Source: a virus
DNA length: 38,691 nt
Virus record (IMG/VR): IMGVR_UViG_3300029305_002455
Reading direction: 5' to 3' (one strand)
The position numbers and the translations under genes are program-made. Under the pieces are notes generated by a model. That model was not told the origin of the DNA, did not search any database, and saw only the letters and a list, made by a program, of their open reading frames with translations. Numbering within the stretch: the stretch's first letter is position 1; every line of letters starts with the position of its first letter. This document shows, piece after piece, positions 1-38,691 of this stretch.

Positions 1-110
1 AAGTAAAAGAAATTAAAGATAAAAATATTATCAAAAGTTTACTTGAAGCAGGTTATATTGAACCAGTTGAAGAAAAGAAAACCACTAAAAAGAAAAAAGA
101 AGAAGAATAA
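1..110 (+). CDS. Duplicate 3' fragment of the small protein encoded at 38513..38674 (artefact of the overlap)
   Basis: Same sequence as 38565..38674; stop TAA at 108..110. Confidence 0.6.
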   Translation, partial: VKEIKDKNIIKSLLEAGYIEPVEEKKTTKKKKEEE

Positions 111-127
111 TAAAAAAATGTTCAGAC
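1..127. repeat. Terminal 127-bp direct repeat identical to 38565..38691 (overlap of a circular contig)
   Basis: Bases 1..127 recur base-for-base as the last 127 bases; ORF 38513..38674 reads through the junction. Confidence 0.9.
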
Positions 128-154
128 TAACCTTCCGAAAGGAGGAAAAAATAA

Positions 155-460
155 ATGACAAAAGTAAGTGAAATTACTGCAAAAGAAATTGCTGATTACA
201 TCAGATTAGATGAATATGATGAAAAAGAATTAGTAACTTATCTAAATATTGCTAAAAGTTATATCTCCAACTATACAGGCATACCAGAAACAAGCAAAAA
301 AGAAGGTGCAGAAACACTTGATGATTATGCTGATTTCATTATTGTTGTATATGTTTTATGTCAAGATATGTATGACAATAGAAGTATGTATGTAGATAGC
401 AAAAATATAAACAAGGTAGTGCAAACTATTTTAGATATGCACACAAGGAATAATTTATGA
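155..460 (+). CDS. Head-tail connector (gp6-like) protein
   Basis: 101 aa; SD AAAGGAGG upstream; first gene after the capsid module; N-terminal ...EIADYIRLD.../...YISNYTG pattern typical of gp6-like connectors. Confidence 0.55.
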   Translation: MTKVSEITAKEIADYIRLDEYDEKELVTYLNIAKSYISNYTGIPETSKKEGAETLDDYADFIIVVYVLCQDMYDNRSMYVDSKNINKVVQTILDMHTRNNL

Positions 461-783
461 TAAATGCAGGAGATTATAAACATAAAATATCTATATATCA
501 AGAATTTGTAAGTGAGGATGATGAAGGATTTAAGACTAGATCCAAAAGCATCATCCTTAAACCTTATGCTAAAGTAAAAACTACAAGAGGTATGACTTTG
601 ATTATTAATAATACTGATTTTGAAAAGGCTTATACCAATTTTACAATAAGATATCCTAAAGTAGAAATTACAAGAGATATGAAAATTGAATATAATGGTA
701 AGACCTATTCAATAGAATACCTAAACAACATTGATGAAAAGAATATTGAGTTAGAAATTCAAGCGAAAGTAGTTGAAAAGTAA
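457..783 (+). CDS. Head closure / head-tail adaptor (SPP1 gp16-like)
   Basis: 108 aa; ATGA overlap with upstream gene; size, position and N-terminus (MINAGDYKHKISIYQ) fit this family. Confidence 0.55.
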   Translation: MINAGDYKHKISIYQEFVSEDDEGFKTRSKSIILKPYAKVKTTRGMTLIINNTDFEKAYTNFTIRYPKVEITRDMKIEYNGKTYSIEYLNNIDEKNIELEIQAKVVEK

Positions 784-1217
784 TGGCTAGATTCAAAAGC
801 GAATTGCCAAATGATTTAATTAAAGAACTTGAAGATTTGAAAGAAAATTGTACTGCTATTTTTGGTGAAATGACACAGGCAGGAGCAGAAGAAGTTAAAA
901 AGAATGTAATTCAAAATATGTCAAGTGCTTTCAAGACCACAAAATCTTTACAAGCAGGATTAAAAGTAACTAGAGTATATAAAACACCATCAGATGATGG
1001 AATTAATACTTATATAGGCTTTTATGGTTATGATGCAGATAGTAAACCTACTAAAAGACATCCGAATGGAACACCTATTCCATTGATAGCACAGGCTAGA
1101 GAATATGGAACTTCAAGTGGTGAAGCAAAGAAACCATTTTTCAGAAAATCTTTCAAGAAGAAAGATATTGAACGAGTTATGAAATTAGTTCAAGATAAAT
1201 ATATAAAAGGTGATTAG
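783..1217 (+). CDS. HK97 gp10-like neck/tail component
   Basis: 144 aa; TAATG coupling; MARFKSELPNDLIKELEDL start typical of gp10 family; synteny. Confidence 0.5.
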   Translation: MARFKSELPNDLIKELEDLKENCTAIFGEMTQAGAEEVKKNVIQNMSSAFKTTKSLQAGLKVTRVYKTPSDDGINTYIGFYGYDADSKPTKRHPNGTPIPLIAQAREYGTSSGEAKKPFFRKSFKKKDIERVMKLVQDKYIKGD

Positions 1218-1568
1218 ATGAATGAAGAATTGAAAACAATATTTAAAAATTTTAAAGTCAATGGAAAGAGTATTTCAGTAGAACATTTAAGATATAAAGG
1301 AAAATCAAAAACATTTGTAACTTGGTCCTTATTAACTGAAAGACCTAGTTTAATGGCAGATGATGAAAATTTATATAGCATAGTTGAAGTAGATATAGAT
1401 GTTTTTAGTGATGGCAATTATTTAGATATTATAAAAGAAGTGAAAAAACTGATGAAAAATAATGAATGGGTATGGGTTGAAGATAGTCCAGAAATGTATG
1501 AAGAAGATACAGAACTATATCATAGAACTATAACATTTGAGAAAGAAAGGATGATAATTAATGGCTAA
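1218..1568 (+). CDS. Tail completion / tail terminator-like protein
   Basis: 116 aa; position between gp10-like gene and major tail gene; no motif recognised. Confidence 0.4.
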   Translation: MNEELKTIFKNFKVNGKSISVEHLRYKGKSKTFVTWSLLTERPSLMADDENLYSIVEVDIDVFSDGNYLDIIKEVKKLMKNNEWVWVEDSPEMYEEDTELYHRTITFEKERMIING

Positions 1569-2118
1569 AATCGGTTTGAATAATTTTAAATATTCAAAAC
1601 TTACAGAAGCAGAAGATGGAACTGCATCTTATGAAGGTGTTAAAACTTTAGGTAAGGCTATTGACTGTAAAGTTTCTATTGAAAAATATGAAGCAGAATT
1701 ATGGGCAGATGATAGTTTGGCAGAAAGTGATAATACATTTAAAAAAGGTACTGTAACATTAACAATAGATGAAGATGATGATACAGTATTTGCAGAATTG
1801 CTAGGACACGAAGTTGGCGAAGATGGAGAAATGGTAAGAAAAGATACTGATGTTGCTCCATATGTAGGACTTGGAAGAATTTTAACTAAAGTAGTTAATG
1901 GACAACATAAGTACAAGGTTGAATTTTTACCAAAAGTTAAATTCTCTGAACCAGAACAAGAAGAAGCAACAAAAGGAGATAGCATAGAATTTAAAACTCC
2001 ATCAGTTGAAGGAACAGTATCTAAATTAGCAAATGGAACTTGGTCTAAAGCAAAAACATTTACTACTAAAGAAGAAGCAATTACTTATTTAGATGGATTA
2101 ATGGCAAAGACTGCTTAA
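1561..2118 (+). CDS. Major tail protein (phi13-type)
   Basis: 185 aa; MAKIGLNNFKYSKL... N-terminus; directly upstream of chaperones and tape measure. Confidence 0.6.
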   Translation: MAKIGLNNFKYSKLTEAEDGTASYEGVKTLGKAIDCKVSIEKYEAELWADDSLAESDNTFKKGTVTLTIDEDDDTVFAELLGHEVGEDGEMVRKDTDVAPYVGLGRILTKVVNGQHKYKVEFLPKVKFSEPEQEEATKGDSIEFKTPSVEGTVSKLANGTWSKAKTFTTKEEAITYLDGLMAKTA

Positions 2119-2128
2119 GAGGTAGTTA

Positions 2129-2305
2129 ATGAAAGTAAAAGTTATTGTAATGTTTAGAGATAAATATGACCTTAAGACATTACATAAAGTAAATGATATT
2201 TTAAATATCACAAAAGAAAGATTTGAAGAAATTAAGGATTTTGTTGAAATTATAGAAGAAAGAAATTCCGAAGAAATAGTGAAAAAATCTAATAGAAGGG
2301 GTTAG
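2129..2305 (+). CDS. Small hypothetical protein (58 aa, below ORF-track cut-off)
   Basis: ATG 2129 with SD AGAGG 6 nt upstream; MKVKVIVMFRDKYDLK...; stop TAG 2303..2305 inside the terminator stem. Confidence 0.35.
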   Translation: MKVKVIVMFRDKYDLKTLHKVNDILNITKERFEEIKDFVEIIEERNSEEIVKKSNRRG

Positions 2306-2330
2306 GCATAGAGCTTAACCCTCTTTTTTT
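2299..2330 (+). terminator. Rho-independent terminator after the major tail gene
   Basis: 9-bp stem GGGTTAGGC/GCTTAACCC (one G-T), 5-nt loop, then TCTTTTTTT. Confidence 0.6.
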
Positions 2331-2349
2331 ATAAGAAAGAGAGGAAAAA

Positions 2350-2700
2350 ATGATTAAAGATTACAAATTCAATTTAGAAGTAGAAGGTAAAGAATATCAA
2401 CTTGTATTTAACTTAAATGTAATGCAAGAAATACAAGAAGAATACGGAACACTTGAAAAATGGGGAGAACTAACAGATGGTAAATCTGGAGAAGTAAATG
2501 TTAAGGCTTTAATATTTGGTTTAACTCATATGATTAATGAAGCAATAGATATGAGAAATGATGAAGAAGGAACAAGGGATCTGTTATTAACTCAAAAGCA
2601 AGTTGGAAGATTAATCACTAAAGCAGGTGTTGAAAATAGTGCTAAAAAATTAAATGAAGCAATAGTTGAAAGTACAAAAAGTGATGCAAAAAACGAATAA
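2350..2700 (+). CDS. Tail assembly chaperone (gpG-like)
   Basis: 116 aa; immediately upstream of tape measure; ends with slippery A AAA AAC. Confidence 0.6.
   Translation: MIKDYKFNLEVEGKEYQLVFNLNVMQEIQEEYGTLEKWGELTDGKSGEVNVKALIFGLTHMINEAIDMRNDEEGTRDLLLTQKQVGRLITKAGVENSAKKLNEAIVESTKSDAKNE
2688..2694 (+). other. -1 programmed ribosomal frameshift heptamer A AAA AAC
   Basis: In zero frame as gcA AAA AAC GAA TAA. The -1 frame is open from 2694 through 2930 with no stop and no good independent start. Confidence 0.55.
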
Positions 2701-2930
2701 TCCAAGATGAAGTGGAAGATGAACCTGTTGACTTCACTTGGTTTTATTTTGTAGGCAGGAATAAGTTAGGCTTCACTTTTAAAGAAGTTGGAAGGCTTAC
2801 ATTAAGAACATTTAATAAAATGTATCAACTTTATAAAAATGATTTTGATATGGAAATGAGATTGAAAAATTCAAATACTACATATCAAGAATTAGAAAAA
2901 AAACAAATAGAAGATGAAGAATGGTTTTAA
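2694..2930 (+). CDS. Frameshift extension of the tail chaperone (gpGT-like fusion 2350..2694 + 2694..2930)
   Basis: -1 frame ORF overlapping the end of the G-like gene; conserved G/GT architecture of long-tailed phages. Confidence 0.5.
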   Translation, partial: RIIQDEVEDEPVDFTWFYFVGRNKLGFTFKEVGRLTLRTFNKMYQLYKNDFDMEMRLKNSNTTYQELEKKQIEDEEWF

Positions 2931-2945
2931 GGAAGGAGGGAGAAT

Positions 2946-5372
2946 ATGTCAAGTAGTTATGGTGGAACGATAAAATTAACAGGTGAAACCGAATATAAAA
3001 AAGCCTTAAAAGATATTACTTCAAATTTAAAATTAATGTCTAGTGAAATGAAATTGACTAATACTGCATTTGCTAATGGAGATAAATCTGTTAGGCAGAC
3101 AAAAACTTCTTATGATAATATGAATAAATCAATAGAAGAACAAAAAGAAAAAATTAGTAAATTAAGAACTGCATTAGCACAGGCAGAAAAAGAGTATGGA
3201 AGTAATAATGAAAAAGTTAAGACTTTCAAAACTCAATTAAATAATGCAGAAAATCAGTTGAAGCAAATGGAAGCCCAAACAGATAAATCTACTAAAGAAT
3301 TGAAAGAAATGAGAGATGGCTTTGATGATGCAGGACAAGGAGCAGTTAAGTTTGGCGATTTACTTAAAGCCAATTTAATGAGTGAAGCAATAATAGGTGG
3401 AGTAAAAGCATTAGGAAGTGCAATCAAGACTATTGGTTCAGCATTTGTTGATATTGGTAAACAAGCATTAGATAGTTATGCAGATTATGAACAATTAGTA
3501 GGTGGTGTTGAAACACTATTTGGTACTGGTGGAATGTCAATAGAAGAATATGCACAATCAGTTGGGAAAAGTGTTGATGAAGTAAAAGATAAATATAATC
3601 AACTATATGAAGCACAAGAAAATGTACTTAATGATGCAAATTTTGCTTATGAAACTGCAGGATTAAGTGCTAATGAATATATGGAAACAGTTACTTCATT
3701 TAGTGCTAGTTTGATACAAAGTTTAGAAGGAGATACTTTAAAAGCATCAGATGTTGCAAGGAGAGCAATTATAGATATGTCAGATAATGCAAATAAAATG
3801 GGTACTGATATGTCAATGATCCAAAATGCTTATCAAGGTTTTGCAAAGCAGAATTATACAATGCTAGATAACTTGAAATTAGGTTATGGTGGTACAAAAA
3901 CAGAAATGGAAAGACTTATTTATGATGCTTCACAAATGACAGAAATTCAAAAGAAATTAGGAATTGAAGTAGATGCAAGTAGTATGTCATTTGGTAATGT
4001 TGTAAATGCAATAAGTGTTATGCAAGAAAGTATGGGTATAGCAGGAACAACCTCAAAAGAAGCAAGTACAACAATAACTGGTTCATTAAATATGATGAAA
4101 TCTGCTTGGCAAAATATGTTGACAGAACTAGCAAGTGGTGGACACGAAAGTGGTTTTCAACATACATTAGACCTTTTAGTAGAAAGTGTTTTAACATTTG
4201 CAGATAATGTAATTCCAATAGTAGATAATATAATAACTGGTATAGTAAATTTAATAGTAGGGTTAGCAGGTAAGTTAGTTGAACATATGCCAACAATGTT
4301 GGAAACAGGTATGAGCCTATTACAAACTTTGATGGATGGTATGACTTCAATGTTACCACAATTATTGCCGATAGTATTGCAAATAGTAAATAATTTAACA
4401 ACATTTATAGTTCAAAATTTACCGACAATAATTAATGCAGGTGTTCAAATGTTGATTTCTATAATTAATGGTATTGTAAGTGCATTGCCACAATTAATAC
4501 CTGCAATAATAGAAATAGTAAAAACTTTGGTAACAGTAATAACAGAAAACTTGCCTACAATAATAGAAGCAGGTGTAGAAATACTATTTGCTTTAATGGA
4601 AGGTATTGCAGAAGCATTGCCAGATTTAGTTCCACAAATAGTTAAAGTTATCATTAAAATAATGGAAATATTCAATGAAAACTTTGATAAATTCTTGATG
4701 CTAGGAATTAAAGTTATTTTAGGATTAATAGAAGGTCTTATAAAATCAATACCAGATATATTAAAAAATCTACCAACGATTATTATGGCGATTATTAATT
4801 TCTTTACATTGAGTAAGTTCTTAACTTTAGGTAAAACAATAATAAAAGGTTTAGTTAATGGATTAACAACATCAGTACCGAACTTGTTAAAAGAAATACC
4901 GAAGTTAATTGGTAAGATAATAAATAGTTTCAAAAATGGTGGTTGGTCTGGAGTTGGACAAGATATTATAAAAGGGATCTGTAATGGTTTTTCTTCTATG
5001 GGTGATTTTATATGGAAGGCTATTAAAAAGGTAGGAAATTCAATGCTTGATGGCATTAAAAGTTTCTTTGGAATTAAATCACCTTCAAGACTTATGAAAG
5101 ACCAAGTAGGAACTTATTTGGCAGAAGGTATTGGAGTAGGTTTTGAAGATACAATGACAGATGTTTCAAGAGATATGGCAGATGCAATTCCTACTAATTT
5201 TGATACAAGTATAAATGCAAATTTAAAAGGAAATTCAAGTTCAAGTATATCAAACTATGATAATATGGTTAATGCTTTCAAAAAGGCTTTATCAGAAATG
5301 AAAGTAGAAATGGATGGCAGACAAATGGGAATATTTGTAGAAGATACAATGGAAAGGTTGGTGTATTCATAA
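2946..5372 (+). CDS. Tape measure protein
   Basis: 808 aa; coiled-coil N-terminus, long hydrophobic repeat core, position after G/GT. Confidence 0.85.
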   Translation: MSSSYGGTIKLTGETEYKKALKDITSNLKLMSSEMKLTNTAFANGDKSVRQTKTSYDNMNKSIEEQKEKISKLRTALAQAEKEYGSNNEKVKTFKTQLNNAENQLKQMEAQTDKSTKELKEMRDGFDDAGQGAVKFGDLLKANLMSEAIIGGVKALGSAIKTIGSAFVDIGKQALDSYADYEQLVGGVETLFGTGGMSIEEYAQSVGKSVDEVKDKYNQLYEAQENVLNDANFAYETAGLSANEYMETVTSFSASLIQSLEGDTLKASDVARRAIIDMSDNANKMGTDMSMIQNAYQGFAKQNYTMLDNLKLGYGGTKTEMERLIYDASQMTEIQKKLGIEVDASSMSFGNVVNAISVMQESMGIAGTTSKEASTTITGSLNMMKSAWQNMLTELASGGHESGFQHTLDLLVESVLTFADNVIPIVDNIITGIVNLIVGLAGKLVEHMPTMLETGMSLLQTLMDGMTSMLPQLLPIVLQIVNNLTTFIVQNLPTIINAGVQMLISIINGIVSALPQLIPAIIEIVKTLVTVITENLPTIIEAGVEILFALMEGIAEALPDLVPQIVKVIIKIMEIFNENFDKFLMLGIKVILGLIEGLIKSIPDILKNLPTIIMAIINFFTLSKFLTLGKTIIKGLVNGLTTSVPNLLKEIPKLIGKIINSFKNGGWSGVGQDIIKGICNGFSSMGDFIWKAIKKVGNSMLDGIKSFFGIKSPSRLMKDQVGTYLAEGIGVGFEDTMTDVSRDMADAIPTNFDTSINANLKGNSSSSISNYDNMVNAFKKALSEMKVEMDGRQMGIFVEDTMERLVYS

Positions 5373-6067
5373 TGAGCCATATAATTTGGAAAGATATTGA
5401 TAGTAGAACTATTAAAGGTTTAATTATAAGTGAATTGCCACCTATAACAAAGCCTAAAATGAGAGTTCAAGAAACAAAAATTGATGGAGTTGATGGTTCT
5501 ATAATAGAAGAACTAGGTTATGAAAGTTATGATAAGTCAATGAAAATAGGTCTATCTTATAATTATGATATAGATGAAATTGTTAAATATTTTTCTGGAG
5601 AAAGTAATATTGTATTTAGTAATGAGCCAGATAAATATTATAAAGTAAGAATACTGGACCAAATAGACTATGAAAGATTATTGAGATTTAAAGAAGCAAT
5701 AGTTAAATTTAGAGTTCAGCCTTTTAAATATCTTTATCAAGAGCATAAGTTAGTTTTTGATAATTTAGAAGATAGCATTATAGTTGTAAATAAAGGGTTA
5801 GAAAATTCAAAGCCTATTATAACTATTACAGGAACAGGAACTATTGAATTTAGATTAGAAGATATGTCTATATTCAAATATACATTTCCAGAAGGAGAAG
5901 ATACAGTAATAATTGATAGTGAAAAGCAAGATGCTTATTTAGGTTCAGAATTAAGAAATAGAAATATGATAGGTGAATTTCCTGTATTCAAAAGTGGTAA
6001 AAATAAAATTTCTTTTGATGGAACTATTACCAAATTAGAAGTAGAACCAAAAAGCAGATGGATTTAA
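5372..6067 (+). CDS. Distal tail protein (Dit)
   Basis: 231 aa; TAATG coupling to TMP; Sipho_tail-like N-terminus (...IKGLIISELPPITKPKMRVQETKIDGVDGS...). Confidence 0.65.
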   Translation: MSHIIWKDIDSRTIKGLIISELPPITKPKMRVQETKIDGVDGSIIEELGYESYDKSMKIGLSYNYDIDEIVKYFSGESNIVFSNEPDKYYKVRILDQIDYERLLRFKEAIVKFRVQPFKYLYQEHKLVFDNLEDSIIVVNKGLENSKPIITITGTGTIEFRLEDMSIFKYTFPEGEDTVIIDSEKQDAYLGSELRNRNMIGEFPVFKSGKNKISFDGTITKLEVEPKSRWI

Positions 6068-6079
6068 AGGAGGAATAAT

Positions 6080-6415
6080 ATGAAGAAAGTTTATGAAATT
6101 ACTAGAGGTAACACAAAAGGAATTGAAATAGTAATAAAAGATGGTGAAACTTCAGTAGAAGTTGATGAATTATATTTTACTGTTAAAGAAGATTGTTGTG
6201 TTGAAGAAGTAATATTTCAAAAAAAATTAAGTGAAGAAATCATTTATAAAGATGGTGCTTATTATATAGTTATAAGCCCAGATGATACAAGTTCATTAGA
6301 ATATGGAAGATATGTATATGATATTAAATTTATAAAAGATGGCATCAAGAAAACTATTGAAAAAGGAATATTTTTAGTATCAGAAGAAGTAACATTCGCT
6401 TGTAATGAGGTGTAG
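6080..6415 (+). CDS. Small beta-rich protein, paralog of 13144..13473
   Basis: 111 aa. About one third identical to the 13144 product, with shared RG-T, FQK-L, G-YY-V-I-P-DT and C-terminal EVTF-CNEV. Confidence 0.5.
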   Translation: MKKVYEITRGNTKGIEIVIKDGETSVEVDELYFTVKEDCCVEEVIFQKKLSEEIIYKDGAYYIVISPDDTSSLEYGRYVYDIKFIKDGIKKTIEKGIFLVSEEVTFACNEV

Positions 6416-6417
6416 TT

Positions 6418-8043
6418 ATGGAAGCAATTATAGATAAATTAAAAAACTTCAATTATTCAGTATCAAAAAAATGTATAGGCTATAAAAACAAAAAAGCAGA
6501 AGGTACAAGCATAAGTTTGAACGATAGTGTAGGTTGCAAAATGTCTAGTTTTAAATTAGATGGTAGAAGTATTCAAGAAACTAGAAGTGGTAAGAACTTG
6601 TTACCATTTGCTAATCAAGATTTTACAGTAAAAGGAGTACGATTTTATGCTATTGATGGAGATTTATATTTAGATGGTACAAGTACTGGAGATATAAGTT
6701 CTAATAGTGAAGAATACAAAAATAATTTCTCATTTACGCTTCCTGCTGGAACATATCATTTTGAAAGAGGAACAGGTGCTAGTACTCCTACTGATAGCCA
6801 AATAGCGACTTATATAAGAAAATATGATGATAATGAAACTTTAATAACAAATGCTGGTACTTTCACATTAACAGAAAAAACGAAACTATATATAGGATTT
6901 TATTCGTTTATGAACCAAATTTTTAACAATAGAAAAATGAATGCTCAATTAGAACAAGGAGATACTGCAACCGAATACGAAACTTGTGGTGCTAGTCCTA
7001 GTCCAGATTATCCAAGTGAAATAGAAGTAATTGAAGATAATGTAGAAGTTAATGTTGTTGGGAAGAATTTAGCCAATTTAACCAGACCTACATTTACGAG
7101 TAGTGGAGTAACATTTACAAATAATGGAGATGGAACATATACATTGAACGGAACTTGTACAAATGGTACAGACAATAATTTATTAGTAAATGATAATATT
7201 AAAATTCATAAGAATAAATTTTATAAGTTATCTATAAAAGTTCTTGGTGGAACTAAAAATAATATAATAGCATTGTCAAATATAAGATTGGTTGTTGGTG
7301 AAACTAAAACATGGAATTGGTTAAATTCAGATGCTCCCGCAAAATCTTCATTAGAAGATGGTTATATTGATTATGTAAATTATTTTATTAATAAAGGTGC
7401 AGTATTTAATGATTACAGAATTGGAATACAATTAGAAATGGTTGATAATGAAAATTCTTTAGCAACTGAATTTGTACCATATCAAGAAAATGCAATAGAG
7501 TTGATTTTACCAGAACCAATATGTAGTTTACCAAATGGAGTAAAAGATGAAATATACATTAAAGATGGTAAAGCATATTTAAAAAAGAATGTTGGTAGAG
7601 TTGATTTAGGTACTCTTGTATGGGCATATAAATCAGATTATGGTTTCAGTTCTACAATAACAGGTGCTAAAGGACCAGTGAATAATAACACCAAAGCAAA
7701 TGCAATGTGTGATATTTACACAGTATATACAGCAAATAATTGTTATGGGCTAACTGGTTCAATATCAAGTGGAATATCTATAACTATGAGTGGTACGGGT
7801 GTTATTGTAAGAGAAACTAATTACACTGATGTCGAAACATTTACAAATGCAATGAGTGGTTATTATTTTTATTATGAATTAACAGAACCTTATGAAATTG
7901 ATTTAGGAGCAGTAACAATGCTTAAAACATATAAAAATGTATCTAACATATTTAATAGTAAAGATACTAATATGAATATTGAATATTGTTCTAATGAAAT
8001 AGTGGATGTAGAAAAATATAGTATTGAAGTAAAGGAAATTTAG
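6418..8043 (+). CDS. Putative receptor-binding / carbohydrate-binding tail protein
   Basis: 541 aa; two internally similar segments each beginning GKNL... (jelly-roll/CBM-like); lies between Dit and Tal. Confidence 0.4.
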   Translation: MEAIIDKLKNFNYSVSKKCIGYKNKKAEGTSISLNDSVGCKMSSFKLDGRSIQETRSGKNLLPFANQDFTVKGVRFYAIDGDLYLDGTSTGDISSNSEEYKNNFSFTLPAGTYHFERGTGASTPTDSQIATYIRKYDDNETLITNAGTFTLTEKTKLYIGFYSFMNQIFNNRKMNAQLEQGDTATEYETCGASPSPDYPSEIEVIEDNVEVNVVGKNLANLTRPTFTSSGVTFTNNGDGTYTLNGTCTNGTDNNLLVNDNIKIHKNKFYKLSIKVLGGTKNNIIALSNIRLVVGETKTWNWLNSDAPAKSSLEDGYIDYVNYFINKGAVFNDYRIGIQLEMVDNENSLATEFVPYQENAIELILPEPICSLPNGVKDEIYIKDGKAYLKKNVGRVDLGTLVWAYKSDYGFSSTITGAKGPVNNNTKANAMCDIYTVYTANNCYGLTGSISSGISITMSGTGVIVRETNYTDVETFTNAMSGYYFYYELTEPYEIDLGAVTMLKTYKNVSNIFNSKDTNMNIEYCSNEIVDVEKYSIEVKEI

Positions 8044-8044
8044 T

Positions 8045-9694
8045 ATGATTAAAGTTTATGATAGTACAGAAACTTTATTTGAAACAAATGGAATTAAAAC
8101 TTTGCATCCATTAATTGCAGAAATAACGAAAAGAGATAACTCGGATTATTATATAGAGTTAAGGGATCTAGTTGATAATTTAAAGTATTATCAAAAAGGA
8201 ATGATAGTCCGAGTTCCTACTCCTTGGGGAGTTCAAGGTTTTAGATGCGATAACCCTAAAATAAAGAATAATAGAGTAGAATGTACTGCTTGGCATTTAA
8301 GTTATGATGCTAAAAATTACATTATTAAAGATAGTTATTCAGTAGATAAAAATTGTAATGATGCTTTGGACCATTTTAATAGTGCTACTGATAGAAAAAG
8401 TCCATTTACTACTATTAGTGATATAACAATTATAAAGAGTGCAAGAATGGTAAGGAAATCTTTATATGAAGTATATGGAGAATTAGTTAATGACTATTAT
8501 GGAGGTCATTGGTATAGAGATAATTTTACTTTAGGAATAAAGTCAAGTATTGGAGAAGATAGGGGAGTAGTATTAGCACAAAATAAGAATATAACCAATA
8601 TAGAAACATCTGAAAATTGGGATGATGTATGCACTAAAATATTGCCATATACAACTGATGGAGAAGTTGCAATATTACTTGATAATACTTATGTAGAATT
8701 AGAAGAAGAATTGTATGATATACCATACACAAAGGTTGTTAAATTTGAAAATGAATTAGACAAAGAAAATTATGCAACAGAAGAAGAATATATTTCTGCA
8801 TCAAAAGAATGGTTGTTAGCACAAGCAAATGCTTATCTGCAAGAAAATAAATTGCCTAAAATAAATTATTCTGTATCTGCAAAAATAGATAATGTTTCAG
8901 ATGTAGGAGATGTTATATATGTAAAGCATCCTAAATGTAAGGTAGATATTCAAACAAGTGTAATTGGAGTAGTTTATGATGCAAATAGAAATAAATATAT
9001 TAAGATAGAATTTGGTAATTTTAAGAACGAAATAAAGAATTTAAGTCAAAAAATTACTGCTGATGCAAATAAATATTCAGATGAAAAAATTTCAGAAAAT
9101 AAAGTGTTATTAGAAAAAGAATTAGAAGAAGCAACTGCAAAAATCAATTCAGTATTGGGATCTAGTTTTGTAATTAATAATGGGAATGAAATTTTAGTAG
9201 TAGATAGGTTACCAAAAGAAGAAGCGATATATTGTATAAAAATAAATAGTGCAGGAATTGGTTTTAGTTCTACTGGAATAAATGGACCATTTAATAGTGC
9301 TTGGACCATAGATGGCACTTTAAATATGCAAAATATAAATGTAATTAATTTTACTGCATCATTAATAAAAGGTGGAGTATTAAAGTTAGGTGGAGTTGAT
9401 AATTCAAGTGGAACATTTGAATTATATGATAATGCTAATAATTTAATGGCATTAATGGACAAGACAGGTTTAACAGTTTATGCAACAAATGGTGATTATG
9501 TAAGATTAAATGCAGTAGAAGGTTTTGCAGGTTATGATAAAAACAATAACAAAGTTTATTGGGCAGATGGCAATGTTTTTCATATGGAAAATGCAGAAAT
9601 TGAAAACATAGCAAAATTTGCAGGAATGATACAAATGGTTCCAGTATCAACAAGTAGCAATAAAGGAATAGGCTTTGTTGCTATTAGTAGTTAG
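8045..9694 (+). CDS. Tail-associated protein (Tal; phage minor structural protein N-terminal family)
   Basis: 549 aa; MIKVYDSTETLFETNGIKTLHPLIAEI... is the typical N-terminus of this family. Confidence 0.65.
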   Translation: MIKVYDSTETLFETNGIKTLHPLIAEITKRDNSDYYIELRDLVDNLKYYQKGMIVRVPTPWGVQGFRCDNPKIKNNRVECTAWHLSYDAKNYIIKDSYSVDKNCNDALDHFNSATDRKSPFTTISDITIIKSARMVRKSLYEVYGELVNDYYGGHWYRDNFTLGIKSSIGEDRGVVLAQNKNITNIETSENWDDVCTKILPYTTDGEVAILLDNTYVELEEELYDIPYTKVVKFENELDKENYATEEEYISASKEWLLAQANAYLQENKLPKINYSVSAKIDNVSDVGDVIYVKHPKCKVDIQTSVIGVVYDANRNKYIKIEFGNFKNEIKNLSQKITADANKYSDEKISENKVLLEKELEEATAKINSVLGSSFVINNGNEILVVDRLPKEEAIYCIKINSAGIGFSSTGINGPFNSAWTIDGTLNMQNINVINFTASLIKGGVLKLGGVDNSSGTFELYDNANNLMALMDKTGLTVYATNGDYVRLNAVEGFAGYDKNNNKVYWADGNVFHMENAEIENIAKFAGMIQMVPVSTSSNKGIGFVAISS

Positions 9695-9705
9695 GAGGTG
9701 AAGAT

Positions 9706-12162
9706 ATGGCTTTACAAACGAAAACTTTAATAGCTGATGGTTCAAAAGGACATCATAGATTTTATTTAGATGTAATAGAAGATAGCACTTCAACTTCTGG
9801 TAATACTTCATCTTTAAGTTATGTATTAAGAATAGATGCAACAAGTTGGAATTGGAATGGTTGGGGAAGTAGTATTAAATATACAATAGTAATAGGTAGT
9901 CATACTATTACAGGTACTATTCCAGAAATACCGAAAAATTCAGCCTATACTATTAAAAGTGGTAGTGGTCTTTCAGTTGCACATAACTCGGATGGAAAGA
10001 AATCTATTACTATTAGTTTATCGATAGATGATAATGCAAATCAAAGTTATACTTCTGGAGATGCAAGTGCAAGTGATACAATGACTTTGACAACGATACC
10101 TAGATATTTAACGATAAACTCGTTTTCTGTTAAATTCATAACTGAAACATCAGCAATGGTAACTTGGTCTGTAAGTGATCCAAGAAGTGGCACATATTAT
10201 AGTTTAGATGGTGGTAACACTTGGATAGGCTCTGCCACTTATGGAGAAAGTTTAGCAAGTGATAATAAAAGTGGTTCATTTAATGTAAATGGATTAAATG
10301 CAAATACAAAATATAATATAAAAATTAAAATTAAAAGAACTGATAGTGGATTATGGACTGAAAGTGGTGTAATTGGTTTTACAACTTATGATTACCCACA
10401 TTGTACAAGCACTCCAAATTTTACAATAGGAAATGCTTTAACGATTTCCTTATATAATCCATTAGGAAGGTCTGTAACTATCAAAGGTATTGCTAAAAGT
10501 AATAATACTTCAATATTTGGTGCTACAAATGTTACTGGAACAAGTGCTACTGGTTTTAATGATAGTGATAGTGTTAATGCACAATATTCTAGTATTCCAA
10601 ATGCTAAAAGTGGAACATATAAAGTTGAAGTTACATATGGAAGCATAACTAGAACTAGAGATAATGGAAACACTTATTCAATAAAAGGCACAGAGAAGCC
10701 AACACTTGGTTCTATTACTTATGCAGATACAAATACAACAGTAACTGCAATAACAGGAAATAATCAGCACATAGTACAGAATCAATCGAATTTAAAAGTA
10801 ACTTATACAAAAGCAACTGCAAAAAATAGTGCAAGTATTTCAAAATATACATTTGTATTAAATGGTGTAACAAAAGAAAGTACATCAGCAGGTGGAACGA
10901 TTGATTTTGGAAAGATAAATAGTGCAAATAATTTAACTTTAACTATGACAGTAACAGATAGTAGAGGACTTACTTCAAGTGCAACAAAAACGATAACAAT
11001 GTTAAGTTATTCAGCACCTAATTTTACAACTTCTTTGAAAAGACTTAATAACTATGAAGATACAACATATTTAAAAGTTGATGGTTCTGTATCAAGTGTA
11101 AATGGTAAAAATAAAATAGAAGTTTTACAATACAGATATAAATTAAAAGATGGAAATTATGCAGATTATTATTCAATAGAAGATAATAAAGAATATACAT
11201 TGACTTTAAGCAAAGAAAATATATATATATTTGAAATTATAATTAAAGACACTTTTGGTACAATAGTTGTTAAAAATGCTACTCTAAATAAAGGAGTATT
11301 TCCATTATTTATTGATACAGAAAAGAATGCAGTAGGAATTAATGAATTTCCAAGAGAAGGTGAAGCATTAAGAGTTAAAGATGGAGATATAGTATTAGAA
11401 AAAGCATTAAATGGTTCGCCTAAAATGAAAGTAACTAACGGAAGTGTTAGTGCATCACTTCATGTTGGTGCAGGTGGAGTAAATCGTGGTATATGGGATG
11501 ATACAGATAATAAATGGATGCTATATAATGATGGCACAAATGTATTTTTAAATTCAAATCTTTACCCAATGTCAAGAGGTTATAACAACGAAACAGGCAA
11601 TACCGAATTATTTGATGATGTAGCAGAAGGTGAAAGTTTTTATAGAAGTGGATTATATTCTGCAAGTGTAAGTTCTACTTGGTACAATATAATAAATATT
11701 AGACATAGAAACGGACACGCTGATGGACTAGATTATGGCTTACAAATAAGAAAGGCATTTGGCTTAAATTCAACAATGCAAGTTCGTTCGCAAAATTCTA
11801 AAACCTGGTCTGGATGGGAAGCAATTTATAGAAGCAAAACATTATATGAAAATTCAAGTGGTAGTAATGGAACAGTTACATTGAATGAAACAAGTGCTAA
11901 TTTTACTTATTTGGAAATATTTTATTCAAGTGGTGATACTGTAAATAGTATAAAAGTGTATTCACCAAATGGAAAAAAGGCAAGTTTAATTTCAAGGTCT
12001 GTTGAAACTTCTTTGATGCAAGTTGATTTAGGAATAGTTGTAATATCTGGTACAACATTAACACTTTCAGATTGTAAAAGAGCAAATATTCCTAATGGAG
12101 CAGTTCCACAAATTTGGTCTGCAAGTAACATTTATATAGCAAGAGTAGTTGGTTATAGATAG
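9706..12162 (+). CDS. Tail fibre / host-specificity protein with FN3-like domain
   Basis: 818 aa; Ser/Thr/Asn-rich; ...TETSAMVTWSVSDPRSGTYYSLDGGNTW... resembles a fibronectin-III repeat. Confidence 0.55.
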   Translation: MALQTKTLIADGSKGHHRFYLDVIEDSTSTSGNTSSLSYVLRIDATSWNWNGWGSSIKYTIVIGSHTITGTIPEIPKNSAYTIKSGSGLSVAHNSDGKKSITISLSIDDNANQSYTSGDASASDTMTLTTIPRYLTINSFSVKFITETSAMVTWSVSDPRSGTYYSLDGGNTWIGSATYGESLASDNKSGSFNVNGLNANTKYNIKIKIKRTDSGLWTESGVIGFTTYDYPHCTSTPNFTIGNALTISLYNPLGRSVTIKGIAKSNNTSIFGATNVTGTSATGFNDSDSVNAQYSSIPNAKSGTYKVEVTYGSITRTRDNGNTYSIKGTEKPTLGSITYADTNTTVTAITGNNQHIVQNQSNLKVTYTKATAKNSASISKYTFVLNGVTKESTSAGGTIDFGKINSANNLTLTMTVTDSRGLTSSATKTITMLSYSAPNFTTSLKRLNNYEDTTYLKVDGSVSSVNGKNKIEVLQYRYKLKDGNYADYYSIEDNKEYTLTLSKENIYIFEIIIKDTFGTIVVKNATLNKGVFPLFIDTEKNAVGINEFPREGEALRVKDGDIVLEKALNGSPKMKVTNGSVSASLHVGAGGVNRGIWDDTDNKWMLYNDGTNVFLNSNLYPMSRGYNNETGNTELFDDVAEGESFYRSGLYSASVSSTWYNIINIRHRNGHADGLDYGLQIRKAFGLNSTMQVRSQNSKTWSGWEAIYRSKTLYENSSGSNGTVTLNETSANFTYLEIFYSSGDTVNSIKVYSPNGKKASLISRSVETSLMQVDLGIVVISGTTLTLSDCKRANIPNGAVPQIWSASNIYIARVVGYR

Positions 12163-12173
12163 GAGGTTATAGT

Positions 12174-12467
12174 ATGGCTTTAAAGAAAAATATAACTTTA
12201 GATAATGGAATAGTATTAGATTATCATAGAATAGTTAGTGTAAATAATATTACTAATCAAAACTCGATTATAGAAGTTGCCTCATATATAAATGAAGAAC
12301 AAAGAAACAAAGAAAAAGAATGGTATGAAACAAATAGTCAAGAAGATATGAATGTTTTTATTAATGCTAGATATTATTCTAAAGAATATGATAAAGAGTT
12401 AAATGTTGATAATGCTTATGATTATTTAAAAACATTAGAAGAATTTAAAGATGCAAAGGACTGTTAG
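12174..12467 (+). CDS. Hypothetical protein
   Basis: 97 aa; SD AGGAGG upstream. Confidence 0.5.
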   Translation: MALKKNITLDNGIVLDYHRIVSVNNITNQNSIIEVASYINEEQRNKEKEWYETNSQEDMNVFINARYYSKEYDKELNVDNAYDYLKTLEEFKDAKDC

Positions 12468-12478
12468 GTGGTGATAAA

Positions 12479-12742
12479 GTGGGTGAAATAATAATACCAT
12501 CATTGATTAGTGGAATATTTGCAGTAATAGTTAGTTTAATTACAAGTTCAAGTAGTAATAGAAAAATGGTTAATGAATTTAAGTTAGAAGTAACTAAAAA
12601 TCAAGCAATAACTGATACCAAAATTGAAGAACTAACAAGAGAAGTTAGAGAACATAATAATTTTGCAAGAAGAATGCCAGTTGTTGAAAATGAAATAAAG
12701 CACATAGAAGAAGAAATAGATAGATATCACAAAAAAAATTAA
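12479..12742 (+). CDS. Membrane-anchored coiled-coil protein (possibly lysis-associated, XhlA-like)
   Basis: 87 aa; GTG start with SD AGGTGG; N-terminal TM helix then coiled coil; position before holin. Confidence 0.4.
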   Translation: MGEIIIPSLISGIFAVIVSLITSSSSNRKMVNEFKLEVTKNQAITDTKIEELTREVREHNNFARRMPVVENEIKHIEEEIDRYHKKN

Positions 12743-12756
12743 AGAATGAATTGATT

Positions 12757-12783
12757 AAAGCACTAGAAATAGTGCTTTTCTCT
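12757..12783 (+). terminator. Hairpin terminator (weak T-tract)
   Basis: 8-bp stem AAAGCACT/AGTGCTTT, 6-nt loop, followed by TTCTCT. Confidence 0.45.
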
Positions 12784-12805
12784 ATATAGGAAAGGAAGAT
12801 GAAAT

Positions 12806-13129
12806 ATGAATGAAATTTTAAATGCAATACAACCTTATTTACTTGAAACAATGGTAGCAATATTAACTGGTGTTGCCACTTATATAGGAAGTAAAATTAA
12901 AAAGGTTTATGAAGAAAAGGTTAATACTGAAACAAAAGAAAGAGTTGTTAATACTGTTGTTAATGCAGTTGAACAACTTTACAGGGATTTAAATGGCGAA
13001 GAAAAATTAGAAAAATGTATTGAAAATGCTATTGAAATGCTAAATGAAAAAGGTATAACAGTTACAGATTTAGAATTAAGAATGCTTATTGAAAGTGCAG
13101 TTAATAGTTTTAACAAAGCAATTAAGTAA
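12806..13129 (+). CDS. Holin (LL-H-like)
   Basis: 107 aa; single N-terminal TM (LLETMVAILTGVATYIGS) and charged helical tail, the size and layout of LL-H holins. Confidence 0.55.
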   Translation: MNEILNAIQPYLLETMVAILTGVATYIGSKIKKVYEEKVNTETKERVVNTVVNAVEQLYRDLNGEEKLEKCIENAIEMLNEKGITVTDLELRMLIESAVNSFNKAIK

Positions 13130-13143
13130 AGGAAGTGATTAAT

Positions 13144-13473
13144 ATGGAAATGGTAAGAGGAGATACTTTTGAATTTAAGTTCAAAAGACAAACTAGAGAT
13201 GGAAGAACAATAACATCTAAGCCAGAAAAAATGTATATTACTTTTAAATGTGATGATAATTATAAATGCTTATTTCAAAAAACACTCGAAAAGGGGATTA
13301 CGTTTGATGGGGAATATTATCACGTTGTCATAGATCCTGCTGATACATATAAATTAAGTTTTAAAAAGTATGATTTTGATATTGAAATAATCAATAATGG
13401 AAAGACAAAAACTATTTATGTTGGAGAAATTGAGTTGTTAAAAGAAGTTACATTTAAATGCAATGAGGTGTAA
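13144..13473 (+). CDS. Small beta-rich protein, paralog of 6080..6415
   Basis: 109 aa from ATG 13144 (track start 13135 is a GTG 2 nt after the SD); same C-terminal EVTF-CNEV and same gene junction as the 6080 copy. Confidence 0.5.
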   Translation: MEMVRGDTFEFKFKRQTRDGRTITSKPEKMYITFKCDDNYKCLFQKTLEKGITFDGEYYHVVIDPADTYKLSFKKYDFDIEIINNGKTKTIYVGEIELLKEVTFKCNEV

Positions 13474-13475
13474 GT

Positions 13476-14360
13476 ATGGAAGAAGAACTTATTGTTATAG
13501 AATTAGAAGAAGAACAAGAAATAGTTGTTGTTGAGAATGATATAGAATATATTGCACCAACAACACAAGAAAAAATTATAATACCTAAAAAGGAACAACA
13601 ATTTGTTGTTCCTGATGAGGGTGTTTTTGCTTTATCTAAAGTAACAGTTGAAGCAATACCAAATGAGTATATTAAACCTAATGGAACATTAGATATAACA
13701 GTCAATGGCGAATATGATGTTAAACAATATGAAAAGGCTAATGTTAGTGTTGGTGGAGTTAGTATTAATAATGCAAGATATTTGTTTTATAACAATAACA
13801 GAATAGACCAAATAGAAGAAGTTTTGAGTTTAGTTAGTTCCAATGTTATCGACTATGGGTTTTTATTTCAATATTGCTCAAACTTAACAACAATACCATT
13901 GATAGATATAAGCAACGGAAAAATTTTAGGTAATATGTTTGACGGTTGCTCATCTTTAGTATCAATACCGCAATTAGATACAAGAAATAGTACTGACTGG
14001 TATCAAATGTTTAGAACTTGTAGACAACTAACAACAGTACCACAACTTGATGCAAGTAATTGCAATAGATTACAAGGTTTATTTTTCCAATGCTCAAATT
14101 TAACAACATTAGGTGGCTTCAAAGATTTAGGTAAATCCTATTCAACAACATCAAGCACAAGTACTACACTATATAAATTAGATTTATCCGTTTCAACTTT
14201 ATTAACTCACGAAAGTTTAATGAATGTAATAAATAATTTATATGATATTGCAAGTATTGGAGTTAAACCACAAGATTTAGTATTAGGTGCAACTAATTTA
14301 GCAAAATTAACAGAAGAAGAAATAGCAATAGCCCAAACAAAGGGTTGGAATGTTTCATAG
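13476..14360 (+). CDS. BspA-type leucine-rich-repeat protein (putative virion adhesin / second RBP)
   Basis: 294 aa. About 23-aa repeats (...FQYCSNLTTIPLIDIS..., ...FDGCSSLVSIPQLDT..., ...FRTCRQLTTVPQLDAS..., ...FFQCSNLTTLGG...). N-terminal ...VVPDEGVFALSKVTVEAIPNEYIKPNGTLDITVNGEYDV... as in phage structural LRR proteins. Confidence 0.6.
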   Translation: MEEELIVIELEEEQEIVVVENDIEYIAPTTQEKIIIPKKEQQFVVPDEGVFALSKVTVEAIPNEYIKPNGTLDITVNGEYDVKQYEKANVSVGGVSINNARYLFYNNNRIDQIEEVLSLVSSNVIDYGFLFQYCSNLTTIPLIDISNGKILGNMFDGCSSLVSIPQLDTRNSTDWYQMFRTCRQLTTVPQLDASNCNRLQGLFFQCSNLTTLGGFKDLGKSYSTTSSTSTTLYKLDLSVSTLLTHESLMNVINNLYDIASIGVKPQDLVLGATNLAKLTEEEIAIAQTKGWNVS

Positions 14361-14369
14361 GAGGAAAGT

Positions 14370-14549
14370 ATGGAAATAATAGAAACAAAATTAAAAAAAT
14401 TAATTGCAAGTGAGGGTAAATTACTTGTGCCAAAAACAATAAATTATGATGAAGATGGAAATGAAATACCAAGACAAGGTGCAAAAGTAGTTTATTTAGC
14501 AATTAGTGGAAACGAAAGCGATTATGAAGAAATAGAAGATGCTCAATAG
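14370..14549 (+). CDS. Small hypothetical protein (59 aa, below track cut-off)
   Basis: ATG 14370 with SD AGGAGG 5 nt upstream; MEIIETKLKKLIASEGK... Confidence 0.4.
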   Translation: MEIIETKLKKLIASEGKLLVPKTINYDEDGNEIPRQGAKVVYLAISGNESDYEEIEDAQ

Positions 14550-14561
14550 GGCATCTTTTTA
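14536..14561 (+). terminator. Rho-independent terminator
   Basis: Stem AAGATGC/GCATCTT, 8-nt loop, T-run. Confidence 0.5.
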
Positions 14562-14579
14562 TATTAGGAGGAATGAATT

Positions 14580-15440
14580 ATGAATAATTTAGAATTTGTA
14601 AATAAGGCTATTGATATAGCAAAAAACTATAAAACACTATATGTAATGGGATGCTTTGGAGCACCAATGACAGAAAGTAATAAAACAAGATATTGTAAAA
14701 ATCATAGTTACAATAAACAAGCATCAAGAACTAAAATGATAAAGAATGCTAGTGCAGATACATTTGGTTTTGATTGTGTATGTTTAATAAAAGGTATTCT
14801 TTGGGGATGGAATGGAAATAAAAACAAAGTATATGGTGGAGCAAATTATGCTTCTAATGGAGTGCCAGATGTAAGTGCAGATGGTATGATTGCAAAATGT
14901 TCTGGAGTATCAACTAACTTTTCTAATATGGAAAAAGGTGAAGTTGTATGGATGAAAGGACATATAGGTATTTATATTGGAGATGGACTTGCAGTAGAAT
15001 GTACTCCTTCTTGGAGCAATAAAGTTCAAATAACTGCAGTTGGAAATATAGGTAATAAAGCAGGTTATAATACTAGAAAATGGACTAAAAGAGGAAAGTT
15101 GCCTTATATAACATATATAAAAGAAGTAACTCCAGAAAAGGGATCTGAAACTAAAAAAACAGTTGATGAATTAGCAAAAGAAGTTTTAGAAGGTAAGTGG
15201 GGTAATGGTTCAGAAAGAAAGAAAAGATTAACTGATGCAGGTTATGATTATTCAGCAGTTCAAAAGAAAGTAAATGAATTAGCAAAAAAACCTACTTATA
15301 AAACTCATATAGTTAAAAAAGGAGAAACATTAAGTGGAATTGCTAAAAAGTATGGAACAACATATCAAAAAATAGCAAAAGATAATAACATCAGCAATCC
15401 TAATAAGATAAGTGTAGGACAAAAGTTGATTATAAAATAA
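14580..15440 (+). CDS. Endolysin: cysteine peptidase (NlpC/P60- or Amidase_5-like) + CW_7 + LysM
   Basis: 286 aa. Motifs: [11 protein letters not shown] (Cys), [10 protein letters not shown] (His); [26 protein letters not shown] (Cpl-7/CW_7); C-terminal [33 protein letters not shown]...ISVGQKLII (LysM). Confidence 0.8.
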
Positions 15441-15443
15441 GAA

Positions 15444-15471
15444 AAGGAGCAGAAATGCTCCTTATTTTTTT
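15444..15471 (+). terminator. Rho-independent terminator after the lysis module
   Basis: Stem AAGGAGC/GCTCCTT, loop AGAAAT, then ATTTTTTT. Confidence 0.7.
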
Positions 15472-15478
15472 ATGCTAT

Positions 15479-15525
15479 AATGTACAACATTTATGTACCT
15501 ATTCATTAGTACATAGAAGATAGAA
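15479..15525. other. Candidate attP core for the serine integrase
   Basis: Lies between the terminator and the integrase stop. Imperfect dyad TATGTAC-N10-GTACATA (15492..15515) plus a third ATGTAC at 15480. Confidence 0.35.
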
Positions 15526-15526
15526 A

Positions 15527-17062
15527 TTATATTTTCATAAAAAGTTCTATGATGAAATTGGACCTAGCATCTTCGTTCCACCTGCCACCTTTGTCTTTTT
15601 CATATGTAATTTTATCAATTATATAAGATAGTAGTTTATTTCTGTCTGCCATAGATAAAGAGTGATATTCGTTTAAGCAATTTTCAATAACAGGTATAGC
15701 CTTTATTTTGTGATTAAGTTCTGCATTTTCCAACTGACTATTTAAAGTGCTTTTTAAGGCATTTAAGCGATTTTCTTCTTCTCTAGTATAATTCCTTAAA
15801 AAAGTATATTCATCTTCAGTAATCTTGTTTCTATTGTAGTTTACAAGTGCATTTTGCAAATCTTTGTTTAAAAGTTCTAGTTCTTTGTCAATTTTATTGA
15901 TTTTTTTATCAATAGCATTAGTTGATGTTTTAATTTCTTCTTCATAGTTATCTAAAAATTGTTTATAACTATTTAGTTCTTTTTTTAGAAGTTCTATAAC
16001 TCTATCTTCAACTAAAGTTAAGTCAGAAGATACACATTTGCATCCAATAGTTTTGCATATTAAAGTTGGAACAGGTCTTTTGTCATAAGGTCTTCTAACC
16101 ATATTAGAGCCACAGTATTTGCATTTTACAAGTCCTGCAAGTGGATTTTTAATAGTTTTATCACTTCTAACATTTTTAGATGCTTTAGATTTAAGCAACT
16201 CTTGTGCTTTATTAAAAATATCTTCACTTATTATAGGAGTATGTAAGCCTTTAACTCTTAAGTAGTCATTGTTAACAGGTCGAGATTTTAATATTTCGCC
16301 ATCTTGCATAGTTTTTTTGCCTTCCCTTCTGCCATAAGAAACATAGCCAATATATATTTCGCTCATTAAAATGTTTCTAGTCATTGCAGGTGTCCATTGT
16401 TTGCCAGTATGACTTTTTATTCCTAGTTCAATTAAATGTTTTGCGAGATTAGTTGTTCCCATACCTTCAAGGAATTTTTCAAATATGTATTTTACATTTT
16501 CAGTATCTTTATTTGGAGTTAGAGTATAACCCTTTTTAGGCAGTTTGATTTTATCATAACCATAAGGAGCAACAGAACCGATATAAAGCCCATCTTCGAC
16601 ACTTCTAATCCTGCCCCTAACTAGAATCTCTTTTACATATTCCAAGTAGTCATTGCCCCTTAAAAGTTCTTGTTCAAAATATTTTCTATCGAATTTATTG
16701 TTTAAATCATAAACTTTAGTTGGAGTAATTACTTTAGTATTAGTATATTTAAAAGTGTTTACTATTCTATCAATGTCGCCAAAACTACCACGAGAAAGTC
16801 TTTGTGGTTCAACAACTATGACATCATCAACAAGTCCTAGTTCTATATCTTTTAGTAATTTTAGCATCATAGGTCTTTCATTTATAGTTTCGCCAGATAC
16901 AACTTCACGATATATGCAATCTTCAGGGATCTGTTTTCCAAAAACTCTTATGCAGTAGTCTTGTAACATTTTTTCGTGTCTTGATAAAACTTCTTCAACA
17001 CTTTCAGATTGATTGTCAGTCCTTGATTTTCTCAAGTACATTATGATTTTTCGCCTTATCAT
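15527..17062 (-). CDS. Large serine recombinase (integrase)
   Basis: 511 aa; N-terminal resolvase motif YLRKSRTDNQ; recombinase domain; Cys-rich zinc ribbon (CKYCGS...CKTIGCKC); coiled-coil C-terminus; SD AGGAG 8 nt before ATG 17062. Confidence 0.9.
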   Translation of the reverse strand: MIRRKIIMYLRKSRTDNQSESVEEVLSRHEKMLQDYCIRVFGKQIPEDCIYREVVSGETINERPMMLKLLKDIELGLVDDVIVVEPQRLSRGSFGDIDRIVNTFKYTNTKVITPTKVYDLNNKFDRKYFEQELLRGNDYLEYVKEILVRGRIRSVEDGLYIGSVAPYGYDKIKLPKKGYTLTPNKDTENVKYIFEKFLEGMGTTNLAKHLIELGIKSHTGKQWTPAMTRNILMSEIYIGYVSYGRREGKKTMQDGEILKSRPVNNDYLRVKGLHTPIISEDIFNKAQELLKSKASKNVRSDKTIKNPLAGLVKCKYCGSNMVRRPYDKRPVPTLICKTIGCKCVSSDLTLVEDRVIELLKKELNSYKQFLDNYEEEIKTSTNAIDKKINKIDKELELLNKDLQNALVNYNRNKITEDEYTFLRNYTREEENRLNALKSTLNSQLENAELNHKIKAIPVIENCLNEYHSLSMADRNKLLSYIIDKITYEKDKGGRWNEDARSNFIIELFMKI

Positions 17063-17417
17063 TGTATAATCTCCTACATAGATTTATTTGTTGTTTTAAT
17101 AGGTCTAGCAAGTCTTTTTTTGCTTCATAGGGTAAATCATCAACTGAAGTCAGAATGTCCTTTAAATCATACTCAAATGAGTTATTTTGGGTAAGTCCTA
17201 ACAACTCTGATGGTTTGATATTCAAGACTGCACATATTTTATTGACAGTAGAAGTAGGCATAGTAGATATTTTTCCTGCTTCATATCTTGAAATGCTACT
17301 TTCAGTAAGTCCTACCTTTTCAGCAAGTTGGTATTGAGTGAGATTTAAGGATTTTCTTCGTTCTTTAATTTTAGAACCGATTTCTTTATAGTTTAGATTT
17401 TCCATAATTTTCTTCAA
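17016..17417 (-). CDS. CI-like repressor (XRE-family HTH)
   Basis: 133 aa; ...LNLTQYQLAEKVGLTESSISRYEAGK... HTH; divergent from the early genes; overlaps the integrase start by 47 nt. Confidence 0.75.
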   Translation of the reverse strand: MKKIMENLNYKEIGSKIKERRKSLNLTQYQLAEKVGLTESSISRYEAGKISTMPTSTVNKICAVLNIKPSELLGLTQNNSFEYDLKDILTSVDDLPYEAKKDLLDLLKQQINLCRRLYNDKAKNHNVLEKIKD

Positions 17418-17432
17418 CTCCTTTGTAATATA

Positions 17433-17461
17433 ATGATAATGAATTTAGTGCAAGTTTGCAA
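17433..17461 (-). promoter_or_regulatory. Candidate repressor (maintenance) promoter
   Basis: On the - strand: TTGCAA, 17-nt spacer, TATCAT, then SD AAGGAG and ATG 17417. The spacer carries the degenerate operator copy. Confidence 0.4.
17437..17455 (-). promoter_or_regulatory. Degenerate copy (16/19) of the 19-bp operator, flanked by an extra ACTTGCA half-site
   Basis: - strand reads ACTTGCACTAAATTCATTA versus consensus ACTTGAATTWAATTCATAA; another ACTTGCA 8 nt upstream. Confidence 0.45.
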
Positions 17462-17555
17462 GTAAAATTTGTATGTACATCAATAGAAAATTATTGTAAA
17501 ATAGCCATAAAAGAATAAAAAAAAGCAAAAAATGATAAAAAATGTTCAAAAACTA

Positions 17556-17584
17556 TTTACAAAGAATTTAAAAAATGTTAGAGT
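17556..17584 (+). promoter_or_regulatory. Candidate early rightward promoter P_A
   Basis: TTTACA, 17-nt spacer, TAGAGT with TGT just upstream (extended -10), followed by a TTGTAA box and a short hairpin GGAAC-ACCT-GTTCC. Confidence 0.5.
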
Positions 17585-17637
17585 ATTATTGTAAAAGGAA
17601 CACCTGTTCCCCTTACAAAAGAAAGAGGATGAAGAAA

Positions 17638-17835
17638 ATGAAAAAAGAATATGAAATTGTAGGAAAGAACAAAGATGGCGATTGGGAAACAATAGAAAGT
17701 GAATTAAAAACATTAAGACAAGCAATCAATAAAGCAAAAAAAATAAATGTTAAAGATTGGATTTACATTGATATTAATTTAATTGTCAATGATGACCTAA
17801 CAGAAACATATGATATTAACGGAAAAGTTAGATAG
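17638..17835 (+). CDS. Hypothetical early protein
   Basis: 65 aa from ATG 17638 (SD AGAGG 9 nt upstream). The track start 17575 lies inside the promoter. Confidence 0.5.
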   Translation: MKKEYEIVGKNKDGDWETIESELKTLRQAINKAKKINVKDWIYIDINLIVNDDLTETYDINGKVR

Positions 17836-17844
17836 AAAGAAGAA

Positions 17845-18051
17845 ATGAAAATGAAAAAGAGAAAATTAACTAAAACAGGAAAGGTAGTATTTACTACATT
17901 AACATTTATATTAAGTGCTATTATTTATTATTTAATGGGTATTCTAGGCGAATTAGCTACCGAAGGTATTATTTATCAACTAGCTTTGATAATTGGCTGG
18001 GGGTGGCTTTTTATAGGTCAAATAGCAATATATTTTATGATATGGGAATAA
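17845..18051 (+). CDS. Small membrane protein (two TM helices)
   Basis: 68 aa; basic N-terminus then two hydrophobic helices. Location next to immunity genes suggests exclusion or moron function (inference). Confidence 0.5.
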   Translation: MKMKKRKLTKTGKVVFTTLTFILSAIIYYLMGILGELATEGIIYQLALIIGWGWLFIGQIAIYFMIWE

Positions 18052-18061
18052 GGAGTTGGAA

Positions 18062-18232
18062 ATGAAATTATATAGAATTTTAGTACAAGAAACATTAGAA
18101 AGAGTAGTAGAAATAGAAGCAGAAACAGAAGAAGAAGCATTTGATAAAGTATCAGAAGCGTATAACCAAGAAGAAATCGTTTTAGATTGGCAAGATTGCA
18201 TTGATAGAAATATAGAAATTCTGGAAGATTAA
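18062..18232 (+). CDS. DpnD/PcfM-like small protein (56 aa, below track cut-off)
   Basis: MKLYRILVQETLERVVEIEAETEEEAFDKVSEAYNQEEIVLDWQDCIDRNIEILED matches the pattern of this family; SD AAGGAG upstream. Confidence 0.5.
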   Translation: MKLYRILVQETLERVVEIEAETEEEAFDKVSEAYNQEEIVLDWQDCIDRNIEILED

Positions 18233-18313
18233 TTAACTTCTTCTATAATGCCACCAAAGATGGTTGCAAGTCCATTTGAAAAAGGCAGAGCATAGACAGA
18301 AGGGAGAGATAAG

Positions 18314-18544
18314 ATGGTCGCTAACATCAACAAGTTAAAAGGAAAAATTGCAGAAAACGGATACACAATGAAATCGTTATCTAAAGAAATAGGTATGAGT
18401 GAAACAACATTAAGAAGAAAAATCAACTTTGAAAATCAAGATTTTACTATTGGTGAAAGCCAAAAGGTAAGAGAAAAGTTAAATCTTAATGTTGAAGAAT
18501 ACTTGTACATATTCTTCAATGAAGAACTTGAATTAAATTCATAA
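18314..18544 (+). CDS. Small HTH DNA-binding protein (Cro-like candidate)
   Basis: 76 aa; ...GYTMKSLSKEIGMSETTLRRKIN... HTH; SD GGGAGAG. Its last codons form operator site 1. Confidence 0.5.
   Translation: MVANINKLKGKIAENGYTMKSLSKEIGMSETTLRRKINFENQDFTIGESQKVREKLNLNVEEYLYIFFNEELELNS
18526..18544. promoter_or_regulatory. Operator site 1: ACTTGAATTAAATTCATAA
   Basis: 13-bp palindromic core TGAATTAAATTCA; one of four near-identical copies. Confidence 0.55.
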
Positions 18545-18630
18545 TATATGGTGTTTATTGAATTTTATTTAATCAAGTTATTAAAATTTAAGCATATAAT
18601 ATATTGAATTAATAAAAAGGGAATATGAAG

Positions 18631-18783
18631 ATGGATAAAGTGTATAGACCAGAAACACCAAAAAAAGAGGATTTAAAAAATTTGTATGATGTATGTAATA
18701 GCATCTTTAAAAAGAAAGAATGTTTTTACACAAAAGAAGAAGTAAAAAAATTAAAAGAAGATAAAAGCAATGTGTTTTTATAA
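18631..18783 (+). CDS. Small hypothetical protein (50 aa)
   Basis: ATG 18631; SD AAAAGGG 9 nt upstream; fills the gap before the SSB-like gene. Confidence 0.35.
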   Translation: MDKVYRPETPKKEDLKNLYDVCNSIFKKKECFYTKEEVKKLKEDKSNVFL

Positions 18784-18803
18784 AAGGAAGGAAAAAGAGA
18801 ATT

Positions 18804-19112
18804 ATGAACCAAATAATAATTGTAGGTAGATTAGTTGAAAAACCTATTTTAGAAGAAAGTGAAAATGGAAGAAAGGTAAGTACAATAACATTAGCAGTAC
18901 ATAGAAGTTTTAAAAATGATGAAGGGTATTATGAAACAGATTTTATACCTTGTAATTTAGTAGGACAAACTGCAGAAACAACTTGTGAATACTGTCAAAA
19001 AGGTGATGTTATTGGTGTTAAAGGCAGACTTGCTAGATTAAGCAAACAAGATTTGCAAGTAATAGCAGATAGAGTAACATTTTTAAAAAGTGGCAGAAGG
19101 GAAGAAGAATAA
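18804..19112 (+). CDS. Short OB-fold SSB-like protein lacking the acidic C-terminal tip
   Basis: 102 aa; MNQIIIVGRLVEKPILEESENGRKVSTITLAVHRSFKNDEGYYETDFIPC... parallels the N-terminus of the 20973 SSB. Confidence 0.6.
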   Translation: MNQIIIVGRLVEKPILEESENGRKVSTITLAVHRSFKNDEGYYETDFIPCNLVGQTAETTCEYCQKGDVIGVKGRLARLSKQDLQVIADRVTFLKSGRREEE

Positions 19113-19735
19113 TGGAAAACAAAAGTTTAAATGAAAGTATTATTGATATCAGAGTAAAATTACAAAATGCAAAACTAAAGAAAAGTGGAAAAAATAAATT
19201 TGCAGGATTTGATTATTTTGAACTAGCAGATTTTCTGCCAAAATTAAATGAATTAATGCAAGAAGAAAAAATCAATGATAGATTTAGTATCATCAATAAC
19301 AATGATGGAACAATGACTGCAAGTCTACTATTAATAAAAGGTAATGAAAATCAAGCATATACAATGCCATTTGTAATGTTTGAAACACCAGTAAATGTTA
19401 AAGTTAATGAAAAGACTGGAGAAGTAATAAGAGAAGTAAAATCAATGCAAGATATTCAGTATCTAGGAGCATTGAATACATATTATAAAAGATATTTATA
19501 TCTAAATGCTTTTGGTATTACAGATGGAGAAGTAATTGATAGTATGGACAATGAAGAATTGGGATCTGGACCAAAAACAGAAAGAAAAGCAACTGCAGGA
19601 CAATTAGCAGTATTAGAAAAATTATCAGAAGAAGGTAAAGCAAAAGTATATGCAAAATATAGTGTAAATGCACTTGAAGAATTAACACTAAAACAAGCAA
19701 GTGAATTAATAAGTAGTTTGAAAGGAAATAAATAA
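19112..19735 (+). CDS. ERF-family single-strand annealing protein
   Basis: 207 aa; ...KKSGKNKFAGFDYFELADFLPKLNELM... is the characteristic ERF N-terminal motif. Confidence 0.7.
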   Translation: MENKSLNESIIDIRVKLQNAKLKKSGKNKFAGFDYFELADFLPKLNELMQEEKINDRFSIINNNDGTMTASLLLIKGNENQAYTMPFVMFETPVNVKVNEKTGEVIREVKSMQDIQYLGALNTYYKRYLYLNAFGITDGEVIDSMDNEELGSGPKTERKATAGQLAVLEKLSEEGKAKVYAKYSVNALEELTLKQASELISSLKGNK

Positions 19736-19736
19736 T

Positions 19737-20066
19737 ATGAATAGTTTAGTAGTTTTAGAAAATGGAGAATATGATGTAGCATTAGATGTTAAAAATACAA
19801 TATTCTCAATAGAAAATGAAATCAAGAACTTAACTGATTTAAGAGATAAATATAAGAAAGCATTAATTAAAGAAATTGAAGATAGAGGAATTACTAAATG
19901 TAATATTAAAAATGAATTATTTACATTAACCTATAAAGCACCATCAACAAAAGAAACATTAGACAGTAAATCATTAAAAGCAGATATGCCAGAAATCTAT
20001 AATGAATATATAAAGATAAGTGAAGTATCATCAAGTATAAGTGTTAGATTAAAGGAGGAAAAGTAA
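19737..20066 (+). CDS. Hypothetical protein
   Basis: 109 aa; tightly coupled within the recombination operon. Confidence 0.5.
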   Translation: MNSLVVLENGEYDVALDVKNTIFSIENEIKNLTDLRDKYKKALIKEIEDRGITKCNIKNELFTLTYKAPSTKETLDSKSLKADMPEIYNEYIKISEVSSSISVRLKEEK

Positions 20067-20134
20067 TGGAAATAACTTTAGTAATATGTGCGACATTAAT
20101 TATCATATTTCTTATTGATAAATTTGTTAAATAG
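20066..20134 (+). CDS. Tiny hydrophobic peptide (22 aa): MEITLVICATLIIIFLIDKFVK
   Basis: TAATG overlap with the upstream stop; strong SD AGGAGG 7 nt upstream; single TM-length hydrophobic stretch. Confidence 0.35.
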   Translation: MEITLVICATLIIIFLIDKFVK

Positions 20135-20137
20135 CAA

Positions 20138-20156
20138 ACTTGAATTTAATTCAAAA
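20138..20156. promoter_or_regulatory. Operator site 2: ACTTGAATTTAATTCAAAA
   Basis: Palindromic core TGAATTTAATTCA; extra half-site ACTTGCA 30 nt downstream (20168..20174) covering the TTG start of the nuclease gene. Confidence 0.55.
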
Positions 20157-20169
20157 AGGAGTTGGTAAC

Positions 20170-20793
20170 TTGCAAGATATAGAAAGTTGGAATATAGCAG
20201 GTGGTTTATTAGAGTATATAGATGATACTCACACCTATATATTTAATGGAGAAATTTTGCCAAGTATAACACAAGTTTTAAATGTAAAGTTTGGCAGAAA
20301 ATATGAAGGTATTTCAAAAGAAGTATTAAAAAAAGCAGCAATGAGAGGTAGTGCAGTACATAAAGCAATAGAAGATTATGAAAAGCATAGTATTGAAGAT
20401 ATAGAATCTACTGAATTAAGAAATTATAAGTTTTTGAAAAAAGCATATAAATTTGAATGTATAGATAATGAAGTACCAGTAGTTCTGTTTAAGGATGATG
20501 AACCAGTTGCTTGTGGTAGATTAGACCTAGTTCTTAAAGAAAATGGACAAGTAGGACTTGGAGATATAAAAAGAACTTCAAGATTAGATAAAGATTATCT
20601 AAAATACCAGTTGAATTTGTATAGAATAGCATATCAACAATGTTATTGTACTGAAATAAAGTTTTTAAGGGGCATACACCTGCGAAATGAAGTTAGGAAA
20701 TACATTAACCTACCTATTGATGAAAAGATGGCTATGAGCCTATTAAATGAGTTTTTAGAAGGAGAAAAAGAAAATGATAAATGTAATGAATGA
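20170..20793 (+). CDS. PD-(D/E)XK (Cas4/RecB-like) nuclease, exonuclease partner of Erf
   Basis: About 207 aa from TTG 20170 (SD AAAGGAG 8 nt upstream; the track start 20140 lies inside the operator); ...GRLDLVLKENGQVGLGDIKRTS...YQLNLYRIAY... = D...D-x-K...Q-x3-Y motif. Confidence 0.6.
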   Translation: MQDIESWNIAGGLLEYIDDTHTYIFNGEILPSITQVLNVKFGRKYEGISKEVLKKAAMRGSAVHKAIEDYEKHSIEDIESTELRNYKFLKKAYKFECIDNEVPVVLFKDDEPVACGRLDLVLKENGQVGLGDIKRTSRLDKDYLKYQLNLYRIAYQQCYCTEIKFLRGIHLRNEVRKYINLPIDEKMAMSLLNEFLEGEKENDKCNE

Positions 20794-20980
20794 AGTAATT
20801 AACCAAAAAACAATGGACCAATACAAGGTTATAGAAGATAGATATTTGACATTAAAAAAATATTTAAGATTACAAATGCAAAAACATAGTTTTATATCAG
20901 CAGAAGATATAGAAATGATAATTAAGTCTTTAGAAGATGAACCAATAGAAAAAGATAAGGAGAAAAAAAATAATGAATAA
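20774..20980 (+). CDS. Hypothetical protein
   Basis: 68 aa; SD GGAG 9 nt upstream. Confidence 0.45.
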   Translation: MINVMNEVINQKTMDQYKVIEDRYLTLKKYLRLQMQKHSFISAEDIEMIIKSLEDEPIEKDKEKKNNE

Positions 20981-21395
20981 AATATTTCTGACTGGAAGAA
21001 CTACTAAAGAAATTGAAACAAGATATACACCATCTGGAATACCAGTAGTACAATTTATTTTAGCAGTTACAAGAGATTATAAAAATGCTAATGGAGAATA
21101 TGAAAGTGATTTTATAAATTGTGTAGCATATAAACATAATGCAGAAGCATTAAAAAATTGGGTTGAAAAAGGAGATAAGATAGGAATTGAAGGACATTTA
21201 CAAACTAGAAAATATCAAAATAAAGAAGGTAAAACTGTTTATGTAAGTGAAACAATAGTTGAAAAAATAGAATTTTTACAACCAAGAAAAAAAGAAGAAA
21301 ATGTATCAGAAATAGAACCTAAAAAAGAAGAAAGTGATCCATTTGCTGAATTTGGAAATGAAATAACATTAACTGATGATATGCTACCATTTTAG
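20973..21395 (+). CDS. ssb: Single-stranded DNA-binding protein
   Basis: 140 aa; OB-fold N-terminus; acidic C-terminal tip ...DDMLPF. Confidence 0.8.
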   Translation: MNKIFLTGRTTKEIETRYTPSGIPVVQFILAVTRDYKNANGEYESDFINCVAYKHNAEALKNWVEKGDKIGIEGHLQTRKYQNKEGKTVYVSETIVEKIEFLQPRKKEENVSEIEPKKEESDPFAEFGNEITLTDDMLPF

Positions 21396-21407
21396 GTAGG
21401 TGTTAGT

Positions 21408-21848
21408 ATGAAATTATATGGAAAAGTAAATGAATTAATACCAGAACTTTTAAAACTTGATATGAATAAGTTATTTCAAGTTGAAGTAAAAGAACCGAAA
21501 TCAAAAAGGAGTTTGGACCAAAACAGGCTCCTTTGGAGATTGGTCCATAAAATTGCAAAAGCAACTTTTCAAGATGATATGGAGATTTATTGTACTGCAT
21601 TAGAAAGAGCAGATGCTTTAAGTGATTATGTAATAACTGCAACAGATATGGAAAAAGCATTAAGAAAATCATTTAGGGGAGTAAAGTTCATAAGGATGCA
21701 AGAAGTAAATGGAAAAGATTGCTATATATATAAAGTATATTTAGGAAGTTCAAAAATGAGTGTGCAAGAAATGACTGAATTATTAGAGATAGTATTTCAG
21801 ATGTGTGCTGAATTGAATATTCCAACAATGGAGGATTTTTATGAATAG
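21408..21848 (+). CDS. NinB/Orf-like recombination mediator
   Basis: 146 aa; ...KRSLDQNRLLWRLVHKIA... matches the NinB signature. Confidence 0.5.
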   Translation: MKLYGKVNELIPELLKLDMNKLFQVEVKEPKSKRSLDQNRLLWRLVHKIAKATFQDDMEIYCTALERADALSDYVITATDMEKALRKSFRGVKFIRMQEVNGKDCYIYKVYLGSSKMSVQEMTELLEIVFQMCAELNIPTMEDFYE

Positions 21849-22140
21849 AAGTGAATGGAGTATAATGCCACCAAGTCCATATTATTCAACAAAAAGATTT
21901 TATGGAAGTGAAAGAAATGAAGTGTTTGGAGGAACTGCAAATAGAAAAAAGTCTATTGAAGATGGATTAGTAATATTCTTAACTCCAGATGACCATAGAA
22001 CAGGGAAACACTCATTCCATCTGGACCCACAAAACCCAAGATGGGTTGAAGTAAGAAAGATAGCACAAAAAAGATGGATGGAATTTTACAATAAAACACC
22101 AGAACAATTTATAAAGAGATATGGAAGGAATTATTTATGA
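21841..22140 (+). CDS. Conserved phage protein (FGG-x-NRK-S-x-x-DGL motif family)
   Basis: 99 aa; motif EVFGGTANRKKSIEDGLVIFLTPDDH...RYGRNYL. The Cys/His ligands usual in this family are missing at the N-terminus. Confidence 0.4.
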   Translation: MNRSEWSIMPPSPYYSTKRFYGSERNEVFGGTANRKKSIEDGLVIFLTPDDHRTGKHSFHLDPQNPRWVEVRKIAQKRWMEFYNKTPEQFIKRYGRNYL

Positions 22141-22577
22141 TATTAGCGATAGATCCAGGCAATATAGAAAGTGCATATTGCCTTATAGAAAAAGAAACAT
22201 ATAAACCTATTGAATTTGGAAAGATAGATAATACTCTTTTATTAATTAAACTTGGAGAACTAAAGTATGAAAAGTTAGTAATAGAAATGATTGCAAGTTA
22301 TGGTATGGCAGTAGGACAAACAGTATTTGAAACTTGTGTATGGATTGGCAGATTTATTCAGAGAAGAACTTGTAGTGATTTTGAATACATATACAGAAAA
22401 GATGTAAAGATGAATCTATGTAATTCTACGAAAGCAAAAGATAGTAATGTAAGACAAGCATTAATAGATAGATTTGGAGTAGTAGGAACAAAGAAAAAAC
22501 AAGGATGGTTCTATGGATTTAAAGCAGATATATGGAGTGCTTATGCAGTAGGCATTACTTATTTAGATAAGAATTAA
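22137..22577 (+). CDS. RuvC-like Holliday junction resolvase
   Basis: 146 aa; MILAIDPGN... catalytic Asp motif and VIEMIASYG second acidic motif. Confidence 0.55.
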   Translation: MILAIDPGNIESAYCLIEKETYKPIEFGKIDNTLLLIKLGELKYEKLVIEMIASYGMAVGQTVFETCVWIGRFIQRRTCSDFEYIYRKDVKMNLCNSTKAKDSNVRQALIDRFGVVGTKKKQGWFYGFKADIWSAYAVGITYLDKN

Positions 22578-22611
22578 AAAAGGAAATAAGGAATTAAAAA
22601 GGGTGAATAAA

Positions 22612-22821
22612 ATGACAATGAAAGATAGAATATTAAGACATTTAAAAGACTATGGAAGTATAACAACTTGGGATGCAATAATGGAATATGGATGCACCAG
22701 ATTAGGACATTATATATGGGTATTGAGAAGAAAAGAAAATTATAGTATTAGTGATGAAGTAATTAAAGGGAAGAATAGATATGGAGAACATACTCATTTT
22801 AAAAAATATTACTTGAATTAA
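22612..22821 (+). CDS. Winged-helix DNA-binding protein (HTH_39-like)
   Basis: 69 aa from ATG 22612 (the track GTG 22603 sits on the SD); ...GSITTWDAIMEYGCTRLGHYIWVLRRK...FKKYYL. Its stop lies in operator site 3. Confidence 0.45.
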   Translation: MTMKDRILRHLKDYGSITTWDAIMEYGCTRLGHYIWVLRRKENYSISDEVIKGKNRYGEHTHFKKYYLN

Positions 22822-22829
22822 ATTCATAA
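22811..22829. promoter_or_regulatory. Operator site 3: ACTTGAATTAAATTCATAA
   Basis: Identical to site 1; extra half-site ACTTGCA exactly 30 nt downstream (22841..22847). Confidence 0.55.
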
Positions 22830-22920
22830 AATTAGTGTAAACTTGCATAAAACTATTGTAATTCATTCAAATATAAGGTAGAATTAAGGTAAGAATATGG
22901 AAATAGTAGGAGGCGAAGTT

Positions 22921-23079
22921 ATGGAAACACCAAAATTAATACTTCAAAAAAATGCTGATAAAGTATTGAACCGAATAATTCTACCTAAAAAATTTGTAGA
23001 TGAATGGGGCAGAGAATTTTATATGATGGTATTTGAAGATTATATAAAATTAGTGCCAGTAAAGAAAAAGGAGCAATAG
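22921..23079 (+). CDS. AbrB/SpoVT-like small DNA-binding protein
   Basis: 52 aa from ATG 22921 (SD AGGAGG 7 nt upstream); ...RIILPKKFVDEWGREFYMMVFEDYIKLVPV... Confidence 0.4.
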   Translation: METPKLILQKNADKVLNRIILPKKFVDEWGREFYMMVFEDYIKLVPVKKKEQ

Positions 23080-23112
23080 GTAAAATGAAAACAAAAAAGG
23101 GAAGTGCTTAAG

Positions 23113-23913
23113 ATGAAAGATAGTTTTGTATTTTATAGGAGTTTTTATGAGAGTATAGGAAACCTAGATAAAGATATACAGTTAGAAATATATAATGCTA
23201 TATGTGAGTATTCATTGAATGATAAAAATCCAGAATTATCTCCAATAGCAACTGCAATATTTACATTGATAAAGCCTAATATAGATAATGCAACAAAAAG
23301 GTATAATGCTAGTGTTGAAAATGGTAAAAAAGGTGGTAGACCTAAAAAAAATGAAAACCTAAAAAAACCTAACGAAAACCTAAAAAAACCTAACAATAAC
23401 CTAGATGAAACCCAAGACAAACCTAATGAAAACCTTAATGTATATGTATATGTAGATGAAGATGTAGATGATAATGATAATTTATATGTAGATGAGGATG
23501 AGGATGTAAATATAGATGAAGATATTAAAAAAGCAAATATACTTTCCTCCCAGCCAAAAGATGAAGAAATATTAAAATCTGAATTTAATGAATTATGGAA
23601 GTTATACCCTAAAAAGGTTGGTAAAGAAAAATCATTTACTAAATACAAAAAGTATAGAACTTCTAAAGGTGATGAATATTGCACTTATGATGAAGTATTA
23701 AGTGGACTTAATAGATATTTAAAATACATAGAGCAAAATAGTTGGTATAGTCCAAAAGATGGTTCAACTTGGTTTAATAATAGAAGTTGGAATGATGAAT
23801 ATGAATTGAAAGAAGATAAAGTTCCAACTTGGTTTAATCAAAATACAGAAGAAGAACCAATAAATGAAGATAGTAAAAAAGAATTAGAAGAATTGCTGAA
23901 AGAATTTAGGTGA
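23113..23913 (+). CDS. Replisome organiser / replication initiator with internal origin repeats
   Basis: 266 aa from ATG 23113. N-terminal ...FVFYRSFYESIGNL...EIYNAICEY...; C-terminal ...LWKLYPKKVGKEKSFTKYKK... motif; iterons inside the gene. Confidence 0.55.
   Translation: MKDSFVFYRSFYESIGNLDKDIQLEIYNAICEYSLNDKNPELSPIATAIFTLIKPNIDNATKRYNASVENGKKGGRPKKNENLKKPNENLKKPNNNLDETQDKPNENLNVYVYVDEDVDDNDNLYVDEDEDVNIDEDIKKANILSSQPKDEEILKSEFNELWKLYPKKVGKEKSFTKYKKYRTSKGDEYCTYDEVLSGLNRYLKYIEQNSWYSPKDGSTWFNNRSWNDEYELKEDKVPTWFNQNTEEEPINEDSKKELEELLKEFR
23338..23440. repeat. Iteron array (candidate ori): exact tandem 21-mers GAAAACCTAAAAAAACCTAAC x2 plus further AACCTA units
   Basis: 23353..23373 and 23374..23394 are identical; partial units on both sides. 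Followed by ATGTAGATGA-type repeats to about 23530. Confidence 0.6.
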
Positions 23914-23917
23914 TAGT

Positions 23918-24283
23918 GTGAGAAAGTTAAATAAATTATACTTTTTAAAAATGGAAATAGATGAAATAAAAAAAGAAATAAGTAATTTAACAGAAATAGG
24001 TTCTCCTGCAATAACAGGGATGCCACATAGTAATTCTGTTAGTGATCCAGTATCACAATACTTTATGAAGAAACAAAGATTAACGGAAAAACTTAATAAA
24101 AAATTAGAAAGATACATTGATGAATTAACAAGAGTTGAAAACATCATTGATAATATAGAAGATGCAGATATAAGATTGATTGCCAGATTAAGATTTGTAG
24201 ATAATCTGGAATGGAAAGAAATATCAAAAAAGGTCCATTTAGATAGGACAGTTTGTTATAGAAAAATAAAAAAGTATTTATAA
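23918..24283 (+). CDS. ArpU/RinA-type (sigma-70 region-4-like) late transcription regulator
   Basis: 121 aa; ...GSPAITGMPHSNSVSDPV... then ...ADIRLIARLRFVDNLEWKEISKKVHLDRTVCYRKIKKYL (HTH). Confidence 0.45.
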   Translation: MRKLNKLYFLKMEIDEIKKEISNLTEIGSPAITGMPHSNSVSDPVSQYFMKKQRLTEKLNKKLERYIDELTRVENIIDNIEDADIRLIARLRFVDNLEWKEISKKVHLDRTVCYRKIKKYL

Positions 24284-24295
24284 GAAAGGGAATAT

Positions 24296-24787
24296 ATGAA
24301 AATTTTATCGAACAAAAATTATGGGGTTTTGGTTGATAGAATAACAAAATTAGAAAAAGAAAAAGAATTAATAGAAAAGAAATATAATAACAAAGATTTT
24401 AAGTATTTAGAAGAATATGATAAGTATAGAAATAAATGCGATAAATTAGAAGAAGCAAATAAATATCATCAAAAATTAATTGAAGTTAAAGATAAAGACA
24501 TAGAACAAATAAGTGAGAAATTAAATGTAACTATTTTTGAAAATAGACAGTTAAAAGCATTAGTTAAAGAAGTAAGAGGTTCAAAAGGTGGTTTAACTTG
24601 TCGAGTAAATAAATTAACAAGTGAACTTAAAGCAAAAGATGAAAAGATAAAACAATTAGAAGAAGAATTAAGTAAAAGATATACATTAAAAGAACTGAAA
24701 CCAGTTAAGCCAAAAGCACAAAAAATGATGCTTAAAAGTTCAAGTAGACAAAGTAATGCAATTAAGTTAGTAAAGGAGAAATGCTAG
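24296..24787 (+). CDS. Coiled-coil hypothetical protein
   Basis: 163 aa; Lys/Glu-rich heptad-like sequence. Confidence 0.5.
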   Translation: MKILSNKNYGVLVDRITKLEKEKELIEKKYNNKDFKYLEEYDKYRNKCDKLEEANKYHQKLIEVKDKDIEQISEKLNVTIFENRQLKALVKEVRGSKGGLTCRVNKLTSELKAKDEKIKQLEEELSKRYTLKELKPVKPKAQKMMLKSSSRQSNAIKLVKEKC

Positions 24788-25051
24788 ATGCTAAAGATAA
24801 AAGATAATATAGATTTAAAAGAATTAGAAAAGTATGAAGAATTAGAATGTATGATACCAGAAGTATATGGATTTAATATGAAATACGAAAATACTTATAC
24901 AGATAAAAAATGTATTTATTCAACAGATAGAGAAGATTTATATTGTGAATTAGACATAATGGAAGATGGAGAAATAAGAGCCAGTTGTTATTTAGATTTG
25001 ATTTATGACTTAATAAAAGATGGATTAGTAGAAAAGGTGGAAGATAAATAA
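24788..25051 (+). CDS. Hypothetical protein
   Basis: 87 aa; abuts the upstream stop. Confidence 0.45.
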   Translation: MLKIKDNIDLKELEKYEELECMIPEVYGFNMKYENTYTDKKCIYSTDREDLYCELDIMEDGEIRASCYLDLIYDLIKDGLVEKVEDK

Positions 25052-25293
25052 TGTTAAGTAATATACCTTATGAAGAAATGCCAGAAAAAATAGAAGAATT
25101 GGCAGGAGATGTAGAAAGACTAGAAAACAACTGGAACAAATTAAAAGAAAGTGTAAAAAGACGCATTAAAAGTTATGAAGATAGAGAAAAACTAGGTAAA
25201 GGTTATGAACTAACAGAAGTTATGCAAATTACCCTTGCTTGTGATAGAAGATTTTTAGAAACAATGCAAGAAATAGAAAAGAAACAACAATGA
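25051..25293 (+). CDS. Hypothetical protein
   Basis: 80 aa; TAATG coupling. Confidence 0.45.
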   Translation: MLSNIPYEEMPEKIEELAGDVERLENNWNKLKESVKRRIKSYEDREKLGKGYELTEVMQITLACDRRFLETMQEIEKKQQ

Positions 25294-25469
25294 CAATACT
25301 ACAACTGATATTTAGATTAAATGAAATAAGAAAAGAACAAGATAAACTAGAACTAAAGAAAATGGAATTAGATAATGAGTATAACCAAATTGTTTATGAA
25401 CTTTGGGGTAAGATACCAAGTTTAGAAAACAATGAAGATATACAACCAATGAAGAGAGTTAGAAAGTAG
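25290..25469 (+). CDS. Small hypothetical protein (59 aa, below track cut-off)
   Basis: ATGA coupling to the upstream stop; MTILQLIFRLNEIRKEQDKLELKK... Confidence 0.35.
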   Translation: MTILQLIFRLNEIRKEQDKLELKKMELDNEYNQIVYELWGKIPSLENNEDIQPMKRVRK

Positions 25470-25475
25470 GAAATA

Positions 25476-25640
25476 ATGAAAGAAAAATTTTTATATAAAG
25501 CTGATAATGGAACAATAGAATACATTGGTTATTATGTTGTACTAGAAAAAATAGCAAGTTTAATGGATAAAGTTAGCAGAGAAGAAAGAATAATATTAAT
25601 AGATAAGTATATTGAAATTGCTAAGATATTTAACAAATAG
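25476..25640 (+). CDS. Small hypothetical protein (54 aa, below track cut-off)
   Basis: ATG 25476, preceded by the same 21-nt block that precedes the 25654 gene. Confidence 0.35.
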   Translation: MKEKFLYKADNGTIEYIGYYVVLEKIASLMDKVSREERIILIDKYIEIAKIFNK

Positions 25641-25653
25641 AAAGTAGGAAATA

Positions 25654-25881
25654 ATGAATATAGGTTCAGTAGTTCAATTTAATAGCAACCATAAATGGGC
25701 AGGTTCATTAGGAATTATAGAAGAAATAAAAGATTATGCAGAAGAACCAGAAATGATTAGATATTTAGTAGGAGTACCAGTACCAAGACAAGGAACTGCA
25801 TATATATTTGTAATGGCTAACGAAAATGCTATTGAATACATAGGGGAAGCAGTAATGACAGTAAGGAAAGATGAAGAATGA
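25654..25881 (+). CDS. Hypothetical protein
   Basis: 75 aa. Confidence 0.45.
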   Translation: MNIGSVVQFNSNHKWAGSLGIIEEIKDYAEEPEMIRYLVGVPVPRQGTAYIFVMANENAIEYIGEAVMTVRKDEE

Positions 25882-26177
25882 AAGAAGATTTAGAACATAT
25901 TATTTTAAATTATGGAGTTGAAAAACAAACAACAATTTGGATTGAAGAATTAAGTGAACTGATAAAAGAAATTTGCAAATGGCAAAGAAATTATGATAAA
26001 TGGGATGTAGATTTACCACAAGAAAATTATGATAAAATAACAAAAGAAATGGCTGATGTTGAGAATATATTAGAACAAATGAAAATAGTTTTAAACAATA
26101 ATCAAATTGTTCAAAATGAAAGATATTTAAAAAATAAAAGAGAATTAGAAAGGATCAAAAATGAAAAAGTTAAGTGA
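25878..26177 (+). CDS. Possible MazG-like all-alpha NTP pyrophosphohydrolase
   Basis: 99 aa; ...WIEELSELIKEICK...ITKEMADVENILEQM... resembles the EExxE...E-x-x-D pattern (weak). Confidence 0.3.
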   Translation: MKEDLEHIILNYGVEKQTTIWIEELSELIKEICKWQRNYDKWDVDLPQENYDKITKEMADVENILEQMKIVLNNNQIVQNERYLKNKRELERIKNEKVK

Positions 26178-26376
26178 TAGTACATTATCTCATCTTAATA
26201 GAAATGCTTTAGTTAAAACAATAAAAGAATTATATGCAATTAGAGATGAAGCAATAGAATATATAGAAAATAATAGTTCTAAATACGATAGAACAGGTGA
26301 TGGTTATACTTTTTTAGATGAAGATGAAATAAAGCCATTATTAGATATATTACAAGGTAATAAGGAGAATAAATGA
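26161..26376 (+). CDS. Hypothetical protein
   Basis: 71 aa. Confidence 0.45.
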   Translation: MKKLSDSTLSHLNRNALVKTIKELYAIRDEAIEYIENNSSKYDRTGDGYTFLDEDEIKPLLDILQGNKENK

Positions 26377-26438
26377 TTTTATTCATATTAGCAATTATAT
26401 TTATATTATATTGCATATTGAAAATTGGAAAGGATTAA
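26373..26438 (+). CDS. Tiny hydrophobic peptide (21 aa): MILFILAIIFILYCILKIGKD
   Basis: ATGA overlap with the upstream stop; SD AAGGAG 5-6 nt upstream; same design as 20066..20134. Confidence 0.35.
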   Translation: MILFILAIIFILYCILKIGKD

Positions 26439-26439
26439 T

Positions 26440-26472
26440 TTGCACACAAAACACAATTTGAAATGATATAAT
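26440..26472 (+). promoter_or_regulatory. Promoter-like element P1: TTGCAC, 21-nt spacer, TGaTATAAT
   Basis: Extended -10 TGATATAAT at 26464..26472; the upstream box TTTGCACACAAAACA recurs at 26860. Confidence 0.45.
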
Positions 26473-26478
26473 GATATT

Positions 26479-26845
26479 GTGATAATATAAAATCACGATA
26501 GAACCCATAATAAAATAGCAACTTTATAAGTTGCTACATAGTAGACAACCATTTTTCGTTAATCTCAATTAACAAATGGATGCTATCTTTTTATATTTCA
26601 TTGTCTGCTATGTAGGTGCTTATAAAAAACACCAATGATCCATAATAAAAAAGTGCTATCTTAATTGATAGCATACTAAATAATATGAAAAATTACTAAA
26701 GAAGTAAGGAATGTATGAATGAAAATTTAGAGTAATATTATTTAGTATGGTGTCTATATTAAGATACTACTCCCGACAACTAAAGGAGTATAAATATAAG
26801 GTTGCTAGAAAAGCGATAGAACATAGAAATATGGTCTATTTTTTA
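26479..26845 (+). ncRNA. Candidate about 365-nt structured non-coding RNA (ends approximate; strand not certain)
   Basis: ORF-free. Contains a 9-bp hairpin (26516..26536), a 15-bp long-range helix (26534..26548 with 26601..26615), an enclosed 12-bp hairpin (26549..26579), a 7-bp hairpin (26654..26673), a 15-bp perfect helix (26672..26686 with 26735..26749), and a GAAA-loop hairpin plus T-run (26816..26845). Confidence 0.4.
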
Positions 26846-26860
26846 AAGATAAAATGAAAT

Positions 26861-26894
26861 TTGCACAAAAAACAACATAAATATGTAGTATAAT
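26861..26894 (+). promoter_or_regulatory. Promoter-like element P2: TTGCAC, 22-nt spacer, TATAAT
   Basis: Same TTTGCACA-AAAACA box as P1; TATAAT at 26889..26894. Confidence 0.4.
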
Positions 26895-26900
26895 AGTAAA

Positions 26901-26971
26901 GTAAGGTTATTGAATCTTACAAGCAATTCTCTTTTTTGTAAAGCCATAGTAAAATATGGCTTTATTTTTTT
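26901..26971 (+). ncRNA. Candidate about 70-nt sRNA (P2 to terminator)
   Basis: Lies between TATAAT (26889..26894) and a strong terminator; 5-bp hairpin GTAAG/CTTAC (26901..26920); no ORF. Confidence 0.4.
26940..26971 (+). terminator. Rho-independent terminator
   Basis: 9-bp stem AAAGCCATA/TATGGCTTT, 6-nt loop, then ATTTTTTT. Confidence 0.75.
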
Positions 26972-27002
26972 ATAGAGAATAGCAAAGAAAATGGAGGATT
27001 GT

Positions 27003-27593
27003 ATGGAAGAAAAAAGAATAGAAGTTGTAGAATTAAAAGTTTCAGAATTGAAAACCGATTTTGGAAACCCAAGAAAGATTAATAAAAAGAAGTTAGAAGA
27101 ATTGGAACAGTCATTAGATACCTATGGAGATTTTGGTCTTATATTAGTTGATGAAAACAATAATATTATTGCAGGAAATCAAAGAGTATCAGTATTAAAA
27201 AATAAAGATGAAGATACAAAGGTTTTATGCAAAAGATTAATTGGTTATACAGAAGCAGAATTAAGAGCAATAAACATAAAAGATAACACTCATAACGGAG
27301 AATGGGATCTAGATTTATTGGCAGACTGGACTGCAGATTTGAATTTAGATTTAGGAATAGATTTAGATAATACTAACCCAGAAGAAAAAAGCATTCCAGA
27401 TATGGAGTTAATACATTATGAAAAGTATGATTATGTAATGATAGTTTGTAGATATGAAACAGATTATAATGACCTAGTAAGAAAATTAGGTATTGAAGGT
27501 AAGAAAGTAAAGATATGCAAGACTAGAAAAATAAAAGCCAGAGCAATTTGGTATGAAGATATGAAAGCACAAATTATTGAAAAGGAGAATTAG
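27003..27593 (+). CDS. ParB/Srx-type N-terminal domain protein (no methylase or ParA partner)
   Basis: 196 aa from ATG 27003 (SD GGAGG 5 nt upstream); ...LKTDFGNPRKI... and ...IIAGNQRVSVL... correspond to ParB-NTD boxes. Confidence 0.6.
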   Translation: MEEKRIEVVELKVSELKTDFGNPRKINKKKLEELEQSLDTYGDFGLILVDENNNIIAGNQRVSVLKNKDEDTKVLCKRLIGYTEAELRAINIKDNTHNGEWDLDLLADWTADLNLDLGIDLDNTNPEEKSIPDMELIHYEKYDYVMIVCRYETDYNDLVRKLGIEGKKVKICKTRKIKARAIWYEDMKAQIIEKEN

Positions 27594-28262
27594 ATGAATT
27601 ATTTATTTGTAGTAGCACATCCAGATGATGAAGTATTAGGAGCAGGAGCAACAATTAATAAATTAATTAAAGAAGGAAATGAAGTAACAGTTTGCATATT
27701 AAGTGATAATTCCAAAACTAGATTTGATAATTTAAAAGATAAATTATATAAAAGTCATAAGATATTAGGAATAAAAAATACAATAATAGGTGATTTTAGA
27801 TGCTTGAACTTTAAAGATGAACCACATCAAGAAATGGTCCAATTTATAGAAGAATCAATAAGAATTAGCAAACCAGATATAGTGTTTACTCATACTCCAT
27901 CAGACATAAACCCAGACCACGAAGCAACTGCATTGTCTTGTATAGAAGCAGTAAGATTGCCACAAAGGTTGCTAGATTATAATAAGCCAATTAAGGAATT
28001 GTTATATATGGAAGTTAAATCATCTACTGATTGGCAGTTAAATAGAACAGTACAAGAGTTTTTACCTAACACATATAATGAAGTTAGTAAAGAAGATATG
28101 GAAAAGAAAATAGCAGCACTCAAAGTATATGATGGTGTAGTAAGGGATGATCCACATCCTAGAGCAGAAAATGTAATTAATGCACTAGCAGTAGTAAGAG
28201 GTAGCGAAAGTGGTTATAAATATGCAGAAGCATTCCAAAGTGTTTTTAAGTTAGGAGTTTAG
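27594..28262 (+). CDS. LmbE/PIG-L family de-N-acetylase
   Basis: 222 aa; VVAHPDDEVLGAG and HTPSDINPDHEA (zinc ligands of the PIG-L fold). Confidence 0.75.
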   Translation: MNYLFVVAHPDDEVLGAGATINKLIKEGNEVTVCILSDNSKTRFDNLKDKLYKSHKILGIKNTIIGDFRCLNFKDEPHQEMVQFIEESIRISKPDIVFTHTPSDINPDHEATALSCIEAVRLPQRLLDYNKPIKELLYMEVKSSTDWQLNRTVQEFLPNTYNEVSKEDMEKKIAALKVYDGVVRDDPHPRAENVINALAVVRGSESGYKYAEAFQSVFKLGV

Positions 28263-28265
28263 AAG

Positions 28266-28964
28266 ATGAAGATAGCAATACATCAGCCAGATTATATTCC
28301 TTGGTTAGGTTATTTTTATAAGATATACTTGTCAGATGTTTTTGTATTTTTAGATGATAGTCAGTTCCAGAAGAACTATTTGAATAATAGAAATAAGATA
28401 AAGACACCACAAGGATGGACCTATTTAACAATACCAGTTGAAAGAAAAGATGGACTTTCAACTAATATCAATGAAACTAGAACAATAGATGAAATGAACT
28501 GGAAAGAAAAGCATCTGAAAGCATTAGAAATGAATTATAAAAGATGCCCTTATTTTAATGAAATATTCCCAGAAATAAAGGAATTAATAGAAAAAGAATA
28601 TAATAATTTGGCAGAATTAAATGAAGCCTTAATTATTCATATAGCGACTAAATTTGGAATATTACCAAAGGTTGTAGTAGCATCATCAACATTAAATATT
28701 AAAAGCACTAAAGAAGAAAGAGTATTAGAAATATGCAAAAGATTTAATGCAGATGAATATTTATCTGGAAATGGTGCTAAAGATTATCAGAATGAAGAAG
28801 ATTTTATAAAAGAAGGCATAAAATTAACCTATATAAATTATAAGCCGATAAAGTATAGTCAAAGATTTGGCGAGTTTATAGAATGTATGTCAGTATTAGA
28901 TTATATATTTAATAAAGGTTATGATTTTGAATACATCATAGGAGAAATAGAAGGTACAGTATGA
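28266..28964 (+). CDS. WbqC-like family protein
   Basis: 232 aa; MKIAIHQPDYIPWLGYFYKI...FLDDSQFQK...NRNKIKTPQGWTYLTIPV is the family's N-terminal signature. Confidence 0.65.
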   Translation: MKIAIHQPDYIPWLGYFYKIYLSDVFVFLDDSQFQKNYLNNRNKIKTPQGWTYLTIPVERKDGLSTNINETRTIDEMNWKEKHLKALEMNYKRCPYFNEIFPEIKELIEKEYNNLAELNEALIIHIATKFGILPKVVVASSTLNIKSTKEERVLEICKRFNADEYLSGNGAKDYQNEEDFIKEGIKLTYINYKPIKYSQRFGEFIECMSVLDYIFNKGYDFEYIIGEIEGTV

Positions 28965-29674
28965 AAGAAGTTACATTAGGAATTTATGTTCAAAGTTATA
29001 AAAGAAGTGATAAGATATTAACTGCTAATCTTTTAGAAGATTGTACTTATGTAGTAAGAAAATCAGAAGAAGAAGATTATAAAAAGGCAGGAATAAAGAA
29101 AATATGGGCGATAGATGATGAATTAATAAATAATGCAATAAAAACATACTGGTATATCATAACAAATGCTCCAGAAGATATAGTTTTTGTAGCAGATGAT
29201 GATATAGAAGATTTAATGTATAGATTAGATGATACAACACCAATGAAGCAAGACAAAGAAACCATAATGGCAGAAATAGAAAGAGTTGCACAATTAATGG
29301 TTGATTTAAAGGTCGGTTATGCTTGTATAGATGCAACTGCTACTCCATATAACTATGATGGAGAATTTGCATTTAAAGGTACTTCTGGCTCAATTAAATG
29401 GGTATATAAAGAAGTATTCAAAGCAAAGATGGATGAAAGTGTACCATTTAACTATGATTTAGATTTAGTATTGCAGGAGTTACTATATAATAGAATCATC
29501 TTAAAACCTAGATATATAGTAGGTAAAGATTATCAAGATACTAATGCAGGAGGCGATAGTAGTAAGAAAAGGCAACAACAAATAGATAGTATATCTAATA
29601 TGCAGTTAAAATGGGGAAAGTATTTTGGTTATAACTTCAAAAGCAATAAACCAAAAATAAATGTAAAAAGATAG
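28961..29674 (+). CDS. Hypothetical enzyme-like protein with DxD-type acidic motif (possible GT-A-like transferase)
   Basis: 237 aa; 4-nt overlap with the WbqC-like gene; beta-alpha start (VTLGIYVQSYKRS...) and VFVADDDIED; the call is weak. Confidence 0.25.
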   Translation: MKEVTLGIYVQSYKRSDKILTANLLEDCTYVVRKSEEEDYKKAGIKKIWAIDDELINNAIKTYWYIITNAPEDIVFVADDDIEDLMYRLDDTTPMKQDKETIMAEIERVAQLMVDLKVGYACIDATATPYNYDGEFAFKGTSGSIKWVYKEVFKAKMDESVPFNYDLDLVLQELLYNRIILKPRYIVGKDYQDTNAGGDSSKKRQQQIDSISNMQLKWGKYFGYNFKSNKPKINVKR

Positions 29675-29722
29675 ATAATTAACATAAAGCAACAAAAAAT
29701 AACGAAAAACATTCAAAAATAT

Positions 29723-29751
29723 TTGACAAATGTTTCCAAAAAGTTTACGAT
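29723..29751 (+). promoter_or_regulatory. Promoter P_B: TTGACA, 17-nt spacer, TACGAT
   Basis: Consensus -35 with exact 17-nt spacer. Leader has a 9-bp hairpin TTGTAATAA/TTATTACAA (29756..29782) and SD AAAAGGAGAG. Confidence 0.6.
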
Positions 29752-29810
29752 ATCGTTGTAATAAAACAACAAATTATTACAAAAAGTTACAAGAAAAGGA
29801 GAGTTGTCAA

Positions 29811-30023
29811 ATGAGAAAATTATTTATTGAAGGTAGAAGAAATGGTTATGACCCAGAACAATGTGGAGGAACAATGACAGTAAGGGATCTGATAGATTTC
29901 TTAAAAGAATTTGATGAGGACACAGAAGTATATTTAAAAAATGACAATGGTTATACTTATGGGAACATAGACAGATGGAGTTTTGAAGAAGATGAAGAAG
30001 AAGGTGAAGATAATGAGTTTTAG
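29811..30023 (+). CDS. Small acidic protein (70 aa)
   Basis: ATG 29811 after SD AAAGGAGAG (the track start 29730 lies in the promoter); C-terminal EEDEEEGEDNEF. Confidence 0.5.
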   Translation: MRKLFIEGRRNGYDPEQCGGTMTVRDLIDFLKEFDEDTEVYLKNDNGYTYGNIDRWSFEEDEEEGEDNEF

Positions 30024-30231
30024 AGAAGAAAACAAATTATTAGAAGCCTTTGGATGCAAAGAAGCTAAATATGATTTTTTAGTAAATAACTATTGCATCA
30101 AATTTATCTATAATGACAAGAAGTTTATAGCAGAACATATCTTAAATATATATGGAGAAGCAGTAGACTTCTGGGAGTTAGAAGATAAAAGATTTGATAC
30201 ATTAGAAGAACTATTAAATTATATCAAGTAA
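30013..30231 (+). CDS. Small hypothetical protein (72 aa)
   Basis: ATG 30013 with SD AAGGTGA; overlaps the upstream gene by 11 nt. Confidence 0.45.
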   Translation: MSFREENKLLEAFGCKEAKYDFLVNNYCIKFIYNDKKFIAEHILNIYGEAVDFWELEDKRFDTLEELLNYIK

Positions 30232-30256
30232 GTGAAAGGGATCTGTTCCCTTTCCA

Positions 30257-30275
30257 ACTTGAATTTAATTCATAA
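30257..30275. promoter_or_regulatory. Operator site 4: ACTTGAATTTAATTCATAA
   Basis: Follows a hairpin (30234..30254). Extra half-site ACTTGAA 29 nt downstream (30286..30292), abutting the -35 of P_C. Confidence 0.55.
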
Positions 30276-30300
30276 AAATTAAAAAACTTGAAAATTAATC

Positions 30301-30329
30301 TTTACAAAGAAAGTTAAAAAGATTACGAT
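30301..30329 (+). promoter_or_regulatory. Promoter P_C: TTTACA, 17-nt spacer, TACGAT
   Basis: Same -10, same downstream (C)GCTTGTAATAAA box and same SD AAAAGGAGAGTTG as P_B. Confidence 0.6.
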
Positions 30330-30368
30330 ACGCTTGTAATAAATAATAAATAAAAGGAGAGTTGCTTT

Positions 30369-30776
30369 ATGGAAAGAAAAGAAATGAAAAGAGAAGCATT
30401 AGTAAGGATGCAAATGTTACATCTAAATGAGGATGCAATCAAAGATTTCCAAGAAAATGAAAAGGCTTGGAAGAGTGAAACTAATATGGGTATCTTATAT
30501 TGGTTGAATGAAGAAGAAGAAAAGATGGTAAAAGAATTTGAAGAAAGTACAGGAGGACTTGTTTATCATCTAATTCATAACAGATATGAAGAAATTGGTG
30601 AATGTTACTCAATATTCTATGTAAGTAAAGAAGAAAGCGAATGGGAACTTGATAGATATGATATCAATGATTTTTACCCATTTGTATATGTAAAGAACAT
30701 AGATGATGAATATTGTTCAGAATTTGGACACATAGGAATTAGACCAGTAAATAGTGGTTTAGTAAGGGAGTGTTAG
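30369..30776 (+). CDS. Hypothetical protein upstream of ArdA
   Basis: 135 aa; SD GGAGAG 8 nt upstream. Confidence 0.5.
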   Translation: MERKEMKREALVRMQMLHLNEDAIKDFQENEKAWKSETNMGILYWLNEEEEKMVKEFEESTGGLVYHLIHNRYEEIGECYSIFYVSKEESEWELDRYDINDFYPFVYVKNIDDEYCSEFGHIGIRPVNSGLVREC

Positions 30777-30778
30777 TT

Positions 30779-31309
30779 ATGGAACTATTAAATGTAGCAG
30801 TTACTAATTTAGGAAGATACAATGAAGGTTATTTAATCTTTGAATGGTTGAAGTTACCTGCAACAGAAGAAGAAATTCAAGAATGTTTCAAAAAGATAGG
30901 TTTAAATGAACAATATGAAGAATATTTCATTACAGATTATGAAAGTGATGTTGGATTGAAATGTAGTGAATATTCAAATCTAGAAGAATTGAATGAAATG
31001 GTCCAAGAATTAGAAGATGTAACTAAAGGAGATTATGACAAGTTAGAAGCAGTAATTGAAAGAGATTATATGGGAGATAACTTGCAACACATTATGGAAG
31101 TAATGGAAGATGATGATGTTTATTTCTATAAAGGTTATACTGCTGAAGAATATGAACAATATTATGTTAGAGAATGTTATGATTTAAGTTTTATGAAAAA
31201 TGGTTGGTTATCAAATTACATTACAATAGATTATGAAGCAATGGCAGAAGAAGATAATCAAATATATGAAACAGATAAAGGAGTATTAGTAGATAGAAAT
31301 TATTGTTAA
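30779..31309 (+). CDS. ardA: ArdA anti-restriction protein (DNA mimic)
   Basis: 176 aa from ATG 30779; ...VTNLGRYNEGYLIFEWLKLPATEEEI...IGLNEQYEEYFITDYESD... parallels Tn916 Orf18/ArdA; very acidic. Confidence 0.8.
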   Translation: MELLNVAVTNLGRYNEGYLIFEWLKLPATEEEIQECFKKIGLNEQYEEYFITDYESDVGLKCSEYSNLEELNEMVQELEDVTKGDYDKLEAVIERDYMGDNLQHIMEVMEDDDVYFYKGYTAEEYEQYYVRECYDLSFMKNGWLSNYITIDYEAMAEEDNQIYETDKGVLVDRNYC

Positions 31310-31329
31310 TAAAAAAGGAGAAATGCAAT

Positions 31330-32001
31330 ATGGCTTATGAATTAATAACCAAGAATGGACACAATATGTATGATATGGCATCAATGTTACAAAAAGCAAT
31401 AAGAAGAAATGATGTAGAAAGAGCAAGTTATGCAGGTTACCAATTATTTGGTAACTTCCATACTTACTTATGGAAACGATTGGTTGTAATATCAGCAGAA
31501 GATTGTTATGGAATAATAACAAAAGAAATAATAGCATTAAAGTTAGCAGATGATGAAGTAAACAAAGGAAAGAAAGGTTATAACAAAGACCCATTATTTG
31601 TAGCCAAAGCAATAGTTCTGTTATGTATGGCAAGAAAGAATAGGGATGCTTGTTATGTTGCTTGTAACTTTATGCTACCAGATAAAATACTAGATGAAGA
31701 TGAAATAGAACACATAGATATTTCAAAAGTAGAATTAAAAGGAGATATACCAGATTGGGTGTTTGATGTTCATACATTGAAAGGAAAGATAAATGGAAAG
31801 ACAGATTTAGATATGACAATATCAGAACAAAGAGCATTAACACCACATCAAGTAGGATTATTTGATGACGCAAGTTGGGAACCATACTATACAATGGCAA
31901 GAAGTCAAGGGAAATGTAATGACAGGGAATGGGCAAAATTCCAACAATTCAAACAAGGCAAAGAAGCCAATCCACAACAAGTAAACATAATAGAAGATTA
32001 A
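31330..32001 (+). CDS. Stand-alone MgsA/RarA C-terminal-domain-like protein (no AAA+ module)
   Basis: 223 aa from ATG 31330 (SD AAGGAG 9 nt upstream). ...MYDMASMLQKAIRRNDVERASYA..., ...KRLVVISAEDCYG..., ...AKAIVLLCMARKNRDACY... align with the MgsA_C motifs HYD-ISA-HKS-RGSD, RRL-I-ASEDIG, A-IYLA-APKSN. Confidence 0.55.
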   Translation: MAYELITKNGHNMYDMASMLQKAIRRNDVERASYAGYQLFGNFHTYLWKRLVVISAEDCYGIITKEIIALKLADDEVNKGKKGYNKDPLFVAKAIVLLCMARKNRDACYVACNFMLPDKILDEDEIEHIDISKVELKGDIPDWVFDVHTLKGKINGKTDLDMTISEQRALTPHQVGLFDDASWEPYYTMARSQGKCNDREWAKFQQFKQGKEANPQQVNIIED

Positions 32002-32025
32002 AGGACCTATAAGGTCCTTTTTTTA
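32001..32025 (+). terminator. Rho-independent terminator
   Basis: Stem AAGGACC/GGTCCTT, 5-nt loop, T7. Confidence 0.7.
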
Positions 32026-32043
32026 TGAAGGAGGTGATGTTCT

Positions 32044-32367
32044 ATTTCTGGTAATACTAATAATCTAAAGCCTGTTCAAAGCAAGGAAGAAGCAAGAATA
32101 AGGGGTAGGAATGGTGGAATTAAAAGTGGAGAAGTAAGAAGGCAGAAAAAATTAATGCGAGAAACTCTGGAAGAACTAATGAATTTACCATTAAAAGATG
32201 AAGATTTAGAAGATATTACATTTTTAGATGGTATAGGTAAGAAGAACATCACAGTTCAACAAGCCTTGTTAGTTAAGCAGATACAGAAAGCATTAAATGG
32301 AGAAAATGATAGTTTTAAAATTATAAAGGAAATTCTCAATGATAAAAATGAGATAAGGTTTAAATGA
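32044..32367 (+). CDS. Conserved phage protein with basic N-terminal GG-x-x-SGE-x-RR motif; probable non-canonical (ATT) start
   Basis: Frame is open from 32038. Conserved-looking N-terminus ...GNTNNLKPVQSKEEARIRGRNGGIKSGEVRRQKK lies upstream of the first ATG (32155). SD AAGGAGG (32028..32034) is 9 nt before ATT 32044. Confidence 0.4.
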   Translation: MSGNTNNLKPVQSKEEARIRGRNGGIKSGEVRRQKKLMRETLEELMNLPLKDEDLEDITFLDGIGKKNITVQQALLVKQIQKALNGENDSFKIIKEILNDKNEIRFK

Positions 32368-32744
32368 TGATGAAAAAAAGTTGTAAGTATTGTGGATTAA
32401 TACACGAAGTAGGAATAACTTGTTCCAGAAAACCAAAGAAGAATTATAAGTTAAAGTATAAAGAAAAAGATAAATTCAGAAGTTCATATATATGGCAACT
32501 GAAAAGGGAAGAAATAAAGAAAAGGGATCTGTATCTATGTAGAATATGTAGAGATAAAATAACCAATGGAGAAATAAAGTACAATTATGAAGATTTATCA
32601 GTTCATCATATTGTACCATTAGAAATTGATTATTCATTAAGATTAGAGAATGATAATTTAATTACATTATGCGATAGGCATCATAAAGAAGCAGAAGATG
32701 GAACTATTAAAGCCGATTATTTAAAAAGACTAATAACAAGATAA
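32364..32744 (+). CDS. HNH endonuclease (packaging-associated)
   Basis: 126 aa; CKYCG...C, ...LSVHHIVPL...NDNLITLCDRHH...; sits just before cos/TerS as in HK97-like cos phages. Confidence 0.8.
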   Translation: MMMKKSCKYCGLIHEVGITCSRKPKKNYKLKYKEKDKFRSSYIWQLKREEIKKRDLYLCRICRDKITNGEIKYNYEDLSVHHIVPLEIDYSLRLENDNLITLCDRHHKEAEDGTIKADYLKRLITR

Positions 32745-33110
32745 TATACGAGCCTGTATTACGAGATACGGAGGGCGTGTACGGAGAACGAGTATAATAC
32801 GAGAATATATATGCGATATATATGATTAACTCGGTGTACTCGATATATTACAAACCATAATAACAATAACAATAATAAAAAAATAATTTTAAAACCATAA
32901 AGCAAAGATAAAGGAAATGATATATAGATATGATAATAGAAATAATAATATTAATAATTTCATTTATAATATTAAACTTATTAATAATAATATCAAAACA
33001 TAAAGAAGAAATATGGGAAGAAATATACAAGATGTTGAAGTAGCATCCCCCCTACCCAAAAGATGAAAATGGTGTAGTTGATACCACACCCACACCAACA
33101 CTTCTTTATA
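32745..33110. other. Candidate cos / terminase-recognition region
   Basis: Three parts: a GC-enriched block with 6 direct (T/A)ACG(A/G)AG words (32747..32803) and inverted CTCG words (32829..32843); an extremely AT-rich tract of about 200 bp; and a C-rich block GCATCCCCCCTACCC...CCACACCCACACC (33044..33100). Confidence 0.45.
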
Positions 33111-33151
33111 CACAAAATTCCCTAAAAAAGAAATTGGAAAGGAGAATGATA

Positions 33152-33595
33152 ATGGGAAGAACTGCAAAATCAGTATCAGTAACAAGTAAACACTTAACCA
33201 AAGATGAAATATCAGAAAGAGAAAAGACAGAAGAAGTCTTAAAAGGAAGTGGAGATAAATTAATTGCTCCAGATTATTTAACAGAGGAACAGGTAGAACT
33301 GTTCTATTTTATTATAGATGAACTTAAAGAAAGTAATATACTAGGCAACCTAGATGTATTTGTTTTAAGTCAAGCATCAATATGTATAGATAGATTAAAT
33401 AAACTGGAAGAATTGATTAATGAAGATGAAAGTTACTTGATGAATAATAGTTTTATGTCTTGTAAAAGACAATATAGTGCAGATTTCTTTAAATGTTGTC
33501 AAGAGTTATGCTTAAGTCCCCAAAGCAGAGCAAAGATAAGTCTTGCAAATATGAATAAGAAAGAAGATGATCCATTATCTTTTATAAATGATTAA
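33152..33595 (+). CDS. terS: Terminase small subunit (P27 family-like)
   Basis: 147 aa from ATG 33152 (SD AAAGGAG 7 nt upstream); MGRTAKSVSV...LIAPDYLTEEQVELFYFIIDEL... Confidence 0.7.
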   Translation: MGRTAKSVSVTSKHLTKDEISEREKTEEVLKGSGDKLIAPDYLTEEQVELFYFIIDELKESNILGNLDVFVLSQASICIDRLNKLEELINEDESYLMNNSFMSCKRQYSADFFKCCQELCLSPQSRAKISLANMNKKEDDPLSFIND

Positions 33596-35273
33596 GCAAC
33601 ATCCAAGTTATGAATATGTAGTACAGGCAGTAAAAGGGGAGAAGCCAGTACCTAAATATGTTAAGAAGCAATGTAAAGAAATAAAAAAAATATGTGATGG
33701 AAAATCTGAAAAGTATGTAATAGATACTGCCAGATTAGAAAAGATAGATAAGTTATTAAAAATATTAAAGATGCCTAAAGGATTAAAAGTAAATCAAACT
33801 ATTTATGAAAGTCTTGCAGGTTTTCAATGGTTATTGATAGTAGCAACTCTATGTGTGGTCCATAAATCAGATATGAATAAAAGAAGATATGAAACAGTAT
33901 TGTTAGAAATATGCAGAAAGAATGGTAAGACATTTATTATTGGATTAATATTTGTTTTGCTATTTTTTTTAGAACCGAAATTTAGTAAGTTCTATTCAGT
34001 TGCTCCAGATGGTTCTTTATCAAGGGAGATAAAAGGAGCAATAGAAGAAATAATAAAATTTAATCCAGCAGTATTGCCATTAGAAGGACCATATAAGAAA
34101 TTTAATATAAGAAGGGATGATATATTTTGTTATGCAACTGATAGTGATTATGTTCCACTATCATATAGTACAAGTAGGCTAGATGGTAAGTTGCCATCAG
34201 TATTCTGTGCAGATGAAGTTGGTGCATTGCCTACCAGTTACCCAATAGAAGCAATGAGGTCTGGACAATTAACTATTTTAAATAAGTTAGGTTGTATCAT
34301 CAGCACAAAGTACCCAACATTTGATAATCCATTAGAAGATGAAGTATTGTATGCAAAAAAGATACTGGATGGAAAGATAGAAGATGAAAAAGTATTTGCA
34401 TTATTATATGAGCCAGATGATACAAAGAACTGGACCACAAATGATGAAATATTAAAGCAAGGTAATCCATTAGCAGTAGAAGTTGAAGAAATATGGAATG
34501 ACTTGATAGATAAAAGAACAAGAGCAATAGAAGTTGAAAGTGCAAGAGAAAATTTCTTGTGTAAGCATTGCAATATTATTTATCAAGGTTTAGGAACAGA
34601 AAGTTTTGTTCCAATTAGTGCAGTTAAGGAATGTAAGAAAGAAGAAGAAATAAGTTTTGCAGGAAAACAGATATATGTAGGAGTTGACCTAGCAATGACA
34701 AATGATAACTGTGCAGTTTCTATATGCTATGAAGAAGATGGTAGAATCTATGCAGATAGTTTTGCATTTATTCCAGATGGAAGAATAGATGAAAAGAATA
34801 AATTTGAAAAGATAGATTATAGGAGATACATAAAAGATGGTAAATGTATTCCTTGTGGAGATTTAACAGTTTCCTATAAGACAATAGAAGATTTTGTGTT
34901 TAGCCTAGAAGAAAAATATGGATGTAAGATAGTAAGTTTAGGTTATGACAGATATAATGCTTTATCATCAGCACAAAAATGGGCAGAAAAGTACACAGTA
35001 GTTGAAATAAGGCAACATAGTGATACATTGCATCCACCAACAAAGTTATTGTATGAAAAGATACTGAATAAAGAGTTTTGCTATAATGAAAATCAACTTT
35101 TAGAGATTAACTTTGAAAATGCAAAGTGTACTTATGATACTAACTTGAATAAGTACATTACAAAGAAGAAATCAAGTGGAAAGGTTGATATGGTTATGTC
35201 ATTGATTAATGCAGTATATCTAATGCAACAAGACATAATATTTGAAACAGGATTTATAGCACAAACCATTTAG
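33588..35273 (+). CDS. terL: Terminase large subunit
   Basis: 561 aa; Walker-A-like ...CRKNGKTF...; nuclease-half acidic motifs; position. Confidence 0.85.
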   Translation: MIKQHPSYEYVVQAVKGEKPVPKYVKKQCKEIKKICDGKSEKYVIDTARLEKIDKLLKILKMPKGLKVNQTIYESLAGFQWLLIVATLCVVHKSDMNKRRYETVLLEICRKNGKTFIIGLIFVLLFFLEPKFSKFYSVAPDGSLSREIKGAIEEIIKFNPAVLPLEGPYKKFNIRRDDIFCYATDSDYVPLSYSTSRLDGKLPSVFCADEVGALPTSYPIEAMRSGQLTILNKLGCIISTKYPTFDNPLEDEVLYAKKILDGKIEDEKVFALLYEPDDTKNWTTNDEILKQGNPLAVEVEEIWNDLIDKRTRAIEVESARENFLCKHCNIIYQGLGTESFVPISAVKECKKEEEISFAGKQIYVGVDLAMTNDNCAVSICYEEDGRIYADSFAFIPDGRIDEKNKFEKIDYRRYIKDGKCIPCGDLTVSYKTIEDFVFSLEEKYGCKIVSLGYDRYNALSSAQKWAEKYTVVEIRQHSDTLHPPTKLLYEKILNKEFCYNENQLLEINFENAKCTYDTNLNKYITKKKSSGKVDMVMSLINAVYLMQQDIIFETGFIAQTI

Positions 35274-35288
35274 GAAGGAGGTGAAAAG

Positions 35289-36593
35289 ATGGGAATATTT
35301 AATAGAAAATCAAAAAGAGAAACTGTTATTGATACTAATAGTATATCTGACCCACTACTAAAAGCATTGATAGGAGATACTGCAATAGATAGAGCATCAG
35401 CTATGGAAATGCCAGTAGTAAGTGGATGTGTTGATTTGATATGTAATACATTTGCAATGATACCTTTTAAACTTTATAAAGAAGAAATGAAGGATGGCAA
35501 AAAAATTACAAAAGAAGTAGATGATATAAGAGTTAGCATCATAAATGATGATACTACTGATAAGTTAGATGGCTTCCAGTTCAAGAAAGCAATGTGTGAA
35601 GATTATCTAATGGGTAAAGGTGGTTATGCTTATATACATAAGATAAAAAATGATTTTAAAGGTTTATTTTATGTTAAAGATAAACATATTACGATAAATA
35701 TTAACAATGATCCTATTTTCAAAAGTTATAACATTCTGGTAAATGCAAAACCTTATAAAGATTTTCAATTTATAAAGTTATTAAGAAATACCAAAGATGG
35801 TGCTTCTGGAATAGGTTTAACTTCTGAAATATCAAGAGCATTGAAAACTGCATTTAAAAGATTATTGTATGATTATGATTTAGCAGTAACAGGTGGAAGC
35901 AGAAAAGGATTTCTTAAAACTCAAAAGAAGTTAGATGAAGCAGGAGTTAAGAAGTTAAAAGATGCTTGGGAACAATATTACAATGGAACTGCTAATACAG
36001 TTGTATTGAATGAAGGAATGGAGTTTCAAGAAGCAAGTAATACTTCAAGAGAAAATGAAATTGATGCTAAAAACAAAACTTTCATAACTGAAATGAAAGA
36101 TATATTCCATATAGGAACAAGTTATGATGATTTTATAAAAAATGCAATCATGCCGATAGCAACTGCATTTGCAACTGCTTTGAATAGAGATTTCTTACTT
36201 GAAAAAGAAAAGAAGTCTTATTATTTTGCTCCAGATACAAAAGAATTGTTTAAAGGTTCATTAAAAGAAAGATATGAAGCATATCAAATTGCTATTAAAA
36301 ATGGCTTCAAAACTAGAAATGAAATTAGATATATGGAAGATGATGATGCCATTAAAGGTTTAGATATGATTAGTTTAGGCCTTGGAGATGTACTTTTAAA
36401 TGCTGAAACAGGAGAAATTTATACACCAAATACAAATTCTTTAGTAAAAATGGGTGAAAAATCAGCCATAAACGAGCCAAATACAGAGGATTTAGAACAA
36501 AATAATACAAATACCCTAGAAAAAGAAAAAGATGCTGAAAATGGCGAAAAAAAGCCAAAGAAAGGGGGTGTTAAAGATGAAGGTAGAAGTTAG
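35289..36593 (+). CDS. Portal protein (HK97 family)
   Basis: 434 aa; position after TerL; typical size and acidic C-terminus. Confidence 0.8.
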   Translation: MGIFNRKSKRETVIDTNSISDPLLKALIGDTAIDRASAMEMPVVSGCVDLICNTFAMIPFKLYKEEMKDGKKITKEVDDIRVSIINDDTTDKLDGFQFKKAMCEDYLMGKGGYAYIHKIKNDFKGLFYVKDKHITININNDPIFKSYNILVNAKPYKDFQFIKLLRNTKDGASGIGLTSEISRALKTAFKRLLYDYDLAVTGGSRKGFLKTQKKLDEAGVKKLKDAWEQYYNGTANTVVLNEGMEFQEASNTSRENEIDAKNKTFITEMKDIFHIGTSYDDFIKNAIMPIATAFATALNRDFLLEKEKKSYYFAPDTKELFKGSLKERYEAYQIAIKNGFKTRNEIRYMEDDDAIKGLDMISLGLGDVLLNAETGEIYTPNTNSLVKMGEKSAINEPNTEDLEQNNTNTLEKEKDAENGEKKPKKGGVKDEGRS

Positions 36594-37365
36594 AGAAGAT
36601 AGTGTCTTTATAACTGGTTATGTAAATGCAATAGAAAGATATTCAAAACCAATTAGAGAAAGTCTAAGGGGGAAAATCAGAACATTTGTTGAAAGAATTA
36701 AAGCAGGAGTATTTCAAACTGCATTAAAAAGAAACGACAATGTTTTAGTTCTATTAAATCATAATCACGATAGAGTTTTGGCAAATACTAAAGATGGTTC
36801 TGCCAAACTAGAAGAAGATAATATTGGATTAAGAGCAGAAGTAACTATTACTGATAAGGAAGTAGTAGAAAAAGCAAGAAACAATCAGTTAGTTGGTTGG
36901 AGTTTTGGTTTTTATGCTAATGCTGATGAAATGGGATCTGAAGGAGAAACAGAAACAAGAACTGTTACTGATTTAGATTTATTTGAAGTATCAATATTAG
37001 ATGATACAAAAAGTCCTGCTTATTATGGTACAAGCATAGAAGCAAGAGCAGAAGGAGAAAAAGTGCTTGAATATAGAGCAACTGTTGAAGAAATAAAAGA
37101 AATAGAAGAAGATGCTATGGAAAAGCACGAAGAAGTTTATAAAATAACTGATGAACTACATAAACAAATAGAAGTAGAAAAAGAAGAAGCAAAATTAGAA
37201 TTGCTTATCGAAAAAGTTGTTAATAAAGTTCTTGAAAAATTATCTGGTACTAGGGAAGAAGAAACAACACCAGTAGAAACACTAGTTGAAGAAGAACAAG
37301 TGGATGAAGAAGAAAGGTCCACAATAGACTATTCTGAATTTGAAGAAAGAATAGCAAAATTATAG
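36577..37365 (+). CDS. Prohead protease (HK97 family, S78) with acidic coiled-coil C-terminal extension
   Basis: 262 aa from ATG 36577 (SD AAGGGGGTG); ...VLLNHNHDRVLANTKDGSAKLEEDNIGLR...; C-terminal Glu-rich helix (scaffold-like). Confidence 0.75.
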   Translation: MKVEVREDSVFITGYVNAIERYSKPIRESLRGKIRTFVERIKAGVFQTALKRNDNVLVLLNHNHDRVLANTKDGSAKLEEDNIGLRAEVTITDKEVVEKARNNQLVGWSFGFYANADEMGSEGETETRTVTDLDLFEVSILDDTKSPAYYGTSIEARAEGEKVLEYRATVEEIKEIEEDAMEKHEEVYKITDELHKQIEVEKEEAKLELLIEKVVNKVLEKLSGTREEETTPVETLVEEEQVDEEERSTIDYSEFEERIAKL

Positions 37366-37402
37366 TCTGAACATTAAAAGAAAGAAAGGAAGGAAGGAAA
37401 AA

Positions 37403-38497
37403 ATGAACTTAAAAGGTTTAGAAGAAAAAAGAAATGACCTAAAAAGTCAAATGAGTTCATTACTTAATACTGCAAAAGCAGAAGAAAGAGCAATGAATGA
37501 AACAGAAGTAGCAGAATTTGATAAATTAGAACAAGAAATCAAAAATATAGATGCTACTATTGAGAGAGAGGAGAAAGTAGAAAGTATGGAAGAAAAAGAA
37601 GTAAAAACTGAAGAAAGAGAATTAACAGTTGAAGAAAGAGATAGCAAAGAATTTGATAGTTATTTAAGAAATAGAGAAAGTAATTTAACAGTTGGAGAAA
37701 ATGGAGCAGTTATTCCAACATCTATCGTTAATAAAATTATTAAAAAAGTATATGATGTTTGTCCTATACTAGCAAGAAGCACAAAATATAATGTTAAAGG
37801 TAAAATTCAAATACCTTATTATGATGGAGAAACAAATGCTATAACAGTTGCATTCGCTACTGAATTTCAAGAATTAACTAGCAATGTTGGAAATATCAAA
37901 AACATTGAATTAGGTGGTTATTTAGCAGGTGCTTTAACATTAGTAAGTAATTCATTAATTAATAATTCACAATTTGATATTGTAAATTTTGTTATCAATG
38001 AAATGGCTAATGCTATTGCTAGATTTATTGAAGATACTTTATTAAATGGTAAAGGTGAAGTTGATGGATTAAGCAAAGTAAGTGGTAAAACTACTGCTGC
38101 AACAGGAGTTGTTACTGGTGATGAAGTTATCGGATTAAAAGATGAAGTTAAAGATGCTTACCAAGGAAATGCAATGTTTATAATGCATCCAGAAACAAGA
38201 ACTGCATTAAGATTATTAAAAGATGGAAACGAAAGATATTTACTAAATGACGATATTACAAGTCCATTTGGAACTACATTACTAGGTAAACCAGTATATG
38301 TATCAGACAATGCTCCAAAAAATAAAATTTTCTATGGAGATATGGCTTGTCTTGCAACTAAATTTTCTGAAACTGCTAACATCCAAGTATTAAGAGAAAA
38401 ATATGCTACAATGCACGCTACTGGTGTAGTTGGTTGGGTTGAATTTGACAGTAAAGTTGAAGATACTCAAGGTATTGCAGTATTAACAATAGCTTAA
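37403..38497 (+). CDS. Major capsid protein (HK97 fold) with N-terminal delta/scaffold domain
   Basis: 364 aa; coiled-coil N-terminus then ...GAVIPTSIVNKII... and ...TTLLGKPVYVSDNAP... Confidence 0.85.
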   Translation: MNLKGLEEKRNDLKSQMSSLLNTAKAEERAMNETEVAEFDKLEQEIKNIDATIEREEKVESMEEKEVKTEERELTVEERDSKEFDSYLRNRESNLTVGENGAVIPTSIVNKIIKKVYDVCPILARSTKYNVKGKIQIPYYDGETNAITVAFATEFQELTSNVGNIKNIELGGYLAGALTLVSNSLINNSQFDIVNFVINEMANAIARFIEDTLLNGKGEVDGLSKVSGKTTAATGVVTGDEVIGLKDEVKDAYQGNAMFIMHPETRTALRLLKDGNERYLLNDDITSPFGTTLLGKPVYVSDNAPKNKIFYGDMACLATKFSETANIQVLREKYATMHATGVVGWVEFDSKVEDTQGIAVLTIA

Positions 38498-38512
38498 TAG
38501 CAGGTGATATAA

Positions 38513-38674
38513 TTGTTTAAAGCATTAAAGAGTTTTAGTGGAATAATAACAATGAATAAAGGTCAAGTAAAAGAAATTAAAGATAAAAATATTATCAAAA
38601 GTTTACTTGAAGCAGGTTATATTGAACCAGTTGAAGAAAAGAAAACCACTAAAAAGAAAAAAGAAGAAGAATAA
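38513..38674 (+). CDS. Small protein after the capsid gene (53 aa, Lys/Glu-rich tail)
   Basis: TTG 38513 with SD AGGTGA 5 nt upstream (alternative ATG 38552); stop TAA 38672..38674; crosses the circular junction. Confidence 0.4.
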   Translation: MFKALKSFSGIITMNKGQVKEIKDKNIIKSLLEAGYIEPVEEKKTTKKKKEEE

Positions 38675-38691
38675 TAAAAAAATGTTCAGAC
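38565..38691. repeat. Second copy of the 127-bp terminal overlap
   Basis: Identical to 1..127. Confidence 0.9.

Follow-up and report, generated by a model that had tools for sequence, protein, structure and literature searches.

The window, i.e. the whole stretch of 38,691 nt analyzed here, is a circular assembly, complete at about 38,564 bp, and represents the whole 38.56-kb genome of a temperate gut siphovirus (Table 1). Its base composition is very skewed (28% GC, G/C ratio of 1.85), and all genes except two lie on one strand, the + strand. Between the HNH gene and terS, a predicted cos/pac region carries TACGAG/ACGGAG repeats and a C-rich tract (33040-33100); from gene order and the genome-atypical composition we infer that a genome end lies here. 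The phage has its own recombination module. No methyltransferase gene was found in the window, and no RecBCD/AddAB inhibitor was recognizable among its early genes.

An exact recount on both strands agreed with the preliminary description: GGGATCT occurs 12 times on the + strand and never on the − strand, each time within WGGGATCTR and in seven of the 12 copies as AGGGATCTG. This corresponds to one copy per 3.2 kb, with all copies outside the terminal repeat. The copies are identical across independent metagenome assemblies, which rules out an assembly artefact. In an unbiased scan, GGGATCT was the top over-represented 7-mer of the genome (P = 4e-14) and GGGATCTG the top 8-mer (9 observed vs 0.08 expected).

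Table 1. Features of the window. Copies of the word WGGGATCTR are numbered by the start of the 9-mer; GGGATCT begins one base later.
Feature	Positions	Strand	Reading, location or basis	GGGATCT start
Exact direct terminal repeat, 127 bp	1..127 and 38565-38691		Sequence identity of ends	
Eleven plain GGATC sites (WGATCCW on + strand)	538..35714	−	GATC starts at 539, 3818, 10177, 13333, 21336, 22152, 24044, 26637, 28149, 33569, 35709	
Word copy AGGGATCTG	2575..2583	+	AGG-GAT-CTG (R-D-L), gene 2350-2700	2576
Word copy AGGGATCTG	4973..4981	+	AAA-GGG-ATC-TGT (K-G-I-C), tape-measure gene	4974
Word copy AGGGATCTA	8162..8170	+	AGG-GAT-CTA (R-D-L), tail gene 8045-9694	8163
Word copy TGGGATCTA	9156..9164	+	TTG-GGA-TCT (L-G-S), tail gene 8045-9694	9157
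Word copy AGGGATCTG	15139..15147	+	AAG-GGA-TCT (K-G-S), endolysin gene	15140
Word copy AGGGATCTG	16925..16933	+	Antisense in − strand serine-integrase gene	16926
Phage recombination module	18804..22577	+	SSB, Erf, RecE-like fragment, PD-(D/E)XK exonuclease, SSB, NinB, Holliday-junction resolvase	
Word copy TGGGATCTG	19560..19568	+	TTG-GGA-TCT (L-G-S), erf gene	19561
Sole + strand GGATC outside the word (AGGATCA)	26151..26157	+		
Word copy TGGGATCTA	27303..27311	+	TGG-GAT-CTA (W-D-L), ParB-like gene	27304
Word copy AGGGATCTG	29883..29891	+	R-D-L, gene 29730-30023 (specific to window)	29884
Word copy AGGGATCTG	30237..30245	+	Intergenic, across stem and loop of hairpin	30238
Word copy AGGGATCTG	32523..32531	+	AGG-GAT-CTG-TAT (R-D-L-Y), HNH gene	32524
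Predicted terminase recognition/cleavage (cos/pac) region	32745..33133		Sequence and gene order	
Word copy TGGGATCTG	36932..36940	+	ATG-GGA-TCT (M-G-S), gene 36532-37365	36933

The mononucleotide model predicted 0.86 copies of GGGATCT on the + and 0.37 on the − strand, and an order-2 Markov model 0.42 and 0.52, respectively. Dinucleotide shuffles (n = 100) gave 1.32 copies with both strands summed (maximum 6; 0.58 for the 9-mer), and synonymous-codon shuffles (n = 2000) gave 2.0 (maximum 6). Codon resampling, with the motif codons excluded from the usage table, gave 2.71 copies; as this includes 2 copies that were not resampled, about 0.7 were expected vs ten observed in + strand genes. The enrichment is thus 6-30-fold under every null model (12 observed vs 0.4-2 expected), with neither codon-preserving shuffles nor Markov expectations reaching comparable counts. 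The strong over-representation that had been claimed from a rough expectation of about one copy is borne out.

In the coding regions, the copies are read as R/W-D-L (five), G-S (four), and G-I (one); another is antisense in the integrase gene and the last is intergenic. With three frames, one antisense, and one intergenic copy, the word is not tied to one peptide, as had been noted from the sequence at the outset, and codon counts confirmed that AGG (63 vs 338 AGA) and CTG (27 of 963 Leu codons) are rare in the window. What a codon effect looks like is illustrated by the control word GCAACTGC, which is tied to one frame as Ala-Thr-Ala. The skewed composition and the placement of all but two genes on one strand would favor an account by chance, codon bias, or a repeated peptide or element. 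Such an account is refuted and retains next to no probability: no shuffle exceeded 6 copies, the copies fall into no single frame, and their flanks differ, with neither a common flanking sequence nor a common fold. Selection of the word at the DNA level is supported.

The one-sided orientation requires a more careful reading. Codon-aware nulls predict AGATCCC just 0.04-0.09 times on the coding strand, and GGGATCT about 8-50 times more often than AGATCCC in + strand genes; for these genes, the 12:0 count therefore says little about polarity. The count itself, on which the preliminary description had based its orientation argument, was confirmed, but it overstates polarity, as nearly all genes lie on the + strand. 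At the trinucleotide level, both orientations of the word are about equally accessible, and the same holds for the one-mismatch neighbors now present (5 vs 5). Both copies outside + strand genes are in + orientation; one of them arose within the − strand integrase gene, so that the rule on strand is set by the genome rather than by transcription.

Homologous positions of the copies were compared with about 12 relatives (labeled L). By this comparison, several copies are derived gains that arose recently through 2-4 substitutions, including amino-acid changes. The positions compared include (i) the copy at 2575, where L157 and L159 carry AAT-GAT-CCT (N-D-P), so that the copy is derived and has flipped a − strand GGATC; (ii) the copy at 8162, common to L154, with AGA-GAT-ATA in L130 and L159, AGA-GAT-ACT in L157, and AGA-GAT-ACA in L151; (iii) the copy at 9156, where four relatives encode L-G-N as TTA-GGA-AAT (L130 and L159), TTA-GGT-AAT (L157), or TTG-GGT-AAT (L154), the first of these being three substitutions away, including N to S; (iv) the copy at 16925, read as CAG-ATC-CCT (Q-I-P) with rare codons in the integrase frame and derived, since L234 (integrase 82% identical) has CCT-ATA-CCA and L130 GCT-ATA-GAA; and (v) the copy at 36932, common to L125, with GTA-GGA-ACT in L128 and non-GATC variants in other relatives. 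The copy at 27303 is kept in L125, with the synonymous TGG-GAT-TTA in L126. Most conserved is the copy at 32523, kept in L125, L126, and L127; L128 encodes the same peptide by the common codons AGA-GAT-TTA-TAT, the window differing only in synonymous rare codons. The intergenic copy lies in a predicted hairpin (30213-30269; dG −13 kcal/mol, z −6.6). Compared by sequence and not folded, L125 has the same flanks (GAAAGGGAT…GTTCC) with a different loop (GGGATTAAG), and the copy therefore probably arose by a loop change in an existing hairpin.

Palindromes are scarce in the window (ACGT 2/87, CATG 3/87, AGCT 8/87, GATC 24/87), and those avoided differ between close relatives. In many GATC-poor phages, the residual GATCs have flanks in common. 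All 24 GATC sites of the window lie inside GGATC, as do 96 of 99 clade-wide. Outside the word, plain WGGATCW is depleted on the + strand (1 observed vs 9.3 expected under the codon-aware null), whereas plain GGATC on the − strand is at expectation (11 vs 10.5). Eight of these eleven − strand sites, i.e. eight of the 12 non-word GATCs, are GAT-CCW (Asp-Pro), in line with the earlier remark that the other GATCs are mostly GAT-CCA. L151 represents a second lineage with a gain of this kind; its top-strand word, GTGGATCA, differs from that of the window but has the GGATC core as well. The restriction of GATC to GGATC, together with the differing palindrome avoidance, may help the study of restriction-modification pressure on phages.

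This context bears on two alternatives. The word could be a by-product of restriction escape, with GGGATCT as a tolerated GATC context, e.g. through an overlapping methylase, and with the orientation due to escape from a Type III or Type ISP enzyme whose sites have to stand head-to-head. The massive palindrome avoidance, the shared flanks of residual GATCs in GATC-poor phages, and the nearly one-oriented plain GGATC (11 on − vs 1 on +) would fit, and so would the single orientation of the word. Tolerance, however, predicts a neutral 0.4-2 copies rather than 12, and Type III/ISP escape a site frequency at or below expectation rather than a 6-30-fold excess. Furthermore, copies were built de novo from GATC-free sequences by several substitutions, some of them non-synonymous, and the 12 + copies would stand head-to-head with 11 − strand GGATCs unless the enzyme ignores the latter. 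Judged by the gains seen among relatives, this explanation is largely refuted, and we regard it as very unlikely; Type III escape, which had been put forward before, may explain the orientation but not an excess reached by directed substitutions.

Alternatively, the word may be a polar signal of GATC/GGATC methylation biology other than Chi, namely an asymmetric GGATC-core word read on one strand by an enzyme of the host or the phage. The mechanism is speculative: it could involve a strand-specific nick (T5-type), nicking of the unmethylated strand of a hemimethylated site, or strand-specific protection, and each lineage would owe its own specificity to the flanks, which are G…T in the window and GT…A in L151. 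To our knowledge, no system has been described in which additional copies of such a site are favored. No candidate for the enzyme emerged, and the nuclease-like genes of the window are limited to the HNH gene and the exonuclease, both of which also occur in relatives without the word. On the other hand, two independent lineages gained different top-strand words around a common GGATC, GATC occurs almost only within GGATC across the clade, and plain GGATC shows a strand effect on the same core. Firmicutes also have GGATC-specific m6A systems (PMC13224479); EacI/M.EacI is a system of this specificity (PMC13224479). Overall, we consider this alternative fairly unlikely. A broader version, which we rate as rather improbable, would have GGATC-core words read strand-specifically throughout this AT-rich gut siphovirus clade by a methylation-tied reader whose specificity changes between lineages (WGGGATCTR in the window, WGTGGATCAAGT in L151). 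The signal could then be Chi-like or serve nicking or protection, with methylated GGATC as its core; the window and L151 would each be tuned to a different reader allele, and a plain GGATC located on that strand would do harm. If true, this would be a previously undescribed coupling of restriction-methylation context with a polar DNA signal.

Close relatives carry 0-3 copies of the word, which is thus specific to the lineage of the window by sequence comparison. L125 has 3 copies in 21.7 kb, and its ParB-like protein and glycosyltransferase are 96-97% identical to those of the window. A link of the word to the ParB-like/modification module, suggested earlier, is not supported: at 80 loci with the ParB-like/glycosyltransferase module the word is unenriched (52 observed vs 68 expected forward, 35 vs 53 reverse), and L125 has just its 3 copies. 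L153, L157, L159, and L234 have the same palindrome-avoidance signature as the window and therefore probably share its host pool, but each carries 0-1 copies. Homologues of the recombination genes of the window also occur in L157 and L234.

Dispersed binding sites for phage regulators are commonplace, and the word might be the binding site of a lineage-specific phage protein, its orientation being without function. Candidates are small ORFs at 24296-26376 or 29730-30023 and an ArpU-type late activator. Copies would then be found only on the + strand because a coding strand accommodates the G-rich form much more readily, as the codon-aware expectations given above indicate; the lineage-specific enrichment and the presence of accessory ORFs in the window that L125 does not have are also consistent with such a protein. 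Against it, ten of the 12 copies lie within coding regions at inconsistent positions relative to gene starts, the integrase and intergenic copies are both + oriented, and the depletion of plain + strand GGATC is polar even under a codon-aware null. In addition, no DNA-binding domain was detected in any window-specific ORF, and the ParB-like protein is excluded as specificity factor. We therefore consider a binding site of this kind unlikely.

Neither a host nor a prophage junction was found by genome scan, metagenome scan, or exact look-ups. The genome scan yielded integrase relatives at ≤49% identity, and the metagenome scan and exact look-ups yielded phage-only contigs. No homologue lies on a contig longer than about 40 kb, and more than 100 relatives included no integrated copy. 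This also weighs against an FtsK KOPS or SpoIIIE SRS segregation signal acquired as a prophage, for which a polar word with a G-rich 5′ half in a temperate phage with an integrase would speak. The gains of the word cost amino-acid changes. For segregation words in prophages, selection has mainly been reported to act against inverted copies rather than in favor of new ones; we know of no strong selection for gain of KOPS/SRS words in phages. Like WGGGATCTR, KOPS and SRS are polar, skewed short words, there serving a DNA translocase, but they act on chromosomes, and the known Firmicute segregation words are purine runs unlike WGGGATCTR, e.g. GAGAAGGG; the KOPS of L. lactis is reportedly GAAGAAG. 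An origin as a segregation signal is, in our view, very unlikely.

The best-fitting explanation, already proposed in the preliminary description, is a Chi-like polar signal: under strong positive selection, this phage lineage would have accumulated WGGGATCTR as a site for a host enzyme of the AddAB/RecBCD type. We hold this tentatively, at somewhat less than an even chance. On a linear genome or rolling-circle concatemer, a host helicase-nuclease, of AddAB/RexAB type in a low-GC Gram-positive host, would load onto the free right-hand end, which would lie immediately to the left of the cos/pac region (about 33.0 kb). On its way leftward it would approach each top-strand copy of the word 3′ side first, and on recognizing the word it would stop degrading DNA and instead promote recombination or protection. 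Additional copies in the correct orientation would therefore improve survival and yield more concatemers. In this scheme we infer the identity of the reader enzyme, the exact genome end, and the equivalence of the word with the host's own Chi.

Consistent with a Chi-like role, the word is over-represented beyond composition and codon usage, and all 12 copies share the strand on which terS, terL, and the head and tail genes follow one another 5′ to 3′. This is the top strand relative to the predicted terminase end and corresponds to the orientation reported as active for Chi in lambda-like phages (PMC12315714), a placement confounded with the coding strand. The copy at 32523 is about 0.5 kb short of the predicted right end of the genome, and another sits in erf. 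Four of the 12 copies fall in the last 5.7 kb, but clustering towards the right end is not significant (mean-distance test, P = 0.22). A Chi-like role leaves the strand-specific loss of plain GGATC unexplained, and the 0-1 copies in the four relatives that likely share the host argue against it. Furthermore, the word contains the counter-selected GATC and L151 gained another GGATC-core word, which suggests GATC/GGATC biology rather than an arbitrary Chi.

Were the word the Chi of an uncultured low-GC gut Firmicute, a new Chi sequence would have been taken straight from a phage genome. It could also serve as a host-linking marker, since genomes both enriched and skewed for WGGGATCTR would be candidate hosts. 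The strategy of stocking Chi sites would then extend from Gram-negative lambdoid phages to Gram-positive gut phages, including one with its own recombination genes. Whatever the mechanism, the comparison of individual sites offers an unusually clean case in which selection for a DNA word has prevailed over codon usage as well as protein sequence.

Several known systems share single traits with the window. In T7, the EcoP15I sites (CAGCAG) are uniformly oriented, which is read as escape from Type III restriction; both words thus occur in one orientation in a phage with one-way genes, but no excess is needed in T7, whereas the word of the window is 6-30-fold over expectation and was actively created. 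T5-like and phiKMV-like nick sites also follow a dispersed short one-strand consensus. In contrast to these, the window offers no lineage-specific nickase candidate, and we know of no report of directed gains of such nick sites. Dam-type m6A in GATC blocks MboI/DpnII and AlwI. Protection by an overlapping methylase (Dam-type or EacI) would account for the confinement of GATC to GGATC, with GGATC itself near its expected frequency; this is tolerance only, and it leaves unexplained both the surplus of GGGATCTR and the loss of plain GGATC from one strand. As to Chi itself, WGGGATCTR resembles none of the described sequences that we are aware of (GCTGGTGG, GCTGGCGC, AGCGG, GCGCGTG, and GAAGCGG).

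The closest parallel is with Chi-enriched phages, described for E. coli phages LLS and P1 and Pseudomonas phage MD8 (Zheng et al. 2025, Genome Res., PMC12315714) and also treated by Bobay et al. (2013, as cited in PMC12315714). LLS has 23 Chi sites, 20 of them in active orientation. No octamer is more frequent in this phage than Chi, which occurs once per 1.86 kb vs once per 4.6 kb in E. coli; lambda and well-studied lambdoid relatives of the Chi-rich phages have none (PMC12315714). In lambda-like phages, the active orientation is the top strand, with enzyme entry from the right end, and the authors propose that Chi sites are gained and lost as modules shuffle between phages (PMC12315714). Chi-rich lambdoid phages typically lack a recombination module, with rare exceptions that have both (PMC12315714), so that the recombination genes of the window (Erf, exonuclease, two SSBs, NinB, and resolvase) count against that part of the parallel. 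The window also differs in that right-end clustering is not significant and the word carries a purged tetranucleotide. In its other features the window bears the signature of LLS, P1, and MD8: no oligomer exceeds its expected count as strongly as one short asymmetric word, nearly all copies of which occupy the top strand as defined by the terminase end; this word recurs once per 1-3 kb, is missing from related phages, and shows an excess that codon usage does not explain.

On the + strand of the window the core GGGATCT was counted 12 times, on the − strand not once; all 12 copies fit WGGGATCTR, and seven read AGGGATCTG. This exact recount agrees with the preliminary description, which had missed no opposite-strand copies. 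The over-representation claimed there is real and stronger than could be shown at that stage, as it holds against Markov expectation and codon-preserving shuffles alike. Expected numbers were 1.3 for dinucleotide shuffles (both strands), 0.42 on the + strand and 0.52 on the − strand for an order-2 Markov model, and 2.0 for synonymous-codon shuffles (maximum of six in 2000 shuffles), while codon resampling without the motif codons gave ~0.7 for the ten genic copies. In an unbiased scan, GGGATCT was the top over-represented 7-mer of the window and GGGATCTG the top 8-mer (nine observed, 0.08 expected). Of ~90 loci used for comparison, each 15 kb or longer, a single one had a word more extreme than that of the window. 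With such numbers, the probability left to chance is negligible.

As had been stated previously, the word is not tied to one peptide. Its copies span three reading frames (five R/W-D-L, four G-S, and one G-I), another lies antisense within the integrase gene, and the last falls between genes. The codons employed include rare ones (AGG and CTG among them), and together with the codon-aware nulls these features rule out a peptide or codon origin. As a control, GCAACTGC was considered, which occurs eight times, always on the + strand (0.32 expected); being locked to a single frame as GCA-ACT-GCW (Ala-Thr-Ala), it represents an ordinary codon or tripeptide effect. The flanks of the word have nothing in common past the 9-10-mer. 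A common secondary structure was likewise ruled out, since a hairpin is found only at copy 30238 (copies are named by the start of GGGATCT). At the homologous position of the relative L125, compared by sequence with L125 left unfolded, the flanks GAAAGGGAT…GTTCC are kept and the loop is different. Promoter-like matches in window 26300-33200 were fewer than in shuffles (34, shuffle mean 47), and none was tied to word copies. Neither clustering toward the right end (P = 0.22) nor regular spacing (P = 0.07) was significant.

The exact direct terminal repeat of 127 bp (1-127 = 38565-38691) identifies the window as a complete, circularly assembled genome of ~38.56 kb (~38,564 bp). The phage, a temperate siphovirus, has 28% GC, and its two strands differ strongly in composition (A 16469, T 11266, G 7109, C 3847). 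Apart from those for the serine integrase and the cI-like repressor, the genes lie on the + strand. The genome runs from head-tail joining and tail genes through lysis, integrase and cI, and early genes to packaging and head (terS, terL, portal, and major capsid). Early genes include those for SSB, Erf, a PD-(D/E)XK exonuclease, NinB, a resolvase, a replication initiator, and an ArpU-type late activator; they are followed by a block of ParB-like, PIG-L, WbqC, and TAGT-like glycosyltransferase (GT) genes and then by ArdA and HNH. Rfam and tRNA scans of the window gave no match, and a search of it for methyltransferase or nuclease-inhibitor genes found none. The closest integrase relative (L234, 82% identical) has, among its early genes (L234:2322-3611), one for a C5 cytosine DNA methylase (PF00145), which the window lacks. 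Among GenBank phages no close relative was detected, the sole match being a 47-bp tape-measure stretch. The phage recurs across several JGI and ENA metagenomes, its source metagenomes including JGI 3300029705, 3300024270, and 3300018878 and ENA ERZ27248436, and a search for polymorphism among these copies found them essentially clonal (≥99.97% identity).

Features of the window and word copies of the relative L151
Feature	Position	Strand	Remarks
Serine integrase	15527-17062	−	
cI-like repressor		−	
MazG-like NTP pyrophosphohydrolase	25878-26177		accessory early gene
ParB-like, PIG-L, WbqC, TAGT-like GT block, then conserved protein	26991-32001		conserved protein of 232 aa at 31303-32001
Intergenic hairpin with copy 30238	30213-30269		dG -13 kcal/mol, z -6.6; no T-run downstream
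ArdA anti-restriction gene	30770-31309		active against Type I systems
Probable terminase binding/cleavage (cos/pac) region	32745-33133		between HNH and terS; TACGAG/ACGGAG repeats and C-rich tract CATCCCCCCTACCC…CCACACCCACACC, atypical for the genome
GCAACTGC	9131, 10813, 19589, 23248, 27924, 29333, 36159, 36171	+	
Word copies of L151	L151:555, 3622, 5441, 12904, 15126, 17460, 20286	top	

The strict co-orientation reported earlier has to be read against this gene arrangement. The 12:0 count itself stands, but taken alone it overstates polarity, because coding is almost wholly on the + strand and codons rich in C are seldom used, so that codon-aware nulls expect only 0.04-0.09 copies of the reverse word AGATCCC. 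An orientation set by coding bias is also what would be assumed if the word were the target of a lineage-specific phage DNA-binding protein, a reading we regard as rather improbable. Even so, three observations suggest a process acting on one strand. The two copies not in + strand genes lie on the + strand, the integrase copy having arisen against the codon preferences of that gene. Neither orientation is much easier to reach than the other, judged by trinucleotides and by the near-matches now present. Moreover, GGATC outside the word is lost from the + strand: WGGATCW was found once there (9.3 expected), compared to 11 times on the − strand (10.5 expected; codon-aware null). Gly-Ser is encoded 19 times by GGT-TCN and by GGA-TCN only within the word, and in xxG-Asp-Cxx outside the word, Asp is GAC in five out of five cases. 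None of the models offered here accounts for this strand asymmetry.

About a dozen relatives (L125-L131, L151-L159, and L234-L237) were obtained via TerL, tail-protein, and integrase homologues. Judged from homologous positions, several word copies are derived in the window lineage. These comprise (i) copy 2576, AGG-GAT-CTG (R-D-L) where relatives have AAT-GAT-CCT (N-D-P); (ii) copy 8163, AGG-GAT-CTA where L130 and L159 have AGA-GAT-ATA; (iii) copy 9157, TTG-GGA-TCT (L-G-S) where four relatives encode L-G-N (TTA-GGA-AAT in L130 and L159); (iv) copy 36933, ATG-GGA-TCT where L128 has GTA-GGA-ACT; and (v) copy 16926, CAG-ATC-CCT in the integrase frame where L234 has CCT-ATA-CCA. At the HNH copy (32524), the peptide R-D-L-Y is spelled AGG-GAT-CTG-TAT in the window and in L125, L126, and L127 but AGA-GAT-TTA-TAT in L128; an IMG/VR search with the conserved 15-mer of this copy returned 74 matches, all unrelated chance occurrences. 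GATC-free one-mismatch neighbours of the word are somewhat depleted (five observed, 10.4 expected). Together with the derived copies, this indicates that the word was built repeatedly and recently, over both codon usage and protein sequence. A mutational drive of the very-short-patch type was ruled out, as the gains required several different substitutions. On this comparative evidence, positive selection for the 9-bp word on one strand is recent, intense, and specific to the lineage.

Enrichment holds for the window itself; as for related phages, in which it was also to be looked for, they show no general enrichment (0-1 copies per 10-22 kb, three in L125). One of the L125 copies sits in a ParB-like gene that matches that of the window at 96% identity in protein and, around the site, at 92-93% in DNA, consistent with recent exchange. 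The proposed partnership of the word with the ParB-like protein or a modification module has to be abandoned: in 80 IMG/VR phages with ParB-like, GT, and w31303 genes (the last named after its window position) the word is not enriched, and L125, with ParB-like and GT proteins 96-97% identical to those of the window, has its three copies. Genes for the ParB-like, GT, and 232-aa proteins occur together in 76-79 of the 80 loci. Sugar-tailoring genes are swapped in the module, with a DegT aminotransferase and an epimerase/dehydratase in L126 and a UDP-glucose dehydrogenase-like gene in L151. The block may serve DNA or surface glycosylation; no hydroxymethylase or TET gene was seen.

GATC is rare in the window (24 observed, 55-88 expected), as are the palindromes ACGT (2/87), CATG (3/87), AGCT (8/87), and TCGA (13/87); palindromes made of G and C alone are depleted too, CCGG, CGCG, and GCGC being missing (CpG observed/expected 0.24), and TGCA is in excess (223/87). 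The avoided set differs among close relatives, CATG being spared in L125, L126, and L131 and AGCT in L151 and L154-L156, which implies that differing host restriction repertoires are tracked rapidly. That the word is a by-product of restriction escape fits this depletion but is very improbable. L153, L157, L159, and L234 likewise avoid CATG, AGCT, ACGT, and TCGA, yet lack word enrichment (0-1 copies), with no copy in L157 over the 21.6-kb region that holds eight in the window.

All 24 GATCs of the window lie within GGATC on either strand (12 in the word, 11 in WGATCCW, and one in AGGATCA). The same was found for L125 (13/13), L126 (7/7), L130 (5/5), L131 (5/6), L153 (4/4), L154 (8/9), L157 (12/12), L159 (11/12), and L234 (7/7), amounting to 96 of 99 in the pooled genomes, where composition predicts 27%. 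GGATC frequency across the clade is near expectation. Unlike these relatives, L128 and L129 retain only GATCG. Plausibly, a host methylase of the EacI/AlwI type would leave m6A at GGATC in the progeny, and this mark would block a DpnII/MboI-type enzyme cutting at GATC. GGATC systems are known in Firmicutes (PMC13224479). A literature search for GGATC-dependent survival of GATC, and for the word itself, found nothing relevant. Residual GATCs with biased flanks are frequent in other GATC-poor phages (e.g. TGATCA in L090-L108, AGATCG in L051, and GGATCT, 9 to 0, in L069), but in none are they gathered into a single long word, as in the window. Extreme one-strand words occur in other loci as well, L033 having ACCCAAGC (11 observed, 0.13 expected) and L070 TTATCAAA (13 observed, 0.70 expected).

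A second lineage has its own top-strand word with a GGATC core. In L151 (33% GC, TerL 69% identical to that of the window), GTGGATCA occurs six times (0.29 expected), and GTGGATC seven times on the top and never on the bottom strand, with the consensus WGTGGATCAAGT. The copies fall in two reading frames and one intergenic site and employ the rare Val codon GTG. These copies are absent from L236, a relative of L151, in which 12 kb hold a single GATC. The core shared by two lineages and the loss of plain GGATC from the + strand hint at a link to GATC/GGATC methylation biology. Both would suit a methylation-linked polar nick or protection signal, which we nevertheless consider unlikely, as the window has no methylase gene.

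The host was sought along several lines. A GTDB genome scan with the integrase found relatives of at most 49% identity. They belong to one Thomasclavelia MAG and to further MAGs with labels such as uncultured Bacilli, Tenericutes, and Lachnospiraceae, and none has the word. A metagenome scan and exact-protein look-ups for host DNA yielded phage-only contigs. All but one of the listed integrase (≥58% identity) and tail-protein homologues are on contigs of at most ~40 kb, as are the closest TerL homologues (≥69%); for more distant ones (66-67%), contigs extend up to 139 kb. None of these contigs showed a junction with host DNA, despite the phage having genes for a serine integrase and a repressor.

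We tentatively favor, as the best explanation, a Chi-like polar signal for an AddAB/RecBCD-type enzyme. The + strand is taken as the top strand from the cos/pac-like region between HNH and terS. Such an enzyme would enter from the right end, and all word copies would then be in the orientation it reads; the most conserved copy is ~0.5 kb from the predicted right end. That the word is of the KOPS/SRS type is highly improbable in our view. Against the Chi-like reading, the window encodes a complete recombination module, the word is lacking in relatives that share the avoidance signature of the window (two of them also with a homologous recombination module), the host was not found, and the copies do not cluster significantly toward the right end. 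Given the GGATC context and the L151 lineage, there is room for a reading less ordinary than Chi.

The closest known phenomenon is the accumulation of Chi sites by phages (PMC12315714). Lambda has no Chi sites, Chi-rich lambdoid phages usually lack a recombination module of their own, and module shuffling between phages is proposed by the authors to bring in and remove Chi sites (PMC12315714). The word is read most economically as a Chi-like signal, and the window would thereby join a known kind of Chi accumulation.

Follow-up and report, generated by a model that had tools for sequence, protein, structure and literature searches.

In the window that we analysed (the whole stretch of 38,691 nt), a long ORF-free gap, called the island below, lies between a 21-aa hydrophobic ORF and a ParB_N-like gene. 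The gap splits into a left part of ~420 nt (unit A) and a right part of ~145 nt (unit B), and its architecture is that of two copies of one promoter type, each followed by an untranslated stretch with a predicted terminator end. The genes and features that set the scene are:

23918-24283, plus strand: gene for a 121-aa protein with a sigma-region-4-like C-terminal domain and weak DUF1492/DUF722 matches
26373-26438: 21-aa hydrophobic ORF with a good ribosome-binding site, filling the stretch just left of the island
26439-26857: unit A
26858-27002: unit B
27003-27593: ParB_N-like gene, directly right of the island, its ATG following unit B
33134: terS

The Rep gene is found 2.5 kb upstream of the island, and the 21-aa ORF is translationally coupled to the gene before it, without independent transcription. 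The ParB-like protein matches ParB_N-type profiles only and is followed by genes encoding PIG-L, WbqC and glycosyltransferase proteins. The original prediction had called the gap the only long non-coding one; it is indeed the longest, yet not the sole one, as 32745-33133 (~390 nt) holds only short minus-strand ORFs. All helices, boxes and repeated words listed in that prediction could be located. Nowhere else in the window is structure as dense as in the island: the plus strand folds at -130.1 kcal/mol versus -87.0 ± 5.8 for shuffled sequences (z = -7.4), which is ~15 kcal/mol better than the minus strand (z = -5.6), and when a 150-nt frame was slid along the whole window, 10 of its 20 most over-structured plus-strand positions fell within 26451-27050. 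The DNA here has a GC content of 28%. A direct duplication (26263-26330 / 26790-26860) was marginal (p about 0.04). An exact-protein look-up recovered 14 contigs of the same phage, which are uninformative on conservation because the island is 100% identical in all of them.

The suggested kinship to the ROOL/GOLLD class did not hold: cmscan of the whole window gave no Rfam match at gathering score, and for the island at E ≤ 10 it gave eight noise matches (11.6-20.3 bits, with cut-offs of 44-79), none of them to a large RNA. Rfam matches were likewise absent from eight relatives, and neither tRNA or tmRNA genes in the window nor significant antisense targets of the island within the phage were found.

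Each unit starts with a predicted promoter:

26437-26453 and 26464-26472, plus strand: predicted promoter P1, box AATTTGCACACAAAACA and extended -10 TGATATAAT, from sequence and recurring geometry
26858-26874 and 26889-26894, plus strand: predicted promoter P2, box AATTTGCACAAAAAACA and -10 TATAAT, conserved in relatives

The two look-alike boxes TTTGCACA(C/A)AAAACA that had been reported are present at 26439-26453 and 26860-26874, one base leftward of the positions given earlier, and TATAAT is present at 26467-26472 (within TGATATAAT) and 26889-26894. The 17-nt box occurs just twice in the window, both times in the island. Comparison with relatives identified the boxes as a genuine recurring promoter type: an invariant AATTTGCACAAAAAA(T/A)CA, positioned 21-22 nt upstream of an (extended) -10 TATAAT, was found in the same geometry in 13 promoter instances from 10 contig sets, and this box is the sole element common to all such units. 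P2 is kept in relatives L138, L140-L144, L147, L172 and L175. The other instances precede various contents: in L140 (position 3014) and L144 (position 1843) the box is followed by a ~45-nt leader with a terminator, a ribosome-binding site and genes for a 132-aa and a DUF285 protein; in L143 such a ~45-nt terminated leader is joined directly to unit B; and in L147 the box is followed by a predicted ~170-nt terminated RNA and a small ORF. Searching IMG/VR with the box plus TATAAT retrieved 13 matches, all unrelated promoter-like sequences. A pattern of box, -10 and GTAAG retrieved one true relative, L175. Just past the predicted starts we encountered -10-like hexamers (TAAGAT in hairpin H1 of unit B, TGTGATAAT after P1), words that are common at 28% GC. 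A phage regulator most likely binds the DNA at this box.

The best candidate for such a regulator is the 121-aa protein. Its match to DUF1492 (E = 3.7e-4, 21.0 bits) falls just below the Pfam cut-off of 21.5, and its homologues carry both DUF722 and DUF1492 matches. In the AlphaFold2 model (mean pLDDT 84), ~50 residues superpose on sigma region 4 domains (Foldseek probability mostly 0.9-1.0 with E about 0.5-2, rmsd mostly 1.6-3 Å); a profile search of the PDB sequences returned coiled-coil noise only. Protein and box are found together in relatives, and a protein of just 33% identity goes with a different box. P2 and terS are located 2.6 kb and about 9 kb, respectively, downstream of the encoding gene. 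A Q- or N-family antiterminator was not recognised among the 41 window ORFs scanned with Pfam, PHROGs and NCBIfam, a scan that very small and divergent proteins may escape.

Downstream of P2, unit B consists of the following parts:

26901-26920, plus strand: hairpin H1, GTAAGGTT-ATTG-AATCTTAC, starting at about +2 of the predicted P2 transcript
26923-26932, plus strand: near-invariant anti-Shine-Dalgarno (anti-SD) word GCAATTCTCT, putative pairing partner of AGAGAAT or GGAGGATTGT
26938-26971, plus strand: predicted intrinsic terminator T2 from the terminator scan, with a stem of 9-11 bp, a 6-nt loop and a T7 run
26974-26980, plus strand: AGAGAAT, conserved decoy partner of the anti-SD word, just past the T run
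26993-27005, plus strand: GGAGG Shine-Dalgarno (SD) sequence within GGAGGATTGT, with the ParB_N-like start codon ATG; second possible partner of the anti-SD word

A promoter and then a terminator thus precede the operon (-10 of P2 at 26889-26894, T2 at 26938-26971, gene start at 27003), and the stem and U run of T2, both kept in homologues, are at sequence level those of an intrinsic terminator. Unit B is found directly upstream of the ParB-like gene, at 79-87% nucleotide identity, in L138-L147 and L172, and in every fetched relative with a ParB-like protein that is at least 83% identical. A covariance model built from the relatives located it ahead of a different gene in L175 (30.8 bits, E = 0.008). 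Run over 684 kb of collected loci, the model recovered nothing past the close relatives, and a pattern of the unit B core gave 24 matches in IMG/VR, all by chance. The strict pattern had no match in the metagenome collection, which therefore lacks even the source phage itself. The gaps ahead of more distant ParB-like genes are non-homologous, yet there too a plus-strand terminator is found just before the gene.

The helices of unit B were evaluated for covariation in an alignment of 11 sequences. In total, 96.9% of the cells were paired, compared to 39-51% when the partners were slid, and eight pairs showed changes on both sides, a number reached in none of 500 shuffles. Within H1 (8 pairs), 95.5% of the cells were paired and two pairs had changed on both sides; its G-U pairs occur on the plus strand only and would be A-C mismatches on the minus strand. 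For T2 these values were 100% and six pairs, all six double changes coming from the single lineage L145/L146, in which the T2 hairpin is replaced by a different one, so that few independent lineages stand behind the covariation; in addition, five sequences show C-G to U-G changes on the plus strand. The word CAATTCTCT is unchanged in 11 of 11 sequences, and the first G of GCAATTCTCT is an A in L143. Given the compensatory changes and the strand-specific G-U pairs, it is the plus-strand RNA that is kept in unit B. The ~70-nt promoter-to-terminator unit of the original prediction is real and is kept in relatives. Its description as a free-standing small RNA gene fared less well: a 5' leader belonging to the downstream operon is the better reading, though the unit may be both.

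In every homologue, AGAGAAT and GGAGGATTGT are alternative pairing options of the anti-SD word. The helix between the anti-SD and SD sequences comprises 10 bp with 98% of cells paired, and in L145/L146 both partners are perfect GAGAATTG 8-mers. The eight homologues that were folded were all bistable, and in seven of these the fold with the masked SD was the one of minimal free energy (MFE). Because the words barely vary, the pairing between the anti-SD word, the decoy and the SD is consistent with the data rather than proven by covariation. The best reading of unit B, on these predictions, is that of a terminated 5' leader that masks the ribosome-binding site.

Unit A presents a different picture. 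Its anatomy is as follows:

26286-26294 and 26814-26822: copies 1 (in the upstream ORF) and 3 of the 9-mer CGATAGAAC
26475-26500, plus strand: first hairpin of the predicted P1 transcript, 9 bp including one U-G, from the MFE fold
26496-26504, plus strand: copy 2 of CGATAGAAC, in the 3' arm of that hairpin
26505-26626, plus strand: module M1, in which CCATAATAAAA precedes a 9-bp hairpin, and a long-range helix of 15 bp encloses an inner hairpin
26640-26757, plus strand: module M2, in which CCATAATAAAA precedes a 7-bp hairpin, and the long-range helix is a perfect one of 15 bp (23 nt at 87%)
26768-26790, plus strand: 6-bp hairpin TACTCC/GGAGTA
26795-26807, plus strand: TATAAGGTTGCTA, complementary to 26516-26528; in the MFE fold this helix closes M1 and M2
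26816-26845, plus strand: t1, a weak terminator-like hairpin and the proposed end of the unit A transcript

The structural elements predicted originally were recovered with the following qualities: the hairpins at 26516-26536 (9 bp) and 26654-26673 (7 bp) are perfect, each preceded by the recurring word CCATAATAAAA (at 26505 and 26640); the helix 26534-26548/26601-26615 consists of 14 Watson-Crick pairs plus one T:G, and can be extended to 26 nt at 85%; the hairpin at 26549-26579 within it is interrupted; no mismatch interrupts the 15 bp of helix 26672-26686/26735-26749; the 6-bp helix is present; and in t1 (26816-26839), with its GAAA loop and T6 run, nine of ten positions are paired, where the presence of only two G-C pairs puts it below the terminator scan criterion of at least three. 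The word CGATAGAAC was described as occurring twice, and to these two copies a third exact one has to be added, at 26286 in the upstream ORF; three copies were observed where 0.03 are expected, and the word is absent from the relatives. The fold of unit A is strongly non-random (z = -5.9 for 26479-26846). M1 folds at -33.6 kcal/mol on the plus strand (z = -6.6) and at -27.3 kcal/mol on the minus strand (z = -3.6). The two modules have common flanks (CCATAATAAAA and TATG..GGTGyyTAT), and in their 12-bp helix arms, aligned on CATA and TATG, three pairs differ and all three are compensated; M2 is likely a paralogue of M1, to judge from these features at an overall identity of 49%.

It is conceivable, albeit improbable in our estimate, that unit A (26479-26845) specifies a functional, lineage-specific structured ncRNA of a new family: an RNA cargo of ~365 nt not described before, which a temperate gut phage would carry together with a promoter and a terminator for it, and whose two domains of ~120 nt would be kept folded by compensatory substitutions. 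Such an RNA might act in trans, for instance as a decoy directed at host functions or as an anti-defence RNA, or in cis like HK022 put, in which case it might allow the polymerase to read through t1, T2 and the terminator at 32000. The non-random folds of unit A and M1, the ~15 kcal/mol advantage of the plus strand together with the G-U pair in M1, the own copy of the conserved box promoter with a terminator-like end, the compensated differences between M1 and M2, and the occurrence of a different terminated RNA (~170 nt) in the same slot of L147 argue for this possibility. The compensation argument, however, is only as good as the homology of M1 and M2, the perfect 15-bp arms and the imperfect palindromes of 23-26 nt resemble young inverted duplications at the DNA level, and an antisense target within the phage was not found. 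If the reading is true, unit A and the ~170-nt RNA of L147 would mark a slot in which phages swap non-coding RNA cargo in the way of morons.

The distribution of unit A weighs further against a functional RNA. Searches with blastn, nhmmer and translated sequences in ~180 related or pattern-matched loci returned no homologue of unit A, and GenBank phages (near and distant modes) and plasmids returned no match to the island. The 80 IMG/VR relatives of the ParB-like gene (59-72% identity) show no DNA similarity to the island, most being devoid of an upstream gap. In GTDB genomes, the ParB-like homologues (Lachnospiraceae, Oscillospiraceae, Ruminococcus and even Bacteroidota) are at most 70% identical, apart from one partial match of 66 residues at 79%, and none is accompanied by the island. 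The MazG-like upstream gene has no relatives in IMG/VR, and the homology of the 71-aa upstream gene in L108-L112 ends at 26376-26379 with no island thereafter. Unit A is missing from L138, L140-L142, L144 and L172, including relatives whose ParB-like protein is 87-97% identical, and because most of the closest relatives do without it, it is dispensable. The slot is empty in other phages or is occupied by protein genes or other short leaders. In the original prediction a region that varies freely among close relatives had been named beforehand as evidence against its RNA, and this is how the slot of unit A behaves. Of the ~365-nt structured RNA that it proposed, the predicted box promoter, the weak terminator-like end and the strong fold stand; a homologue is lacking in all collections searched. 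On the sequence evidence, unit A is private to one phage lineage and is no member of a widespread RNA class. We rejected a pseudogene origin: tblastn of 24,869 ORF translations from all loci against the island matched only at 26803-26999, which reflects nucleotide homology of unit B and its immediate left flank, with no match in the body of unit A.

Unit A might also be passenger DNA without a function, namely the short leader of a lost cargo cassette (P1 ... t1) that was expanded by insertion of a MITE-like element, a scenario we consider doubtful as well. The putative element would be palindromic and ~309 nt long (26505-26813), bracketed by the 9-bp direct repeat CGATAGAAC at its unexpectedly high copy number and closed by the 13-nt subterminal inverted repeat 26516-26528 / 26795-26807. 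Without this segment a ~47-nt leader with t1 is left, similar to the ~45-nt terminated leaders of L140, L143 and L144, and L143 shows that a cargo gene can be lost with the leader retained; the free variation of the slot among close relatives fits too. The hallmarks of a MITE are imperfect, though: the direct repeats do not adjoin the inverted repeats but lie 11 and 6 nt off, the third copy of CGATAGAAC resides in the upstream ORF, a second copy of the element was not found in any search, and the window contains no transposase.

Both M1 and M2 could instead be read from the other strand, as paralogous minus-strand sRNA genes whose terminators are the hairpins at 26516-26536 and 26654-26673, possibly with the sRNAs as antitoxins for the 21-aa hydrophobic ORF (26373-26438); we regard this as very unlikely. 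The two hairpins do score as minus-strand intrinsic terminators with a common tail TTTT(TT)ATTATGG, the minus strand folds well (z = -5.6 for the island, z = -4.3 for M2), and the small ORF with its good ribosome-binding site adjoins. Yet no convincing minus-strand promoter was found to the right of M1 or M2, the coupled ORF is not independently transcribed, the G-U pair of M1 would become an A-C mismatch, and M1 is 6 kcal/mol less stable on the minus strand. A type I toxin-antitoxin pair does not fit the layout: with predicted minus-strand RNA ends at ~26505 and ~26645 and the end of the 21-aa ORF at 26438, the RNAs and the ORF do not overlap, and a minus-strand promoter was not found. The strand, originally left uncertain, is the plus strand for unit B by covariation, whereas the two hairpins in unit A score as terminators on the minus strand only.

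A role of the island at the DNA level, as a replication origin or as a binding array for the ParB-like protein, is more improbable still. It could be invoked for the AT-rich palindromes and the thrice-repeated 9-mer, with a ParB_N-domain gene next to them and the Rep gene 2.5 kb upstream. Both versions are disfavoured. With respect to an origin, L138 (84% identical in Rep, 97% in the ParB-like protein and 77% in the 121-aa regulator candidate) and L172 (68% in Rep, 87% in the ParB-like protein) keep the Rep module and the ParB-like gene and contain neither unit A nor CGATAGAAC. With respect to a parS/ParB partition site, the protein has a ParB_N-type domain alone and its gene heads a PIG-L/WbqC/glycosyltransferase cassette and no partition operon; most of the homologues, including those among the 80 from IMG/VR, have no gap, none has an island-like sequence, and the closest ones have no unit A. 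Moreover, the G-U covariation of the conserved unit B is strand-specific, which speaks for an RNA.

We favour, with moderate confidence, the reading of the island as a two-unit control junction, with predicted promoters and termination, in which unit B is the conserved leader and unit A an accessory insert. The junction would connect the early/replication genes to a rightward operon whose first genes are the ParB_N-like and DNA-modification ones and which probably extends into those for packaging and structure. Both tandem units would be built alike, with transcription from a phage-specific promoter through an untranslated stretch to an intrinsic terminator. On the transcript from P2, H1 would be followed by GCAAUUCUCU and a U run, and then by T2, where most polymerases are expected to halt and release an RNA of ~70 nt. 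In a read-through leader, GCAAUUCUCU(UUUUU) could either mask the ribosome-binding site GGAGGAUUGU or pair with the decoy AGAGAAU and free the site, and with termination and masking combined the first gene would be gated twice. The 121-aa protein may act as an Ltr-type activator or may enable the polymerase to pass terminators. Unit A, with its two paralogous palindromic modules, would be an accessory occupant of a variable cargo slot that extends from the first box promoter to unit B; its transcription probably runs rightward from P1 to t1 or T2, and the core circuit would not need it, although the strength of its fold, the possession of a predicted promoter and terminator and the compensated changes between its paralogous helices are compatible with a functional RNA too.

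If the two-unit junction is true, this group of uncultured low-GC gut phages would control their DNA-modification and late operon by a compact, reusable module, composed of a regulator-bound box promoter, an immediate terminator and a switch that masks the ribosome-binding site, and would reuse the same promoter type to drive accessory cassettes. It provides a testable cis element of ~145 nt and a 121-aa candidate regulator for these phages.

How do the two units relate to known systems? Unit A is reminiscent of ROOL/GOLLD in its phage context and in being a large ORF-free, structure-rich stretch. ROOL and GOLLD RNAs are roughly 600-800 nt long, whereas unit A measures ~365 nt, has no covariance-model match even at E ≤ 10 and, being without homologues, allows no conserved multi-stem core to be demonstrated. 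The resemblance to phage morons lies in the predicted own promoter and terminator and in a slot that in close relatives is empty or contains unrelated cargo (the 132-aa and DUF285 genes, a small Cys-rich ORF); the differences are that the cargo of unit A has no credible ORF and that the cassette shares its regulated promoter type with the neighbouring operon.

Unit B shares with leaders that sequester a ribosome-binding site (attenuators, RNA thermometers, riboswitch platforms) an anti-SD word that pairs with the SD or a decoy, and two folds of near-equal energy downstream of a terminator. It differs in that a conserved internal loop resembling a ligand pocket and an Rfam match are absent, the element of ~105 nt comprising two simple hairpins and the switch. 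The candidate regulator recalls the Ltr super-family (RinA, ArpU, LtrA with sigma70_r4, LtrB with DUF1492, LtrC; PMC3753634, PMC3152322), DUF1492 being the LtrB family of late activators (PMC3753634): in both cases the phage has a small sigma-region-4-like protein, whose DUF1492/DUF722 matches are weak here, and ahead of the late operon a specific promoter element that diverges together with this protein. In the published Ltr layout, however, the terminator is ahead of the promoter and the ltr gene abuts terS (PMC3753634), whereas here the terminator follows the promoter and the candidate gene (23918-24283) is not beside the terS promoter but 2.6 kb from P2 (26858) and ~9 kb from terS (33134).

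The closest analogue of unit B, by layout, would be the pR'-6S RNA-tR' arrangement in the late control region of lambdoid phages, with antitermination by Q and including the StxS sRNA of Shiga-toxin phages (PMC7547250). The two differ in several respects: in our phage a Q-family protein was not recognised, the conserved DNA element, a putative binding site, is upstream of the -10 (~-41 to -27), the first gene has its ribosome-binding site masked by the leader as well, accessory cassettes carry the promoter type too, and there is no sequence or Rfam relationship. What they have in common is a promoter at the early/late junction of a temperate phage with an intrinsic terminator within ~70 nt, ahead of an operon, so that a short terminated RNA would be the default product; further terminators inside the operon, here a strong plus-strand one at 32000-32020 with no box after it; and an equivalent position in the genome, after NinB/RusA-type genes. 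As with StxS, a separate function in lysogens is conceivable for the default short RNA of unit B.

The gap of 26439-26990 lies in a temperate phage genome (38.7 kb, 28% GC) with almost every gene on the + strand, and the gene order on either side places it at the early/late junction:

1-15440, structural and lysis genes (ORF annotation)
15527-17417, - strand, large serine integrase and cI-like repressor
rightward early genes: ERF, SSBs, NinB, RusA-like resolvase, DUF6291 replication protein (23104-23913) and a series of small ORFs
23918-24283, + strand, 121-aa protein, directly after the DUF6291 gene and not beside terS
3' of the gap: ParB_N-like gene (27003-27593), PIG-L, WbqC, TAGT-like glycosyltransferase, ArdA, HNH, terS, terL

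The gap is real, although not the only long non-coding one as had been thought: a very AT-rich ORF-free stretch of ~390 nt is found at 32745-33133 between HNH and terS, containing near copies of the word CCATAATAA and a - strand terminator-like hairpin (33090-33071) and probably corresponding to the cos/packaging region. Among the 150-nt windows of the phage, 15401-15550 ranks third in excess structure on the + strand; it lies between the endolysin gene and the integrase gene convergent with it, and probably represents a bidirectional terminator or the attP region. Directly before the island we observed a 21-aa, strongly hydrophobic ORF (MILFILAIIFILYCILKIGKD; 26373-26438, + strand), below the length reach of the gene callers and homology tools used, with an AAGGAG ribosome-binding site and an ATG that overlaps the stop of a 71-aa ORF (ATGA). 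The ParB_N-like gene is the first of a cassette (27003-29674; then PIG-L deacetylase, WbqC and TAGT-like glycosyltransferase) whose first and last (237-aa glycosyltransferase-like) genes are constant in relatives, while the middle genes are exchanged (L145-L147, L172, L173; L-numbers denote loci fetched for comparison) for DegT aminotransferase and NAD epimerase/dehydratase, or for Orn/DAP-decarboxylase-like and ATP-grasp enzymes; the arrangement resembles a modular system for DNA hypermodification or glycosylation.

All helices, boxes and words of the original prediction were recovered, with starts at most 1 base off. The island (552 nt) has a folding energy of -130.1 kcal/mol for the + strand, with dinucleotide shuffles at -87.0 ± 5.8 (z = -7.4), and of -115.0 kcal/mol for the - strand (z = -5.6). 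Of the 20 + strand windows with the greatest excess of structure in the entire phage (150-nt sliding scan regressed on GC), 10 fall within 26451-27050. Both window copies of a 17-nt promoter element upstream of TATAAT (the box) are inside the island, and T2 (26938-26971) is the sole + strand terminator in the island that passes the scan. Rfam gave no match at gathering score over the whole window and only noise for the island at E ≤ 10 (11.6-20.3 bits, cut-offs 44-79), with no ROOL, GOLLD or other large RNA among the matches, so that the suggested resemblance to that class was not borne out. No tRNA or tmRNA genes were found.

The phage was not matched in GenBank phages, PLSDB or IMG/VR, and GTDB representative genomes held no ParB-like match above ~70% identity. 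Contigs with identical flanking proteins were the same phage, with a 100% identical and hence uninformative island, and for homologues of the upstream 71-aa gene the similarity ends at 26376-26379, with other genes beyond. Graded relatives (97, 94, 93, 87, 84, 83 and 77% identity) were recovered with the ParB_N-like protein, and their contigs were fetched. In all those with a ParB-like identity of at least 83%, the 140-170 nt 5' of this gene align with 26858-27002 (unit B) at 79-87% identity. The conserved parts of unit B are, in order:

box AATTTGCAC(A/G)AAAAA(T/A)CAC
8-10 variable bases, then (G)TGnTATAAT
26901-26920, + strand, hairpin H1, GTAAG...CTTAC
26923-26937, nearly invariant word GCAATTCTCT and T run
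26938-26971, + strand, terminator T2, following GCAATTCTCT and the T run
26974-26980, AGAGAAT after T2, then an A-rich spacer
3' end: GGAGGATTGT, then ATG

In an 11-sequence alignment (A1), H1, T2 and the outer helix have 96.9% of their cells paired, a figure that falls to 39-51% with the partners slid 1-3 columns. Eight pairs changed on both sides, a number reached in 0 of 500 shuffles, with few independent lineages and all six T2 double changes being one event. T2 is 100% paired, and another hairpin stands at the same place in L145/L146. Five sequences carry U-G in place of C-G, and H1 also has G-U pairs; since all of them would turn into A-C mismatches on the - strand, it is the + strand RNA that is maintained. 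The strand, left uncertain before, is thereby indicated for unit B; two hairpins elsewhere in the island (26516-26536, 26654-26673) resemble terminators for the - strand only. The predicted promoter-to-terminator unit of ~70 nt is thus real and conserved, and unit B is, judged from sequence comparison, a real cis-regulatory leader that probably yields a terminated RNA of this size.

Read-through of T2 would expose a second layer. RNAalifold paired GCAAUUCUCU with the ribosome-binding-site region GGAGGAUUGU (10-bp helix, 98% of cells paired); its alternative partner is the decoy AGAGAAU just 3' of the T run, and in L145/L146 both partners are perfect GAGAATTG 8-mers. The folded read-through leaders of 8 homologues have two states that differ little in energy: the one with the Shine-Dalgarno (SD) masked is the MFE in 7 of 8, with the SD-free, decoy-paired state 0.4-3.4 kcal/mol above, and in L145 the SD-free state is the MFE. 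The data are consistent with an anti-SD that would pair with SD or decoy, in words that vary too little for proof by covariation.

The remainder of the island (unit A, 26439-26857) is of another kind:

start of unit A, P1, box promoter copy with TGATATAAT
26505-26626, M1, small hairpin, then 15-bp long-range helix
26640-26757, M2, small hairpin, then 15-bp long-range helix
end of unit A, t1, weak terminator-like hairpin (9 of 10 pairs, 2 G-C, T6 run)

The proposed ~365-nt structured RNA folds strongly (26479-26846, z = -5.9), yet blastn, nhmmer and translated searches found no homologue in any locus or collection. Unit A is missing in L138, L140-L142, L144 and L172, some of which have the same Rep and regulator, and its slot, between the first box promoter and unit B, is elsewhere occupied by unrelated cargo. 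M1 and M2 share the flanks CCATAATAAAA and TATG..GGTGyyTAT, and when their helices are aligned on CATA and TATG, the 3 differing pairs are all compensated, besides one U-G to U-A change, an argument that depends on the homology of two modules with 49% overall identity. The perfect 15-bp arms and imperfect palindromes of 23-26 nt look like young DNA-level duplications. An insertion of 26505-26813 with a 9-bp duplication is hinted at by CGATAGAAC, of which copies 2 and 3 bracket this palindromic core, and by a 13-nt inverted repeat (26516-26528/26795-26807) that closes it; however, the direct repeats are not adjacent to the inverted ones, a third CGATAGAAC copy exists and no further copy of the element was found. 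The three exact + strand copies (26286, 26496, 26814) lie within 540 nt (0.03 expected), were found in no relative, and may stem from a target-site duplication or represent a protein site. We regard unit A as a non-coding, probably transcribed occupant of a cargo slot, private to this lineage; with no comparative support, a functional structured RNA seems rather unlikely. The other proposals, a replication origin or ParB-binding array, are disfavoured because most ParB-like homologues adjoin the preceding gene without a gap, the ParB_N-like protein heads a variable DNA-modification cassette and not a partition operon, and relatives with the same Rep miss unit A.

The two look-alike boxes noticed earlier belong to a recurring promoter type, of which we collected 13 instances. 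L140 and L144 carry a second copy 1.9 kb upstream; a leader of ~45 nt that includes its own terminator (AACATCTA-AAGAAA-TAGATGTT and T run) follows it, and after this come a ribosome-binding site and then the 132-aa and DUF285 genes. In L143 this leader is fused straight onto unit B. In L147 unit B is preceded by a box copy, then ~170 nt rich in hairpins and ending in a terminator, then a small Cys-rich ORF, and L175 has box, H1 and a different terminator ahead of a different gene. As the leaders differ, the box alone is common to all units, which suggests a factor whose target is the promoter DNA and not some RNA site in common. The more distant, non-homologous gaps 5' of ParB-like genes (L004, L019, L031, L173) likewise have a + strand terminator immediately 5' of the first gene. 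In unrelated gut-phage contigs of IMG/VR (L096, L098/L100, L103) we observed TTTGCACACAAAACA-N13-TATAAT, followed in L096 and L098/L100 by a short hairpin-rich stretch ending in a terminator, the L103 locus stopping before any terminator; the design may be wider than this lineage, or the match a chance one in promoter-like DNA.

The island is best explained as a two-unit transcription-control region, and the candidate regulator is the 121-aa protein, possibly of the Ltr type. It matches DUF1492, the LtrB family of late activators (PMC3753634), at E = 3.7e-4 (21.0 bits, cut-off 21.5) and ECF sigma region 4 weakly, and its homologues have precomputed DUF722 and DUF1492 matches. Some 50 residues of its AlphaFold2 model (mean pLDDT 84), with a C-terminal sigma-region-4-like fold, superpose on sigma region 4/-35-binding domains (Foldseek probability mostly 0.9-1.0, rmsd mostly 1.6-3 Å, but E ~0.5-2). 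The box is kept in L138, L172 and L147, whose versions of this protein are 77, 69 and 52% identical, and is different in L145/L146, where the identity is 33%. The published Ltr layout (PMC3753634) differs from that found here: its ltr gene is immediately next to the terS promoter, and its terminator precedes the promoter.

The closer likeness is to lambda pR'-tR': a terminator directly follows the promoter, the long operon beyond it contains further terminators, and transcription by default yields a short RNA (6S RNA, or StxS; PMC7547250). Inside the rightward operon, a strong intrinsic + strand terminator (32000-32020; 9-bp stem, 4 G-C pairs, T run) stands at the stop of a 232-aa gene and is followed by a ribosome-binding site, with no box or recognisable promoter 3' of it. 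None of the 41 window ORFs scanned was recognised as encoding a member of the Q or N families. Unit B would represent a new variant of this late-promoter/terminator design, to which a ribosome-binding-site switch has been added.

Follow-up and report, generated by a model that had tools for sequence, protein, structure and literature searches.

Phages that glycosylate their DNA encode their own GT-A/TAGT-type transferases, such as the alpha- and beta-glucosyltransferases of T4 and the TAGT beta-glucosyl-HMC alpha-glucosyltransferase of T2/T6. To our knowledge, all characterised DNA glycosyltransferases require a hydroxyl acceptor made by a TET/5mYOX enzyme, a dCMP/dUMP hydroxymethylase or hydroxylase, or a C5-methyltransferase. 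Mom of the temperate phage Mu, a GNAT-like acyltransferase acting on adenine N6, modifies a canonical base after replication, late and under tight control, and needs no precursor base. We know of no sequence relation between Mom and any protein discussed below. Characterised TAGT relatives glycosylate DNA (PMC13390438), and Pyle et al. described metavirome MT+5mYOX+GT clusters, with HexNAc reported on 5hmC (bioRxiv 10.1101/2023.12.21.572611). Short phage ParBs without an HTH activate 5mYOX thymine dioxygenases on dsDNA (O'Toole et al. 2026, PMC13229309). The phages SP-15, YerA41 and Carin-5 have oligosaccharide hypermodifications of thymidine (PMC12686479). The bacillithiol (BshA-BshB-BshC) and mycothiol (MshA-MshB-MshC) pathways make a GlcNAc glycoside, deacetylate it with a PIG-L-family enzyme and ligate a group onto the free amine.

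The locus described here lies in a phage window of 38,691 nucleotides (IMG/VR record IMGVR_UViG_3300029305_002455), the window being the whole stretch of DNA that was analysed. Four of its genes, g1 to g4, are one variant of a widespread phage module whose third core gene, c1, lies further downstream (Table 1). Like the DNA glycosylation pathways, the module encodes a GT-A/TAGT-type transferase and belongs to a non-structural array close to the terminase, where ParB-like genes and enzymes that modify sugars are its neighbours. Unlike those pathways, it has no 5mYOX/TET, no ThyA-like hydroxymethylase or hydroxylase and no C5-methyltransferase, and it has obligate ParB-like and RarA-C-like partners. 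Its enzymes for de-N-acetylation and re-acylation after transfer occur in no described DNA pathway. SP-15, YerA41 and Carin-5 also have glycan-bearing DNA linked to a gene block in which glycosyltransferases stand with sugar-nucleotide enzymes and a predicted GlcNAc N-deacetylase, but they are large lytic phages in which a hydroxyalkyl-uracil linker is made beforehand, the block lies beside the DNA polymerase, and a ParB-like or RarA-C-like core was not reported for them (PMC12686479). The window phage resembles Mu in being temperate and, on the reading preferred here, in a late, post-replicative modification without a precursor base, and it differs in chemistry and sequence. That reading, held tentatively and somewhat short of probable, is late, post-replicative glycosylation of phage DNA, the presumed acceptor, followed by de-N-acetylation and re-acylation.

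Table 1. Position and description of the module genes and adjoining features in the window.
Feature	Position	Strand	Description
g1	27003..27593	+	short ParB/Srx-type protein, 196 aa; core
g2	27594..28262	+	PIG-L/LmbE zinc de-N-acetylase, 222 aa; accessory
g3	28266..28964	+	WbqC-family protein, 232 aa; accessory
g4	28961..29674	+	GT-A glycosyltransferase, TAGT type, 237 aa; core
c1	31330..32001	+	stand-alone RarA/MgsA C-terminal-domain protein, 223 aa; third core gene
ArdA insertion	29730..31309	+	four small genes, the last ArdA; outside the conserved module
terminator-like hairpin	26938..26971	+	11-bp stem, 6-nt loop, T-run; found by pattern scan
candidate module promoter	26858..26895	+	second AATTTGCACAAAAAACA copy and TATAAT; weak call

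The four ORFs and their coordinates agree with an earlier reading made from the sequence only, as do the junctions of 0, +3 and -4 nt, and all the motifs quoted there are found in the translations. The first ORF is open on the plus strand from 26991 or 27003 to 27593; the start at 27003 is preferred because GGAGG lies 5 nt upstream and because homologs start with MEEKRIE or MEKRIE. The terminator proposed upstream is also present, as a hairpin at 26938..26965 followed by a T-run, some 30 nt ahead of the g1 start, and the region holds three terminator-like sites where 0.7 are expected from shuffles. It does not simply box in the operon, as had been proposed: among 174 unique related loci, 76 have a terminator-like hairpin no more than 300 nt ahead of the first module gene, versus 2 control windows, and the module continues into the packaging genes. 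The hairpin likely serves regulation, or else it terminates the preceding unit. The downstream promoter proposed at 29723..29751 does exist as a site (TTGACA-17-TACGAT), but with 23 promoter-like matches in the region versus 35 expected there is no enrichment, and the site therefore carries little weight as evidence. The 17-nt motif AATTTGCACAAAAAACA occurs at 26437..26453 and again upstream of g1 (direct repeat D3, 94% identical), with a TATAAT about 14 nt after the second copy, a spacing that is not sigma-70-like. This second copy and its TATAAT might serve as the module promoter, a weak call. A sigma-like regulator is among the genes of the phage (23918..24283).

About 300 related loci were fetched, and g1 and g4 occur together throughout them; 98 of the loci are unique and have full context. 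The g1 gene is accompanied by g4 in all 98 and by c1 in 95. Loci anchored on g1 contain g4 in 67 of 67 cases and c1 in 65, and those anchored on c1 contain both g1 and g4 in 61 of 62. PIG-L is present in 66 of the 98 unique loci and WbqC in 56, in 55 of these together with PIG-L and never with an ATP-grasp ligase, which is a mutually exclusive alternative to WbqC in other variants. Some loci have an Nmad1 ('nucleotide modification associated') domain between g3 and g4, and other inserts include PseB/PglF-like, DegT, PglD-like and Glf genes. The constant core is thus g1, g4 and c1; the PIG-L and WbqC set can be absent or give way to one of several other sugar-tailoring sets, and the four genes are not the functional unit that the sequence-only reading made of them. 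Its assignments of the single proteins, including a weak DxD/GT-A call for gene 4, all agree with the profile and model results given below. No prior description of the g1-g4-c1 module was found in the searchable literature.

The module lies immediately upstream of the terminase genes across phages with different terminase and portal types. This is the usual site for genes of pre-packaging DNA modification, and both the position and the Nmad1 domain of some loci favour a DNA substrate. The trio is found in phages of Clostridia, Bacteroidales and Actinobacteria, that is, three phyla, and in both lytic and temperate phages; the window phage itself is temperate, with a serine recombinase at 15527..17062. 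Cultured Microbacterium cluster EC phages, which are strictly lytic (PMC7302621), carry the trio, which therefore does not have a lysogenic-conversion function, and this too favours DNA. The Microbacterium phages Paschalis and Quhwah are among the carriers of the trio. The module is phage-linked, and therefore not confined to ordinary polysaccharide loci, although the PIG-L+WbqC pair alone does occur there. Tad2-like anti-defence genes lie near the module in some loci. Against the PADLOC defence models, g1, g3, g4 and c1 have no significant match and g2 has a chance-level match only (1.2e-3).

The g1 protein is the most conserved part of the module (median 63% identity). It consists of a ParB-like domain of nucleotide-binding type at the N-terminus, then a linker and a C-terminal domain specific to the family, with no HTH (alignment A2). 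It matches the PHROG ParB-like profile (6e-25), and its N-terminal 130 residues match phrog_498, the N-terminus of ParB-DNA-methyltransferase fusions (5e-24), suggesting, together with its constant association with g4, a role on DNA. Pfam ParB_N matches under its cut-off (E=0.026), the identical database protein P0241 has a precomputed PF02195 match, and the Paschalis ortholog, which aligns to g1 with a probability of 97.8%, scores 34.9 bits against a cut-off of 26.3. These place g1 in the ParB/Srx N-terminal domain superfamily. As the sequence-only reading had it, no methylase, HTH or ParA partner was found; g1 has no Pfam HTH_ParB match, and there is no ParA in the window. In register with Spo0J, the GERR-equivalent reads GNQR (AGNQR), so that the catalytic Glu of GERR is absent, and the g1 profile matches no solved ParB structure; both count against the DNA reading. 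A chromosome-segregation ParB (CTPase clamp) was rejected, as g1 has no HTH, no GERRxR and no ParA partner. The layout, short and beside a DNA-modification-type enzyme, is that of the ParBs of ParB-dependent 5mYOX systems, but the partner of g1 is a glycosyltransferase, c1 is also obligate and the motif is GNQR; the likeness seen is one of architecture. An activator of this 5mYOX-associated kind was also rejected, 5mYOX being absent from the window and from the recurrent neighbours.

The g4 protein has a GT-A fold with a DxD motif and is structurally closest to TAGT. Its own match to Pfam TAGT (PF20691, TET-associated glycosyltransferase; E=1.4e-3) reaches 19 bits against a cut-off of 27.5, which counts against the DNA reading. 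Among its close homologs, 21 of 28 match at E<=0.01 (best 2e-8), several database homologs have a precomputed PF20691 match, and g4 matches PHROG 842 'beta-glucosyl-HMC-alpha-glucosyltransferase' at 6.5e-7. The DDD motif (D79-D81) is invariant in the family. In structure comparisons with the AF2 model (pLDDT 87), the top BFVD neighbours are TAGT-domain proteins (TM 0.7-0.82), with a T-even-type beta-glucosyl-HMC alpha-glucosyltransferase at TM 0.73, versus generic GT-A enzymes at TMq 0.5-0.59 in the PDB. The homolog matches and the closeness of the viral TAGT models suggest a transferase of the DNA-glycosylating type. The PDB neighbours include TarS, which points away from DNA, and phage GT-A enzymes also resemble the teichoic-acid transferase TarP (bioRxiv 10.1101/2023.12.21.572611).

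The c1 protein is counted from ATG 31330, and its ORF opens at TTG 31303. Its profile (A4) matches the MgsA_C parts of 2qw6 (4e-5), 2r9g, 3ctd, 8g28, 3bge and RarA 3pvs, with profile positions 8-109 aligned to residues 250-356 of 3pvs, and c1 also matches PHROG 16866. No AAA+ ATPase part was found in c1 with Pfam AAA. A full RarA/MgsA/WRNIP1 was rejected, since the C-terminal domain alone is matched and the AAA+ module is absent; the GenBank label 'AAA-ATPase' on the Microbacterium homologs is misleading because only that C-terminal domain is matched. Homology to part of the DNA-replication-associated RarA, in a gene tied to g1 and g4, would fit a DNA substrate. Most related loci have nothing, or a single tailoring gene, between g4 and c1. 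In the window c1 is displaced by the ArdA island, and the sequence-only reading did not include it in its unit. ArdA (30770..31309; Pfam E=5e-25) has a homolog in 0 of the 297 other related loci, and 30369..30776 has one in 7 of 297. The adjacency of ArdA, which had been taken as a pointer to DNA as substrate, is lineage-specific and therefore no evidence on the substrate.

The g2 protein is a member of Pfam PIG-L (PF02585; E=3e-19, 70 bits against a cut-off of 28), with sequence matches in the PDB to diacetylchitobiose deacetylase (1e-10) and to BshB. Across 20 sequences, no substitution occurs at H9, P10, D11, D12, D108 or H109, and g2 retains both the zinc ligands and the general base of the family motif (AHPDDE ... 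H). The nearest NCBIfam curated family is BshB1 (2e-15, below cut-off); a BshB proper (TIGR04001 equivalog) was rejected at 57 bits against a cut-off of 182.5, and g2 is only related to BshB. The g3 protein belongs to Pfam WbqC (PF08889; 248 bits, E=1e-73). It has no sequence match in the PDB, by single sequence or by profile, and the closest meaningful fold to its AF2 model (pLDDT 95) is BshC 4wbd (Foldseek prob 0.92, E=0.022, TMq 0.45), followed by HUP-class nucleotide-binding folds, and the model resembles nothing else. The modelled fold suggests that g3 may be a nucleotide-dependent ligase for the freed amine, but the similarity to BshC is weak. The two genes were a pair before the phage acquired them: chromosomal g3 homologs adjoin PIG-L in Clostridia capsule/EPS loci (WbqC 52-55% identical), where the pair flanks a Bac_transf priming transferase amid Wzz, CpsB, GT4, GT2 and CapK, whereas the phage pair lies between the ParB-like and TAGT genes. 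This origin in polysaccharide loci also counts against DNA. The chemistry proposed earlier (glycosyl transfer, de-N-acetylation and re-acylation) has gained support from the TAGT-type g4, the conserved PIG-L residues, the BshC-like fold and the ATP-grasp swap. These features are consistent with tailoring of a DNA-linked sugar, as is, by analogy, the predicted GlcNAc deacetylase in the DNA-glycan block of Carin-5 (PMC12686479).

A difficulty for DNA glycosylation is the acceptor. The complete 38.7-kb genome, the recurrent neighbours of about 220 loci and the annotated Paschalis genome all lack TET/5mYOX, dCMP/dUMP hydroxymethylase or hydroxylase, and C5-methyltransferase, and no TET, ThyA-like enzyme or methyltransferase was found to accompany the trio. 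A g4 working with the TET/JBP (5mYOX) or pyrimidine hydroxymethylase partner typical of TAGT was therefore rejected for all three.

The module could instead glycosylate a phage protein (a virion, packaging or replication protein), with g1 and c1 as adaptors or substrates and the tailoring genes diversifying the glycan. Virion glycosylation is known in actinobacteriophages, which counts in favour, as do the adjoining head and packaging genes and the second GT and UDP-glucose dehydrogenase-like gene of the cluster EC Microbacterium phages; this would work in lytic phages and needs no special DNA acceptor. We consider it unlikely, since g4 is closest in fold and sequence to TAGT enzymes and not to protein glycosyltransferases, the obligate ParB-type and RarA-C-type partners, both from DNA-associated families, are left unexplained, and the module lies in the non-structural arm upstream of the terminase, not beside capsid or tail genes.

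A small glycoconjugate for counter-defence or metabolism, bacillithiol-like or a nucleoside/nucleotide-linked aminoacyl-amino-sugar, is quite improbable. The genes would then be a BshA/B/C analogue, with g1 a nucleotide-dependent enzyme and not a DNA clamp. The BshB1 and BshC likenesses support this, but g2 falls far under the BshB equivalog cut-off, the WbqC-BshC match is fold-level only, the transferase is GT-A/TAGT where a BshA-type GT4 would be expected, and the pathway is embedded with DNA-family partners in a phage module. The top PDB neighbour of g4, AvpGT, is a nucleoside glycosyltransferase, but the two agree at the level of the fold only (TMq 0.53). Kinases of small substrates are found among the ParB/Srx folds, and anti-defence genes (ArdA, Tad2-like) are nearby in some loci, both in keeping with such a product. 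A third of the loci retain the core but do without PIG-L and WbqC, and the tailoring sets are diverse, so that surface or polymer glycodiversity fits better than one defined metabolite.

Very improbable is modification of a host envelope polymer (teichoic acid, capsule or lipid-linked sugar) that blocks superinfection or re-adsorption in the manner of prophage TarP or Gtr: the pair borrowed from EPS loci beside a priming transferase, the PseB/PglF-like, DegT, PglD-like and Glf inserts (classic surface-glycan enzymes), the TarS fold match and the temperate window phage favour it, but the trio also occurs in strictly lytic phages (PMC7302621), the hosts are both Gram-positive and Gram-negative (Clostridia, Actinobacteria, Bacteroidales) with different envelope polymers, no membrane protein, flippase or GtrA/B partner is among the recurrent neighbours, the location is a lytic-cycle gene array behind a terminator and not a moron near att, and the obligate ParB-like and RarA-C-like partners are unexplained. 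A lysogenic-conversion glycosyltransferase of the TarP or Gtr kind was likewise rejected for g4, which occurs in the lytic cluster EC phages and has no Gtr-like or membrane partner.

For glycosylation of phage DNA, we infer the donor sugar, the order of steps, the ligase activity of the WbqC protein, the roles of g1 and c1 and DNA as acceptor as follows. The module would be expressed late and act after replication and before packaging. The obligate partners g1 and c1 would load on or open the DNA and thereby activate or target g4 on dsDNA, for which the short ParBs that activate 5mYOX thymine dioxygenases offer a precedent. A HexNAc, probably GlcNAc drawn from the UDP-GlcNAc of the host, would be transferred by g4 onto the acceptor. 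The N-acetyl group of the attached amino sugar would then be removed by g2, and g3, as a BshC-like nucleotide-binding enzyme, may re-acylate the freed amine with a carboxylate, for example an amino acid. The end product would be a bulky glycan, perhaps with a charge, and would keep restriction and other nucleases from acting. With the g1-g4-c1 core kept and the tailoring set swapped in other phages, the module may give rise to glycan diversity.

The conserved unit in this region is a trio: g1, a ParB/Srx-type protein; g4, a glycosyltransferase of the GT-A, TET-associated type (TAGT, PF20691); and c1, a stand-alone protein with the C-terminal domain of RarA/MgsA. Related loci were retrieved through g4 (8 assemblies and 80 IMG/VR contigs, plus 53 loci in GTDB genomes), through c1 (80 IMG/VR contigs) and through g1 (80 IMG/VR contigs). 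Their ORFs were called mechanically as the longest ORF, and some N-termini are over-extended. Once duplicates are removed, 98 loci keep full flanks: all 98 contain g1, 95 contain c1, 66 the PIG-L deacetylase (g2 in the window) and 56 the WbqC-family protein (g3), such counts being unbiased only for genes that did not serve as the anchor. Loci anchored on g1 contain g4 in 67 of 67 cases and c1 in 65 of 67, and g1 and g4 accompany c1 in 61 of 62 c1-anchored loci, so c1 is not mere phage backbone. The sequence-only reading had proposed g1 to g4 as one operon. The four + strand ORFs are where it placed them, with junctions of 0, +3 and -4 nt, but a closed, self-contained operon is rejected, since the core reaches c1 and both PIG-L and WbqC are optional.

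Coordinates of features in the window and in related loci (L-numbers; L223 is phage Paschalis)
Feature	Sequence	Position	Strand	Remark
SSB-family gene	window	18804..19112		Pfam SSB 1e-18
SSB-family gene	window	20973..21395		Pfam SSB 1e-28
Pyrophosphohydrolase-like ORF	window	25878..26177		99 aa
Stretch without ORF of >=40 aa	window	26377..26990		~600 bp
17-nt motif, two copies	window	26437 and 26858		TATAAT ~14 nt after each
Inverted repeat	window	26523-26548 and 26601-26626		26-nt arms
Inverted repeat	window	26664-26686 and 26735-26757		23-nt arms
Terminator-like sites	window	26537-26515, 26673-26654	-
Terminator-like hairpin with T-run	window	26938..26965
g1, ParB/Srx-type	window	27003..27593	+	196 aa
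g2, PIG-L deacetylase	window	27594..28262	+
g3, WbqC family	window	28266..28964	+
g4, TAGT-type GT-A	window	28961..29674	+
Sigma-70-like site	window	29723..29751
Island between g4 and c1	window	29730..31309		97, 82 and 135 aa, then ArdA
135-aa island protein	window	30369..30776
ArdA	window	30770..31309
c1, RarA C-terminal domain	window	31330..32001	+
Portal fused to NUDIX	L001	13006-15408
Portal fused to NUDIX	L003	12480-15002
EPS sub-cluster	L089	6677-9799		chromosomal
EPS sub-cluster	L090	5443-8729		chromosomal
Canonical ParB	L100	1456-2874		472 aa
Tad2-like protein	L120	12043-12537
GNAT acetyltransferase	L203	12682-13194
Trio region	L223	47266..51747

The c1 protein is 200-450 aa long across loci. 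Its N-terminal half is homologous to the RarA/MgsA C-terminal (MgsA_C) domain and it has no AAA+ module; lacking an ATPase, it is not RarA. The sole c1-containing locus without g1 and g4, L100, carries a canonical ParB (ParB_N plus HTH_ParB) about 2.2 kb upstream of c1. The arrangement hints that c1 partners ParB-type proteins more generally. Just downstream of c1, about 15 related loci (such as L120) encode a Tad2-like (Thoeris anti-defence 2) protein and others (such as L203) a GNAT acetyltransferase.

In the window, c1 is parted from g4 by a four-gene island ending in ArdA, which had been taken to suggest a DNA substrate for the module. That argument falls, as ArdA is absent from all 297 other loci and the island is thus lineage-specific. 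The 135-aa island protein recurs in seven loci, where it lies upstream of g1. A promoter had been placed ahead of the island; the sigma-70-like site is there, but promoter-like matches are not enriched (23 found versus 35 expected). The terminator proposed upstream of g1 is borne out by a terminator-like hairpin followed by a T-run. The pattern scan finds three terminator-like sites in this region versus 0.7 expected. Of 174 unique loci, 76 have such a hairpin in the 300 nt that precede the first gene of the module, versus 2 control windows. The g1 start given in the table is preferred to the first ATG at 26991 because GGAGG lies 5 nt upstream of it and homologs begin at the equivalent residue.

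The ORF-free stretch that separates the early genes from g1 holds two inverted repeats, and could be a regulatory region or a source of small RNA. It also contains two copies of the 17-nt motif AATTTGCACA[C/A]AAAACA, and this duplicated motif with its TATAAT stands about 45 nt ahead of the hairpin. One reading is that a promoter-leader-terminator layout may head a late transcription unit. An Rfam search of the window returned no family. About 0.8 kb upstream of the module, a small ORF matches phrog_2245, a phage family of nucleoside-triphosphate pyrophosphohydrolases, over the C-terminal part of that family (1e-19), and in L005-L007 a protein with a dGTP_diPhyd_N domain is encoded just upstream of g1, with an ASCH-like protein in L005 and L006 as well. 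The window (38,691 bp, 28% G+C) has a complete temperate siphovirus-type gene complement (tail, lysin, cI-like repressor, TerS, TerL, portal and capsid) and a 511-aa serine recombinase. Its two separate SSB genes are accompanied by genes for an ERF recombinase, a PD-(D/E)XK exonuclease and NinB-like and RuvC-like proteins.

The ParB-like protein g1 is the most conserved member, with a median identity to the window protein of 63%, compared with 52% for g4, 47% for g2 and 38% for g3, and at least 2,043 proteins of the collection belong to its family. Residues 3-134 match the phage ParB-like phrog_620 (6e-25) and phrog_498, the N-terminal module of ParB-DNA-methyltransferase fusions (5e-24). The match to Pfam ParB_N is marginal (E=0.026), and a database protein identical to g1 has a precomputed PF02195 match; searches of GenBank phages with the g1 protein gave only remote ParB matches. 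The family alignment has a strongly conserved N-terminal domain (FGNPRK, GDFG, AGNQR, NIKDNxHxGEWD, LADWTAD), a variable linker, and a C-terminal domain of about 60 residues that is conserved as strongly and matches nothing known. A low-confidence hhalign comparison with an approximate Spo0J sequence (17% probability), which serves for motif register only, lines up FGNPRK, AGNQR and KDNTH with ParB boxes I-III and places an Asn where GERR has its catalytic Glu. Having no HTH, GERR motif or ParA partner, g1 is not a segregation ParB.

The assignment of g4 as a GT-A protein with a DxD-like motif was the weakest call of the sequence-only reading, and it proves correct and more specific than guessed. 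Family members share an invariant DDD motif and, at the N-terminus, a conserved strand-loop, and the g4 model (pLDDT 87) has a GT-A fold with AvpGT, GpgS, WrtF and TarS as PDB neighbours (TMq 0.5-0.59). The closest viral models are TAGT-domain proteins (TM 0.7-0.82), a T-even-type beta-glucosyl-HMC alpha-glucosyltransferase aligns at TM 0.73, and 21 of 28 family members individually match Pfam TAGT. Searches of GenBank phages with the operon DNA and the g4 protein yielded nothing usable, PDB sequence and profile searches nothing for g1, g3 or g4, and NCBIfam has no model for g3, g4 or c1.

The deacetylase g2 is a bona fide PIG-L enzyme (70 bits), with H9, D11, D12, D108 and H109 invariant in 20 sequences and diacetylchitobiose deacetylase and BshB1 as its nearest solved or curated relatives. 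PIG-L enzymes act on GlcNAc glycosides after transfer, examples being MshB, BshB, PIG-L itself and the paromamine and chitobiose deacetylases. Its partner g3 is a clear WbqC-family member (E=1e-73) with no close solved relative. The only meaningful neighbour of its AlphaFold model (pLDDT 95) is BshC (4wbd, prob 0.92, TMq 0.45), which ligates cysteine to the amine of glucosamine. Further neighbours (cytidylyltransferase, FAD synthetase, USP, LarE and class I tRNA synthetase) are all HUP-class nucleotide-binding folds. A literature search on WbqC function found nothing relevant. A true BshABC pathway is rejected, as g2 scores below the BshB equivalog threshold and there is no GT4 BshA; the tailoring branch is alike in style to bacillithiol synthesis, yet the module is not a member of that pathway.

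Chromosomal WbqC proteins of Clostridia are 52-55% identical to g3, and in capsule/EPS loci their genes stand beside those for PIG-L and for a Bac_transf priming transferase, which marks the phage pair as a sugar-tailoring cassette that was borrowed. In the chromosomal EPS loci L089 and L090 of Clostridia, a GT4 enzyme and a CapK-like (adenylate-forming) enzyme come after PIG-L, Bac_transf and WbqC, and this conserved sub-cluster could point to the native substrate of WbqC. Between g1 and c1, the phage loci carry interchangeable sets: PIG-L and WbqC alone, with a PseB/PglF-type 4,6-dehydratase and a DegT aminotransferase, or with a PglD-type N-acetyltransferase; an ATP-grasp ligase with an Orn/DAP/Arg-type PLP decarboxylase; UDP-galactopyranose mutase (Glf); GNAT; a class I methyltransferase; occasionally an Nmad1 ("nucleotide modification associated") domain; or none, with g4 directly after g1. 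Across the 98 loci, WbqC occurs with PIG-L in 55 of 56 cases and never with the ATP-grasp ligase, which suggests that WbqC and the ligase have equivalent roles.

The trio is widespread, and the proposed phage linkage stands: the module occurs in phages and prophages across phyla. Prophages or phage contigs with the trio come from Lachnospiraceae, Oscillospiraceae, Ruminococcus, Roseburia, Faecalibacterium, Lawsonibacter and Peptostreptococcaceae, from Bacteroides, Parabacteroides (a cultured isolate), Prevotella and Muribaculaceae, and from one Treponema MAG. Two unexpected taxa, the Treponema MAG (L181) and a MAG labelled Holosporaceae (L202), could be mis-binned phage contigs and not true hosts. 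The trio is also carried by 56 cultured, strictly lytic Microbacterium cluster EC phages, whose published account merely lists these genes (PMC7302621). In Paschalis, gp84 aligns with the two domains of g1 (prob 97.8%, E=1e-12) and scores above the Pfam ParB_N cut-off, gp85 matches g4 over its full length with DDD retained (prob 89%, E=2e-6), gp86 is UDP-glucose-dehydrogenase-like and gp87 is a c1 homolog (42% identity). The c1 homologs of the 56 phages are labelled "AAA-ATPase" in GenBank, where only the RarA C-terminal domain is present. Just ahead of the Paschalis trio come a sigma factor and a second "glycosyltransferase", gp82, of 441 aa and without a Pfam match. In all lineages the module sits just upstream of the terminase genes, despite differing terminase and portal types. 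The portals of L001-L006 are fused to a NUDIX hydrolase (Phage_portal_3 plus NUDIX, ~800 aa), and in one of these portals an Ntox50 toxin domain is present too. Nucleotide sugars are among the nucleoside-diphosphate-X compounds that NUDIX enzymes cleave.

Three steps are encoded in the window: a TAGT-type GT-A enzyme for glycosyl transfer, a Zn-dependent enzyme for de-N-acetylation, and a third enzyme with a nucleotide-binding fold. The earlier reading is partly supported, in that the amino-sugar chemistry it proposed holds. In order, g4 would attach a HexNAc, g2 would expose its amine and g3 would re-acylate it. For DNA as the acceptor speak the TAGT affiliation of g4, the constant partner g1, which has N-terminal parts of DNA methyltransferase fusions among its closest relatives, the RarA-derived c1, the occasional Nmad1 domains, the pre-packaging gene position and the occurrence in lytic phages. 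Published work points the same way: phage ParBs that lack an HTH activate 5mYOX dioxygenases, and do so specifically on dsDNA (PMC13229309), HexNAc-bearing DNA has been reported (bioRxiv 10.1101/2023.12.21.572611), and the Carin-5 DNA-glycan block holds a predicted GlcNAc deacetylase (PMC12686479).

Pfam and PHROG scans of all early ORFs of the window found no acceptor-making enzyme (TET/JBP, ThyA-like or DNA methyltransferase), nor did Pfam in 26 recurrent neighbour clusters or the Paschalis annotation. To our knowledge, every characterised DNA glycosyltransferase needs a hydroxymethyl- or hydroxy-pyrimidine, or a sugar already on one. Because no acceptor-making enzyme is present, we hold DNA as the acceptor only tentatively, at a little short of even. 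The remainder is shared by glycosylation of a phage protein, synthesis of a small glycoconjugate and modification of a host envelope polymer, the last made less likely by the presence of the trio in lytic phages of Actinobacteria and by hosts that span phyla. About 65% of the GT-containing contigs of Pyle et al. are without 5mYOX or ThyS, and the authors regard these as not obviously DNA-directed (bioRxiv 10.1101/2023.12.21.572611). A lysogenic-conversion function is rejected, since lytic phages carry the trio too and its hosts belong to different phyla.

Within the DNA reading, a bolder and rather unlikely version is that the trio glycosylates phage DNA directly, with no hydroxymethyl- or hydroxy-pyrimidine precursor. 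The sugar could sit on an exocyclic amine of some canonical base or elsewhere on the DNA, and g1 and c1 would give access to the duplex. The swappable sets (PIG-L with WbqC; ATP-grasp with PLP-decarboxylase; PseB/DegT/PglD-like; Glf) would then yield a family of unseen DNA glycans, spread over phages of gut Clostridia, Bacteroidales and soil Actinobacteria. The module works like the phage DNA-glycosylation pathways, yet is not a member of them, and the TET/ThyA association of TAGT systems is missing from it. PADLOC defence-system models gave no match, and the searchable literature, a scope outside which the survey of Iyer et al. 2013, the source of the TAGT and Nmad1 definitions, lies, holds no description of the gene combination.

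This abundant system, conserved across phyla, is common in prophages of taxa that dominate the human and animal gut (Lachnospiraceae, Oscillospiraceae, Faecalibacterium, Bacteroides/Parabacteroides and Prevotella) and in cultured soil actinobacteriophages. Lytic Microbacterium phages bearing the trio are in culture collections, and the question is therefore directly testable. If the target is not DNA, the obligate partnership of ParB-like, RarA-C-like and glycosyltransferase proteins would still mark a process that phages of several phyla have conserved. If it is DNA, this would be the first phage DNA glycosylation route not starting from a TET- or ThyA-type precursor, the second enzyme class, after the 5mYOX dioxygenases, to depend on a short ParB, and the first functional context for WbqC, an orphan family, and for the RarA C-terminal domain as a stand-alone protein; glycosylation without a precursor base would be categorically new. 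Restriction and CRISPR sensitivity, gut-virome sequencing bias and phage engineering would then be affected, and enzymatic DNA glyco-labelling would have a natural toolkit in the interchangeable tailoring enzymes.
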